Assembly: GCF_006345805.1 (NCBI RefSeq)
Contig: NC_042998.1
Coordinates: forward strand, 1,984,001-2,048,000
From: Octopus sinensis
Taxonomy: Eukaryota
Direction: 5' to 3'
DNA length: 64,000 nucleotides
Shown: piece by piece, positions 1 to 64,000 of the stretch
How the letters are laid out: every line of letters starts with the position of its first letter
Numbering within the stretch: the stretch's first letter is position 1
Notes under the pieces: generated by a model
Database searches by the model: none
Told to the model about the DNA's origin: nothing
Seen by the model: only the letters and a program-made list of their open reading frames with translations
Translations under genes and position numbers: made by a program

Positions 1-27
1 ACATATTTATTAATGGAATTAAATTAG

Positions 28-228
28 CCCTTTAGCATTTCCAGCTCAAGTATTCTGCCTATTTTATGTTCAGATCAACCAGACCCAGCCTCTTGCACAT
101 CTCCTATGATGTCATTCAAAAAAAATATTATTGCAGCATTGGAATTTTAAAGCTGTGAGACGATGTATGTCAAATTCAAAACAATGTGAATGAATACACA
201 TTATATTTGACATTTGAATGCTAAAGTG
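28..228. mobile_element. piggyBac-like MITE (other copies at about 17498-17698, 25105-25310, 56305-56503)
   Basis: CCCTTTAGCATT-type TIRs next to TTAA-like sites; about 200 bp; four copies in the window. Confidence 0.7.
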
Positions 229-495
229 TTAAACTATTACTGACATCATAAGAATTTTTATAAACTTTCAAGCAAACCTGAATTCTTTTTGGAATAATAG
301 TTCTTGGAACACATAACATACAGCTATAAAGTTACCATTTAAACATTGAGCTGGAAAACTCTTTTAGATAGAAAAAGTTGAAGGCTACTTTCAAATTTTC
401 TATCCAGAAGGATTTTATAATCCAATAACTTTCAATAAATCTAATTTTTATTTGTAACTAATTCAGCATTTAACTCTTAATTTTTTAACTCACAG

Positions 496-638
496 TTCCT
501 TGTATTCGGTTAGCCAAATACAAAGATGTTACGGATGGTACTTATCCAACAGTATTAGCAGAATTTTCATCTGTTGTAGCTGATACTCAGCAGTATATTG
601 TATCCGAGAGGGAAGAAAAGAACGATTCTGAACTGGAG
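496..638 (+). CDS. Penultimate exon of an unidentified gene entering from the left
   Basis: Flanked by cacag| and |gtaagg. Open frame ..PCIRLAKYKDVTDGTYPTVLAEFSSVVADTQQYIVSEREEKNDSELE ends in phase 0, compatible with the exon at 4034. Confidence 0.7.
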
Positions 639-1544
639 GTAAGGTTTGCAAGGGATGCATTTCATTGTTCTATTGTGAAACCTTGAATTTATACCCAACA
701 TCATCTCATAATCATCATTTTAACATCCACTTTTCCATGCTTGTATGGGTCAAACAGTCTACCGAGGCAGATTATTTTTACAGCTGGATGCCCTTCTTGT
801 TACCATCCTGTTTAGAAGGTAATATTTTACCGTGGCCAGACATGTCCTTGCAGAATATTGGAAATGAATGTCTCTACCTGTATGACAGTGACAAGCATTT
901 TACAACTATCACACAATGTCAAGACAAGGAGACACAAGCATGCATGCACACAGGCGCACGGGGACACACACACATCTCTTTTAGTTTCCATGTACCAAAT
1001 CCACTAACAAGGTTTTGGCTGGCCAAGGGCTATAGTAGAACTTATTTGCCCACCATGTGGTTGGGAAGCACACTTGTTACCATACGGCCATGCTGGTGCC
1101 TCAGTATTATAAATACATACACAACAATGGATATGAAGTTAAAGTACTGGACTATTGACCACATGGTTAATAAGTTTAGATCTTTTTGTATACTTTTCTG
1201 CTTGTTTCAGTTCACTTGACTGGACAAAATCAGGCCCTAATCCTGCTTCAGCTCAGTAAAGTTTTCAACTGCATCTGGCATGCTAATCTCCTCTCAAAAC
1301 TTCCCACTTATATACCCCAGCTATCTCTCATGTGATGGACTAATTTCATTTTGTCCAGTCGTAGCCAGGGCTGATAGAATTCTTTCTGATCTCCACAAAT
1401 ACTTGAATGTTCGCAGCATTTGATTCCCCCTCCTTCTTTCTTCCTTTTACACATCAGTTACCTACTTGGTGTCACCTCCAACAGCACCCACTCTCACACC
1501 TGACATTACCTTGTATCCTTCACTGAATCTGCAAACAGATACCT

Positions 1545-2591
1545 TATGAGAGTAGGCTGACCAAAATACTCTAATGGAGGGTGACTAAATGTGATTTATT
1601 TTTCAACATAGTCCCCCTCGTGGTCCATCAATACTGCAGTGCTAGGATCCCATTCGTGAAGATGCTTTCATCCTGTTGGTCAAAAAAGTTATCAACATCA
1701 GATATGTCATCATCACTGTGATGCTGGTTTCCAGCTAAGAGTTTGTTTCGTATTGGGAAACAGCTGATAGTCAGATGGAGTCAAATCAAGAGAATAAGGA
1801 GGGTGGTCAACCAGATCGAAGCCACAGTCATGTACAGCAGCCATTGAAACCAAGGACTTGTGTGCTGAAGCATTGTCATGATGAACAAGGCCTCTTTTAT
1901 CGGTTTTCCTGGGCATAGTAGTCTCCATTGATAGAATGGTCCTTTTTGAAGGTAGCTTTCACTGGATGGAATGTCACTTAGGGTCAAAGTGATGAAGCCA
2001 ACACTCATCCTGGGTGAGGAAATGTTCAAGGAAACCAACTGGATGTGCCTCAAACAATGTCAGATTTCCTCATGATGTGATCAGCTTGGTGCACTTTTGA
2101 CTTGGTGTCAGAAGCTGTGGCACCTGCCGAGCAGAAACATTCATTATTTCAAGTTCATTGTGCAGAATATTCTCAACTCTTATGGAATATGCTAGTGGTA
2201 TTGGCTATTTGATTTATAGTCAATCGCCTGTCATCCTTCACCATGTGGTGAATATGATCAATGTTTTTCTCAGTGGTGACAGTTGCAGGATGCTCAGACC
2301 TTTTGTCATCTTCAAGGGTCTCCGTTCCCCTCCTAAATTCAGCTGCCCACTTTTGCACTGTTGATAACATTGAAGCATCATCCCTTAATGTAGCAACCAT
2401 GCCAGCATGAATGTCCTTGGGGCTAAACCGTTTTTCTGCAGGTATTAGATAACAGCACAATGCTAAATTTTGTTCATTTTCAAAAGAAGTCGCTACTAAT
2501 TACCTTTGAAGTCTTTTTTTGAACAGTCAAGATGTCAGTTTACCTGAATCACTCCTCCATACTCTGCCTATTTTTTCAGCTCACCCTCATA
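1545..2591 (-). mobile_element. Degenerate mariner (DD34D) transposon
   Basis: HHDNASAH and HPPYSLDLTPSDYQLF motifs; imperfect TIRs (TGAGAGTAGGCTGA / TCAGCTCACCCTCA) flanked by TA. Confidence 0.85.
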
Positions 2592-3477
2592 AAAACATCT
2601 TCCAATAGAGATTGTGTGCCAATTTTGTTTTCTTCAACAGCAAAAGAACACATTCTGAATGCCAAGCCTCACTGAGGGGGTCTCCCTTGGCAAATGCATG
2701 TCCTTAACATAGCAAAGAATGTGCTGCAAAAGACTAACCATTTCAGTCCAAAACCAAAAATTACTTCATCTCTTAACAACTACTAACCTCCTACAAAACA
2801 CAGGTGAAATCCTTATTGGGTCCTGCTCTTGCATGCAGTACAGTCCTGCTAAAACACAGATATTCTATACTTCATCCAGACTGGCATGATGTCACACAGG
2901 GACACATTCCAGACCTTCATTCACAGCTGTTCTGTCTTCTCTCTCTTTCTTTTATAGCACTCCTACAAAGGCCCCTATTCCTTTGACCCAGCTGGTCTCG
3001 TATGACCTTCACTTTAGCTCTTTCACCTCATTTGTCCCGTCTCCTTTCATTGCCTATTTTATGTCCCACCCTCAGTCCCTCTCTCCCACCACATTAACTC
3101 TAAACAATTCCCACCTTGCACTTCTCTTTCCTGCAACCAACAACTTGCAAAAGTTTAAAGAACATCATCAATGGCATCAGCCTGACCAGTTTTTGAAAAC
3201 CTACTCAGCTCCTTCTTTTTAACCTGACAAACATATAAAAAAATGTACATAAAATTCGTCTTGTGACAGTCAAAAGAAAGAATTATTTTATGTATTAACA
3301 CTTGCATGTATGATTGCCTTTATGTCCATAAAATTTCAAGAGCCAGGTATCTGCAAGATAGGAAGTAGGGACTATTTGGTAGGCATTTAATGTGGCAAGG
3401 CTTATATTTTACATTCAGATTCATTTGAGAGAAGTGATATTGACACATCAATCATATGAAAGTGAAAAGATTTATCT

Positions 3478-3890
3478 TCATCATCATCATTTAGCGTCCG
3501 CTTTCCATGCTAGCATGTGTTGGACGGTTCAACTGGGGTCTGTGAAGCCAGAAGGCTGCATCAGGCCCAGTCTGATCTGGCAGTGTTTCTATGGCTGGAT
3601 GCCCTTCCAAACGCCAACCACTCCGTGAGTGTAGTGGGTGCTTTTTACGTGCCACCCGCACAGGTGCCAGACGGAGCTGGCAAACAGCTACGAACGGATG
3701 GTGCTTTTACGTGCCACCGGCACAGGGGCCAGGCGAGGCTGGCAACGGCCACGAACGGATGGTGCTTTTATGTGCCACCGGCACAGGGGCCAGGTGAGGC
3801 TGGCAACGGCCACGAACGGATGGTGCTACGTGCCACCGGCACGGGGACCAGGCAAGGCTGGCAACGGACACGAACGGATGGTGCTTTTAC
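3478..3890 (-). mobile_element. RTE 3'-end derived repeat/SINE with an internal ~60-bp VNTR
   Basis: Homologous to the LINE 3' UTR at 28024-28330; (CAT)n tail. Confidence 0.85.
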
Positions 3891-4033
3891 AATTAGATCA
3901 AAAGTATGAAGAGGAGAAAGACTGCTTAAAATAAATGCTGTTCTGCCTGAATTATTAACAGGATAAATTATTTGAAGCAAAACAAAATGTAATTTGAAAC
4001 TGTATTGACTTCTTTGTTTTTCTTTTTTTCTAG

Positions 4034-4759
4034 ACTGCTGAATATGTAGTGCTGCATACAAATTTATCATCAGATGAAATTATTCAGAATGTAGAAATCA
4101 GTGCCAATGCGCATGATGTGCAGCACTCAATGTTGGAAGCCACAGGGTCTGAGGAAACTGCATCGTACATAGTAGTGAGCACAGGTTCGCAAGAAAACAA
4201 CCTGGACATGCTTGACATCCAAGCTGTGGAGAGTTTAATTCTGCCTGCTGAAGAGCAGGTTGTCCAGCAGTCGGACATTGAAGTGAGTGTTGTTAACGAG
4301 GAGAACGAACAGATTGTTGAGACGAACGGTGACTGCAGTGGAGAGCATCACGTCAGCGATATTGTCAATAACAACGATAGCATTGTAGATAACAATGAGA
4401 ACATTGATCAGAGCAATGACATTAATACGGTTGAGGATTTACAAACGGTAACACTAGTTCAACAGGCCATTCCTACTGAGAACAATGAAATCCATGCTAT
4501 TGCAGTGGCCCCACAAGAGGAAAACACTGTATGTGTTTCAACATCAGACACCATTCACCAGGCTGTTATAACGGTTGACATGGTAGATTCCTGTGGTCAG
4601 GAACAAACTCTAGACATATCTACTGATATGATGGCTACTTGCAGCCACGAACAATCCCTCGACATAGCTGCCGATATGATGGATCCTTGTAACCAGGAAC
4701 AATCTCTTGACATATCTTCTATCCAAGAAGTGAGTGCCATGGATGTGGATGAAAGCTGA
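4034..4759 (+). CDS. Terminal exon of an unidentified gene; acidic, low-complexity, probably disordered tail
   Basis: Polypyrimidine tract plus tag| acceptor at 4033; 241 open codons (TAEYVVLHTNLSSDE...MDVDES*). No recognisable domain. Confidence 0.75.
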   Translation, partial: TAEYVVLHTNLSSDEIIQNVEISANAHDVQHSMLEATGSEETASYIVVSTGSQENNLDMLDIQAVESLILPAEEQVVQQSDIEVSVVNEENEQIVETNGDCSGEHHVSDIVNNNDSIVDNNENIDQSNDINTVEDLQTVTLVQQAIPTENNEIHAIAVAPQEENTVCVSTSDTIHQAVITVDMVDSCGQEQTLDISTDMMATCSHEQSLDIAADMMDPCNQEQSLDISSIQEVSAMDVDES

Positions 4760-7566
4760 CATTAAAAATATTATTGTGTGTATATGTGACTGTTAATGCT
4801 GGAAGATTCGTCTGACTTCCTGCAGAACTGTTATGAGATCTTTCTATTCACTTGTATGAAAGAAAGAAAGAAAAGCAAAAAGAAGTCTGGGCAAATATAT
4901 TTTTATCAGGAAAAAAACTAAATATGAAGAGTATATTCTTCCCGTGTCATCAAAAAATCTTGACAGTATTAAAAATGATACAAAAGGAATGATACTCCAG
5001 TAAAAATGGGAAACTTAAATGGTTAACTCATAATATGAAACCAAACAATAAAAGAATCTTTTATAAAATATCTTTGATTTTTCTTGAATTTCTACAAAAT
5101 TGATCATCATTTTAACAGCCATTTCTCCATGCCTGCATTGACCAGTTTATTGAGGCAGATTTTTTATGATGGATGCCCTTCCTGTTGCCAACCCTTACTC
5201 GTTTCTAAGCAAGGTAATATTTTTCTGTAGTCAGACATGTTTTCCCTCAATATTGGAAATGAATGTCATTCATTTACATGACATGTCAAGATGAGAAAAA
5301 AAAAACATGGGTACACATACACACGGTGGGCTTCTTTCAGTTTCTTATTTCTTTATTGCCCACAAGGCAATATTGCTAAACATAGAGGGGACAAACAAGG
5401 ACAGACAAACGGATTAAGTCAATTACATTGACTCCAGTGTGTAACTGGTACTTAATTTATCGGCCCTGAAAGGATGAAAGGCAAAGTCAACCTCAGCAGA
5501 ATTTGAACTCAGAAAGTAACAGCAGACGAAATACCGCTAAGCATTTCGCCCGGCATGCTAACGTTTCTGCCTACCAAATCCACTCACAGCTGGATGCCCT
5601 TCCTAACACCAACCCCTCAGTAGAGTGGATTTAGTGCTTTTTACATACAGCTGAATGCCTTTCCAAATGCCAACCACTTCACAGTGTGGATGGCATACTT
5701 TTTAAGTGGCACCTGCACTGACCGGATCGCCAAGTACCTTGCAAGACAAAAAACAATCTTTTGAGAGGGGAGGGGATCTTGTGTCAGATGAAAGGTTATA
5801 GTGAGGCAGAAACAGGTGTCTTGCTATAGAAGAGGTACAAGGTTACCCAGCCGGAGAGAAAGAGATGAGGAATGATGACAGAAAAAGACGTGCTTCCACA
5901 AAGGAGAAACATGATTACCCAAACTGAGGGAAGTGCTGGAGAAGGAGAGAGAGAGAGAGTGTGGGAAAGTTCTGGGCATACTCCCAAGGGACAGGAATCC
6001 GAATGGAAACGGGACATTTGAGTAAAGGAAGAGAGATATAGATGGTGGCAAGTGCCAAGACACACCCTTGAGGTTTGAACGTCATAATATATAAGTGGCA
6101 AGGTATTGCTAAGGAAGTGCGATTAGAGAGTGCAGAGGGTCCAGTGGCGAAAACTTGGGTGTATATAGAGTGGTGGGGGTGGGTTACTGGATAGCAATCA
6201 TACAGAGAAACAGTTCCAGGAATTGAACCCATGACTTTATGATCAAGAGCTTAACCACTAGGCCATCTTTTTCTACTGGTCACTTTGCTGAACCACTAAG
6301 TTACAGAGATGCAAAGACACCAACACTGGTCATTGGGGAACAAAGACAAAGAAACATAGATATATATACATATATATATGATGGGCTTCTTTCAGTTTCT
6401 ATCTACAAAGTCCACTCAGAAGGCTTTGGTCAGCCTGAGGCTATAGTAGAAGACACTTTATTTGGTGCCTGGAGGGGGGCTGGACCCTGAGAACCATGTG
6501 GTTAGGAAGCAAGCTTCTTACCACACATCCATGCCTGTATGTATGTGTTGTCTCCTACCACTGCTTGACAACCAGAGTTGGTTTGTTTACATCCCCAGTT
6601 CAACCAAAGAGACCGGTAGAATAACTACCTAACTTAAATATAAATACTAGGGTCAACTTGTTCGACCAAGAGTTTCAAGGCGGAGTTTTCTACAGCCAGA
6701 TGCCCCTCATTAACAACCCTCACTTTCTGTGTGAGGTAATATTTTCCCACTCCACTGAACAACAATGATCCCAGATTTGTTTACATGGAAGACTGGAAAC
6801 AAAGGATGCCATCAGTGAGCCATTGTTTACAACCAGCAAAATACATGAAAAGGGAAATTACAAACTCAAACACACACAGACATATACACACACAATGGGC
6901 TTCTTTCTGTTACCATGTACCTCTCTCTCTTTTACTCTTTTACCAAATCCACTCAAAAAGCTGTGGACTGACCCTAAAATTGTGGTTGGGAAGTCGACTT
7001 TTTAATCACACAGCCATCCCTGTGCCTCAAATATAAACCAGCTGTGAAGATAAGCATCAAATGTCTGAAACTGAATGGAAGTGGGAAAATCAAAATTTCA
7101 AAATAATTTAAGATATATCAGATTATTTTGTTAGTTATGAAAAACAAAAGGACAAGAAAAATCAATATCAGACTTTTATTTCATTGATTAGTTTGAAAAG
7201 CATTCAGAAACACACACACATACATACACACATATATTAAAGTGTCTCTTCAAGTTACTACTTGAGCATTTCTTGCAAAGTTATCTCTTATCACTGTCAT
7301 AACATTAACATTCAATCATTAAATTATCTCTAGCTTCAGTTGTCAGCTTCATATGTACACCAGCATGATTGGGAGGAAACCTCTACATGGTTGCTTGATC
7401 TGCCAAAAATAGCAGCAACATTTTGTCTCTGTCTTAAAAAAGGAAGGACAATAGTGTCTGCAATACACTACCCAAATTTAAAGAAAATTTTCCACAAAAT
7501 CAAAATGTTACCAGCACAATTTGAATATATATATTTTTTATAAAACTACAAATATAGAAGGTGTTT

Positions 7567-9867
7567 TTATAAAGACACCGTTTCTTGTGTCTTGTCTGTT
7601 TTATTTAAGTACGTTAACCAATGTTGACGAAGGTGATTATCAGTGCCTGTACCTCGCTTCAGTTCAAGTTTTTCCAGAAGTAATAACAAAACTGGTCTAT
7701 TTTCTTGTAAAAGGTCCGGATAAAATAAGAACAACTTATTCCAGAGTTGACTGAGACTAGCAGGAAAATTGGCAAAATAGTCAGTCAAAAACTGATTAAG
7801 TATTTCTAATAATTCTTTACAAGGTACTTCTGTTGAATACTGGTAACACGCTTTCAGGAGAAGGTTTAACACCTGTGTTGTACTTTGTCTAAGTTGAGGA
7901 GTTTTTGTGAGTAAATAGCATTCCAGAAGTGGTCGAAGCAGTAACAGTGTGTCTTTAGCGACATCTTCCGTCGATTCTGTCATATCAATAACTTCTCCAA
8001 TAAACTGAACACCAATAGTTGTAGATTCAGGAAGTTTTAAGCCCTCGGCTTTCAGGACATTTTCCTGTAAAGTTGCCCAAATAAAATTTCGAAAGTTTCT
8101 CATGTTACAAATGCTATTTGTAACCAGTCTATCTGTAAGTAAATGTACCAAAGGATGAGGTTTTAGTTGAAATGTGAAATTAGTTTGTTCTCCACCACTA
8201 CGTTTCAATGGAAACCTTGGCAAATATTGCAGAACTATGTCTTTAAGTCTTCGTTGGACATATGGGGCATATCGGCTGCTGATTTTACTCAAACCCGAAA
8301 CAAATAAATGAAGCGTGTCATGTACAACTGACTTTATGATTGGGTTGAGAGGCTTGGAAGGGTTAAATAAAGAATGGGGGAAGAGCAAGCAATCAATGAC
8401 CTGCTGCAAAGAAGGAACATTAAACAACAAAGGGGCACAGAACTTTACAAGGTTCCCTATTGTAGAATATATATGCTTTACAACCGACATATTCGAGGGA
8501 TTATCAAGAAGTGGTTGTATACTAATACTGATATCTTCAAAAAATAGCTTAATATCCTCTTTCAATTTCATTTTGTCTTCCCAGCTGACAGTAATTTCAT
8601 GAGCCTTTGCAAACATTTTGAAAAGTTCTATCAAAACTTCACATTCACTTGTAAGATCTGTCTTATTTACTACAGAACAGATTCTTTTAATGATAGGCAA
8701 ATCTAACACATATTTGGTCACAACTTCAAGTTGTCTTGAGGGAACAGGTCCTAACAATAAACAACATCTAAGCCAGCTATGGATTAGTTTAATCTGGAGT
8801 GAGCCTTTAAGAAACTGATCTTCACTAGTTTCTAGATTTTCAGTGACAGATGGTTCTGCCAAAACATGTCCAAGGAAACGGCAAGTAACCGACACATTGA
8901 TAGATATATCACAAACAAATTTGGAGAAGACTGAGGAAAAACTGGGACTCCAGTCAGGGAGTGTAAGTGAAAGGCAGAGGAACTGAGCTGCAAGGTCAGC
9001 AATTTCGGGCAGTGCTTTCGGAGATTTGGCTTCACTCTCAACAAATGGGAAAGCAGTTACCCACATACTTTGTGCCATCTGTTCATGGTGGTCGTTTGGT
9101 ATGAATATATCTCCTTCAGTTTCTTGTTGGGTTTTGACCAAGGAAAGCAGCTTTGACAGAACTGCACTAAACAAAACAACCATGCTACATATTTCAAAAT
9201 TATGGCAAACTGTTAAAATGAGATTGATGTCTTTTGAAATGAGTTTATATTCAGATAAAGTGAATTCAGGACTAGAATCAATTAAGTCTTGTAAACAATC
9301 TATATAAACTTTAAGGACATCCCACAGATCTCTTCGCTTGTGCACATCGATGGAATCTGATGCAAATTTACTACTTATGTAATTCAGCAATGGTATTATT
9401 CTGTCAATTGCAGCACTACAGTCATGATTCCAGTGCATGAAAATGGACATTCCTGCATAAATTCCCTTTATTATAACACATTGGCGCTTGGTATCAGCTA
9501 ATCGAAAGTCAATCATGTTGTAAAAATCGAACAGAGATCGCAGTAGCTGCTCATCGTGTGTGCATAATGTTAAGCTGAGAAACAGCTTGGTGAAATGTGT
9601 AAGACCAGGTTCTGTCAGTTCTTGCATTCCTCGTTGATGGAACTTTGATAAGAGTCGTCCTTTAAAATTCCGCCAGGCTGAATTGTTCCCATCATTAACA
9701 AATGCTTTGAGTTGTTGACATGTTAGGTAAAGAAATAGGTGGAAACTATTTCCTTTAGAAAGAGTAGCTAAATCAAAGTCTTTATTATTTAGCTCCAAGC
9801 ATTCTTCAAATAATTCACGAGCAGTTTTAACTTTGATGACCATGCCAGATAATCCAGATGTATTAAC
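7567..9867 (-). CDS. MMS22L: MMS22-like protein, exon 3 (766 codons plus TAA)
   Basis: Acceptor ttcttacag|GTT, then an uninterrupted helical-repeat-like frame. Spliced total is about 1254 aa, close to known MMS22L length. Confidence 0.9.
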   Translation of the reverse strand, partial: VNTSGLSGMVIKVKTARELFEECLELNNKDFDLATLSKGNSFHLFLYLTCQQLKAFVNDGNNSAWRNFKGRLLSKFHQRGMQELTEPGLTHFTKLFLSLTLCTHDEQLLRSLFDFYNMIDFRLADTKRQCVIIKGIYAGMSIFMHWNHDCSAAIDRIIPLLNYISSKFASDSIDVHKRRDLWDVLKVYIDCLQDLIDSSPEFTLSEYKLISKDINLILTVCHNFEICSMVVLFSAVLSKLLSLVKTQQETEGDIFIPNDHHEQMAQSMWVTAFPFVESEAKSPKALPEIADLAAQFLCLSLTLPDWSPSFSSVFSKFVCDISINVSVTCRFLGHVLAEPSVTENLETSEDQFLKGSLQIKLIHSWLRCCLLLGPVPSRQLEVVTKYVLDLPIIKRICSVVNKTDLTSECEVLIELFKMFAKAHEITVSWEDKMKLKEDIKLFFEDISISIQPLLDNPSNMSVVKHIYSTIGNLVKFCAPLLFNVPSLQQVIDCLLFPHSLFNPSKPLNPIIKSVVHDTLHLFVSGLSKISSRYAPYVQRRLKDIVLQYLPRFPLKRSGGEQTNFTFQLKPHPLVHLLTDRLVTNSICNMRNFRNFIWATLQENVLKAEGLKLPESTTIGVQFIGEVIDMTESTEDVAKDTLLLLRPLLECYLLTKTPQLRQSTTQVLNLLLKACYQYSTEVPCKELLEILNQFLTDYFANFPASLSQLWNKLFLFYPDLLQENRPVLLLLLEKLELKRGTGTDNHLRQHWLTYLNKTDKTQETVSL

Positions 9868-9988
9868 CTGTAAGAAGTAAAAATGTGATCTTACAAAGAC
9901 ATTGTACAAGTATAGATACAAAACATAAATGTTGATATGGTCAAATACAAATTCTTAGTCTAAGGTAAAATGGAATTAATCAGATAGA

Positions 9989-10191
9989 TCATCATCATCA
10001 TCATCTGCATCATCGTTTAACGTCTGCTTTCCATGCGAGCATAGGTTGGACGATTTTGACTGAGGGCTGGCGAACCAGATGGCTGCACCAGGCTCCAATC
10101 TTGATCTGGCAGAGTTTCTACAGCTGGATGCCCTTCCTAACGCCAACCACTCCGAGAGTGTAGTGGGTACTTTTTACGTGCCACCGGCATG
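9989..10191 (-). mobile_element. RTE 3'-end derived repeat
   Basis: Same family as the copy at 3478. Confidence 0.85.
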
Positions 10192-11427
10192 TAAAGATCT
10201 ATTAAGAAAGCATCAACTTTATAACTGGTCAAAATCTTTGATGACAAACATTTATAGACAAAGTTGTTTTTTTTTCTATATATATATAATTACTATTTAG
10301 TAAGAAGGGCAGCACCATTGTGCACACATTTTGGTACTAGTCTACAGAAGAAATTTATAAGTACTCAAAAGGATCATTGGTTAAAATAAATGTAGTGTAA
10401 TAATAAATAATTACATTTATTATACATTCAGTGTGCAACATCAGGTTTTTGCTGTTAGAGGGAACAAAGTGCCCATAATTTCACATAGTGGCAAGATCAA
10501 TGCAGGGTAGTGGAAGAAAGATTTATAGATGAAGAGGAAAATCCTAAGGGATGCATAACTGGAGTAGAAGGAATAAGGAAAGTGTTTGATGCAGAAGTTT
10601 TCAAGGGAAACAAGAGATAAAAAAAAAAGTGGAGGAAGAGGCTGAACAAGAAAGTCCACTTAGCTTGTAACTTTTAAGCAGAGGTTGGCAAAGTGGTCAG
10701 TATTGACCCCTGGGGTGGTGGGGTATCTATGTATCTGTTCAAGGGGTTGATAAACACCTGAAACAATTTTGAGCATTATTGCCCTTCATGAATTTTGTTA
10801 AATCTCTTAAAATATTTCTCATTAAATGATTAAAAAAAATGGAAGAATTATTCTCTTTCAATCAAGAAATTTTTATTAATTATACTTTCTAATTTATTCT
10901 AGAAATTTACATGATGGGCTGATAAGTGATCAACAATTCTATGAAGGGATCAAAGATATAAAATATTTGTTGACCCTGGATTGAAGGAACAGAAGCCATT
11001 ATAGTAGGGGGAGTACCATCCTGATGAATGAATCACCAACTGGATGGGACTCATTTAAAACAGGGTGTGGTATAATATATTCAGCAGCATTTCTATGTAA
11101 AGTACGTCAGCAGTTTTTTTATTGTTTTGCAGTGTTGAAGAGGGTTAGCAACTTATGAAAACTGAAGTAATTTCTGTCTCTGAAGAGGAAGCCTGGTTTT
11201 CGTGATATCATATATGTAATGTTGCCATGCGAGAGGTGCAACCCCTGCTCTTGCCGGTTCTTGTTAAGCTGTCTGAATCATGCCAGCATGGAAAACTGAT
11301 GCTGAATGATGCTGATGATGTACATATGTAAGATTGCCACAAGAGATTATCAGAGATTGTGAGGCTAGCATGTGCAGGGACTTCATGAGTTGTTCATGGA
11401 TACTAAGATAGTACGAAATAAACTGAT

Positions 11428-11686
11428 TCATCATCATCATCATTTAACGTCCGCTTTCCATGCTGGCATGGGTTGGACGATTCAACTGGGGTCTGGGAAG
11501 CCAGGGGCTGCACCAGGCTCCAGTCTGATCCGGCAGAGTTTCTACAGCTGGATGCCCTTCCTAACGCCAACCACTCCGTGAGTGTAGTGGGTGCTTTTTA
11601 CGTGCCACCGGCACAGGTGCCAGACGAGGCTGGCAAACAGCCATGATCGGATGGTGCTTTTTACATGCCACCGGCATGGGGACCAT
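11428..11686 (-). mobile_element. RTE 3'-end derived repeat
   Basis: Same family as the copy at 3478. Confidence 0.85.
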
Positions 11687-12749
11687 GATATTCATGATAA
11701 AATCTATATGCAGTGTTGAGAGTCCCATGTTCTCAGTAAAGGAGGTCTTTGTAGTTCCTGCAGCATGATGATGTCCAAGTTGAATGTAGCTGGAGTATGA
11801 GTAGCAAAAGATTAAGACACCGGGAAGAGTAGTAACATTAAGTCTGTATGTATTTGCAAGTGTTCTCTCTTCACAAATCTATGGCTTGTGCCTCTGATAG
11901 CAATCATTGTTATTATCTGTAGTAAGGCAGAAAGCTAGCAAAATCATTATCAATCCAGACAAAGTGCTTTGTGACATTTCTTCCACCTTTACATTCTGTG
12001 TTCTAATTCCAGTGAGATCAACTTTGCTCTTCATCCTTTCGAGGTCAATAAAATGAGTACCAGTTGAGTACTGAGGTCAATGTAATCTACCAGTCTCCTA
12101 CCCCCAAAATTTCAGGCTTTCTGCCTACAACAGAAAGGATTATTATTATTATTATTATTATTATTAAAGCAGCAAGCTGGCGGTGTTGTTAGCACACTGG
12201 ATGAAATGCTTAGCAGTATTTCACCCACTGCTACATTCTGAGTTCAAATTCCGCCGAGGGTGACTTTGCCTTTCATCCTTTCGGGGTTGATAAATTAAGT
12301 GCCAGTGAAACACTGGGGGGAATCGATGAAAATGACTTATCCCCTCCCCCAAAATTTCAGGCCTTGTGCCTGTAGTAGAAAAGATTATCATCATTATCAT
12401 CAGTAGTAGTAGTAGTAGTAGTATGAAAAAAATCCCAGTAAAATTGAGTACTGGAGTTGATCTAATAGATGTGCCCCTTCCCTCAAAATAGAAAGAATAA
12501 TTAGAAGGTGATGAGCTGGCAGAATTATTAGCATACCTCTCAAAATGCTTGACAGCATTTCTTCCAGTTTTACTTTCAGAGTTCAAATACTGCCAAGATC
12601 GACTTGGCCTTTTATCCTTTCAGGTTCAATAAAATAAGGTAATAAAGTACCAATCAAGTACTGGGGTTGATCTAATTGACTGACCCTTTCCCCTTCAAAC
12701 TGCTGGCCTTGTGCCCAAATTAGAAAGAATTATTATTATAGTACTTTAC

Positions 12750-13118
12750 CTTAAAGGTGTTGTTTAGTTTACGAAAAAAGTAATTCCAAAGAACATTTAG
12801 AAATGTCAAATCTGCTTTCCACAATCGACAGATTTGTACGGAGCATAACATATAACATTGGAGCTCTTCCTCAGAAACTTGACCAGCGAGTAAACCTTTC
12901 ATTTGGCTGACAATTTCCTCATAATTGCTTTCAACATATCTCTGTCCAGTATCAAGTTTACCAAAATTGTTGAGTTTATAGAGTGGTGCCAAATGGAAAA
13001 TCATCCAGATGCAGAACCCAGGAATGTTTTTCAGCTCGTTTTTAGAGTAAAAGTTGGGAATAGTTCCTGCAGTTTTATCACCAGTTGCACTTGAAATCAA
13101 TTTATGTCCATTTATAAC
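12750..13118 (-). CDS. MMS22L: MMS22-like protein, exon 2 (123 codons)
   Basis: Acceptor ttttctag|GTT, donor AAG|GTAAAG, phase 0 on both sides. Contains PGFCIWMIFHLAPLY and LWNYFFRKLNNTFK. Confidence 0.9.
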
Positions 13119-14754
13119 CTAGAAAATATAAAGAAAATGAATTTAAAGTAAAATCAGTCAAAGTTCTTTACACTTCTTAAATACAATATACATGTAGAGA
13201 TGGAAAAACAAGGAACATTGTGTGCAATAAATCTATTCATTAATTGTCCTTATATGATATACAAATTACATTCACAATACTGCTGTTAAATAAGCTTAAT
13301 CCTTTATTGATTAAGGGATAAATATGTGGTTAAGAAGTTTATTTTCCAACCACATGGTTTTGGGTGCAAGTCCCACGACACCTTGAGCAAACATCTACTA
13401 TAACCTCAGACTGACCAAAGCTTCATGAGTAGATTTAATAGATGGAAACTGAAAGAAGCCCATTGTGTGTGTGTGTGTGTGTGTGCATAAATGTATGTAT
13501 GTATATGTCTATGTATGTCTGTATCACCTTGCTTTGATACTGCATGACAGCTGTAAATGAGAGCCACTATCAATCATTTTGCCTGATATTGGGAAAAAAT
13601 TAGCTTACTTAGAAAAAGTAAGGGTTGGTAACAAGGACATTCAACTGTAGAAAATTGACCTCAACAAACTCTGTCCAATCTCTTCAAGTATGGAAAAGTG
13701 GACATTAAAATAATGATGACTAATGATTTACACAAGAGTTCAGAGATATTGCTTCTGTTGTCATAGTTAATCTTCAAATCAAGGATGTCATTTTCCAGCA
13801 GGTTTATATGACAGAGCATTCTCTTGTTACACACCAGTATATTAGAACACTATTCCGAATCAAATTGTATTCAGATTGTGTAGCTTCTTTTTAACTCCGG
13901 TACAAGATTTATTGGCATGATGTAGTCAAACATTTTTTCAAAAAAATAAATAAAAGCACAAGCAGAGCAGAATATTTTATTGTGACTGATTCTCAGACTG
14001 GTTTGAAGAATAAGTCCATTATTCACCATACTTTGATATGATTTATAAATTTTCCTATCACCACGATGCTCTCTCTCTCTCTCTCTCTCTAGTTTCCCAC
14101 TTACCCCAGGCTTTTCATAATCATGATCACAGTCAATCTCAGATACTCACACAAGCCTCAAATTTACTAAAAAATATTAAACATTCCTTCACTGATGCCA
14201 GCGAGTAGATTATTGTCATGCTGAGGCCCCACCCTCAAGATAAGTAAAAAAATAAAACGTAGTACATATATTTGTTAGAAAGAGATGATTTTTTCCATCC
14301 TTGTCCAGTACAGTGATAAATGTCTCTCTTTTTCTTGGCAGTACAAGTCGTATGATATTTCTAAGTATTTGAGATGACGTTACATGTTATCCGTTGTTCT
14401 TTAGGGGGTAGTATCTTTTATAGAAATAACATAAAAGCAGAATCCAAAGCTAGAAATACGATGGATATAGACTATAAAAATGCAAGGATTCGGTTTCAAA
14501 TTTTGGTACAAGGCCAATAATTTCGGTGGAGGGGGTAAATCGATTACATCGATCCCAGTGTTCGACTGGTACTTATTTTATCGACCCCGAAAGCATAAAA
14601 GGCAAAGTGGACCTCAGCGGAATTTGAACTTAGATCGTAAAACCAGACGAAATACTGCTAAGCATTTTGTCCGGCACCGTAACGATTCTGCCACCTTAAA
14701 TTCATATATTGTTATATATCACATGAAATAGTTGAAATTTAAAAAATACATTAC

Positions 14755-15849
14755 CTCGTATAATGAGTACCAAAACGCTCGTCCACCTCGAGATCTTTGC
14801 CGATGTTTGAGCACCTGAATTAACATCGTCCACATCTCTTTGACACAGGTACACGTAAACGGGGATACTTTGGTGTAGTCAGAAAATGCAAGATTAGAAA
14901 AACGCTGGCAAGCAATTGCCGACAAGTCCCATAAGATAAAATTCACAATTCTTTGAAATGCATCTGGTTCGATTTCATCCGTAGGTACCAAATGAGACCC
15001 ACAATGTAACATTTCTGATGTGATTTCAAAATTGTGATCAGGACACAAATCAACAATACGGAAGACTAGTTCCATGGTGGACCAATATATATCCAGATGC
15101 ATATGCAAAGTGTGATAAAATCCTGAACCACCTTTGCTTCCATGGCGACAGGTACTGTTTTGGAGGAAGTGCCTTGGTAATTCGGAGATGGGTCCAATGT
15201 GTTGCAACGATAACTGAATGTTATGAAATAATTGTTGAAGAAAAACATGGTTATTAGTTTCCTCGGGAATGTTACAATCACTCGACGGGTCATTTCTCAG
15301 ACTCGAAGGAACATATTTCTGTAAATAATAATTGATGTAATCCAAAAAAGTTTTAATTTGCTCTCGTTGACTTAACAGTTCTCTACTTTGGTGGGAATTG
15401 ACTTCTCCCATTCTGAGAGTGTCTCTCTCGGCGTTGTTGACAACATGATTGATTGACTGTCTAAACAATAAAAACAAACGTTCAGGGTGGAAATCTAATG
15501 CGGTTCTAACGGAATATTTAAAACCAAACAACCAGATCCAGTTAGAACATGTGTTTCTGTCAACAGGTGGGTTCACCTCGTTCATACAAACGTCATCGTC
15601 GTCGTCTAAAAACCCAACAGGTTTCTGCTGAGTTTGCAGCTGTGGAGATGTTGAAGCACTGACCTGGGTGTGTTGGAAGAAATCTTTCAGGGTACCTTTG
15701 CTAAGATAACTCTCAGGATGAAAATCGTCCAGACAGTTCGGGTTGACTTCGCCATTACAAACAAACATAACAAGCGGACGAATAGGTAAGGTGGTGATGG
15801 TGGTTGTAGAAACCCGATGAGTTCCGAATGAACCATTGCTCTGAGGCAT
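14755..15849 (-). CDS. MMS22L: MMS22-like protein, exon 1 (365 codons)
   Basis: ATG at 15849; donor GAG|GTAATG at 14755/14754. Motifs PESYLSKGTLK, LFLLFRQ, IGPISELP, HTLHMHLDIYW and CTCVKEMWTMLIQVLKHR match the MMS22L N-terminus as I recall it. Confidence 0.9.
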
Positions 15850-15875
15850 GGCGCGCCTTTCACAACAAATCCAAA

Positions 15876-15883
15876 TTTCCCGC
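15876..15883 (+). promoter_or_regulatory. E2F-consensus site (TTTCCCGC) just upstream of the MMS22L start
   Basis: Exact TTTSSCGC match 27 bp upstream of the ATG, next to GGCGCGCC. Confidence 0.4.
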
Positions 15884-16009
15884 TTTCTTTTAGTACCGGA
15901 GAGTTATTTCCCCTTTCGGTCGAACTGGAAAAAATATTTCCTTCCATTCTCGCACTTTAACATTTTCTCCTCTCTTCCCTCATTAAATCTATGTGCATCT
16001 ATCATTTTT

Positions 16010-16226
16010 TATGTTTTTATTCGTTTCAGTCATTAGATTGCAGCCATGCTGGGACACCGTCTCGAAGAATTTGTGGTCGAATAAATCGACCCCAGTACTA
16101 ATGCCTAGTATTTATACTATCGGTTTTTTTTTGCCGAACCGCTAAGTTACGGCTGCGTAAACACAACAATACCCGTTGTCAAATGGTGGCGGGGGACAAA
16201 CACAAAGACACACACACCACACATAC

Positions 16227-16295
<69 letters not shown>

Positions 16296-16459
16296 CATAC
16301 ACGACGAGCTTTATTCAGTTTCCGTCTACCAATTCCACTCACAAGGCTTTGGTTGCCCCCAGGCTATAGTACAAGAGACTTGCCAAAGGTGCCTTGCAAT
16401 GGGATTGAACCTGGAACCATGTGGTTGGGATGCAAGCCTCTTACAACACAGTCACGCCT
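16010..16459 (-). mobile_element. tRNA-derived SINE, family 1, with an expanded (TA)n
   Basis: Reverse-complement copy. Partial copies at about 965-1090, 6282-6538, 6898-7027, 13320-13465, 24445-24545 and 61143-61260. Confidence 0.8.
16228..16292. repeat. (TA)n microsatellite
   Basis: Visible directly in the sequence. Confidence 0.95.
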
Positions 16460-16630
16460 ATAAATATATATTTCGTTTCACTTAGCTCGCTAACGCTCCA
16501 ATTAAATGGATTTTCATCACAAATTTCCTTCGCCAATATAAAAAAAATATATATTTAATTCCAAACTAACATGTAAATTGTATATTTAGGGTTTTTTTCT
16601 GTGTGAATTTATGATATATGAACAGATTAA

Positions 16631-16748
16631 GACACTACTTAAATACAGGGGTCCCGATGCATCTATGTAACGATATGTTTTTACAGTGCACACTCGTTAG
16701 GGTTAGGGTTACGTAGAGGCGTCGGGACCTTTGTATTTAAGTAGTATC
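16631..16748. mobile_element. 118-bp MITE with 41-bp TIRs, 8-bp TSD and internal TTAGGG repeats
   Basis: TSD CAGATTAA at 16623-16630 and 16749-16756; TIR GA(C/T)ACTACTTAAATACA..GGTCCCGA..GTAAC. Confidence 0.8.
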
Positions 16749-18576
16749 CAGATTAAAATCAATTACTCTTTTAGGATGAATGTTGCAGTTGAGCTGACAT
16801 GCTTAAAGAAATTAAAAGCAAGACGCAAGACATTTAGTCGAACTAACCCCAGCTTATACCTGCTTAACCCAACAGAAATTGTGCCAAAAGATTTTATATA
16901 CATGTGTATTTATTTATTTAACATATCAAAACGTTCCCAGAAAGTAAGGCTTGCGAACGTTGCAGGAATAGATATCACAGCAAGTTATACACTTTACTCT
17001 TCGTCTGTTCTTGAAAGTTATAGGCGGTGCTCCAGCATGACTTCAGTCCTACGACTGAAACCATTAAAGGAAAAGCTAACTATATAAATTGTTCTTGCTA
17101 CTTACAAAAGTCGCTTGCGTAGAGTAGATTTACAATTAGGTGCACAGAATATAAAAAGCTAAACATCTGCAGCTCAAGAATTGATATTTAAACTAGTGAA
17201 CTTCCCACCGGCACTGAGTATGTCAACAACTTGACCAAATGCAACTCTCTGTTGGTACTTAATTCCTAGGAATATATAGTTCTGTACAGCACCCAAAAAC
17301 AGTTTCTGAAATTTTAATCGATTGCTTCTTTTCATCCGAATTTCCTCCATCTTCTATTCCCGGGTGAGTCGTGGGGGTAGAGTCCTCAGACATTTCTTCT
17401 ATTATGTCCTATCAGAAGCACCTGTCATTAGACTTTGCAGCTGGATTCCATGTTTTAACACTGTACGTCTACACGAAATGTACGTTGCTTTCCCTAACTC
17501 TCTGGCATTTAAACCAACCATATCTAGACAAAATATCCCTGTTTTATGTTCAGATCAGTCAGATCCAGCCTCTCACACCTATCCAACAATGCCATTCTAA
17601 AAATATAGTCACTCATTGAAATCTCAAATAATGCATAGTTAATTCAAAATAGTGTGAATAAGCATTTCATTTGACAGAGTAATTTGAATGCCAAAGGGTT
17701 GAAGACCATATTCGATCCCATACTACAGCTATACTTTCCCAAAATGCCAATTAATTGTTATTATTAGTTATCCCCTGAAGGCGGTGACCTGGCGGAATCG
17801 TTAGCACGCCGGACAAAATGCTTAACCGCATTTCGTCCGCCTTTACGTTCTAACTTCAAATTCTGCCAAGGTCAACTTTGCCTTTCATCTTTTCGGGGTC
17901 GATAAAATAAGTATCCATTGAGCACTGGGGTCGATGTAATCGACTAAACCCTCTCCCAAACTTCAGGTCCTGTGTCTACTGTAGAAAAGATTATTAGTTA
18001 TCGTCCCCCACCACCACCTTTTTTTTTTTTTAAACTTCTAAGCACGGATGCTTTGTCTATTCTTTGTATTGGTAATCTTAGTTAAGCGAAGTTTTACATC
18101 TCACTATATTACACATGTGAGCCTCTACCATATTTGTGTAGAAAACAGGTCATCCCCACCACCCCTTAAAGAATTTTCCCTCGGCCATATTGCAATGCAT
18201 CTTTCCTTAATCATGTCTGTTTTCTTTTCGTCTAATTTTTACATTCTGCAATGTATTTTTCCATTCCATTTGCTCTCAGATTTACAAAGAACGGACCAAT
18301 TGAAGCACTTGGTGCTAGAGTGATTTTTTTTTTTTTTTTTTCGAAAATAGATATTTAACGGCATACCTGAAGAATGCTCCTCCCCCCCCCACCATTCCTA
18401 CCACGACTTTGTTTTCTCATAACTTTCAGAGAAATAGATATTTCTTTTAATGAAATTTTTCGGGGTCGATTCGTTCGACTTAAATTCTCCAAACAGTACC
18501 CCAGCACAACCGCAGTCTAATGACTTGAAACAAGTAAAAAAAAAAAAAAAATTATTATCTTTTAGATGGGTTAGAT

Positions 18577-18899
18577 CAGGGGTTCTCAACCTTTTTTTTT
18601 TCTTTTTATCTAATGGGTCCCCTTTGATTGCTCTTTTATTCTGTTGGACCCCCGTTGCCGTTCTATGTTTAAAAACTAGTTTTATAGAATATTATTATTT
18701 TTTTCCACACATTAATTTGTGTAGGTTCAACTATATAAATATTAGAGAAAAATCTAACTGTTTCTTGCAATACATACCAATACCTATGTCAACTGGAAAA
18801 TTTTTTCAGGGACCCTTAAAATACTATTGTGAATCCTCAATTTACTATTTTGTTGTGTGGACCCTCGGGGGCCATATGAACCCCAGTTGAGAACCACCG
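18577..18899. mobile_element. hAT (Charlie-like) MITE
   Basis: TIRs CAGGGGTTCTCAAC / GTTGAGAACCACCG; imperfect 8-bp TSD ggttagat/gtgtagat. Confidence 0.75.
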
Positions 18900-21425
18900 G
18901 TGTAGATTATATCGGAATTTGATGTGAAGAAGTTGGTGGCCACGCGCACACACCATATATATCTGTATGTATGTATACAAAATGAAACTTGAAATTAAAA
19001 AAAATATTATGTCTGTGCGCCCACCAATTTCGCCCCTCCCCATTAAATTTCGATTTAAGGTATCTGTAAAAAATTTCATTAAAAAAAATTCATTCTGAAA
19101 ATTATGAGAAAACAAAGTCGGGGGGAGGGTTACACACTCGTATAAGGTGTGCTGCACTTAACAGCACTTCAACACACATTCTAAAACCACACATTTATGA
19201 GGTTTGACATACGATATTTATCTTTTATTTTCTCTTGATACTTACCAACACTTAATTCGAGACAATCTCAAATATGTAAGCAATGTATGTCAAATTTTAA
19301 TTAAAATCAAGGCAATTGATTTCCTTGAAAAGCAAAAGGAATATAGTGTTCTGATCTTTACTCAATTCGCTAACCATTTACTTTTATAGGAATTATACAA
19401 GATCATTTTTGAGCGAATGAGGTATTGTAAGCCTAATGAAACCATATATACACCATTTTCCATAAATATTTGTACATTTTCCAGACATGGATCTTTTCTT
19501 TTCCCCGCTGAATTTTTGTTCAGGGTTTGTTTGTCACAGAAATAACAGCCGAAGCAAATCTTCCTCAATTCGCATTGCATGTTGTCTCATGTACATTATA
19601 TCAGAGGTTAAAAGTCAAGATAATTTAGACTGGAACGCTTTTGATCATAGGTTTTGCTCGATCAGTTCTGTCCTGGGGCTAAACAAATACTTGCCTATTG
19701 TTTTGCGATATTTCTAAACCAACTTCGGTTTTGTATCCTAATTGAAAGTAATACACATATATATCTTTTATGATGAATTTGTTAGATCACAGACCCGCCC
19801 GAACAAAATATCAAGGCATCTGTTATACACAGTAGCCTACTAGAAATAAAACCATGTCTACTGTTGTCTGGTGAGGAAATTTGCGCGAGCAAAGATCATT
19901 TTTGACCCACCAAACGTAGTCTCGTTATAACCGTTCTAGGAAAGAACAAACAAGTCTTTATGAGATCGCTCAAATTGCTAGAAATAGCAGCACAATCTTC
20001 GAATCACATCACAATGTCTCGGGGAAAATAAAAGATTACAATGGATAATGAAGTCCAAGGCGCAGGTAAAGAATATGCGAAACCCTAACCACCAGGTGTG
20101 CGTATTCTTTACCTTCACCGAAGTCCTGAATATAGTATCTGAAAATAAAATGGGACAGTTGCATTGAAGACTTTTGACTCTATATCTGATCTCGAACTAA
20201 AAGACCTTTTTATCTAAATGATATCTCAAGCATATTGCTAAGTTACTAGAAGGGGTATTTTTCCCTCCCATTTCTCTGTTCTGTAAAAAAAATCTGAAAA
20301 TTTCTAATTTTTTCGATTGTTACTCCCACCTCAGTTTGGTAGCCACCTTTTCCCTTTCCTCATGAGGAAAGGCAAATGGTAAGCGAACAAATGAGTGCCA
20401 AATACACAGAATTTAAACTTTTCCAAATATTCGCTAGCAAGATTCTACTTTTGATTTTGTAAAAATTGGTTGTTGGCATTACTTTAAGAAAGACTTAATG
20501 TAAAAAAATAAAACGAAAATAACTTAAAATCTGAGAAAGTAGTAATGGTCTGTGGTGGTAAAACGAAAAAAGTTCCTGTGTTGTAAAGGAGTGGTAAGCT
20601 GACCTTTCGAAGAAACATCAGAATTTACCTTTCACGATACAAGAACTTAATGAATTTATAAACGCTCAAATAATTAAATACGTTTGTAAATTAGGTATAA
20701 AAAACTATTTTGAGTTGACAAATTATCTTTAACGATTATTAGAGTAGAATGTATGGCGACATCCTGCTGTTAAGAGTGGGCGAAATGGGACAGACACACT
20801 TAAACGAATTTATACCATATAGTTTGTAATTTGAAAGGTTCGTTATAAAGAGAGGCAAGTGTAAAAGAAGTGAATATCATAAATAAATAAAGGATGAAAT
20901 AACGTGTTGAAATTAGAGCGAATGGCTTCTGGTCCGACGTTGAGTCACGTAGGCAGAGACATTGGGACCAGTTTCGAGCACTGCTTATGTCACTTGGCGC
21001 CAAACTTTTTTGCGGGATGCGTCACGTTGCAACGAGAATTCAAAACCGTAAACCATAGCAACAGAAAATTATAAAATTATTTTAAAAGGTATAATAAATT
21101 TATGAGGTGAATAAATGTGACAGTAAGTTTCTTAATAATACAATATAAGAAAAAAATTAATTTGTTTTAGAAAAATATTAACTGACATACGCATATAAAA
21201 CACATGCGTATAATCTCCAAGTAGGGACTTATTTTTGAAAAGAAACTAACGAAGGCTCTATCATCCTTTTTTTGTTCAATAAAAATTGTAAAAATATTTA
21301 ATAGAAAACCTAAACATTATATTTATGTGTTGAGAGTGTGTTCTTTTTTAATTAGAAAACCGCCGCATGTTGGCGATTTCTGCTGAGCTGCGAGAGTATA
21401 ATCAGTAGCGGCAACGTTTTGCAAG

Positions 21426-21444
21426 ATGTCGGACGCAGACTGGG
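21426..21444 (+). CDS. EIF3J: eIF3 subunit J, exon 1
   Basis: ATG TCG GAC GCA GAC TGG G|gtaagt (MSDADW), in a CpG-rich region. Confidence 0.85.
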
Positions 21445-21645
21445 GTAAGTCGGACCCGAAGCTTTCGGTCAAAACCCGGGCATTCCGAGGGTTTAGAGCC
21501 CTCATTATGCTCATATCATCTCATTACTTTTCACCTCCGTCTCTCTATACTCCACAAAACCGCTTGTTATTGTCGTTTAATCTCGAATTTCTTTGTCTGC
21601 CTCCCATCGTGGGGCACTTCAATATTGTTGGTTCTCTTTTGACAG

Positions 21646-21719
21646 AAAAGGAAGATTTTGATTTCCAACACGTTGTCAGCGACAAATGGGAAGGAGAAGA
21701 CGAAGACGACGACGTCAAA
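21646..21719 (+). CDS. EIF3J: eIF3 subunit J, exon 2
   Basis: gacag| ... |gtgagt; encodes the DKWEGEDEDDDVK hallmark motif. Confidence 0.92.
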
Positions 21720-24700
21720 GTGAGTTCCCAAAACTTATTCCTAAAAAACCATTTCAATCAAAAGAAAAGAAAAAAAATCAAAAAAACCTTTTTTTTCTTT
21801 TTTTTTCTTTTTTTTTCAAAATGGCTGACATTAAGTTTTTGTTTTAATTTTCGATTTTAATTAAGTTTTTAATTGGAATTTCCTTCTCATCCCCACTTAT
21901 AATCATCGTTTGCTTCGAGACGATTCCCCTCCACATTCACTATTAAAACATCCAAGATGTTTATATAAGAATCGAAGATGCCTCGTGGACGTTTTCAGTC
22001 GCCGTAAAAAATCTCCCCAATTCGTCGATTCTCGCTTTTATTTTGGCATCAAAAACTGATTCCAGAAGGAGTTTTTCTAAAATTCCTTCGAAAGGCCTCT
22101 TGAATTAAGATATCTAACAGCCTAAACCAGATTTGAAAGGCAACACATTTAAACAGCTGTGAGATGTTAAACTTTATTCGAGTCGGGAAAAGGTAAGAAT
22201 CGGGGTCGGAGAGAAGAAGACATGTGAGTTCTTCTCTGGCTTTTAATCAGTTTTCTCCAACTCGTTTCAGACCAGAACGATCATCGATCCACTATCCTTG
22301 TCCAGATTAACCTCTCACTTAACATATTTAACGAACTATATATATATATTATATCCCCCAAACAGCACTTTTTCATATTTTATGGATGGTTATATCCGTA
22401 TAATGAGGTTGTAATCCTGTTGCTGGTCGCAGGATGGAATAAACTTTGCCATCAACACGTTTACCTGCTTCGAGCACGATTGCCAAAACAACCGATTCTA
22501 CACCATATTGTGGACTTTGTATATCATATATATATATATATATCGCTACAGTTCGATATCTAATTATGACGATCTTTGCTTTTAGGTGGGTGACTTGATT
22601 AAATTGAATACATTAAATAGTAGATAGAAACCTATTAACGCTTCTTTTGTTTCGCGGCAGCTGTTCTAATAATACAATTGTACGATTTATTTTCTCATTA
22701 ATCTAATTAATGCCGGTTTTAGTTGTCACGTGTAAAACTTTCAAGCTGAAATATGTTTAAAAAAAACGGTCTTATTGGAAAATTTGGTAACTATTTTGTA
22801 CCTTACTGTTTCTTTTCTTTGTCATAACTCGCTTTAAAATAAAACAATTACCAGCTAATTAACTGTATTCCTTCATTGATTGAATCTTCTAGAGTGGTGT
22901 GTCCCGTTCGAACAATCTAGCTTCGTTGATGTAAAATTCTTCTGCTTTCTACGACTTAAGAAACCGAGATACTCTGTTGATTTAGTGATTTAAACAATGG
23001 TTATAGATTTCAGGAAGTTAAATAGTACAACTAAATCGCCAAAATATAGAGCCTTCATTCTCCGATGTCTCTCTCGATTGTGTGTGTGAAATCTTCAGAT
23101 ATTTCGTTCTTAGCCTCAAACGTAAGAACTGGAAGTCGTCACCATCTGTCATACCACTTATTTTGTGCATTACTTTTTAACCGGCATTTAATGTATTTAT
23201 TTATATATATATATATATATAATTTGTAAATCATTTGCTCTGTACAGAATGGGTTCGATGTGACGGTCACAGAATGTTGCGCATATTTTGTAGTCTTTTT
23301 TTTTTATGATCTGCAAACGTTGGTAGTTGCGACCATGCTGTACGTCTGTCTCGGTTCTTTATATCTCACAGATTACACCAAGTATTTTCGTCAGATATTT
23401 AAAACGTAGTATAACCTTTTTTATAAAAAAAATTGTTCCATAATTTTAAAGTATTTGATTTTGTAATAAATCCGGGATGTGAATCTATACGACTCTGATA
23501 CAAAATATAATTTTACTCTTTTTACATGAGATAGTCGTTACATGTCTGTAAGAAGCTTGAAATGAGTTCCATATTCTTGTCTTACCATTCGTTCCCATCA
23601 TCTGGGATATTCACGTTGGTGATATTTATCTAATTAAATTCATCATCTCTAAATCTCTCTACTTTGGTAACATTACCTTTTCTGCTAATTTCTACAGGGT
23701 GACCGATGAGGGAGCCTATGTGGTTGCTTTGTCTGCTAGAAATAGCGGCAAAATTTTCCTCATAACCTGCCATCTTAAAAGGCAACTGTCAGATAATAGC
23801 AGTCCTGGTTAATACTATGACTTTAATAGCTGTGATGGTCATGACTGGAATGTCCTTTGATCATCGTTTGCTTGATGCAAAAAGAAGTAAGTTTAGATTT
23901 TTAGGAGATTAATTTGAAACTACCTGAAATAGTATGTGTATATATATACTGGACATAATAAACTACAAAGTATTACTATCCACTCTACCACATTTGAAAC
24001 ATACCTGTTATATAACACTTTATCGTGATTTGAATGTATGTGAAGGTAGTTAGAATGCTCAAACGTATTTCTGCCAATATGCTGAGCACTGATATTGATC
24101 ATAATTATTGATCAATGAGCGTAGAAGCAAGGTAAATGCAGTAAAAATGGGGGGGGGCTCAAAAACTGAACCTCCTTATAATACTCCTGGGAGTACATCA
24201 TAGTATGAAATTCATTGTCATTGCTCTGATTTGGTCGCCAATGCCATGTATTCAGTTCAAAATGCAGTGAAACTAGGGGGGTTAGTTGCGGCCCTTTAAA
24301 AAATAGACCCCTTGGGACATTCTTTGGGATTAGGGGAGTTGCTGGTTTGAGTTTCGCTGTCCTTGCACCAATGGTCTAGGAGGAATTAGCAAACATAAAA
24401 ATGTAACAGAAACATCACTCAAATTTATAATAGGATATATATTTAGCTTTCCAACCACATGGTTCTGTGTTCAATCTCACTATCTGATTCCCAAACCAAG
24501 CCTTGTGAATGGATTTGGTAGATGGAAACTGAAAGAAGCCCATTGTGTGTGTGCATATTAGTCTCCATGCTTAGACATCCCGTGATAGTTAGAAATGAAT
24601 GTGTCTGTCATGCAATTGGTATCCTTCATTCCCAATCTTCTGAGAAAGACTTGTCTGGTCATATTACCTTATGTGGAGACAGGTGAAGGTTGGAAACAGG

Positions 24701-24944
24701 ACAGGCATCCAGCTGTCAAAATTCTGTCTGACACATGCAAGCATGGGAAAATGGACATTAAAATGAATATATGTATAATGTATATATATATATATATATA
24801 TATTACGGAGATGTACTCGCATAGCAAGTAATTTGATCTGAGATCGTGTGCTGAAACGAAAACAATTGCAGCGTGGAAGGTGTTTATAAGCCATTTATGA
24901 AACACACAAAAGCCGTTCGATTCACTTCAACATTTAGGTTTAAT

Positions 24945-24992
24945 TTGTCAAAATATTTTCGTCGCTAAAATCCGCGACCTGTTCACTGACAA
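24945..24992 (-). ncRNA. Hammerhead G3:C8 motif in a dispersed copy of the same short element (about 24865-25010)
   Basis: UUGUCA-GUGAACA-G-GUCGC(GGAUUUUA)GCGAC-GAAA-AUAU-UU-UGACAA; perfect stems I and II with a different loop II. Confidence 0.72.
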
Positions 24993-25527
24993 GAATCCGT
25001 GCTGCATCTATATATATATATACAGTGTGTAAAATGGAAAGTTTTATGGTTTTGAGAAATGCAAAATATTTGAATTGCAATATCTTATTGTTCACATTCC
25101 GGCAGCTTTGACCATTCAGACTCTTCTGTCAAATGTAATGCTTATTAATTCACATTGTTTTGAATTAATCATGCATTATCTTGTAGCTTCAGGTGTTTGA
25201 TGTGAGTGTTTATTTTTAGAATGACATAAAGGGTAGGTGTGAACAATCAGATTTGGCCAGTTTGAACACAAAGCATGTAGACTATTTTGGCTGGTTTAAA
25301 TGCTAAAGGGTTAGGGAGCAAAATTAGAAATATTGAATTTCTAAATATCTCAGAGAGACATGAGTAGTGGTGGAGCGATATAGCGGTTGTATACTTTCGA
25401 CATAACGTGACAGTCCTGCAAAGGGAATTACACCACCGCTATTTAGCCCTAGGAAGCATCGACACTTCCTGTGTCCTTATATATATTTACGAAGGGGAGA
25501 CAAGCACCCTCAACAGCTAGGCCTGCA

Positions 25528-25573
25528 TCTAGAGACATGCATGTTTCTGGGTCTTGCCCGTCATCAGTCTAGA
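25528..25573 (-). ncRNA. Canonical-core type I hammerhead ribozyme, inverted twin
   Basis: Exact reverse complement of 26207-26252. Confidence 0.82.
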
Positions 25574-25781
25574 GTAGCTGAAGATACCTGTCTAGACTTC
25601 GTAAATACATATATTTTCTCATTGTGTTCAACGTTTTTTTGGTGTCCTGTACCCATATATGCATGTATATATACATGTAGAGGTAGGTACGTACATGTTT
25701 TATTTATTATATATATATATTTTTTTTTTTTTCAGTGATGTTTATTCACTGATCACCAAAATTAGAATATATATATATATA

Positions 25782-25820
<39 letters not shown>

Positions 25821-25839
25821 CAATGGAATTTGTATCCTT

Positions 25840-26161
25840 GTGGTCCCAGTGCCAGTGGTACATAAGAAAACCATCCGAGCGTGGCCGTTCGCCAGCCTCG
25901 TCTGGCACCTGTGTCGGTGGCACATAAAAACACCATCCGAGCGTGGCCGTCTGCCAGCCTCGCCTGGCACCTGTGTCGGTGGCACATAAAATCACCCACT
26001 ACACTCTCGGAGTGGTTGGCGTTAGGAAGGGCATCCAGCTGTAGAAACACTGCCAGATCTGACTGGTCTGGTGCAGCCTTCGAGCTTGCCAGACCCCAGT
26101 TGAACCGTCCAACGCATGCTAGCATGGAAAGCAGACGTTAAACGATGATGATGATGATGAT
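25840..26161 (+). mobile_element. RTE 3'-end derived repeat
   Basis: Same family, (GAT)n tail at 26143-26161. More copies at about 26481-26627 (-), 27430-27820 (+), 713-960 (-) and 5104-5300 (-). Confidence 0.8.
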
Positions 26162-26206
26162 ATACGAAGTCTAGACAGGTATCTTCAGCTAGCAGGCCTC
26201 TGCTAC

Positions 26207-26252
26207 TCTAGACTGATGACGGGCAAGACCCAGAAACATGCATGTCTCTAGA
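26207..26252 (+). ncRNA. Canonical-core type I hammerhead ribozyme (Penelope-like type)
   Basis: UCUAGA-CUGAUGA-C-GGG(CAAGA)CCC-A-GAAA-CAUGCAUG-UC-UCUAGA; GUC triplet; palindromic stem III ACAUGCAUGU. Confidence 0.82.
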
Positions 26253-28023
26253 TGCAGGCCTAGCTGTTGAGGGTGCTTGTCTCCCCTTCGTAAATATATA
26301 AGGACACAGGAAATGTGTCAAGGCCAACAGGAAGCGTCGATGCTTCCTAGGGCTAAATAGTGGTTAGAGAACAGTTGATTGAATATTATTCATGTAAACA
26401 AGTGAGAGAGCTGGAATGTTTACTTCTTGTTAGGCCCATTTTAATTCTGATAATCATGATCAGAAGCAACCTAAGACTAACATCATCATCATCGTTTAAC
26501 GTCTGCTTTCCATGCTAGCATGGGTTGGACGATTTTGACTGAGGGATGGCTGCACCAGGCTCCAATCTTGATCTGGCAGAGTTTCTACAGCTGGATGCCC
26601 TTCCTAACGCCAACCACTCCGAGAGTATGACAATGTGTCCTTTTAAGACAGTAAATTGAGAGAAATTTTGATTAGTTAAATTGTTTCATCGAGAATAAAA
26701 ATTTGAAAAGGTTATTTCTAGTTAGGACAAAATCTGCACGTTTCGTATGTGATATACCAACTGACTGCAGTATTCCTTTAATTTCAATCGTGTCTAAAAT
26801 AAGGTCAGCCAAAAGAGACCTGTGATGACATTCCATAAAAGTGTTGCAGGCAATACATTACTTTTTATTTTTTAAACAAATTCTTTTGTGTGTTTACATT
26901 ATAATTGCCTTTTGAGAAAAAATAGGAAATATTTAAAATTAAAATAAATTTCATTTTTGAATTCATTAACTAAAATGAAACTTATGATAAAAAAGAACTT
27001 ACATGTAAGCTAGTAGTAGTATGGTAAGTGTTACTGATGAAAGGTAACTTTTAAAGGTAAAATGTTTTTGAAGGCAACTCTAAATTGTTTTTAAGATAGC
27101 ATAAAGCTAATTTTGAAGTCTATTTGGAGGCCGTGAGTTAAACGTTACTGACTGTTGTAACATATGGCAGTACGAGATTAGCCTTAAAATCAAAAGAGTG
27201 TTTTTAAAGCCAGATAATGAAAAATATTCATAGCTTAAGTTGAACTATATTTCATTCAGCATTGTGTTTATTTATAGGCTATAAAATCAAATAATCATTT
27301 TGAAGATAAATATCTCATATGATAGAACTGAATTAGTCTTAAAATCAAATGAATGCTTTTAACAACAATATAAAATGTTGCTAGCTTTTATACTTCTAGC
27401 AATTATTTCATGAAGAAAGTGTGAAGCATGATCTCCAAATGTTGGGCTTCACAGAGGCAATGGCAAGTGGCTGAGCCCTTTGGTGATACGCTATGCTTTA
27501 GAAAACCCGTCAAGCCAAGTGAAACCATAGTCATGGCCAATGCCAGTGGCACATAAAAAGCACCCTTCAAATGTTGGACTTCACAAATGGGATTAAGTGA
27601 CTGAGACCTTTGGCAATACGCCATGCTTGAGAAGATTTGTCAATCCAATTGAAATCAAAGTTGTGGCACATAAAAAGCACCCACTACACTCTTGGAGTGG
27701 TTGGCATTAGGAAATGTAGAAACCATGCCAAATCAGATAGGAACCTGGTGCAGCTCCAGCTTACCAGTTTCAGTCAAAGCGTCTCACAAATGCCAGTATG
27801 AAAAGCTGACGCGAAAGGATGGTGATATTCACATTCTGTATATTAACCATTTTGGAATTACAAAGTAATTTACCTGTAAGAAAGATGTTTTTAATGCAAA
27901 AATATTTGATATCTGTTAGGATTTAAGAAGGTAAGACTTGCCAAAGACTGCAGTTAGTAAATAAAATATGATGGGTGAAACATGTATAAAATGGAGTGAC
28001 TGAATGATTTACAAGAGATGGAT

Positions 28024-29680
28024 ATCATCATCATCATCGTTTAACGTCTGTTTTCCGCACTAGCACGGGTTGGACGGTTCGACCGGGGTCTGGGAAGCCA
28101 GGGGCTGCACCAGGCTCCAGTCTGATCTGGCAGTGTTTCTACAGCTGGATGCCCTTCCTAACGCCAACCACTCCGCGAGTGTAGTGGGTGCTTTTTACGT
28201 GCCACCTGCACAGGTGCCAGGGGAGTCTGGCATCGGCCATGATTGGTTGGTGCTTTTAACGTGCCGGCGGCGCTGGCATCGGCCACGTTTGGATGGTGCT
28301 TTTTATGTGCCACGGGCACAGGTATCACAACTACTATTTCCATTGATATTTATTTTGATGTTCATGTACTTGACTCAACAGGTTTCAAGCACAGCGGGAT
28401 GTTCTGGAATCCAAGGTACTTTGAAAGGGCAGGGGCTACGCGGAACTGGTGCAGGAAGCAGCCCGGGTCTTTGCAGTCACAGCATATCTCCAGAGATCTC
28501 GGTCCTTCGCCATTGCCTCAGTGAGGCCCAACGCTCTGAGGTCATGCTTCCTGGGTCTACCTCTCCCCCTGATACCTTCAGCTGTTTGGGAGTGGCACTT
28601 CTTCACACATCTCTCCTCATCCATCCGTAGTACATGACCATACCATTGCAAGCGGCGCTCTTGCACACCACATCTGATGCTTCTTATGTCCAGCATTTCT
28701 CTCAGGGTGCTTACCCTCTGTCATGCGCGCACACTGACAGTACACATCCAGCGGATCATGCTAGCTTCATTCCTTTCAAGTCTACGCATGTCCTCTGCAG
28801 TCACAACCCATGAAGCACGGCAGTTCGCACACATGCGTCATACAATCTACCTTTCACTTTGAGTGAGAGACCCTTTGTCGCCAGTAGGGGTAGGAGCTGT
28901 CTGAACTTTGCCCAGGCTATTCGTATTCTAGTGGTGACACTCTGAGCATCCACCTCCACTACTAACTTGGTCACCCAGGTAGCGGAAACTATCAACTACT
29001 TCTAGTTTCTTCCCCTGGAGTGTGATGGAATCTGTTTTCTGAGTGTCTGTGGTGTCTATTGTCCCTGTGCATCTGCCGCACATGAAAGCTATCTTATCAG
29101 TTAATTTCCCTTTGATGTTGCTGCACCTCTTATGCGTCCATAGCTTACACTGGGTGCATCTTATGGAGTTTCTACCTACACCTTTCCTACAGATCGAGCA
29201 GGGCCACCTGCCCGAGGCGGGGTGTGCTGAGTTCGCCTTTCTGCTTACTATAACTTTGGTCTTTGCTACATTTACTCTAAGGCCCTTTGATTCTAACCCT
29301 TGCTTCCACACCCGAAATTTCTTTTCTAGTTCCGGTAGTGATTCTGCTATGAGAGCCAGGTCATCAGCATAGAGGAGCTCCCAGGGGCAACCTGTTTTGA
29401 ATTCCTCTGTTATTGCCTGGAGGACTATGATGAATAAAAGGGGACTGAGGGCTGAGCCTTGGTGTACACCTACTTCTACCTGGAATTCTTCACTATATTC
29501 GTTGCCAATCCTAATTTTGCTGACAGCCTCTCTGTATAGGGCTTGTACAGCCCTTATTAGCCATTCGTCAATCTCCAGTTTCCGCATCGACCACCAGATA
29601 AGGGATCGGGGGACCCTGTCAAAGGCTTTCTCCAAGCCCACAAAAGCTATGTAGTGGGGTTTATCTTTAGCTAGGTACTT
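28024..29680 (-). mobile_element. 5'-truncated, frameshifted RTE-clade LINE (RT domain, C-terminus, 3' UTR, (GAT)n tail)
   Basis: AFVGLEKAFDRVPR, GVHQGSALSPLLF and LLYADDL motifs; downstream parts lie in other frames; (CAT)n at 28024 on the + strand. Confidence 0.92.
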
Positions 29681-30011
29681 CATGACAATATAATTGTTTG
29701 CATATTGGTATAATTAACCATAAGATTCTGGGATAGTTTTTGTATCTAGGAATTGTTTAACATTTTATGTACTAACTGAGGTACTTATGTCATTATAGGG
29801 AATCAGTAATAAAAAAAAAATGAAAGTTGTTGGTCAATGTCTTGTGTATTTACAAAATTGAAATGGCATGTTCTCGTGAAGAAATGAAAAGAAAATCTAA
29901 TTAAATCTTAATTTTATGATCAGCTCTTAATGAAAGATGCTTTCAAATTATGAACATACTTTTGTTTTAAATATCCCTTGAATATTTTTTTTTTTTAATC
30001 TGTTTTCATAG

Positions 30012-30069
30012 GATAATTGGGAGGATGATGATGAAAAGAAAGATGTAAAACCTGAGGAAACGGCAACTA
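30012..30069 (+). CDS. EIF3J: eIF3 subunit J, exon 3
   Basis: catag| DNWEDDDEKK... |gtaagt; ends in phase 1. Confidence 0.92.
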
Positions 30070-30611
30070 GTAAGTTGATTTCTTGCTTATAGACTTTTAT
30101 AATGAATTTAATATTTATAGGAATATATATACTTTCAATGTTTGTAGATATCAGTGTTCATATATACTTTATTAACCCATTCGTTCCCTTATCTCTTATT
30201 ATAAAAGGCAGATTTTATCTGCCTCCCTTTGGGAGTTATACAAATCTACAATATAGGATTTCTTCAATTACAATTTACCTAGCAGTTTTAAGAGTACAAT
30301 GCATCGCGTCATGCCAGGTCCAGTTTTTAAAATTTAAACTCCAGTTAAGCAAAATTTACAGAAAACTCACATTCTGGTGTGTGTGTCAAATGCTTTTCTT
30401 AGTCTGGTTTACACCACACGCAAACGCACACAAACAGTGTGCTACGAATAAAGTGAAACTAATTCAGTGTGTTGACAGGTAGACAATAGAATGCGATGAC
30501 GACTATGACGCTGATAGATACATGAGTAAAATGTATGGGAAGCTAACACATAAGAGTGAGTGAAAATGTTCTTGGAAGAGAGTAAATAGCCAGAGAGTAA
30601 TAAAGTAAACA

Positions 30612-30628
30612 TACACTCATACATACAT

Positions 30629-30683
<55 letters not shown>

Positions 30684-30780
30684 TACATACACACATACAT
30701 ACATACACACACATACATACACACATATACATACATACAAATACATACATACACACACACACACATACACACACACACAG
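30612..30780. repeat. Compound (TACA)n/(CA)n microsatellite
   Basis: Visible directly in the sequence. Confidence 0.95.
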
Positions 30781-31149
30781 TATTGAAGCTTGAGAACAAT
30801 CAGATACATCTGCAACACATCTGTTGAAAATATTATTGTTCACACACATACATATACATATATACATACAGAGAGACAGACAGATAGACACACACACACA
30901 CACACACACATGATCCAGCATGGTCACAACCTCAAGGCTGAAACGTATAAAACAATAACAGAATATAAATGTGTGCATGTGTGTGAGAGAGAGAGTGTGT
31001 GTGTATATGTATGTATGTATATATATATATAATAATGCGGTTTTTTCAACAGCTTGAACTAAATGTCAGAGGGGAATGGGATAAACTACTTATATTAACT
31101 TGCTATAAAAGCAAGTAGTAATTTTATCTTGTCCTTATTCATAGTGCAA

Positions 31150-31625
31150 GTTTTGAAGAGTGAATTTCGATTTTAACAGCTATTTTTTTCAAAGCTATAT
31201 TGGAAGTAACAAAGGAGCATATTTGGCATATTTTGCTTTATGAGTTCAATAAAGACAACAACGCAACGGAAAGTACAAGAAATATTAATGCAGTATATGG
31301 GGATTGGACAATAGCGTAAGGCAGTGTCAATGGTGGTTCCAGAAATTCCGAGCCATAAACTACAGCCTAGAAGACGAGCCTCATCCTGAAAGATCTGTAG
31401 AACTCGACAAGGACATCCTGAAAACCCTGGTGGAACAAAATCTCATCGTAACTGTTGAGGAACTAGCAGAGAAGCTTGGATTTGGTCATTCAACCATTCA
31501 TTGAGACCTGTGTGCTATCGGAAAAGTCAGCAAATTGGGTCAATGGGTTCCTCACGAACTTTCCGAGTCTAATTGCATGCAGAGAGTGAATGTATGCTTT
31601 TCTTTGCTGTCACATCTCACCACTA
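31150..31625 (+). mobile_element. Mariner transposase 5' remnant
   Basis: Frameshifted HTH region: ...RQCQWWFQKF...LEDEPH...TVEELAEKL...GQWVPHEL. Confidence 0.85.
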
Positions 31626-31639
31626 CTGCGCTATGTATA

Positions 31640-32274
31640 TCTATATATATAAAACTGTAGTTGTGTGAGTGTCTGTCCCCTTCGATTTAGATTCCTAACT
31701 ACTCCCACATTTTGCGGTGCAGTTTAACCAAATTCGGGTAGCTTATAGTCGTGATTCATATCGAGCCCGTCTGACTATTAGCGCGCGTCAACGATGAGTC
31801 TACGATTTTAAAAATAATTTAACATCATTTTTTATTCCATTTTAATGCATAATTTTTCGTGTGTCGATGGCGGCGGAGTTGGCGTCCACGCTCACACCTG
31901 CACCTGTGGGGAAGGGAGTGTAAGGAAATCAACGTCGTAATGCGTTGTCAAGGAGACCAGCGTTCTTTTAGAACAACGACTTCATGGCTTGAAGACACCA
32001 AAACAGAAATGGCTAAGAAAGCGTCTACATGAGTCTACGATTTAAAAAAAAATTTACCATCGTTTTTTTTCCATTTTAATGCATTTTTTCGCTATTATAT
32101 AAGGGAAGTAACTCTCTAAAAATGTCTACGATGAGTCAACGATTTAAAAAAAATTTACCATCATATTTTTTCCATTTTTAATGCATTTTTGCTATTTTTT
32201 GGCTATAACTCTCTAAAAATGCTTATATAGTTATTTCCCTTACAAACCCGAGCAACGCCGGGCGATACTGCTAG
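31640..32274 (+). mobile_element. Non-autonomous Helitron
   Basis: A|TC 5' end; 3' hairpin CCCG..CGGG followed by CTAG|T; internal repeats of GATGAGTCTACGATTTAAAAA. Confidence 0.8.
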
Positions 32275-33072
32275 TTCTAAAATAATCATGGATTTCATAA
32301 AACAACTCTTCTATTAATGTGATTTTTGGAATACAATTTAACAAAAATTTCTTAACCAAATCTGTTACATAATTTTTGTCTCAAAGTGAATCTAATTGCA
32401 GGTAAATACTGGTAAACTCAACAAAACATAAAATAATTTTATTTAACCATCAGTCTGGAAATGGGTTATTAGCTAACATCCAGTGAGAATACAACCAAAG
32501 TTTTAATCTAGGACTTCTGCAAATTATTGGATTTGTCTCACCGAATTGTGTCACTTTTCGCAATAGAAACATGGGATTCACAATGACACATGTGGGTTTT
32601 ATGTTTGCCATATGTTTTTTTTTAGATTTTTCTGTTTTCTTTCAAAATCATTTCAGAAAGTCAAAATGGAAGGGGGGGGGGAAATCTCCAAAAATTTGTA
32701 GCATTCAGCTATCATGTAAAATGTTGGAGAGCGTAAGCAATTGTTTACATAGGGTAATCATATTTTAATGAATGTACTAACAAGATTCACATTGAAATTC
32801 ACATTAAAATATGAATAGGGTAATTTTGGGTGGTTACAGGTGTTTTGATAACAGAAGCCAAATTTTTTTTCAGGCATCTACAGGTGGGTTAATATAGAAC
32901 TAAACTGTTAGAGGTATTAACATGAATTTGTTATTGGAATTGATAAGACTCACTGTGTAATATTTCCTCAATATATATATATATTAATCCACTCATAGTT
33001 CAATGTACATTTTTGTTTTGTTTTCTTTCACTTACACTCTAATTGTCTCTGTATTTTTATTTTTCTTCTGAG

Positions 33073-33161
33073 GTGTTAGAGCTTTTCAAATAAAGAAAAA
33101 ACGACCCATAGCTGAAATCATAGCTGAAAAAGAAGCTCAACAAGAAAAATTGAAAGATGAA
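33073..33161 (+). CDS. EIF3J: eIF3 subunit J, exon 4
   Basis: ttctgag| (S)VRAFQIKKKRPIAEIIAEKEAQQEKLKDE |gtaagt. Confidence 0.85.
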
Positions 33162-35005
33162 GTAAGTCACTCTCTGTGTGCTTGTGTGTGTGTGTCTGTG
33201 TTTTTCTTCTTCAAAGGGTATCAATCTGTAATATTTCAATTTAATATTTTTTTAGCCTACTTGCTTCTCTGTATTTCGTAGAGCACATTTTAGTTTTAAA
33301 CAAATCTATTTTTAACCTTTTTCATGTGATAACACAAATTGGTGATAACCAAAAGACTTCCCAATGTTCCAATATTAACATTTCTATACAATTTTCAGTA
33401 ATAAATATGGAATAAATTCCAATTTTCTTTGATCATCTCTCTGTAACATTTTGCATCATTTACATATTTTGCTGCCAGGCTAATGGAGTAGTGTAAGGAC
33501 AAATAAAATGAATGGTATTATGAGAAGTAAAATGAATATGAGTGGAAGGATGAAGTTATCACAAGACCAGTTGCAAGCTGGAGAAAAGAGACTGAGACAA
33601 TCAGAATTAGTGGGGTAGAGTGAGGAGTGGCAGGTGCCATTAGATTAAGATATTAGTCATCCTCTCTTTTATAAACATAGCTGTGTGGTTTTGGAGCCAG
33701 TCTCAATACTCAACATCTACCATAGCCTCAAGCTAACCAAAGCCTTGCAGTTGGATTTTGTTGACAGAAACAGGAAGAAGCTTATTAGATATGTCTCTGT
33801 CTTGACATTTTGTGCCAGTTGTAAGCAATATGTCCAGTCACTGTGCTGTTTGTAATGGAAGGTGTGTGGGAGAAATATTACCTTACCTGGAAACAGAAAC
33901 ATCATCCAGTTTTGAAATGTCCATGAAATTTGTTTGACCTTTGTAAACCTGGATAAATGGATGTTAAAACAATGATATTATATACATGCACACTCATCTT
34001 GAAACTCTGCTTTTCTGCTTCATAAATTGTGTAGCTTCTTGGGTAAGTATTTTCTGCCATAGCATCATGTTGACTAATGCCTTGTAAATGAAATAGAGTT
34101 GCTGGAAAGGCTGCAGAAGTCCAAAATATATGTGTGTATATGAGCAGCAGTAGTTCTATATGCAAAAGACCAGTGAAATGCAGTACTTTACTTGAAAATG
34201 TGAAGATTGGTATTGAGAGAGGCATCTTATCCTTCTGCTTAAACTTTGTTATGCTTCTCTATTCTTACAGTGTAAGTTTTGACCTTAAGAACACGATAGG
34301 TTTTTGCTATATATCTATTAATGTGCATAAAAATACTCATTTTTAACTATACCATTAACCAGGTGGTATGGTCAAAAACAAGCTATGTATAGTTTCATCT
34401 AGAAAATGTTCCCCTCAATTCTTCTCATCAGCCTTTTTTATATTGGCTGATTTTCCTGCCATTGGAAATGCTGCAAAGAAAAGTATTTTTAAAAAAAATC
34501 TCTTTCATTTCATACTCTTGTTTGGGTTCACATTATATCCTTTTGTAATTTCATAATTACTATTATTGAAAACTAAAATTGTTAACCTTTGTTTCATCTA
34601 CAAACAGTAAAACATTTTCTCTTTATATTTTGAATATACTGAAAGTGAAAAGTCTTCAAATTTGTCTTCAGAATTTGTAGTCTCTGTTAATGAACAGGGA
34701 ACAAAGGGCTCCAAAATACTAAAAACAAGTGATTGTAAGCAGCTTTTTAATTGGACAGTGCAAGAAAGTTTTTTATGGTAAATATATAAATTAAAATATA
34801 AAGCTTTATCAGGAAGTATATAATTCCAAGATACTGTAATTGTCTGTCAAAAAGCCTATGTATTGTTACCTAGTGGCAAGGATATTATAGCTTAACACAA
34901 GCTCTCCTGATAGGATTTCATGGGTTGAAGTTGAATTTTAAAATTTTATCTTTTTTTATTAGATTTTTAAAAAAAACTTTTTAATTTTTTTTATTTTCGT
35001 TTAAG

Positions 35006-35114
35006 GAATCCAGAAGTGAAGAAGTTGAATCGCCAGTAGATCCAAATGCTGAAAAACTTCGACGGAGGCAGCTTCAAGAAGAATCTGACCTTAAATTAGC
35101 AAAAGAGGCTTTTG
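35006..35114 (+). CDS. EIF3J: eIF3 subunit J, exon 5
   Basis: ttaag| ...AEKLRRRQLQEESDLKLAKEAF(G) |gtatgt. Confidence 0.93.
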
Positions 35115-35149
35115 GTATGTATTTCAACTTCTTTCTCAACAAATACTGG

Positions 35150-35268
35150 AGTTTGACTTTGACATATATTTCCTTGTTAGATGTCATCATTGTTTAGGGA
35201 TAGTAAATACTTGATACTTCCTGACCATTCTGTGTCTGCATCAGTGGAGTATTCTCTGTTGCACACTA
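35150..35268 (+). ncRNA. Highly diverged H/ACA-like copy near the exon 5 donor
   Basis: Retains TGACTTTGACA...TGTTTAGGG-ATAGTA. The 3' hairpin is atypical; ACA at 35263. Confidence 0.35.
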
Positions 35269-36422
35269 CTTTTGTTTTGTTAATTCTGAGTTTTTCTCTC
35301 TTCTGTTATGGACTCTGCCTTTCTTAAGCACTAACATTACACATCCAACTCAACTCGTTTCTTTGTTACCTTTGTATTTTATCTGCATTCCATACCTACA
35401 TTTTGCTATCATTCAACGTCATACCTTGTACACAAATATCACAAAAATCCACCCTTTACTCAAAGAATCTTGTTGCCTACAGTAGCAGTGGCTCCTTAAA
35501 CTTTGAACCCACTATTTTTGCTATTATGCTTTCAGAGCACTCACCACCATTGCTAATAATGGTACCTAAGTAGCAAAAGCTGTTAGGTACATAAAGGAAG
35601 CTGACCAAGCATGGCCATTTCCCAGGTAGCAAAGAAGTTGCCTTCTCTGCTAACTAAAACTTTTGATTTGCTTGGTTGAAATAAAGGTCTTTTGGCTTCT
35701 AAGCTTTGTTTCTGTGTTAGGAATTTCTTCTATCTTCAAAAAATTCAGGTATGAGAACCAATACATCAGTTCACTTTAACAAACAGTATTAGATTCCTCT
35801 ATTATGGTTTGGAGTAGGAAAATAAATAGAATTGTGCTGAGACCTGAATCCTTCTGTGCTGCTTCTACCTGCTTGCTGAATTCTTTGTTTGCATTGTTTC
35901 TTATTAGAAATCATTTTGTCCATTTTCCTTGCTTGCATGAATTGAACAAATCTTTTCCATCTTGTTTGTTATGTTTTTTTTTTAGAGGGTTCATTCTTCA
36001 AGATCAAATCAGTTTCCTCCATTTCTACCCATATTTCCTCGGTTTTTGTCTTCCACAGCTGCCTTCCTCTTGGATATCTTGGCACTTTCCCCAAACTGTT
36101 ATCTATATGTTTTATATGTGCCTATTCCAATGAAGCCTCTTCTTGCACACTACATCCAATTCCTCTTAAATCCACTTTTTCTCTCCAGCCTTCATATATC
36201 CTCACCATTCAATACTTGTTTCACAACTGTGCTTGTGTATGTTATACACAAACATACAGTTTCCCTTCACCGTAAGATTAAAATCCTTGTTAGTAGTTGC
36301 AGTAACTTCCTGAACTTTTTCCCCATCTTTTTTTGGCATTCACTCATGCTCAGGTCATCCAGGTAACAAAATTCTAGTTTTTGTTTTTTTATTATTATTA
36401 CTATTGTCTAGCCAACAAAGTC

Positions 36423-36554
36423 CCCTAACTTTGACAGCATACATATATTTTCTTATTTGTTATGCCGTAATGTTTAGGGATAGTAAATGCACATGCTAGT
36501 AATCTACTGGTCATCTTCTAGTTGTTACTGGTGACTATTCAGTGTGCTACAGTT
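36423..36554 (+). ncRNA. H/ACA-like copy, lineage A
   Basis: H box ATAGTA 36480-36485; ACA 36549-36551. Confidence 0.82.
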
Positions 36555-37614
36555 TATTGATACATGGTAATATGACCGTGTACTGACTGCTATTGATCAT
36601 TGCCTTGTAGAATTTATTGTAACACCTCCATCACCTTTGTTGCATTATTTTATTTTTGGTGTGAGGAAGGGGCATCCAGCCCTACAAAACTATGTCTAAG
36701 CAGATAGAGAGCTTGGCAGTCTTGAGAGTTGCCAGCTGCAGTCAACCAATGCCAGCATGAAAATGGACTTATGTTGATTTATGTGAACTTAAAAGTTCAG
36801 TTTATTACAATAGACAGGGTGTGTAAAACTATGTTAGATACTCAGTGAATCAATCTTTCATCAAAGATGATTGTAGGATCCATGGAATGCATTTTTTGTG
36901 CTAGCTAACATTTTACTTTTTCTAAATGAATATTCCTTTATTTTCATTTCTTTATACTGAGAGTCTGGTAAATATTTTTGGTATTATATCCCTTTAATTT
37001 TCGTTTTAGTTTGAAGAAATTACTATTGCTTTCATATTTGTGTTGTTTATTAAAAAAGATTTGTTTGAAATCAAAATCTCTAAAATATTGCTGTTTCTAA
37101 AAGAAAAACACAGAGCTATATAATTGTAAAAAATCATTTGTATTCAAGGACATTTTAATAGAATATTTTGGGGTTCACATATAAATTCCTTGTCTTTAAA
37201 TCATACATATATTTTCATATTTTGGCTGAATGTTTTGAGATAATAAATGCATATTTCTTTAATGGTTTCATATGATATTTCATATATCTAGTGTGTTTGT
37301 CTCCTCAACCATAATTTTATTTAGATATTCAGAGAGGAGTATTTTTAAAAACCTATTCCTGCCTAATCTCATTTCTGTGTGTCCTGGCATCATTTCTTAA
37401 AAGTTTGGGATATTTACAATATTGTATCAAATGCTTCATTTGTGTGCATAAGTTTCTTTATTTTCAGTTTCTTTGATTTTCACTACCATTGCTTAAAGTG
37501 TCTTCTAGTGTAAAATTGAAATTATTTTCTTTCTATATTTTTAAAATGCTGAGAGATAAAAAAGGTTTGAATTTAAGTCCAGTTTGTGTCAGTCATTTAG
37601 TGTGTTGAGAGAAA

Positions 37615-37737
37615 CCCTGACCTTGAGAGCATACAAATATTTTGTTATGTCGTATAGTTTAGGGATATTAAATGCACTTACTAGTAATCTACTGGGTATA
37701 TTCTAGTTGTTACTGGTGACTACTCGGTGCTACATGT
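37615..37737 (+). ncRNA. H/ACA-like copy, lineage D
   Basis: H box ATATTA 37665-37670; ACA 37732-37734. Confidence 0.82.
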
Positions 37738-37887
37738 TTGTCGCCACATGGTAGTATTACCATGTATTGATCATTTTATTGTAAACGCTCTCTACTCTCA
37801 GATTATAGATTTTATATTGTGTAATATTTCTTTGTAAACTTGAAAATTCAGTTCATCACGATACAGAGTAGATGATTTTAAATATTC

Positions 37888-38267
37888 AGGAGTGGCTGTG
37901 TGGTAAATAGCTTGTTTACCAACTACATGGTTCCAGGTTCAGTCCCACTGCATGACACTTTGGGCAAGTGTCTTCTACCATAGCCTCGGCCCTTCCAAAG
38001 TGTTGTGAGTGGATTTGGTAGACGGAAACTGAAAAGAAGACTGTCATATATATGCATATGTCTGTGTGTCTGTCTCTTCCCCCCTATTCCCAACATCGCT
38101 TAACAACCAATGCTGGTGTGTTTACGTCCCTGTAACTTAGCGCTTCAGCAAAAGAGACCGATAGAATAGGTACTAGGCTTAGGGAGAATAAGTCCTAGTC
38201 GATTTGCTCGACTAAAGGTGGTGCTCCAGCATGGCCATGGTTAAATGACTGGAGCAAATAAAAGAAT
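37888..38267 (+). mobile_element. tRNA-derived SINE, family 1
   Basis: Head GGAGTGGCTGTGTGGT..GGTTCAGTCCC with A/B-box-like motifs; tail GGTGCTCCAGCATGG. Confidence 0.85.
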
Positions 38268-38567
38268 GAGTTAATCATTGTGATCCATGATTCATTGTCT
38301 TATTTAGTCTTTTTTTTTTTTTTTTTTTTTTTTTTTGCAAATGACTATTCCCTATTTTCATTTATTCTTCCTGCAGAGGGTCCAGTAAATATTGTAGAAT
38401 AGAAGAAATAAATTCCTTTTGCTGAACCACCTATCATAGATAATGAATAATGTGAAATGATTTAGTGCTCGTGTGGAACTTAAATTGTCATTCATTAGAA
38501 TAACAGATTTTGCTCTTATTAAAGTTTAAACCTTTTTACTAACATTGAAATTTGGTGGGGGGAAGAG

Positions 38568-38697
38568 CCCTAACCTTGACAGCATACATATATTTTCTTA
38601 TTTGTTATGCCGTAATGTTTAGGGATAGTAAATGCATATGCTAGTAATCTACTGGTCATCTTCTAGTTGTTACTGGTGACTACTCGGTGCTACATGC
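38568..38697 (+). ncRNA. H/ACA-like copy, lineage A
   Basis: H box ATAGTA 38625-38630; ACA 38692-38694. Confidence 0.82.
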
Positions 38698-38725
38698 TTG
38701 TCACTTCATAGTAATATTATTATGT

Positions 38726-38995
38726 CATCACGTGACCGACCAGTCCATCAGATGTAGTTACACATCGCTGGTCACAATGCGTTCGCATTGTTTTAGCCTT
38801 CGAATGACGCCACCCCGCTGGCTAAGCGAGCAGGCCAACTGACGAAAGAGTGGTGAAAGAGTACAGCAGGGATCACCACCCCTGCCGGAGCCTCGTGGAG
38901 CTTTTTAGGTGTTTTCGCTCAATAAACACAACGCCCGGTCTGGGAGTCACGACCGCGAGTCCGCTGCCCTAACCACTAGGCCATTGCGCCTCCAC
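38726..38995 (-). mobile_element. tRNA-derived SINE, family 3, inserted into the snoRNA array
   Basis: Head GGAGGCGCAATGGCCTAGTGGTTAGGG; 12-bp TSD atatta(t/c)tatgt at 38714-38725 and 38996-39007. Confidence 0.8.
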
Positions 38996-39314
38996 ATATT
39001 ACTATGTACTGACATGTATTTTATCATTTTCTTGTAACTCACTCCTCATCCACGGTTTATTCTAGCTTTTATATTGGGTGATTTGTTTTATTTAGCCTGG
39101 AAAATGTCTTTGTCAATGAATATCCCTTATTTTCATTTTTTATTCATGCTGATGGAGAGTCTAGTGAATATTTTTGTATTCCTTGTACTGAACATATCAT
39201 TATTTCTTTATCATTAGATAATAAATGAAAGGAAACAATGAAAATTGTCAGAAATGTATTTAAAAGACTTTTGCCCTTTGTTTTTCTAACAAATATTACA
39301 ATTTGGAAAAGAAG

Positions 39315-39442
39315 CCCTAACTTTGACAGCATACATATATTTTCTTATTTGTTTGCCGTAATGTTTAGGGATAGTAAATGCACATGCTAGTAATCTGTTG
39401 GTCATCTTCTATTGTTACTGGTATACATATTGTGGTACATGT
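39315..39442 (+). ncRNA. H/ACA-like copy, lineage A
   Basis: H box ATAGTA 39371-39376; ACA 39437-39439; one mismatch in the 3' basal stem. Confidence 0.72.
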
Positions 39443-39763
39443 GCTTTTATTCTGTTCTCAGCAGGTAATATTATGACCATCTGTATTAGTTATAATGTTA
39501 CCTGCAACAGATGCCTATCCTGTCATCAACACTTGTATGTTTCCAAATATAATGTTCCTCTTTGAACATGTTTTCATGGAGAACTGGATACAAATGGTGT
39601 CGTTTACATGAAAATGAAACTTAATCACAACTATCATACAATCTTGAGACATGAAGCCTGCATACATACATACACACACACACAACATACATATATATAC
39701 ACACACACACATACACTCACATTCTTTCCACTTGGTGTCAGTTATAAAGTTTGTTGAAAGAAG

Positions 39764-39890
39764 CCCTGACTTTGAGAGCATACAAAAATTTTGTTATGTT
39801 GTATTGTTAAGTGCTATTAAAAATGCACTTGCTAGTAATCTACTGGATATATTCTTGTTGTTATTGGTTACTATTCAATGTGCTACATGT
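39764..39890 (+). pseudogene. Degenerate H/ACA-like copy, lineage D
   Basis: 5' basal stem and H box are eroded; 3' hairpin and ACA (39885) are retained. Confidence 0.55.
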
Positions 39891-40243
39891 TAAGTTCATC
39901 ACAATACAGACTGAGTGAAATGAAATTAGATACTCCATGGATTAATTTTTTGAAAATCTCCATGTGATCCATGATTCGTGTCTTCTTAAGTCTGTAGAAT
40001 ATTTTTAGCTTCAAGGAATATCTCTTATTTTCATTCCTCATACTGAAAGAGGGTCTTGTAAATGTTTTTACAGAACACATCATTAGATAATTAAAAACAC
40101 GAAGTAATTTAGTGTGGAATTATAATTTAGTGATAGTTCATTTGCATTGCTATTTGGTGGGAATATATTCGAAAGAATTTGCTGTTATCAAAGGTTTTAA
40201 ACTGATTTTCAAACAAAAATTGAAATTTGGAAGGAAAAGAAAA

Positions 40244-40373
40244 CCCTAACTATGTCCCATACTTATATTTTCTTATTTGTTATGCCGTGTGGTCAGGGAC
40301 AGTAAATGCACATGCTAGTAATCTACTGGCTATGATTTAATTGTTACTGGTATACACTAACTGTGCTACATGT
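40244..40373 (+). ncRNA. H/ACA-like copy, lineage B
   Basis: H box ACAGTA 40299-40304; ACA 40368-40370. Confidence 0.75.
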
Positions 40374-41077
40374 ATGTTTATTCTGTTGCCATCAGTATTG
40401 GTTTATTATTGAATCTTCATTATTTTTCATTGTCGTTTTTTGTTTGCTTTTCTATGTTATCATGCTTCCAGTAGGTGTTTTTGGGGCAGTGTTTTGTGGT
40501 GCTAACCCCTGTAGTTGCTGTCTAAAAGCTTTATATTGCATGAATTTATCATACTCATCCACGTTTTAACATCTTTTCCATGCCTGCATGGATTAGATAC
40601 AGTTCATCATTTCTACAAGAGATGCCTGTCCAGTAATCAACACATGCCTGTTTCCAAATATATTTCTCTCTCAGTTTATTATAGTTTTTATATTGGGTAA
40701 TTTCTCTTTGTAATATTTAAGTTCATCACATTAGAGACTGAGTATAATGAAATTAGATACTCTATGGATTAATTTTTTGAAAAGCATCGTGTGATCCATG
40801 ATTAACCATATTTAGTCTAGGATATTTTTAGCTTCAATAAATATCTCTTATTATACTGATAGAGGGTCTTGTAAATATTTTTGAATAGAAGAAATAGATT
40901 TCTTCTACAGAACACATTAGATAATAAAAAATATGAAGTAATTTAGTGTGGAATTATAATTTAGTGATAATTCATTTGCATTGCTATTTGGTAGGAATAT
41001 ACTTGGAAGAATTTGCTGTTATCAAAGGTTTTAAACTGTTTTTCCAACAAATATTGAAATTTGGAAGGAAAAGAAAA

Positions 41078-41207
41078 CCCTAACTATGTCCCATACTTAT
41101 ATTTTCTTATTTGTTATGCCGTGTGGTCAGGGACAGTAAATGCACATGCTAGTAATCTACTGGCTATGATTTAATTGTTACTGGTATACACTAACTGTGC
41201 TACATGT
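41078..41207 (+). ncRNA. H/ACA-like copy, lineage B
   Basis: Core identical to the copy at 40244. Confidence 0.75.
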
Positions 41208-41508
41208 TTGTTTATTCTGTTGCCATCAGTATTGGTTTATTATTGAATCTTCATTATTTTTCATTGTCGTTTTTTGTTTGCTTTTCTATGTTATCATGCT
41301 TCCAATATGTGTTTTTGGGGCAGTGTTTTGTGGTGCTAACCCCTGTAGTTGCTGTCTAAAAGCTTTATATTGCATGAATTTATCATACTCATCCACGTTT
41401 TAACTTTTTTTCCATGCCTGCATGGATTAGATAAAGTTCATCATAGCAGAATATAATTGAAACTCATGAAGCGTGTATTTTGGTCAGAAATATAGTAACG
41501 AAAGGGCT

Positions 41509-42112
41509 TGTAGCGAACTTAGTGAGCGAATATCTTCTCTTGTACTTTCGGGGTACAAGAAAGCAATCACTAGCCGTTGCTTTAATAATCCAGAATTCTA
41601 CCAGTCAGAAACAACAAGACGCAGACGTAAAATATATATATATACTACTTTATTCTCTTTCTTGGTAACAATAACAATAAGTGGTTATCTGATGTCCTTG
41701 GTTCGGGGCGCGCAAGGCTGAAAGTTAATCGATTGTAATATTTACAATATTCAGCCGCTAAAACCAGAACGGGTTCAAGATGGCGTCGAACAGGGAGACG
41801 ATGTTGGTCTGCAACAATCTGGTTAAAGGCCTTTTGGTAAGGACTGCTAGAAGCAAGTTCGAACGGAGAGAAAATATGCGTGACCGCCTCCTTCAGTCGC
41901 AGCTGTCCCAAGTCCCCGCTGACTGCTGCCAGTGGTCAAACGTTCTACGACCCCCTTGCCTCGGCTAACTGCTACGTAGGCAAAAGGGTTCTTCTTCCGG
42001 TGCTTCGCGCATGCGCGAGAGGGCCCTTCCTCTCTCTGCCTTGGTAAAGGCACCAACACGCGCGAAATACAAATGGATGGTGCGCTAGCGCGCCGTTGTA
42101 ATATCACTTGCA
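41509..42112 (-). mobile_element. Solo LTR (Gypsy-like)
   Basis: TG...CA termini with short inverted ends, 4-bp TSD GGCT, GC-rich end at 42112, AATAAA on the minus strand. Units lacking it show a single GGCT. Confidence 0.8.
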
Positions 42113-42348
42113 GGCTAAAGAAGTGGCTACTGATTTCACTTGAGTATTAATTCTTAGTCCTATGATAACTGTGAATGAAAGAACAAACTCTCTTTCATCA
42201 TTAAGATATCCTTGAATGCTTCATCCGCAATATGAAGCCATCGAATGTTAATCTGCAACTAAAATTGTCAATCATTAGAATAAGAGATTTTGCTCTTAAG
42301 TTTTCAACTTTTTCTGACAAATATTGAAATTTGGTGGGGGAGAAAAAC

Positions 42349-42474
42349 CCCTAACTTTTGACAGCATGCATATATTTTCTTATTTGTTATGCCGTAATGT
42401 TTAGGGATAGTAAATGCACATGCATCTACTGGTTATATTCTAATTGTTACTGGTACATATACTGTGCTACATGT
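42349..42474 (+). ncRNA. H/ACA-like copy, lineage C (5-nt deletion in 3' hairpin)
   Basis: H box ATAGTA 42407-42412; ACA 42469-42471. Confidence 0.7.
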
Positions 42475-43126
42475 GTTGTTTTACTTTATTCTATTGTCAG
42501 CAAGTAATATTATGACCATCTGCATTGGTTTATTCTAGAATCTCTCTTTTTTGTTCATCATTTTTATGTCTTTTCCATGTTGTCATGATTTCAATGGAAA
42601 TTTTTTCAGCAGTTTTTTCTGGTACTAACCCTTGTAGTTGCTGTCAGGAAGCTTTTTATTGCATGAATTTGTCCTATTTTGCAGACCCATGTTTGCATGG
42701 GTCCTGCAAAATTACATTGGCACAAATTTTCTACAGCTTCACCGATTTCCAAATAGATATTTTTCTATCTCATAGTACATACAAGAATGGCTTTCATTTC
42801 TTTAATGGTGTCATACCACTTTCTATTGGGCTGCTGTATTTTTCATGCATCTGTTTGGGAAAACTGCTCTTCAAAATCTTATCTCATTTTTGTGAGGGTC
42901 TTGGCAGCATATAAGTCAGTTATAAAATTTGTTGAAAAATCCCTGACTTTGAGAGCATAAGGATATTGTGTTGTATAGTTTAGAGATAAGTGTAAGAGGT
43001 TGGGTCTGGCAAGTTTGAATATAGAAGAGCTAGAATATTTGAACTAGATGTCTAATGCTAAATTACATACATACACACATACTAAACCACGTACTAACTG
43101 TTACTTTCTCAGATGCAGCATGGAAT

Positions 43127-43177
43127 TTTGTCAGTGAACAGGTCGTGCTCTCAGAGCGACGAAAATATTTTGGCAAA
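43127..43177 (+). ncRNA. Minimal type I hammerhead ribozyme motif, G3:C8 variant
   Basis: UUUGUCA-GUGAACA-G-GUCGU(loop)GCGAC-GAAA-AUAU-UU-UGGCAAA; palindromic stem III AAUAUU; predicted cleavage after 43170. Confidence 0.7.
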
Positions 43178-43446
43178 TTAAATTTAAATGTTGAAGTGAA
43201 TCTAACGGTTTTTGTGTGTTTCTTATAAACACCTTCCATGCTGCAATTGTTTTAAAAGATCATTTTGAAATAATAATTTCACCTACTAAACATTTAGATG
43301 ATAAATGATATGAAATAATTTAGAAATAGTGTAGATCTGAAGTGTATACTGATATTCATCTGCATTGCCTTTCATTGGAAATGTACTTAAAAGATTTTGC
43401 TAAGTTTTAAACTGTTTTTCTAACAGAAGTTGAAGTTGGGGAGAAG

Positions 43447-43578
43447 CCCTGACAATGAACCATACATATATTTATATATATATGTTGTGCCGTGCGTTCA
43501 GGGACAGTAAGTGCACATGCTAGTAATCGACTGGCTATGATCTAATTGTTACTGGTATACACTAACTGTGCTACATGT
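43447..43578 (+). ncRNA. H/ACA-like copy, lineage E
   Basis: Basal stem CCCTGA/TCAGGG (compensatory change); H box ACAGTA 43504-43509; ACA 43573-43575. Confidence 0.75.
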
Positions 43579-44227
43579 ATGTTTATTCTGTTGCCATCAG
43601 TATTGGTTTATTATTGAATCTTCATTATTTTTCATTGTCGTCTTTTGTTTGCTTTTCTATGTTATCATGCTTCCAGTAGGTGTTTTTGGGGCAGTGTTTT
43701 GTGGTGCTAACCCCTGTAGTTGCTGTCTAAAGGCTTTATATTGCATGAATTTATCATACTCATCCACGTTTTAACATCTTTTCCATGCCTGCATGGATTA
43801 GATACAGTTCATCATTTCTACAAGAGATGCCTGTCCAGTAATCAACACATGCCTGTTTCCAAATATATTTCTCTCTCAGTTTATTATAGTTTTTATATTG
43901 GGTAATTTCTCTTTGTAATATTTAAGTTCATCACATTAGAGACTGAGTATAATGAAATTAGATAGTCTAGGATATTTTTAGCTTCAATAAATATCTCTTA
44001 TTATACTGATAGAGGGTCTTGTAAATATTTTTGAATAGAAGAAATAGATTTCTTCTACAGAACACATTAGATAATAAAAAATATGATGTAATTTAGTGTG
44101 GAATTATAATTTAGTGATAATTCATTTGCATTGCTATTTGGTAGGAATATACTTGGAAGAATTTGCTGTTATCAAAGGTTTTAAACTGTTTTTCCAACAA
44201 ATATTGAAATTTGGAAGGAAAAGAAAA

Positions 44228-44357
44228 CCCTAACTATGTCCCATGCTTATATTTTCTTATTTGTTATGCCGTGTGGTCAGGGACAGTAAATGCACATGCT
44301 AGTAATCTACTGGCTATGATTTAATTGTTACTGGTATACACTAACTGTGCTACATGT
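44228..44357 (+). ncRNA. H/ACA-like copy, lineage B
   Basis: Higher-order-repeat copy with both boxes intact. Confidence 0.75.
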
Positions 44358-44890
44358 TTGTTTATTCTGTTGCCATCAGTATTGGTTTATTATTGAATGT
44401 TCATTATTTTTCATTGTCGTTTTTTGTTTGCTTTTCTATGTTATCATGCTTCCAATATGTGCTTTTGGGGCAGTGTTTTGTGGTGCTAACCCCTGTAGTT
44501 GCTGTCTAAAAGCTTTATATTGCATGAATTTATCATACTCGTCCACGTTTTAACTTTTTTTCCATGCCTGCATGGATTAGATAAAGTTCATCATAGCAGA
44601 ATATAATTGAAATTCATGAGGGGTGTATTTTGGTCAGAAATATAGTAATGAAAGGGCTAAAGAAGTGGCTACTGATTTCACTTGAGTATTAATTCTTAGT
44701 CCTATGATAACTGTGAATGAAAGAACAAACTCTCTTTCATCATTAAGATATCCTTGAATGCTTCATCCGCAATATGAAGCCATCGAATGTTAATCTGCAA
44801 CTAAAATTGTCAATCATTAGAATAAGAGATTTTGCTCTTAAGTTTTCAACTTTTTCTGACAAATATTGAAATTTGGTGGGGGAGAAAAAC

Positions 44891-45016
44891 CCCTAACTTT
44901 TGACAGCATGCATATATTTTCTTATTTGTTATGCCGTAATGTTTAGGGATAGTAAATGCACATGCATCTACTGGTTATATTCTAATTGTTACTGGTACAT
45001 ATACTGTGCTACATGT
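44891..45016 (+). ncRNA. H/ACA-like copy, lineage C
   Basis: Higher-order-repeat copy with both boxes intact. Confidence 0.7.
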
Positions 45017-45667
45017 GTTGTTTTACTTTATTCTATTGTCAGCAAGTAATATTATGACCATCTGCATTGGTTTATTCTAGAATCTCTTTTTTTGTTCATC
45101 ATTTTTATGTCTTTTCCATGTTGTCATGATTTCAATGGAAATTTTTTCAGCAGTTTTTTCTGGTACTAACCCTTGTAGTTGCTGTCAGGAAGCTTTTTAT
45201 TGCATGAATTTGTCCTATTTTGCAGACCCATGTTTGCATGGGTCCTGCAAAATTACATTGGCACAAATTTTCTACAGCTTCACCGATTTCCAAATAGATA
45301 TTTTTCTATCTCATAGTACATACAAGAATGGCTTTCATTTCTTTAATGGTGTCATACCACTTTCTATTGGGCTGCTGTATTTTTCATGCATCTGTTTGGG
45401 AAAACTGCTCTTCAAAATCTTATCTCATTTTTGTGAGGGTCTTGGCAGCATATAAGTCAGTTATAAAATTTGTTGAAAAATCCCTGACTTTGAGAGCATA
45501 AGGATATTGTGTTGTATAGTTTAGAGATAAGTGTAAGAGGTTGGGTCTGGCAAGTTTGAATATAGAAGAGCTAGAATATTTGAACTAGATGTCTAATGCT
45601 AAATTACATACATACACACATACTAAACCACGTACTAACTGTTACTTTCTCAGATGCAGCATGGAAT

Positions 45668-45717
45668 TTTGTCAGTGAACAGGTCGTGCTCTCAGAGCGA
45701 CGAAAATATTTGGCAAA
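45668..45717 (+). ncRNA. Hammerhead G3:C8 motif lacking one U at the cleavage site
   Basis: As 43127 but GAAAAUAUUUGGC (three U instead of four); either a real lesion or a homopolymer error. Confidence 0.5.
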
Positions 45718-45986
45718 TTAAATTTAAATGTTGAAGTGAATCTAACGGTTTTTGTGTGTTTCTTATAAACACCTTCCATGCTGCAATTGTTTTAAAAGAT
45801 CATTTTGAAATAATAATTTCACCTACTAAACATTTAGATGATAAATGATATGAAATAATTTAGAAATAGTGTAGATCTGAAGTGTATACTGATATTCATC
45901 TGCATTGCCTTTCATTGGAAATGTACTTAAAAGATTTTGCTAAGTTTTAAACTGTTTTTCTAACAGAAGTTGAAGTTGGGGAGAAG

Positions 45987-46118
45987 CCCTGACAATGAAC
46001 CATACATATATTTATATATATATGTTGTGCCGTGCGTTCAGGGACAGTAAGTGCACATGCTAGTAATCGACTGGCTATGATCTAATTGTTACTGGTATAC
46101 ACTAACTGTGCTACATGT
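45987..46118 (+). ncRNA. H/ACA-like copy, lineage E
   Basis: Higher-order-repeat copy with both boxes intact. Confidence 0.75.
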
Positions 46119-46823
46119 ATGTTTATTCTGTTGCCATCAGTATTGGTTTATTATTGAATCTTCATTATTTTTCATTGTCGTCTTTTGTTTGCTTTTCTAT
46201 GTTATCATGCTTCCAGTAGGTGTTTTTGGGGCAGTGTTTTGTGGTGCTAACCCCTGTAGTTGCTGTCTAAAGGCTTTATATTGCATGAATTTATCATACT
46301 CATCCACGTTTTAACATCTTTTCCATGCCTGCATGGATTAGATACAGTTCATCATTTCTACAAGAGATGCCTGTCCAGTAATCAACACATGCCTGTTTCC
46401 AAATATATTTCTCTCTCAGTTTATTATAGTTTTATATTGGGTAATTTCTCTTTGTAATATTTAAGTTCATCACATTAGAGACTGAGTATAATGAAATTAG
46501 ATACTCTATGGATAATTTTTTGAAAAGCATCATGTGATCCATGATTAACCATATTTAGTCTAGGATATTTTTAGCTTCAATAAATATCTCTTATTATACT
46601 GATAGAGGGTCTTGTAAATATTTTTGAATAGAAGAAATAGATTTCTTCTACAGAACACATCATTAGATAATAAAAAATATGATGTAATTTAGTGTGGAAT
46701 TATAATTTAGTGATAATTCATTTGCATTGCTATTTGGTAGGAATATACTTGGAAGAATTTGCTGTTATCAAAGGTTTTAAACTGTTTTTCCAACAAATAT
46801 TGAAATTTGGAAGGAAAAGAAAA

Positions 46824-46953
46824 CCCTAACTATGTCCCATGCTTATATTTTCTTATTTGTTATGCCGTGTGGTCAGGGACAGTAAATGCACATGCTAGTA
46901 ATCTACTGGCTATGATTTAATTGTTACTGGTATACACTAACTGTGCTACATGT
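46824..46953 (+). ncRNA. H/ACA-like copy, lineage B
   Basis: Higher-order-repeat copy with both boxes intact. Confidence 0.75.
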
Positions 46954-47485
46954 TTGTTTATTCTGTTGCCATCAGTATTGGTTTATTATTGAATCTTCAT
47001 TATTTTTCATTGTCGTTTTTTGTTTGCTTTTCTATGTTATCATGCTTCCAATATGTGCTTTTGGGCAGTGTTTTGTGGTGCTAACCCCTGTAGTTGCTGT
47101 CTAAAAGCTTTATATTGCATGAATTTATCATACTCGTCCACGTTTTAACTTTTTTTCCATGCCTGCATGGATTAGATAAAGTTCATCATAGCAGAATATA
47201 ATTGAAATTCATGAGGGGTGTATTTTGGTCAGAAATATAGTAATGAAAGGGCTAAAGAAGTGGCTACTGATTTCACTTGAGTATTAATTCTTAGTCCTAT
47301 GATAACTGTGAATGAAAGAACAAACTCTCTTTCATCATTAAGATATCCTTGAATGCTTCATCCGCAATATGAAGCCATCGAATGTTAATCTGGAACTAAA
47401 ATTGTCAATCATTAGAATAAGAGATTTTGCTCTTAAGTTTTCAACTTTTTCTGACAAATATTGAAATTTGGTGGGGGAGAAAAAC

Positions 47486-47611
47486 CCCTAACTTTTGACA
47501 GCATGCATATATTTTCTTATTTGTTATGCCGTAATGTTTAGGGATAGTAAATGCACATGCATCTACTGGTTATATTCTAATTGTTACTGGTACATATACT
47601 GTGCTACATGT
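47486..47611 (+). ncRNA. H/ACA-like copy, lineage C
   Basis: Higher-order-repeat copy with both boxes intact. Confidence 0.7.
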
Positions 47612-48262
47612 GTTGTTTTACTTTATTCTATTGTCAGCAAGTAATATTATGACCATCTGCATTGGTTTATTCTAGAATCTCTCTTTTTTGTTCATCATTT
47701 TTATGTCTTTTCCATGTTGTCATGATTTCAATGGAAATTTTTTCAGCAGTTTTTTCTGGTACTAACCCTTGTAGTTGCTGTCAGGAAGCTTTTTATTGCA
47801 TGAATTTGTCCTATTTTGCAGACCCATGTTTGCATGGGTCCTGCAAAATTACATTGGCACAAATTTTCTACAGCTTCACCGATTTCCAAATAGATATTTT
47901 TCTATCTCATAGTACATACAAGAATGGCTTTCATTTCTTTAATGGTGTCATACCACTTTCTATTGGGCTGCTGTATTTTTCATGCATCTGTTTGGGAAAA
48001 CTGCTCTTCAAAATCTTCTCTCATTTTTGTGAGGGTTTTGGCAGCATATAAGTCAGTTATAAAATTTGTTGAAAAATCCCTGACTTTGAGAGCATAAGGA
48101 TATTGTGTTGTATAGTTTAGAGATAAGTGTAAGAGGTTGGGTCTGGCAAGTTTGAATATAAAAGAGCTAGAATATTTGAACTAGATGTCTAATGCTAAAT
48201 TACATACATACACACATACATACCACGTACTAACTGTTACTTTCTCAGATGCAGCATGGAAT

Positions 48263-48313
48263 TTTGTCAGTGAACAGGTCGTGCTCTCAGAGCGACGAAA
48301 ATATTTTGGCAAA
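48263..48313 (+). ncRNA. Hammerhead G3:C8 motif
   Basis: Identical to 43127-43177. Confidence 0.7.
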
Positions 48314-48581
48314 TTAAATTTAAATGTTGAAGTGAATCTAACGGTTTTGTGTGTTTCTTATAAACACCTTCCATGCTGCAATTGTTTTAAAAGATCATTT
48401 TGAAATAATAATTTCACCTACTAAACATTTAGATGATAAATGATATGAAATAATTTAGAAATAGTGTAGATCTGAAGTGTAAACTGATATTCATCTGCAT
48501 TGCCTTTCATTGGAAATGTACTTAAAAGATTTTGCTAAGTTTTAAACTGTTTTTCTAACAGAAGTTGAAGTTGGGGAGAAG

Positions 48582-48711
48582 CCCTGACAATGAACCATAC
48601 ATATATTTATATATATGTTGTGCCGTGCGTTCAGGGACAGTAAGTGCACATGCTAGTAATCGACTGGCTATGATCTAATTGTTACTGGTATACACTAACT
48701 GTGCTACATGT
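48582..48711 (+). ncRNA. H/ACA-like copy, lineage E
   Basis: Higher-order-repeat copy with both boxes intact. Confidence 0.75.
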
Positions 48712-49420
48712 ATGTTTATTCTGTTGCCATCAGTATTGGTTTATTATTGAATCTTCATTATTTTTCATTGTCGTCTTTTGTTTGCTTTTCTATGTTATCA
48801 TGCTTCCAGTAGGTGTTTTTGGGGCAGTGTTTTGTGGTGCTAACCCCTGTAGTTGCTGTCTAAAAGCTTTATATTGCATGAATTTATCATACTCATCCAC
48901 GTTTTAACATCTTTTCCATGCCTGCATGGATTAGATACAGTTCATCATTTCTACAAGAGATGCCTGTCCAGTAATCAACACATGCCTGTTTCCAAATATA
49001 TTTCTCTCTCAGTTTATTATAGTTTTTATATTGGGTAATTTCTCTTTGTAATATTTAAGTTCATCACATTAGAGACTGAGTATAATGAAATTAGATACTC
49101 TATGGATTAATTTTTTGAAAAGCATCATGTGATCCATGATTAACCATATTTAGTCTAGGATATTTTTAGCTTCAATAAATATCTCTTATTATACTGATAG
49201 AGGGTCTTGTAAATATTTTTGAATAGAAGAAATAGATTTCTTCTACAGAACACATCATTAGATAATAAAAATATGATGTAATTTAGTGTGGAATTAATAT
49301 AATTTAGTGATAATTCATTTGCATTGCTATTTGGTAGGAATATACTTGGAAGAATTTGCTGTTATCAAAGGTTTTAAACTGTTTTTCCAACAAATATTGA
49401 AATTTGGAAGGAAAAGAAAA

Positions 49421-49550
49421 CCCTAACTATGTCCCATGCTTATATTTTCTTATTTGTTATGCCGTGTGGTCAGGGACAGTAAATGCACATGCTAGTAATC
49501 TACTGGCTATGATTTAATTGTTACTGGTATACACTAACTGTGCTACATGT
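49421..49550 (+). ncRNA. H/ACA-like copy, lineage B
   Basis: Higher-order-repeat copy with both boxes intact. Confidence 0.75.
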
Positions 49551-49851
49551 TTGTTTATTCTGTTGCCATCAGTATTGGTTTATTATTGAATCTTCATTAT
49601 TTTTCATTGTCGTTTTTTGTTTGCTTTTCTATGTTATCATGCTTCCAATATGTGCTTTTGGGGCAGTGTTTTGTGGTGCTAACCCCTGTAGTTGCTGTCT
49701 AAAAGCTTTATATTGCATGAATTTATCATACTCATCCACGTTTTAACTTTTTTTCCATGCCTGCATGGATTAGATAAAGTTCATCATAGCAGAATATAAT
49801 TGAAACTCATGAGGGGTGTATTTTGGTCAGAAATATAGTAACGAAAGGGCT

Positions 49852-50456
49852 TGTAACGAACTTAGTGAGCGAATATCTTCTCTTGTACTTTCGGGGTACA
49901 AGAAAGCAATCACTAGCCGTTGCTTTAATAATCCAGAATTCTACCAGTCAGAAACAACAAGACGCAGATGTAAAATATATATATATACTACTTTATTCTC
50001 TTTCTTGGTAACAATAACGATAAGTGGTTATCTGATGTCCTTGGTTCGGGGCGCGCAAGGCTGAAAGTTAATCGATTGTAATATTTACAATATTCAGCCG
50101 CTAAAACCAGAACGGGTTCAAGATGGCGTCGAACAGGGAGACGATGTTGGTCTGCAACAATCTGGTTAAAGGCCTTTTGGTAAGGACTGCTAGAAGCAAG
50201 TTCGAACGGAGAGAAAATATGCGTGACCGCCTCCTTCAGTCGCAGCTGTCCCAAGTCCCCGCTGACTGCTGCCAGTGGTCAAACGTTCTACGACCCCCTT
50301 GCCTCGGCTAACTGCTACGTAGGCAAAAGGGTTCTTCTTCCAGTGCTTCGCGCATGCGCGAGAGGGCCCTTCCTCTCTCTGCCTTGGTAAAGGCACCAAC
50401 ACGCGCGAAATACAAATGGACGGTGCGCGAGCGCGCGCCGTTATAGGATCACTACA
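49852..50456 (-). mobile_element. Solo LTR, duplicate within the array
   Basis: TGTAACGA...TCACTACA, GGCT TSD, same insertion site as the copy at 41509. Confidence 0.8.
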
Positions 50457-50692
50457 GGCTAAAGAAGTGGCTACTGATTTCACTTGAGTATTAATTCTTA
50501 GTCCTATGATAACTGTGAATGAAAGAACAAACTCTCTTTCATCATTAAGATATCCTTGAATGCTTCATCCGCAATATGAAGCCATCGAATGTTAATCTGG
50601 AACTAAAATTGTCAATCATTAGAATAAGAGATTTTGCTCTTAAGTTTTCAACTTTTTCTGACAAATATTGAAATTTGGTGGGGGAGAAAAAC

Positions 50693-50818
50693 CCCTAACT
50701 TTTGACAGCATGCATATATTTTCTTATTTGTTATGCCGTAATGTTTAGGGATAGTAAATGCACATGCATCTACTGGTTATATTCTAATTGTTACTGGTAC
50801 ATATACTGTGCTACATGT
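50693..50818 (+). ncRNA. H/ACA-like copy, lineage C
   Basis: Higher-order-repeat copy with both boxes intact. Confidence 0.7.
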
Positions 50819-51469
50819 GTTGTTTTACTTTATTCTATTGTCAGCAAGTAATATTATGACCATCTGCATTGGTTTATTCTAGAATCTCTCTTTTTTGTTC
50901 ATCATTTTTATGTCTTTTCCATGTTGTCATGATTTCAATGGAAATTTTTTCAGCAGTTTTTTCTGGTACTAACCCTTGTAGTTGCTGTCAGGAAGCTTTT
51001 TATTGCATGAATTTGTCCTATTTTGCAGACCCATGTTTGCATGGGTCCTGCAAAATTACATTGGCACAAATTTTCTACAGCTTCACCGATTTCCAAATAG
51101 ATATTTTTCTATCTCATAGTACATACAAGAATGGCTTTCATTTCTTTAATGGTGTCATACCACTTTCTATTGGGCTGCTGTATTTTTCATGCATCTGTTT
51201 GGGAAAACTGCTCTTCAAAATCTTCTCTCATTTTTGTGAGGGTTTTGGCAGCATATAAGTCAGTTATAAAATTTGTTGAAAAAACCCTGACTTTGAGAGC
51301 ATAAGGATATTGTGTTGTATAGTTTAGAGATAAGTGTAAGAGGTTGGGTCTGGCAAGTTTGAATATAAAAGAGCTAGAATATTTGAACTAGATGTCTAAT
51401 GCTAAATTACATACATACACACATACATACCACGTACTAACTGTTACTTTCTCAGATGCAGCATGGAAT

Positions 51470-51520
51470 TTTGTCAGTGAACAGGTCGTGCTCTCAGAGC
51501 GACGAAAATATTTTGGCAAA
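51470..51520 (+). ncRNA. Hammerhead G3:C8 motif
   Basis: Identical to 43127-43177. Confidence 0.7.
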
Positions 51521-51789
51521 TTAAATTTAAATGTTGAAGTGAATCTAACGGTTTTTGTGTGTTTCTTATAAACACCTTCCATGCTGCAATTGTTTTAAAA
51601 GATCATTTTGAAATAATAATTTCACCTACTAAACATTTAGATGATAAATGATATGAAATAATTTAGAAATAGTGTAGATCTGAAGTGTAAACTGATATTC
51701 ATCTGCATTGCCTTTCATTGGAAATGTACTTAAAAGATTTTGCTAAGTTTTAAACTGTTTTTCTAACAGAAGTTGAAGTTGGGGAGAAG

Positions 51790-51921
51790 CCCTGACAATG
51801 AACCATACATATATTTATATATATATGTTGTGCCGTGCGTTCAGGGACAGTAAGTGCACATGCTAGTAATCGACTGGCTATGATCTAATTGTTACTGGTA
51901 TACACTAACTGTGCTACATGT
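51790..51921 (+). ncRNA. H/ACA-like copy, lineage E
   Basis: Higher-order-repeat copy with both boxes intact. Confidence 0.75.
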
Positions 51922-53205
51922 ATGTTTATTCTGTTGCCATCAGTATTGGTTTATTATTGAATCTTCATTATTTTTCATTGTCGTCTTTTGTTTGCTTTTC
52001 TATGTTATCATGCTTCCAGTAGGTGTTTTTGGGGCAGTGTTTTGTGGTGCTAACCCCTGTAGTTGCTGTCTAAAAGCTTTATATTGCATGAATTTATCAT
52101 ACTCGTCCACGTTTTAACATCTTTTCCATGCCTGCATGGATTAGATAAAGTTCATTGTGGCAGATTTTCTACAAGGCAGGCCTGTCCAGTAATCGACACT
52201 TGCCTGTTTCCAAATATATTGCTCTTTGGCTGGACGTGTGTCAGTACATGAAAACATATGCACAAAGTTGTAAGGATATCTATGCATATAAAGCTGAGAA
52301 AGTATGTATCACTAAAACTCTAGAACTACTCAGCCGATTTCATTTAAATTTTACACATACACTGCATAGGGTCTATAGAGTGTCATGGGCTAAAATAATT
52401 TTCCACCTTCTTGCCTAATGCGAGTCTCGAGCAATCTTTTAGCCTGTTTCAGTATTATGAGTCAAAAGTGAAACAATAACATCTCTATTGTAATGTGAGA
52501 TACTAGTTTCATATCATATACATAGTGAAACTATTATCTCACATTACATATATACATACATACTTGCATACGTATACATATGTGTGTGTACATATGTATA
52601 TATATATATATATACACACACACACATATATAAAATATATGAAATATTACTATCTAAAACACCATACAGTAGGCATTTATCTTCCTAGTCCTATGCAAAA
52701 TTAGGCATTTGCCCCATGACCGTTATGAAGGACTAAGCACAATCTCTTTGTAAAATATTTTTTTTAATAATAGGGTTCATATCTTGAATGTACACAGTAT
52801 TTTCCAGAAAACATTTATTGGTCATATGTTGGAATTGGGTGTTTCACCTACATTGTTTATACAAGAAAGGCTTTCATTTCTTCAATGGCTTCATACCTTT
52901 TTCTGTTGCAGTGCTGTCTCTTCTAATTATCTTCTATGTTTGACTCTTCAACCATAATTTCCTGTTATTGTTCAAAGAGAGAAATATTTTTTAAAATTTA
53001 CTTCTGCGTTCTCTTTTTTTGTGTGTCCTGGTATCATTTATTAAAACTCTGGAATATTTATATCCTATCAGCTGCTTCCTTTGTTTGCATAAATTACTTT
53101 ACTTTCACTTTCATTACCATTACTTCAAGTCTCCTCTACAGTAAAAGAATATTTTCTCTCTCTGTTTTCAACATGCTGAAAGAAAAATACAATCAAGGAA
53201 AGAAA

Positions 53206-53323
53206 CCCTGACCTTGAGAGCATACAAATATTTTGTTATGTCGTATAGTTTAGGGATACTAAATGCACTTGCTAGTAATCTACTGGGTATATTCTAGTTG
53301 TTACTACTCACTGTGCTACATGT
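53206..53323 (+). ncRNA. H/ACA-like copy, lineage D (deletion in 3' hairpin)
   Basis: H box ATACTA 53256-53261; ACA 53318-53320. Confidence 0.7.
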
Positions 53324-53891
53324 TAGTATTACTATGTACTGATACATGTTGATTGTTTTCTTGTGGATTTTATTGCTTCTTTATTATAGTTTTTATATTG
53401 ACTAATTTCTTTTTGTAAACTTTAAATTTTTGATTTTGTTACAATACGTAGGGTGTGTAACAACAAACTAGATACTCAATGGAAAATCTTTTGAAGATGG
53501 TACTGGCATCCATGGGCCGTCTTGTGTTAGCTAATATTTTCTATTTAACTCGTAGAATATTTTCTCTAAATGAATACTTCTTTCTTTTCATTTCTTGTTT
53601 ATCCTGTGAGAGAGTCTTATAAATATATTTGATATTATGTCCTTTTAATTTTCATTTTAGTTTAAAGAAGTGGCTACTGATTTCACTAGAATATTCTTAG
53701 TCCTATGATAACTGTGAATGAAAAAACAAACTCTCTTTCATCATTAAGATATCCTTGAATGCTTCATCCGCAATATGAAGCCATCGAATGTTAATCTGGA
53801 ACTAAAATTGTCAATCATTAGAATAAGAGATTTTGCTCTTAAGTTTTCAACTTTTTCTGACAAATATTGAAATTTGGTGGGGGAGAAAAAC

Positions 53892-54017
53892 CCCTAACTT
53901 TTGACAGCATGCATATATTTTCTTATTTGTTATGCCGTAATGTTTAGGGATAGTAAATGCACATGCATCTACTGGTTATATTCTAATTGTTACTGGTACA
54001 TATACTGTGCTACATGT
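53892..54017 (+). ncRNA. H/ACA-like copy, lineage C
   Basis: Higher-order-repeat copy with both boxes intact. Confidence 0.7.
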
Positions 54018-54667
54018 GTTGTTTTATTTTATTCTATTGTCAGCAAGTAATATTATGACCATCTGCATTGGTTTATTCTAGAATCTCTTTTTTTGTTCAT
54101 CATTTTTATGTCTTTTCCATGTTGTCATGATTTCAATGGAAATTTTTTCAGCAGTTTTTTCTGGTACTAACCCTTGTAGTTGCTGTCAGGAAGCTTTTTA
54201 TTGCATGAATTTGTCCTATTTTGCAGACCCATGTTTGCATGGGTCCTGCAAAATTACATTGGCACAAATTTTCTACAGCTTCACCGATTTCCAAATAGAT
54301 ATTTTTCTATCTCATAGTACATACAAGAATGGCTTTCATTTCTTTAATGGTGTCATACCACTTTCTATTGGGCTGCTGTATTTTTCATGCATCTGTTTGG
54401 GAAAACTGCTCTTCAAAATCTTCTCTCATTTTTGTGAGGGTTTTGGCAGCATATAAGTCAGTTATAAAATTTGTTGAAAAATCCCTGACTTTGAGAGCAT
54501 AAGGATATTGTGTTGTATAGTTTAGAGATAAGTGTAAGAGGTTGGGTCTGGCAAGTTTGAATATAAAAGAGCTAGAATATTTGAACTAGATGTCTAATGC
54601 TAAATTACATACATACACACATACATACCACGTACTAACTGTTACTTTCTCAGATGCAGCATGGAAT

Positions 54668-54718
54668 TTTGTCAGTGAACAGGTCGTGCTCTCAGAGCGA
54701 CGAAAATATTTTGGCAAA
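54668..54718 (+). ncRNA. Hammerhead G3:C8 motif
   Basis: Identical to 43127-43177. Confidence 0.7.
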
Positions 54719-54986
54719 TTAAATTTAAATGTTGAAGTGAATCTAACGGTTTTGTGTGTTTCTTATAAACACCTTCCATGCTGCAATTGTTTTAAAAGAT
54801 CATTTTGAAATAATAATTTCACCTACTAAACATTTAGATGATAAATGATATGAAATAATTTAGAAATAGTGTAGATCTGAAGTGTAAACTGATATTCATC
54901 TGCATTGCCTTTCATTGGAAATGTACTTAAAAGATTTTGCTAAGTTTTAAACTGTTTTTCTAACAGAAGTTGAAGTTGGGGAGAAG

Positions 54987-55118
54987 CCCTGACAATGAAC
55001 CATACATATATTTATATATATATGTTGTGCCGTGCGTTCAGGGACAGTAAGTGCACATGCTAGTAATCGACTGGCTATGATCTAATTGTTACTGGTATAC
55101 ACTAACTGTGCTACATGT
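54987..55118 (+). ncRNA. H/ACA-like copy, lineage E
   Basis: Last higher-order-repeat copy; the array is truncated about 17 nt downstream. Confidence 0.75.
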
Positions 55119-55983
55119 ATGTTTATTCTGTTGCCAACAACTAATAATATGCCTGTCTCTCATAATCATCGTTTAATGTCTATGTTCCTTGCTGGCATTG
55201 TCTGGAGAGTTCAGCAGGGTCTGATGGATCCAAAGATGGTATCATCCACCAGTGCCTGCTTGGGCTTGGATGTCCTTCTCAACACTAACCCTGTTACAAT
55301 GTATACTGGGTGCTTTCCCACACCACAAGCAACCATGCAGCTCACAAGAGTACAAAACTTGGGCAAGAGCAGGTCTTTGTTGTAGAGGAGCTCCAATTGC
55401 TCCTCATTGAAGGGAGAGTGAGAATGAATCAGTATTTACGACAAAGCGATAGATATTGGTGATGCGGTATCCAGGTGGTACTTAGTAGGGTGAGGTGAGT
55501 GGCGATAGAGAAACTAGGTGTTTGTGTAGGGTAGCAGTTTGCAAGAGTTTGTTGGGGACAATATCTGCAAAAAATTACTTTTTAAAATCAATGTCTGCCT
55601 TATCTCGTTTTTGTGGGGGTCCTTGCATCAGTCCTCAACACTCAGAAATTTATTTACAATTTAATTTTCACGGCCAGTGTTTCAAATGTCATCTAGCATA
55701 AAATTTAAGACATTTTCCTTCAATATTTTCAACATGCCGAAAAAGAAAACATTCAAATTTACCTTAAACCCAAATCGAGTCAAATGTAGCAGAAGTCATT
55801 CACTATGAATGTGTGAGGCAGAAAAAAATTACTCAAACTGTCAAATGTTTATGTGCCAAATTGTAAAATGATGCTTGAATTGTCAATAATGAGAAATTTC
55901 CATGAAGATTTAAAAGGTTGAGCCTAGTTATGAGATTCATTGTGATGGCTTCAATGGTTAACTTATTTGAATTTTGAAAGAGA

Positions 55984-56110
55984 TCCTGACTTTGACAGCA
56001 TACACTTATTTTCTTATTTGTTCTGCCGTAGTGCTCAGGGATATTAAATGTACGTGTTAGTAATCCACTAACTTAGTTATTTACTGGTGATTACTAACTG
56101 TGCAACAATT
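55984..56110 (+). ncRNA. H/ACA-like copy, divergent lineage A
   Basis: Stems TCCTGA/TCAGGG and TGTAC/GTGCA; H box ATATTA 56041-56046; ACA 56105-56107. Confidence 0.75.
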
Positions 56111-57380
56111 ACCTTTTAGTAGGTTTCATTATATTATCTTGAGAATATTTTTATATGATCCATATATCTTGTTTCATATGGTGCAAATTTTTCATTTTTT
56201 ACATAAAAATATTTGTTAGACTAAATGTTTGGGTGTTTAAGCTTTTGTGATCCTTTATAGTATAAAAGCAAAGTAAGTTGATTTGGCATAAATCTGTTTA
56301 TTAAACCATTAGCATTTAGATTTCTTTGTCAAATGTAATGCTTATTTATTCAATTGTTCTGAATTAATCGTGCATTATCTCTTGGCTGTGAGATTTTGAC
56401 AGTGTGATTATTATTAGAATGACATTGCAGGGTCGGTGTGAGTGATTAAATCTGGTTGGTTTTAATAATTGTGGTGGATATGGCCAGATTAAATGCTAAA
56501 GGGTTGAAGTAATTTCACGAAACTGAAAACAATTGAGATGATATTTCTGCAGCCATAATACATTGTTTTGTCAATAACAGTTACAGTAATTGACTGCAAC
56601 AAAATGTTTGATTTCTTCTTTAAAATATTTGAAACATGGTACATTTCTCTCAAAAAACATCAAAATACGTTCGGATTATGTAAATATGAAAATTTGTATT
56701 TCACTATTAGTGCTTGCATTGGGTCTTTTTGGAAGAATAGTAAAAATGTAGCTTGAAATTTAACGTGATATTTTAACATTTTATGCATCCAAAGGGTAAC
56801 ATTTGCAACCCTTCATTAAAGGGCAAACCATTTGTCAGCTGACAGCATCCTACCTTTTTTTTTTTTTGAGCATGTGAAACAATTTAACTTTTCATAAAGG
56901 CATTACTGGACTTGTTGACAAGAAGCCTTTCATTGAATTACATAGGAAGTTGCATATCTCTCATTTTTACGTTTTTTAACAATTTCCCCAAGCACAAGTT
57001 GCCTTTTGATTAAAAGTGCAAACTACATTTTGATTTAAAAGCAATTATGAATATATATATAATATATCTAGCTAACACTTAATATTTTCATGTTCATTTT
57101 TCCATGAGTTTAGACATGCCTGAAGTCTAGCAAATGGCCATTCATCTCAAATCTGCCATCATCTCAAGTAATACCCAACATTGTAAGATTTTACACCACA
57201 ATTTTTTTCTCATATCCTTCCTGGTTTTTCTATGTCATAGATTTAACACTTGTGCAAGTTTTAATAAATTTTTGAAGCATATAAGCAATTTTGCCATAAT
57301 TTAAAGTATTTTGTTGGGGAGAGCTGTTGTTGCTAACTGTTTTTTAGTTCATTCAACTAAACGTCATTTCTCTGTTTTAG

Positions 57381-57481
57381 GTTTAGTAGAGGGAGCTGGT
57401 ATTGACCAAATGAGTCCAGAATCAGAAGAAGATTTTATAAAATTTGAAGAAGCATTAAAAGAAAAGATAACAACATTTGAG
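57381..57481 (+). CDS. EIF3J: eIF3 subunit J, exon 6
   Basis: ttttag| GLVEGAGIDQMSPESEEDFIKF...ITTFE |gtaata; in phase with exon 5 across a 22.3-kb intron. Confidence 0.92.
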
Positions 57482-58419
57482 GTAATATTTTCTATGGTTG
57501 TTCTTTTCCTTATATGCATAGACTTTAAAATAAGGTTAAGTAATGTTCTATTAACTGCAGTTTGATGTATAAGCAAAAAGTCTAGTTATGTTAAAACTAG
57601 ACAGTAAGGTATGTTGAGATATACTTGATGCAATCAGTATCAGTTGTATTTCTAAAATACACCGTTATGTCTCAGTTAAATTTTAAAATAATTGCATGCT
57701 TGATTTGGGTCTTTGAAACACCTTATAATGTTTTTATTTTGTGGTGTTTAAAAAAAAGGTACTTTCATGGAATTTTTGTGTGAAAAATAAAGTTAAATCC
57801 AGTGCAATGACAGTATTGAAGAATTGTGTACATAAACAGATCCATGCTCACGAAAATTAAATTGAGAGTAGGTGCACCGTGAAGGTTACAATGACATTTT
57901 AAATTAAAGAAAAATTCAACCACAAATTTAACACTAAATAAATACACTGATACACAACAAGTGTTTGATCTAGTGAAATCACTAAGAAAATAACAAGATT
58001 TACTTCAATAATCTTATATAAATATGAATAGATAAATTTTATTGAACCAGTAAAAATTTTGTAGAGATTGATAACAAAAGTTTTAAGTTCAGCACTTTAA
58101 AGTCCTGTTAACAGTGACTTTCTCAAAACAAAGCCGACGTATTGTAAACCACTGAAGAAGCAGTTATCTCATTGTTTTTAATGCCCTTCTTCCCACATTG
58201 GCATAAGTTCTACTATAGTATATCATAATGCTAATTGACTGAGTCTGATTTGCCTACTCCCTTCCATTGGGCAGGTCAACATGTCCTAGTTTTTCCTAAA
58301 TTTTTCATTTAACATTCTTGGCATATAAGCTGTTGACTAGTCAAAGTTGAAGCTGGTATTTAAAGTTAAGACAAATCAGTTAAATCTCACCTAATTCTTT
58401 TCTCTTTCTCTCTCTCCAG

Positions 58420-58477
58420 AAATCACCACACTATACAGCATTTTTAGACAAGCTATTTACAGACCTTATTATTAATG
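58420..58477 (+). CDS. EIF3J: eIF3 subunit J, exon 7
   Basis: ctccag| KSPHYTAFLDKLFTDLIIN |gtaatt. Confidence 0.9.
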
Positions 58478-58752
58478 GTAATTATAAACAATTCATTATA
58501 TTTTTCTCTTAGTGATCACAGATGTGTGCATAAAGCTATTTTTATATTGTGCTAAATTTTTGAACTCTTGTTCAGTATTTAAAAGTTAACTTTTGATGAT
58601 AGAAGTTGCATGCAACTGGACTTTTTTACCTTATTTTATTTCGTCATGTTTCAGTGTCACTAAAGCTGTGTTGTTTTTAAATATTAGATTTTAGTAGATT
58701 TGATTGTAAAATATTTTTTTAATTTTTAATTTAAAATTTTTCTTGCCATTAG

Positions 58753-58826
58753 TTGAATCTGAGGAAATTAGAAAAATTAATGCATCACTTAGCAGTATGT
58801 ACCATGAAAAACTGAAACAACAGAAG
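58753..58826 (+). CDS. EIF3J: eIF3 subunit J, exon 8
   Basis: cattag| VESEEIRKINASLSSMYHEKLKQQK |gtaaat. Confidence 0.9.
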
Positions 58827-59451
58827 GTAAATATTCGAATTTTGAATTCAATATGATTTAACTAGACTTTAGCCAACTAAAGCAGCAATGATATTTTTAG
58901 ATGTGTTAGAATTGTAGCATTAGTCTTCAAGTCACTTTGCACATTAGTACCATAATTCTAACTCCTCTAAAAATGTAGTAACGAGAGCTGTAAAGTAAAT
59001 GACTTAAATACAATGATTACTGCTTAAAACTTGCTGTTATTTGCTTTATAAATAGTGTTTTGCATAAACATTTAAAAAAAGTTTCATCAACGCTTTTACA
59101 TCTGATTTTTTCATGCTGGCATGTGTTGGATGAGATTTCTTGTGGCAGTACTATAGGTGCCCTTTCTGACGCCAACCCTTGTGTTCAAGTAAGGGACTTT
59201 ATTCTACATCTTTGTATGTCAAATGATAAATGTATCTGACTTGTTTATAGCAGGTATGGGCAACATTACCACAAGCAGTGTCATTGCAGACACTAACATA
59301 CTTACATGTATGTGTGTGTATAACCACACAGCCATGCATTTGCCTGTTATGTTATTTTCAAAATAGTAATCCCAGTTTGTCTAATAGTATTTTTTCTATA
59401 TTTTTTGAAGCAGCATTTTATTTTACTGTTTTTTTTTCCTCCTCTTTTTAG

Positions 59452-59559
59452 GAAATTGAGAAAAAGAAGAAAAAGAAAACTAAAGCATCTATAAAGTTTG
59501 GTAAAGAAAATGACTTAGATGATATACGCTATGATGATTTTGCAGAAGACTTTATGTAA
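59452..59559 (+). CDS. EIF3J: eIF3 subunit J, exon 9 (terminal)
   Basis: ttttag| EIEKKKKKKTK...YDDFAEDFM*, the typical eIF3j C-terminus. Nine exons sum to 690 nt (229 aa plus stop). Confidence 0.92.
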   Translation, partial: EIEKKKKKKTKASIKFGKENDLDDIRYDDFAEDFM

Positions 59560-61320
59560 GAAATATCTGATGTGTGGCTGCCCCTGGTCTGCTGGCTGTG
59601 GCTATAGATTGCTACTTAATAATTAATTTGATACTGTCAGCATGATAGAAAGTTTAAAACGGTGGTGGTGGTGCTTGTGGTGGTGTCTGACTTTTGTATT
59701 CTTCCACATTGGCGTCACCTTCACCGCTGTTTGATGGAGCATGCAAACTGGAACAATAAATGAAATTGTACATTTAAATAGGTGGGTTAAATAAATCACG
59801 ATGCTTTTACATGGTGGATGACATCTCAATGGCACTTAACTCATTGGTCTATCTGCCTTGGATGACTTCTCTACTGACTTTGGAACCATTTGTAAAAGAA
59901 AGAAATCAATTTACTATTATGTAGAGAATCTTAAAGAAGACCGGCTTAATGGTGCCATTGCTGACAAACATTATCTCAATTCCAGCTCTCTTAATTTCTT
60001 CCTCTTTCTTTTCCCCCTCCTCCTCCTCCTATCTCTATTATAAAAATTATTTATAATATAAATATTCTATTAATAAATATTCTCTACGTATGTTTGTTTG
60101 TTTACTTCATCAAATGTTTTGTTATGTTTGTAACAGTTTTTAATTATCTTTGCTTATCGGAGAATATTTACCCAACAAAAGTCACTATTTATTTAAAATT
60201 GCTATTTTAAAACGATTGTTGACTTTCTAGATGGTCATGGATTCAAACCGTACAGCTCGGTACATCACCTGTTACTAGCAAACCATTGCTTTGACTTAAC
60301 CTAAACAATACAACAATATCATATAACAGTGATAGTCATTTCTTTTGTTCTGTAGTTTTGATGGCCTTTAGTCCCATAATTTTCAGCACTGCAAAAAGGG
60401 TCAGTTTTTGAAGTTGGGTAATTAATTGTTTCTTCCTCCATGATCTCTGTAAGATTTCAACTCTGCACCTCTCAGATTCAACCTAAAGTGAAGTGCTGAA
60501 AAGAATTGTGAACTTTTGGTCATTAAGCTAACATACTATCAACTCAGCAAATTGCTTCTCAAAGATGCCAAATATCTGAGATTGTAACTAATTCAAAACC
60601 TGAATTTTCTTAATAATTTGATAAATTATAAGTATTAGCAATAATGTTTTAATAAAAATCTAACATCAAAAAGTGATTACCGAAAACTTTTATTGAACAC
60701 TCATTCCAAGTAGTCTATTACTATGAAAAATTAGTCATCTCCAATTACTGTTAGCTGATAATTTTTAAAGTTGATTTAGAGAGATGTATAGCATTTCTTT
60801 ACATCTGGTTTTCCAACTTCTAGAAAACTAGAAATGTTTAAGTGATGACAGGGATTTATTCATAAACCCTGTTCAGGCTTGAGTTTTTAAAATGATATAT
60901 GAAATAATCCCTGCAAAAATAAAATATTTCCCAATTTTACTGTCAAAGGATTTGACATTGTCTCAATTTGAAGAAAATTGTGAATTTGTTCAAAATATTT
61001 TTGGTTTGGTTTTGTTCAACTTTGGTTATTCAGAAATCTGAAATTAAAACATTTGCTCTTGCTATTGCTACAGAAACCCTTAGATGGGTTTTATTATTTC
61101 TTATTAAGAATGTTGTGTTGAATTGTTTTCTTTATACATGCACAGGTGTGGATGTGTGGTTAGGAAGTTCATTTCCCAACCACAAATTTTGGGGGTTCAA
61201 ACCCATTGTGCAGTGTCTTAGTGGATTTGGAAGGCAGAAACTGAAAGAAGCCTGTTGTGTGTATATATCAATATATTCTTTTATTGTTGGATTGTGTGTT
61301 CGTTTCTCTTTTTGTCATAC

Positions 61321-61652
61321 TCTTTTACTTGTTTCAGTCATTTGACTATGGCCATGCTGGAGCACCGCCTTTAGTCGAGCAATTCGACCCTGGGACTTAT
61401 TCTTTGTAAGCCCAGTACTTATTCTATCGGTCTCTTTTGCCGAACCGCAAAGTGACGGGGATGTCAAGCAATGCTAGGGGGACATATATATACGACAGGC
61501 TTCTTTCAGTTTCCGTCTACCAAATCCACTCACAAGGCATTGGTTGGCCCGGGACTATAGCAGAAGACACTTGCCCAAGATGCCATGCAGTGGGACTGAA
61601 CTCGGAACCATGTGGTTGGTTAGCAAGCTACTTACCACACAGCCACTCCTGC
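61321..61652 (-). mobile_element. tRNA-derived SINE, family 1
   Basis: Reverse-complement copy. Confidence 0.85.
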
Positions 61653-62296
61653 ACCTATTTGATTTTATTTTTGATTTTCTATATAAATGAAGATATTTCC
61701 TTCATCTGGCTGCTTTTCTCTCTACAAAACGGAAAGTTACATTGTGGAACAGTCTTTTTAACAAGTTTATTTATTTATCACCTGATAAGATACATCTGCA
61801 CCACCGGATGCTCCTGGACCAGTTGTTGAGTGTTCCAACCCAAGAGGAATCGATGCTGGATATGTTGAAACAATTGTCGTGATTAATAATAAATTCTCAT
61901 ATATTCCCATCCTCTGTCTTTCATTTGTTATATATATATATATATGTGTATATATTTCGTGTCGACAATATCTTTTTTCTCCTTACCTTGACATTGCAAT
62001 ACTTGTGAATGAGTGTTGGTGTCCTGCAAACAGTGTCATTTGTTCGAATCATCTCTGAAAACAAGCCTGGAAGTGTGTCAGCTGGCAACAAGGTTACTCA
62101 AATTAATTACCAATCATATTTAACCTCGCTCAATTGTTCTTATCCCTTATTTTAGTAGAATCTAAATAAATAAAAAAAAGTATGGAAGGTGGGTGTTGCC
62201 ACTGTTCTTTCCCTCATCCCTCCATTCTTTCAGAGTAGAAAATATTTTAAAAATTCAAAAGGTTTAACACTGTTTCAGTTGCTATAGAATTATAGT

Positions 62297-62535
62297 GAAG
62301 GCGCATGACTTAGTGGTTAGGGTATTCAGCTCACGAGTTCAATTCCTGAGGACACTTTATTTCACATTGTTCCAGTTCATTCAGCTGGCAAAAATGAATA
62401 GGTAGTACCTGTATTTCAAAGGGCCAGCCTTGTCGCACTGAATCTCCCTGAGAACTACATTAAGGGTACACGTGTCTGTGGAGTGCTCTGTTGATCGAAT
62501 CAACTGGAACCCTCGTCGTAACCGACGGAGTGCTT
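62297..62535 (+). mobile_element. tRNA-derived SINE with a related head
   Basis: GAAGGCGCATGACTTAGTGGTTAGGG...GAGTTCAATTCC. Confidence 0.65.
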
Positions 62536-62544
62536 GTTATAGAC

Positions 62545-62935
62545 AGAAACGTTAGCACACAAAGCTAAATGCTTTGCGGTATTTCGTCTGCTGCTACGTT
62601 CTGAGTTCAAATTCCCCCAAGGTCGACTTTGCCTTTCATCCTTTCGGGGTGATAAATTAAGTACCAGTTATGCACTGGGGTCGGTATAATCGACTTAATC
62701 CGTTTGTCCTCTCTGTGTTTAGCCCCTTGTGGGTAGTAAAGAAACAAGTATTTCGTCTGCCGTTACGTTCTGAGTTCAAATTTCACCGAGGTCGACTTTT
62801 GCCTGTCATCCTTTCGGGGTCGTTAAATTAAGTACCAGTTATGCACTAGGGTCGCTATAATCGACTTAATCCCTTTGTCCTTGTTTGTCCACTCTGTTTA
62901 GCTTCTTGTGGGCTATAAAAAAAATAAGAATTATA
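62545..62935 (+). mobile_element. SINE family 2, tandem pair
   Basis: Core GTCGACTTTGCCTTTCATCCTTTCGGGGTCGATAAATTAAGTACC. Other copies at about 5352-5570 (-), 11930-12140, 12166-12375, 12507-12718 (+), 14500-14697 (-) and 17779-17990 (+). Confidence 0.85.
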
Positions 62936-63482
62936 GACATCATGTTGCAGGTCTGCAAATTCAAAGTCTCTTATATACAATAGTTACCACTTTCTGTTTA
63001 TTGAGGGTTAGTCCTGAACTGAAGAGGTTTTACATTTAGAGAAAATGTCCTCAAACTTTTCTACATTGCATGTTTTAATCTCATTTCACAATTGTAACGA
63101 TAGAATTATTTCCCTTGTATTGAGGAATGACCGTTCAATGTGATAATTACAAATAAATAAAATTAGCTTTGGTATATAACTCGCATAAAGATTTGATGTA
63201 CTGAATACCGCACGCGAGAAATCCTGAGATGATTAAAATTTACCTTTCGTGTGGAAAAACAAAACGAAAACTAGCGACACTGAAAAGAGGACGAGAGAGA
63301 ATTTCAAGAAATAAGGAATTGTTCCCTGGAATGGCTTTCCTTGTATATATTTGGTGTCGAGGGACAATTATGTAAGATGTTTCACGTACAACATTCAATG
63401 AATGCATCAGCTTCAAGTGATCCAACTTAAAGCCAATGGCCCATTTAAGTTGTTTTTCCATTTTATTTCTGTAATTTAGGTG

Positions 63483-63835
63483 CAGGAGTGGCTGTGTGGT
63501 AAAGAGCTTGCTTAGCAGCCACATGGTTCCGGGTTCAGTCCCGCTCAGTGACACCTTAAGTAAGTGTCTTCTATTATAACCAGGTCGACCAAAGTGTTGT
63601 GAGTGGATTTGGTAAACGGAAACTGAAAGAAGCCCGTATATATTTCTGTTTGTTCCCCCACCACCACCATCGCTTGACAACCGATGTTGGTGTGTTTACG
63701 TCCTCGTAACTTGTAGGTTCAGCAAAAGAAACCGATAGAAAAAATACTAGGCTTACAAAGAATAAGTCCTGGGGTCGATTTGTTAGACTAAAGGTGGTGC
63801 TCCAGCATGACCGCAGTCAAATGAATAAAAGAAAG
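63483..63835 (+). mobile_element. tRNA-derived SINE, family 1
   Basis: Full-length homologue of the copy at 37888. Confidence 0.85.
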
Positions 63836-63887
63836 AACTTAAGCATACATCTATCACTTTTAGATTATATTATAATGTATTAATAAA

Positions 63888-64000
63888 TTGCAGCGTGGAA
63901 GGTGTTTATAAGCCATTTAAGAAACACACAAAAACCGTTAGATTCACTTCAACATTTTAATTTCATTTGTCAAAATATTTTCGTCGTTTTGGGACCGCGA
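63888..64000 (-). mobile_element. Further dispersed copy of the hammerhead-bearing short element, cut by the window end
   Basis: Near-identical to 24868-24975. Confidence 0.8.

What the first reader, a model, noticed from the sequence alone, without database searches (positions are those of the whole stretch)
36423..56110. Massive tandem amplification of one box H/ACA snoRNA family inside a single eIF3j intron
Seen: 22 complete and 5 half copies of a 118-132-nt hairpin-H-hairpin-ACA element, all sense to eIF3j, in intron 5. The three A's of the H box are fixed while N positions vary (ATAGTA, ATATTA, ACAGTA, ATACTA); only the degenerate copy at 39764 departs from this. ACA sits at the expected terminal position. 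The basal stem covaries: CCCTAA/TTAGGG, CCCTGA/TTAGGG (wobble), CCCTGA/TCAGGG (full compensation). The base of the upper 5' stem lies 14-16 nt from the H box. Known: this is the dyskerin-guide H/ACA architecture; translation-factor genes are common snoRNA hosts; small intronic H/ACA clusters exist in Drosophila. Inference: a cluster of this size in one intron is unusual, resembles the mammalian SNORD115/116 expansions, and needs a way to release many RNAs from one lariat.
Basis: partly seen in the sequence, partly recalled or inferred. Interest (0 to 1): 0.9.

Follow-up and report, generated by a model that had tools for sequence, protein, structure and literature searches.

The report
Octopod intronic H/ACA snoRNA gene array
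One 22-kb intron of the translation-factor gene eIF3j in an octopus-like cephalopod carries 22 same-strand copies of a previously uncatalogued ~130-nt box H/ACA small nucleolar RNA. The same intron of the paper nautilus Argonauta holds six, so this is a real, conserved and unusually large example of a known gene arrangement, not a new kind of system.

Summary
There are 22 full copies (118-132 nt), 5 half copies and 2 further relics. All lie on the + strand inside eIF3j intron 5 (35115-57380), and none lies elsewhere in the window.

Each full copy has a hairpin, an H box (ANANNA, 21/22), a second hairpin and an ACA (22/22). Conservation rises about 5 nt before the first stem and falls to background 3-6 nt after ACA, while flanks are at the random baseline.

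The orthologous intron of Argonauta hians carries six sense copies. Cores are 81% identical to the window's and the flanks are unalignable. Four non-cephalopod molluscs have none, and Rfam 15 has no matching family.

Weaker points:
- Covariation is thin: all four combinations occur at the cited pair.
- The 3' hairpin has no consistent open pocket.
- Guide strands are the most variable part within the array.
- The only rRNA match (9 bp, 18S 5' end) is not significant (p about 0.07-0.12).
- Four of the ten variants (12 of 22 copies) fold poorly.
- Expression is untested.

Best reading: a lineage-specific H/ACA snoRNA family expanded by nested tandem duplication. It is an oversized 'intronic gene cluster' of the kind known from Drosophila and rice. 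It is a new member of a known kind, of moderate interest.

The parts
35006..35114 (+). eIF3j exon 5 (...AEKLRRRQLQEESDLKLAKEAF-G); GT donor at 35115
   Evidence: tblastn and translation
35115..57380 (+). eIF3j intron 5 (22,266 bp), host of the whole array
   Evidence: splice sites read; position conserved in Argonauta and four other molluscs
57381..57481 (+). eIF3j exon 6 (G-LVEGAGIDQMSPESEEDFIKFEEALKEKITTFE)
35140..35270 (+). Degenerate relic copy 25 nt after the exon-5 donor. It keeps TTTAGGG-ATAGTA but has no 5' strand of the basal stem.
   Evidence: CM 21.9 bits, E 0.025; fold z +0.21
36423..36554 (+). Full copy, variant A (ancestral-type pocket CUUUGA/UAAUGU), H box ATAGTA
   Evidence: 158.8 bits; fold z -2.9
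37183..37256 (+). Degenerate relic (5' hairpin only)
   Evidence: 23.4 bits, E 0.012; fold z +0.38
37615..37737 (+). Full copy, variant B (pocket CCUUGA/UAUAGU), H box ATATTA
   Evidence: 136.8 bits; z -2.86
38568..38697 (+). Full copy, variant A
   Evidence: 153.1 bits; z -2.12
39315..39442 (+). Full copy, variant A with lesions (GTGG instead of GTGC in the basal 3' stem)
   Evidence: 132.6 bits; z -0.86
39764..39890 (+). Degenerate full-length copy (variant B-like): H box lost, basal stem broken
   Evidence: 118.8 bits; no ANANNA; z -0.46
40244..40373 (+). Full copy, variant C (pocket CUAUGU/UGUGGU; A.C mismatch in the basal stem)
   Evidence: 140.9 bits; z -0.56
41078..41207 (+). Full copy, variant C
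   Evidence: 141.2 bits
42349..42474 (+). Full copy, variant E (ancestral pocket; 5-nt deletion in the 3' hairpin); start of higher-order unit 1
   Evidence: 138.4 bits; z -1.26
42937..43016 (+). Half copy (5' hairpin remnant, no H or ACA)
   Evidence: 25.8 bits; z +0.49
43447..43578 (+). Full copy, variant D (pocket CAAUGA/UGCGUU; basal stem CCCUGA/UCAGGG)
   Evidence: 132.8 bits; z -3.05
44228..44357 (+). Full copy, variant C
   Evidence: 138.8 bits
44891..45016 (+). Full copy, variant E; higher-order unit 2
45478..45557 (+). Half copy
45987..46118 (+). Full copy, variant D
46824..46953 (+). Full copy, variant C
47486..47611 (+). Full copy, variant E; higher-order unit 3
48074..48153 (+). 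Half copy
48582..48711 (+). Full copy, variant D (2-nt shorter TA loop)
49421..49550 (+). Full copy, variant C
50693..50818 (+). Full copy, variant E; higher-order unit 4
51281..51360 (+). Half copy
51790..51921 (+). Full copy, variant D
53206..53323 (+). Full copy, variant B (H box ATACTA; shortened 3' hairpin)
   Evidence: 127.8 bits; z -2.10
53892..54017 (+). Full copy, variant E; higher-order unit 5
54479..54558 (+). Half copy
54987..55118 (+). Full copy, variant D
55984..56110 (+). Full copy, variant F (most divergent; pocket CUUUGA/UAGUGC; apical helix ACUAA/UUAGU compensates for ACUGG/CUAGU)
   Evidence: 118.7 bits; z -3.37

Best explanation
Intron 5 of eIF3j holds a lineage-specific (octopod, possibly wider cephalopod) family of box H/ACA snoRNA genes. 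The family was multiplied by nested tandem duplication.

Proposed mechanism (inferred from established H/ACA biogenesis, not shown here):
1. Each unit is transcribed as part of the eIF3j pre-mRNA.
2. The dyskerin/NOP10/NHP2 (later GAR1) proteins assemble co-transcriptionally on the two hairpins and the H and ACA boxes.
3. After splicing and debranching, the 150-1300-nt spacers are removed by endonucleolytic cuts plus exonucleolytic trimming.
4. Trimming stops at the protein-protected ends, leaving RNAs of about 120-135 nt that end 3 nt after ACA.

Guide function. The ancestral guide is the 5'-hairpin pocket CUUUGA...UAAUGU. It is kept in variants A and E and in all Argonauta copies, and in variant F with a changed 3' strand (UAGUGC) that still pairs. 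Its best candidate target is a uridine near the 5' end of 18S rRNA, in the context UUG-U-C-UCAAAG. Variants B, C and D keep the protein-binding scaffold but have changed pockets. They are either orphans with new targets or decaying duplicates.

The five 2.5-3.2-kb higher-order units (E, half copy, D, then C, B or F) are very recent duplicates.
For: Shown directly:
- 22 full copies, all sense, confined to one intron.
- Hairpin-hinge-hairpin-tail folds with z of -2 to -3.4 for variants A, B, D, F and most Argonauta copies.
- H box in 21/22 copies and ACA in 22/22, plus 6/6 in Argonauta.
- 93.4% of structure cells are paired, against 27-44% when partners are slid. No shuffle out of 500 reaches the observed pairing or covariation score.
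- Position-by-position identity jumps from about 0.3 to 0.76 at -5 and returns to about 0.3 by ACA+6.
- Cores are 0.84 identical within the window and 0.81 between species, against 0.48-0.53 for flanks; the shuffled baseline is 0.46.
- The orthologous Argonauta hians intron (about 4.1 kb) has six sense copies at 135-147 bits.
- Compensatory series occur in Argonauta helix X: CTTGGTGAA/TTCACCAAG, then G.U, then CTTAGTGAA/TTCACTAAG. In variant F the apical helix ACTAA/TTAGT replaces ACTGG/CTAGT.
- Stems and boxes are the best-conserved parts: P1 0.89, P3 0.93, ACA 1.0.
- The 5' hairpin of variant A is closer to Argonauta (0.87) than to paralogs B and D (0.74-0.76).
- Flank homology decays in steps of 99.6%, 84% and then none, which indicates serial tandem duplication.
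- A true dispersed repeat in the same window occurs in both orientations and everywhere, unlike this family.

Precedent: intronic gene clusters of snoRNAs exist in rice and Drosophila (PMC2780460; the Huang et al. 2004 title is cited in PMC5932544).
Against: - There is no RNA evidence of any kind.
- There is no hit to any Rfam 15 family at gathering score. Only inconsistent weak hits appear at E > 0.4.
- Double-sided covariation is scarce, 2 of 28 pairs. RNAalifold gives a weak consensus of -8 kcal/mol with no compensatory pair.
- Guide strands are among the least conserved parts within the window (0.70-0.72; the 3' strand of the 3' hairpin is 0.44). This is the opposite of classic rRNA guides.
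- The 9-bp 18S match is expected for 7-12% of random pockets.
- No conserved rRNA or snRNA match exists for the B or C pockets or for any version of the 3' pocket; D gives only a non-significant 9-bp (6+3) match.
- Variants C, E, 39315 and 39764 fold no better than shuffles, z -0.46 to -1.26.
- The high core identity within Argonauta (0.96) next to random flanks could owe as much to gene conversion as to selection.
Confidence: 0.75

Rival explanations
1. Mostly dead array. One or a few ancestral-type copies are working snoRNA genes. The bulk of the 22 copies, especially variants C, E, 39315 and 39764 and all half copies, are neutral by-products of segmental duplication. These are not matured or have no target.
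For: - Poor fold z-scores for C (-0.56), E (-1.26), 39315 (-0.86) and 39764 (-0.46). The relics have z > 0.
- Variant C has an A.C mismatch in the basal stem, and variant E has a 5-nt deletion in the 3' hairpin.
- Pockets have diverged.
- In the recent higher-order units, cores vary no less than spacers: 1 indel in 258 columns against 11 sites in 1048 columns.
Against: - Even variants C, D and E keep intact H and ACA boxes and the P1 and P3 stems.
- C and D cores are 90% identical while their upstream flanks are 69% identical, which suggests constraint after the older duplication.
- Argonauta independently keeps six near-intact copies.
Confidence: 0.4
2. A functionless tandem repeat (satellite-like) whose monomer happens to resemble an H/ACA RNA. 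The core would be kept similar by gene conversion alone.
For: - Very high core identity, including loops, within Argonauta (0.96) next to random flanks.
- Signatures in the 3' hairpin are shared by all copies of one species, as concerted evolution would give.
- No target or Rfam homolog was found.
Against: - Conservation boundaries coincide with the expected RNA ends: 5 nt before P1 and ACA+3 to +6.
- Boxes and stems are more conserved than loops and pocket strands.
- Compensatory changes occur in three helices.
- The array keeps the same intron and the same strand in two octopod lineages whose intron sequence is otherwise unalignable.
Confidence: 0.08
3. Copies of a mobile element, either a SINE or retroposed snoRNA copies, that accumulated in this intron.
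For: There are sharp similarity boundaries with unrelated flanks for many pairs.
Against: - All 29 copies and relics are on one strand and in one intron. None lies in the other 42 kb of the window or the other 13 kb of the Argonauta locus.
- No A-rich tail follows ACANNN.
- Neighbouring units share decayed flank homology, so whole units were duplicated.
- A genuine SINE-like repeat in the window shows the opposite pattern, with at least 8 copies on both strands and dispersed.
- There was no match in viral contigs.
Confidence: 0.03
4. A cluster of microRNA or other hairpin precursors rather than H/ACA RNAs.
For: Weak Rfam hits of single hairpins to miRNA models appear: mir-16 at E 1.5, mir-725 at E 0.47, mir-4003 at E 9. 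Cephalopods have many novel miRNAs (own knowledge).
Against: - The hairpins have large internal loops (about 6 x 6 nt) or long asymmetric bulges, not a continuous stem of about 22 bp.
- The miRNA model that hits is different for each copy.
- The invariant single-stranded ANANNA and ACA motifs have no role in miRNA precursors.
Confidence: 0.04
5. The copy number is inflated by assembly. The five near-identical 2.5-3.2-kb units could be an over-expanded or mis-joined repeat.
For: The units are 96.7-99.6% identical. Arrays like this are hard to assemble, and no reads are available here.
Against: - The units differ by SNPs, indels and a 641-bp insertion present in only two places.
- There are no Ns in the window.
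- Ten distinct variants, and an independent six-copy array in Argonauta, exist regardless.
Confidence: 0.12

Closest known systems
[quoted passage not shown]
   Same: Several H/ACA snoRNA genes, often isoforms made by tandem duplication, lie in the same orientation inside a single intron of a host gene and depend on host transcription (PMC2780460; Huang et al. 2004 J Mol Biol 341:669, cited in PMC5932544).
   Different: Here there are 22 full copies of one family in one 22-kb intron of a protein-coding gene. By my own recollection, which I did not check here, that is several-fold more than the Drosophila clusters. The guide pockets are diversified, and a parallel array exists in a second octopod. 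Release of individual RNAs is not shown here.
Mammalian SNORD115/SNORD116 (and SNORD113/114) arrays
   Same: Dozens of tandem paralogs of one snoRNA family arose by unit duplication, and many are orphans without an rRNA target.
   Different: Those are box C/D RNAs, arranged one per intron of a repeated non-coding host with an exon in every unit, and imprinted. Here the RNAs are H/ACA and all lie in one intron. No conserved splice sites were found in the spacers.
sno-lncRNAs, including the H/ACA-ended SLERT
   Same: When two snoRNAs sit in one excised intron, the snoRNPs block exonucleases and the sequence between them can survive as a long RNA with snoRNA ends (PMC11028025). The structural precondition is met many times over here.
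   Different: Nothing shows that such RNAs accumulate here. SLERT arises by exon skipping between two introns, each carrying one snoRNA.
Curated H/ACA families in Rfam 15 (for example SNORA75, SNORA57, snoR137, SNORA46)
   Same: The overall architecture aligns end to end with some models. SNORA75 aligns over positions 1-134/134 with both hairpins and the ACA in register.
   Different: Scores are 11-14 bits against gathering scores of 40-80 (E 1.3-9.2). The hits differ from copy to copy, so there is no demonstrable homology.

Membership tests
Box H/ACA snoRNA (dyskerin/Cbf5 guide RNA) | Hairpin-hinge-hairpin-tail secondary structure | tested here: met
   Minimum-free-energy folds of 14 of 18 distinct sequences give two hairpins with a single-stranded hinge and tail. 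93.4% of cells are paired, against 27-44% for slid controls.
Box H/ACA snoRNA (dyskerin/Cbf5 guide RNA) | H box ANANNA in the hinge | tested here: met
   Present in 21/22 window copies and 6/6 Argonauta copies. The three A positions are fixed and the N positions vary.
Box H/ACA snoRNA (dyskerin/Cbf5 guide RNA) | ACA box directly after the 3' hairpin, 3 nt from the mature 3' end | tested here: met
   ACA is invariant in 28/28 copies, 1 nt after stem P3. Conservation decays to background within 3-6 nt after it. The mature 3' end itself cannot be tested without RNA data.
Box H/ACA snoRNA (dyskerin/Cbf5 guide RNA) | Pseudouridylation pocket whose top lies 14-16 nt upstream of the H or ACA box | tested here: inconclusive
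   5' hairpin: 14 nt if the upper stem starts at G20-C50, or 12 nt if the C18-G52 pair forms. 3' hairpin: 15 nt only in the helix-Z fold. Competing folds leave a one-sided bulge or, in Argonauta, close the pocket with a 9-bp helix.
Box H/ACA snoRNA (dyskerin/Cbf5 guide RNA) | Bipartite complementarity of the pocket to an rRNA or snRNA around a target uridine | tested here: inconclusive
   The ancestral pocket pairs 3+6 bp with 18S UUG-UC-UCAAAG in 9-10 of 10 eukaryotic rDNA units. However, 7-12% of random pockets do as well. B and C have no conserved match and D only a non-significant 9-bp one; the 3' pockets have none. No cephalopod rRNA was available.
Box H/ACA snoRNA (dyskerin/Cbf5 guide RNA) | Stable RNA of about 130 nt bound by dyskerin, NOP10, NHP2 and GAR1 | not testable with these tools
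   No expression or interaction data are accessible.
Box H/ACA snoRNA (dyskerin/Cbf5 guide RNA) | Homology to a curated H/ACA family | tested here: not met
   There are no Rfam 15 hits at gathering score in the window or in five mollusc loci. Only inconsistent sub-threshold hits appear. This bears on which family it belongs to, not on the class.
Intronic snoRNA gene cluster (Drosophila/rice type) | Two or more snoRNA genes within one intron, sense to the host | tested here: met
   22 copies in the window and 6 in Argonauta lie in the orthologous eIF3j intron, all sense.
Intronic snoRNA gene cluster (Drosophila/rice type) | Individual snoRNAs released from the common intron | not testable with these tools
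   This needs northern blots or RNA sequencing.
SNORD115/116-type array | Box C/D RNAs, one per intron, with an exon in every repeat unit | tested here: not met
   The RNA class is H/ACA. A 3'ss/5'ss-like motif (ttctcagCAG|GTAATA) is intact only at about 39459-39470. It is degenerate in the other units and absent in Argonauta.
SINE / retroposed snoRNA copies | Dispersed insertions on both strands with A-tails and target-site duplications | tested here: not met
   The family occupies one strand and one intron and has no A-tails. This contrasts with the SINE-like repeat 37880-38290.
microRNA precursor cluster | Near-continuous stem of about 22 bp per hairpin | tested here: not met
   The hairpins carry 5-8-nt internal loops or 9-11-nt bulges.

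The most novel reading that the evidence does not exclude
The array is more than a redundant set of rRNA guides. Because more than 20 H/ACA particles would sit on one excised intron, exonucleases could stall at internal particles. That would yield a ladder of H/ACA-ended long RNAs of the SLERT type, up to about 19.7 kb. In addition or instead, the paralogs with rewritten pockets (variants B, C, D) could guide lineage-specific pseudouridines in non-ribosomal RNAs. This would be an expansion repeated in two octopod lineages, in a clade already known for heavy RNA-level regulation.
Probability: 0.15. Interest if true: 0.75.

Novelty: new member of a known kind. Interest (0 to 1): 0.45.

Why it matters
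Cephalopod snoRNAs are known almost only from Rfam homology scans. The giant-squid genome paper, for example, lists 41 H/ACA loci found that way (PMC6962438).

This locus adds a family that such scans miss. It shows that an H/ACA 'intronic gene cluster' can grow to more than 20 genes in a housekeeping host. It also offers a natural series of old, intermediate and very recent duplicates in which the protein-binding scaffold is kept while guide pockets change.

That makes it a convenient system for three questions:
- How are many snoRNAs freed from one lariat?
- Do snoRNA-ended long RNAs form?
- How do new guide specificities or orphan snoRNAs arise?

If only a few copies are active, it is simply a large, partly decaying gene cluster.

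Tried and rejected
1. Tandem Repeats Finder missed the array because units exceed its 500-nt period. The array was found by repeat families and profile search instead.
2. Rfam gave nothing at gathering score and only inconsistent noise in E-value mode.
3. RNAalifold on the mixed alignment gave a weak consensus and chose a different upper helix in the 3' hairpin. Constrained folds showed three mutually exclusive helices (Y+P5, X'+Z, X+Z) that cannot be resolved with two species.
4. Target search. I fetched 120 eukaryotic rDNA contigs with the single metagenome scan and scanned 10 complete units. Only the 18S 5'-end site came up for the ancestral pocket, and a shuffling control showed it is not significant.
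5. I could not confirm from the held literature that the matching human position (18S U34, from memory) is a known pseudouridine. It is left as an unverified lead.
6. Recursive splicing as the release mechanism. A juxtaposed 3'/5' splice-site motif follows the copy at 39442, but it is degenerate after the other copies and absent in Argonauta, so I rejected it.
7. Selection test on the five recent higher-order units was uninformative because there are too few differences. The raw Fisher p-value printed in that call is invalid, because one unit loses homology after 43596.
8. Orthologous introns of Lottia, Haliotis, Pecten and Mytilus gave no credible match even with filters off.
9. Looking up a 129-aa spacer ORF to find other assemblies of this locus found nothing on record.
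10. A viral-contig scan for the core motif gave 0 hits.
11. ARAGORN found no tRNA genes.

Full report
WHAT IS THERE

The window carries an eIF3j gene on the + strand.
- Exon 1 has its ATG at 21426.
- Further exons lie at about 21645-21719, 30012-30065, 33072-33161 and 35006-35114.
- Exon 6 is 57381-57481, and later exons run to about 59556.
- The intron between ...LKLAKEAF-G and G-LVEGAGIDQMSPE is therefore intron 5, at 35115-57380 (22,266 bp).

The closest protein in the database is eIF3j of Argonauta hians, 75% identical over my rough exon concatenation and 72-90% per exon. The window therefore comes from an octopod-like cephalopod other than Argonauta.

CHECKING THE OBSERVATION

A profile nhmmer search and a covariance model built from 18 distinct sequences agree.
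- There are 22 full-length copies scoring 119-159 bits.
- There are 5 half copies scoring 25.8 bits each.
- Two further relics lie at 35140-35270 and 37183-37256.
- Every one is on the + strand and inside intron 5, and nothing credible lies elsewhere in the 64 kb.

Core coordinates, taken from the first C of CCCU to ACA+3, run from 36423 to 56110 with lengths of 118-132 nt. The H box reads ATAGTA, ATATTA, ACAGTA or ATACTA in 21 of 22 copies, and only 39764 lacks it. ACA is present in all 22. Spacers are 321-1284 nt, and the window contains no Ns.

The copies fall into six variant groups:
- A: 3 copies.
- B: 3 copies, one of them degenerate.
- C: 5 copies.
- D: 5 copies.
- E: 5 copies.
- F: 1 copy.

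From 42349 onward they form five higher-order units of 2.5-3.2 kb. Each unit holds E, a half copy, D, and then C, B or F. The units are 96.7-99.6% identical but differ by SNPs, indels and a 641-bp insertion.

IS IT MORE THAN A REPEAT?

Three results say yes.

First, similarity is confined to the core. Among variant representatives, cores are 0.84 identical, while 130-nt flanks are 0.50-0.53 identical. The shuffled baseline is 0.46 +/- 0.13.

Second, the edges of conservation sit where a mature H/ACA RNA should begin and end. Anchored, ungapped pairwise identity is about 0.3 upstream and rises to 0.76 at position -5. It is 1.00 across GUGC-N-ACA and falls through 0.66, 0.57 and 0.46 to about 0.3 by ACA+6.

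Third, the family is conserved in another species. The orthologous intron of Argonauta hians is about 4.1 kb (locus L001, GCA_054771915.1). It holds six sense copies scoring 135-147 bits. Between species, cores are 0.81 identical and flanks are at baseline.

A useful internal contrast is the SINE-like repeat at 37880-38290. It has at least 8 copies on both strands scattered through the window, and one copy in the Argonauta locus. The H/ACA family behaves in the opposite way.

STRUCTURE

Most copies fold as hairpin, hinge (H box), hairpin and ACA tail. Fold z-scores are -2 to -3.4 for variants A, B, D and F and for most Argonauta copies.

On the 18-sequence alignment, 93.4% of cells in my 28-pair model are standard pairs, against 27-44% when partners are slid by 1-3 columns. 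No shuffle out of 500 reaches the observed pairing or covariation score.

Real compensatory evidence exists but is thin.
All four combinations therefore occur.
- Variant F changes the apical helix from ACUGG/CUAGU to ACUAA/UUAGU.
- In Argonauta, a 9-bp helix CUUGGUGAA/UUCACCAAG runs through G-C, G.U and A-U among copies.

The 5' hairpin has an internal loop of the right kind. Its top lies 14 nt from the H box, or 12 nt if one extra C-G pair forms.

The 3' hairpin is not a clean guide hairpin.
- The stem next to ACA (GCAC/GUGC) is nearly invariant.
- Above it, three mutually exclusive helices compete.
- A canonical 15-nt pocket appears in only one of these folds.
- In Argonauta the would-be pocket strands pair with each other.

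By region within the window, boxes and stems are best conserved: P1 0.89, P3 0.93, hinge 0.89, ACA 1.0. Pocket strands score 0.70-0.72. The 3' strand of the 3' hairpin is close to unconstrained at 0.44.

GUIDE FUNCTION

The pocket CUUUGA...UAAUGU is shared by variants A and E and by Argonauta copies; F keeps the 5' strand with UAGUGC as 3' strand. Over the 5' hairpin plus H box, variant A is closer to Argonauta (0.87) than to its neighbours B and D (0.74-0.76). The 3' hairpin, by contrast, is species-specific. Variant A therefore looks like the ancestral guide.

I fetched eukaryotic rDNA from metagenome contigs and scanned ten complete units. The ancestral pocket pairs 3+6 bp around a uridine in the universally conserved 18S 5' end, UUG-U-C-UCAAAG, in 9-10 of 10 units. 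From memory, this corresponds to human 18S U34, which I recall as pseudouridylated. I could not confirm that in the held literature.

A control shows that 7-12% of random or shuffled pockets find an equally good match to one of the 157 universally conserved U contexts. The match is therefore a lead, not evidence.

Pockets B and C and every version of the 3' pocket have no conserved rRNA match; D has only a non-significant 9-bp one. The species' own rRNA was not available.

HISTORY

Flank homology decays in steps.
- The higher-order units are 97-99.6% identical.
- The C and D units are about 84% identical.
- Older units share only a short upstream motif (...ATTGAAATTTGG...purine-rich) or nothing.

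Argonauta likewise has a recent 950-bp duplication carrying two copies, with flanks 90-94% identical. This is the signature of repeated tandem segmental duplication, not transposition.

All Argonauta copies share features absent from all window copies, and vice versa. Either each lineage expanded from few ancestral copies, or the arrays evolve in concert.

The orthologous intron measures about 0.4 kb in Lottia, 0.6 kb in Haliotis, 1.0 kb in Pecten and 5.6 kb in Mytilus. None of them holds a detectable relative, even with filters off.

HOW IT MOST LIKELY WORKS

The mechanism below is inferred from established H/ACA biogenesis.
1. The units are transcribed within eIF3j pre-mRNA.
2. H/ACA proteins assemble on each unit.
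3. After splicing and debranching, spacers are removed.
4. RNAs of about 120-135 nt ending at ACA+3 remain.

With many particles on one intron, exonucleases working from the ends cannot reach internal units. Either endonucleolytic cuts occur, as must happen in Drosophila and plant intronic clusters, or snoRNA-ended long RNAs accumulate. The latter is documented when two snoRNAs share an intron (PMC11028025).

A recursive-splicing solution was considered. A perfect juxtaposed 3'/5' splice motif follows the copy ending at 39442, but the motif is not conserved.

COMPARISON WITH WHAT IS KNOWN, AND VERDICT

Class membership in box H/ACA is met for every sequence-level criterion except a demonstrated target. 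There is no Rfam family for it.

[quoted passage not shown] 2004, cited in PMC5932544). It is not the SNORD115/116 layout.

What stands out is:
- the scale, with 22 genes in one intron of a coding gene;
- the parallel array in a second octopod;
- the pattern of a conserved scaffold with diverging pockets.

Four of the ten variants (12 of 22 copies) — C, E, 39315 and 39764 — fold poorly and may be decaying. Copy number in the near-identical part needs long reads.

I rate this a new member of a known kind, of moderate interest.

Noticed in passing
window 37880-38290 (also 63483-63824 +, 61321-61651 -, 16314-16459 -, 6271-6540 -, 13325-13458 +, 977-1052 -); L001 16583-16663: A SINE-like dispersed repeat of about 400 bp, 71-82% identical between copies, lies on both strands throughout the window and once in the Argonauta locus. 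One copy is inserted in a spacer of the array and is followed by a 27-nt T run (38310-38336).
   Followed up: partly
window 38730-39000 (-): A GC-rich insert in a spacer. Its reverse complement starts with a tRNA-like head (GGAGGCGCAATGGCCTAGTGGTTAGGGC...). It is probably a tRNA-derived SINE. It has a single copy in the window, and ARAGORN calls no tRNA.
   Followed up: partly
window 41470-42110 and 49816-50453: A 641-bp GC-richer insertion is present in only two units of the array, 98% identical to each other. It accounts for the longer (3.2-kb) higher-order units and carries overlapping 82-88-aa ORFs on both strands. Its nature is unknown.
   Followed up: no
window 39459-39470 (compare about 42498-42510 and 36566-36575): A juxtaposed 3'/5' splice-site motif of the recursive-splicing type (ttattctgttctcagCAG|GTAATATT) lies about 20 nt after the copy ending at 39442. 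It is degenerate after the other copies and absent in Argonauta.
   Followed up: yes
window, 10-35 nt upstream of many cores (for example 38541-38567, 40214-40243, 42320-42348); L001 upstream of 4 of 6 copies: There is a semi-conserved upstream motif: ATTGAAATTTGG plus a purine-rich run in the window, and ATGTTTTGGTAGAAT in Argonauta. Positions -5 to -2 are 0.60-0.77 identical across species. It could be a 5' leader of the RNA or a processing signal.
   Followed up: partly
   Followed up: yes
L001 9411-9440: Argonauta has a fragment matching only the 3' end of the element (CACTGAGTGTGCTACATATT), about 130 nt after its first full copy. It is a seventh, truncated copy.
   Followed up: partly
window cores versus L001 cores (alignment A1): Evolution is mosaic. 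The 5' hairpin of variant A is closer to Argonauta (0.87) than to window paralogs B and D (0.74-0.76). The 3' hairpin is more alike within a species (0.79-0.86) than between species (0.66). This suggests concerted evolution of the 3' domain.
   Followed up: partly
window 30609-30777 and 39661-39715: An (ACAT)n/(ACATACAC)n microsatellite of about 170 bp lies in eIF3j intron 3, and a CA-rich microsatellite lies in an array spacer.
   Followed up: no
L004 9227-9314 (+) and L005 13152-13241 (+): The covariance model gives very weak sense-strand hits (10.7 and 9.3 bits, E 2-5) just upstream of the 3' splice site of the orthologous intron in Pecten and Mytilus. No H/ACA features were visible on inspection, so these are probably chance.
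   Followed up: yes
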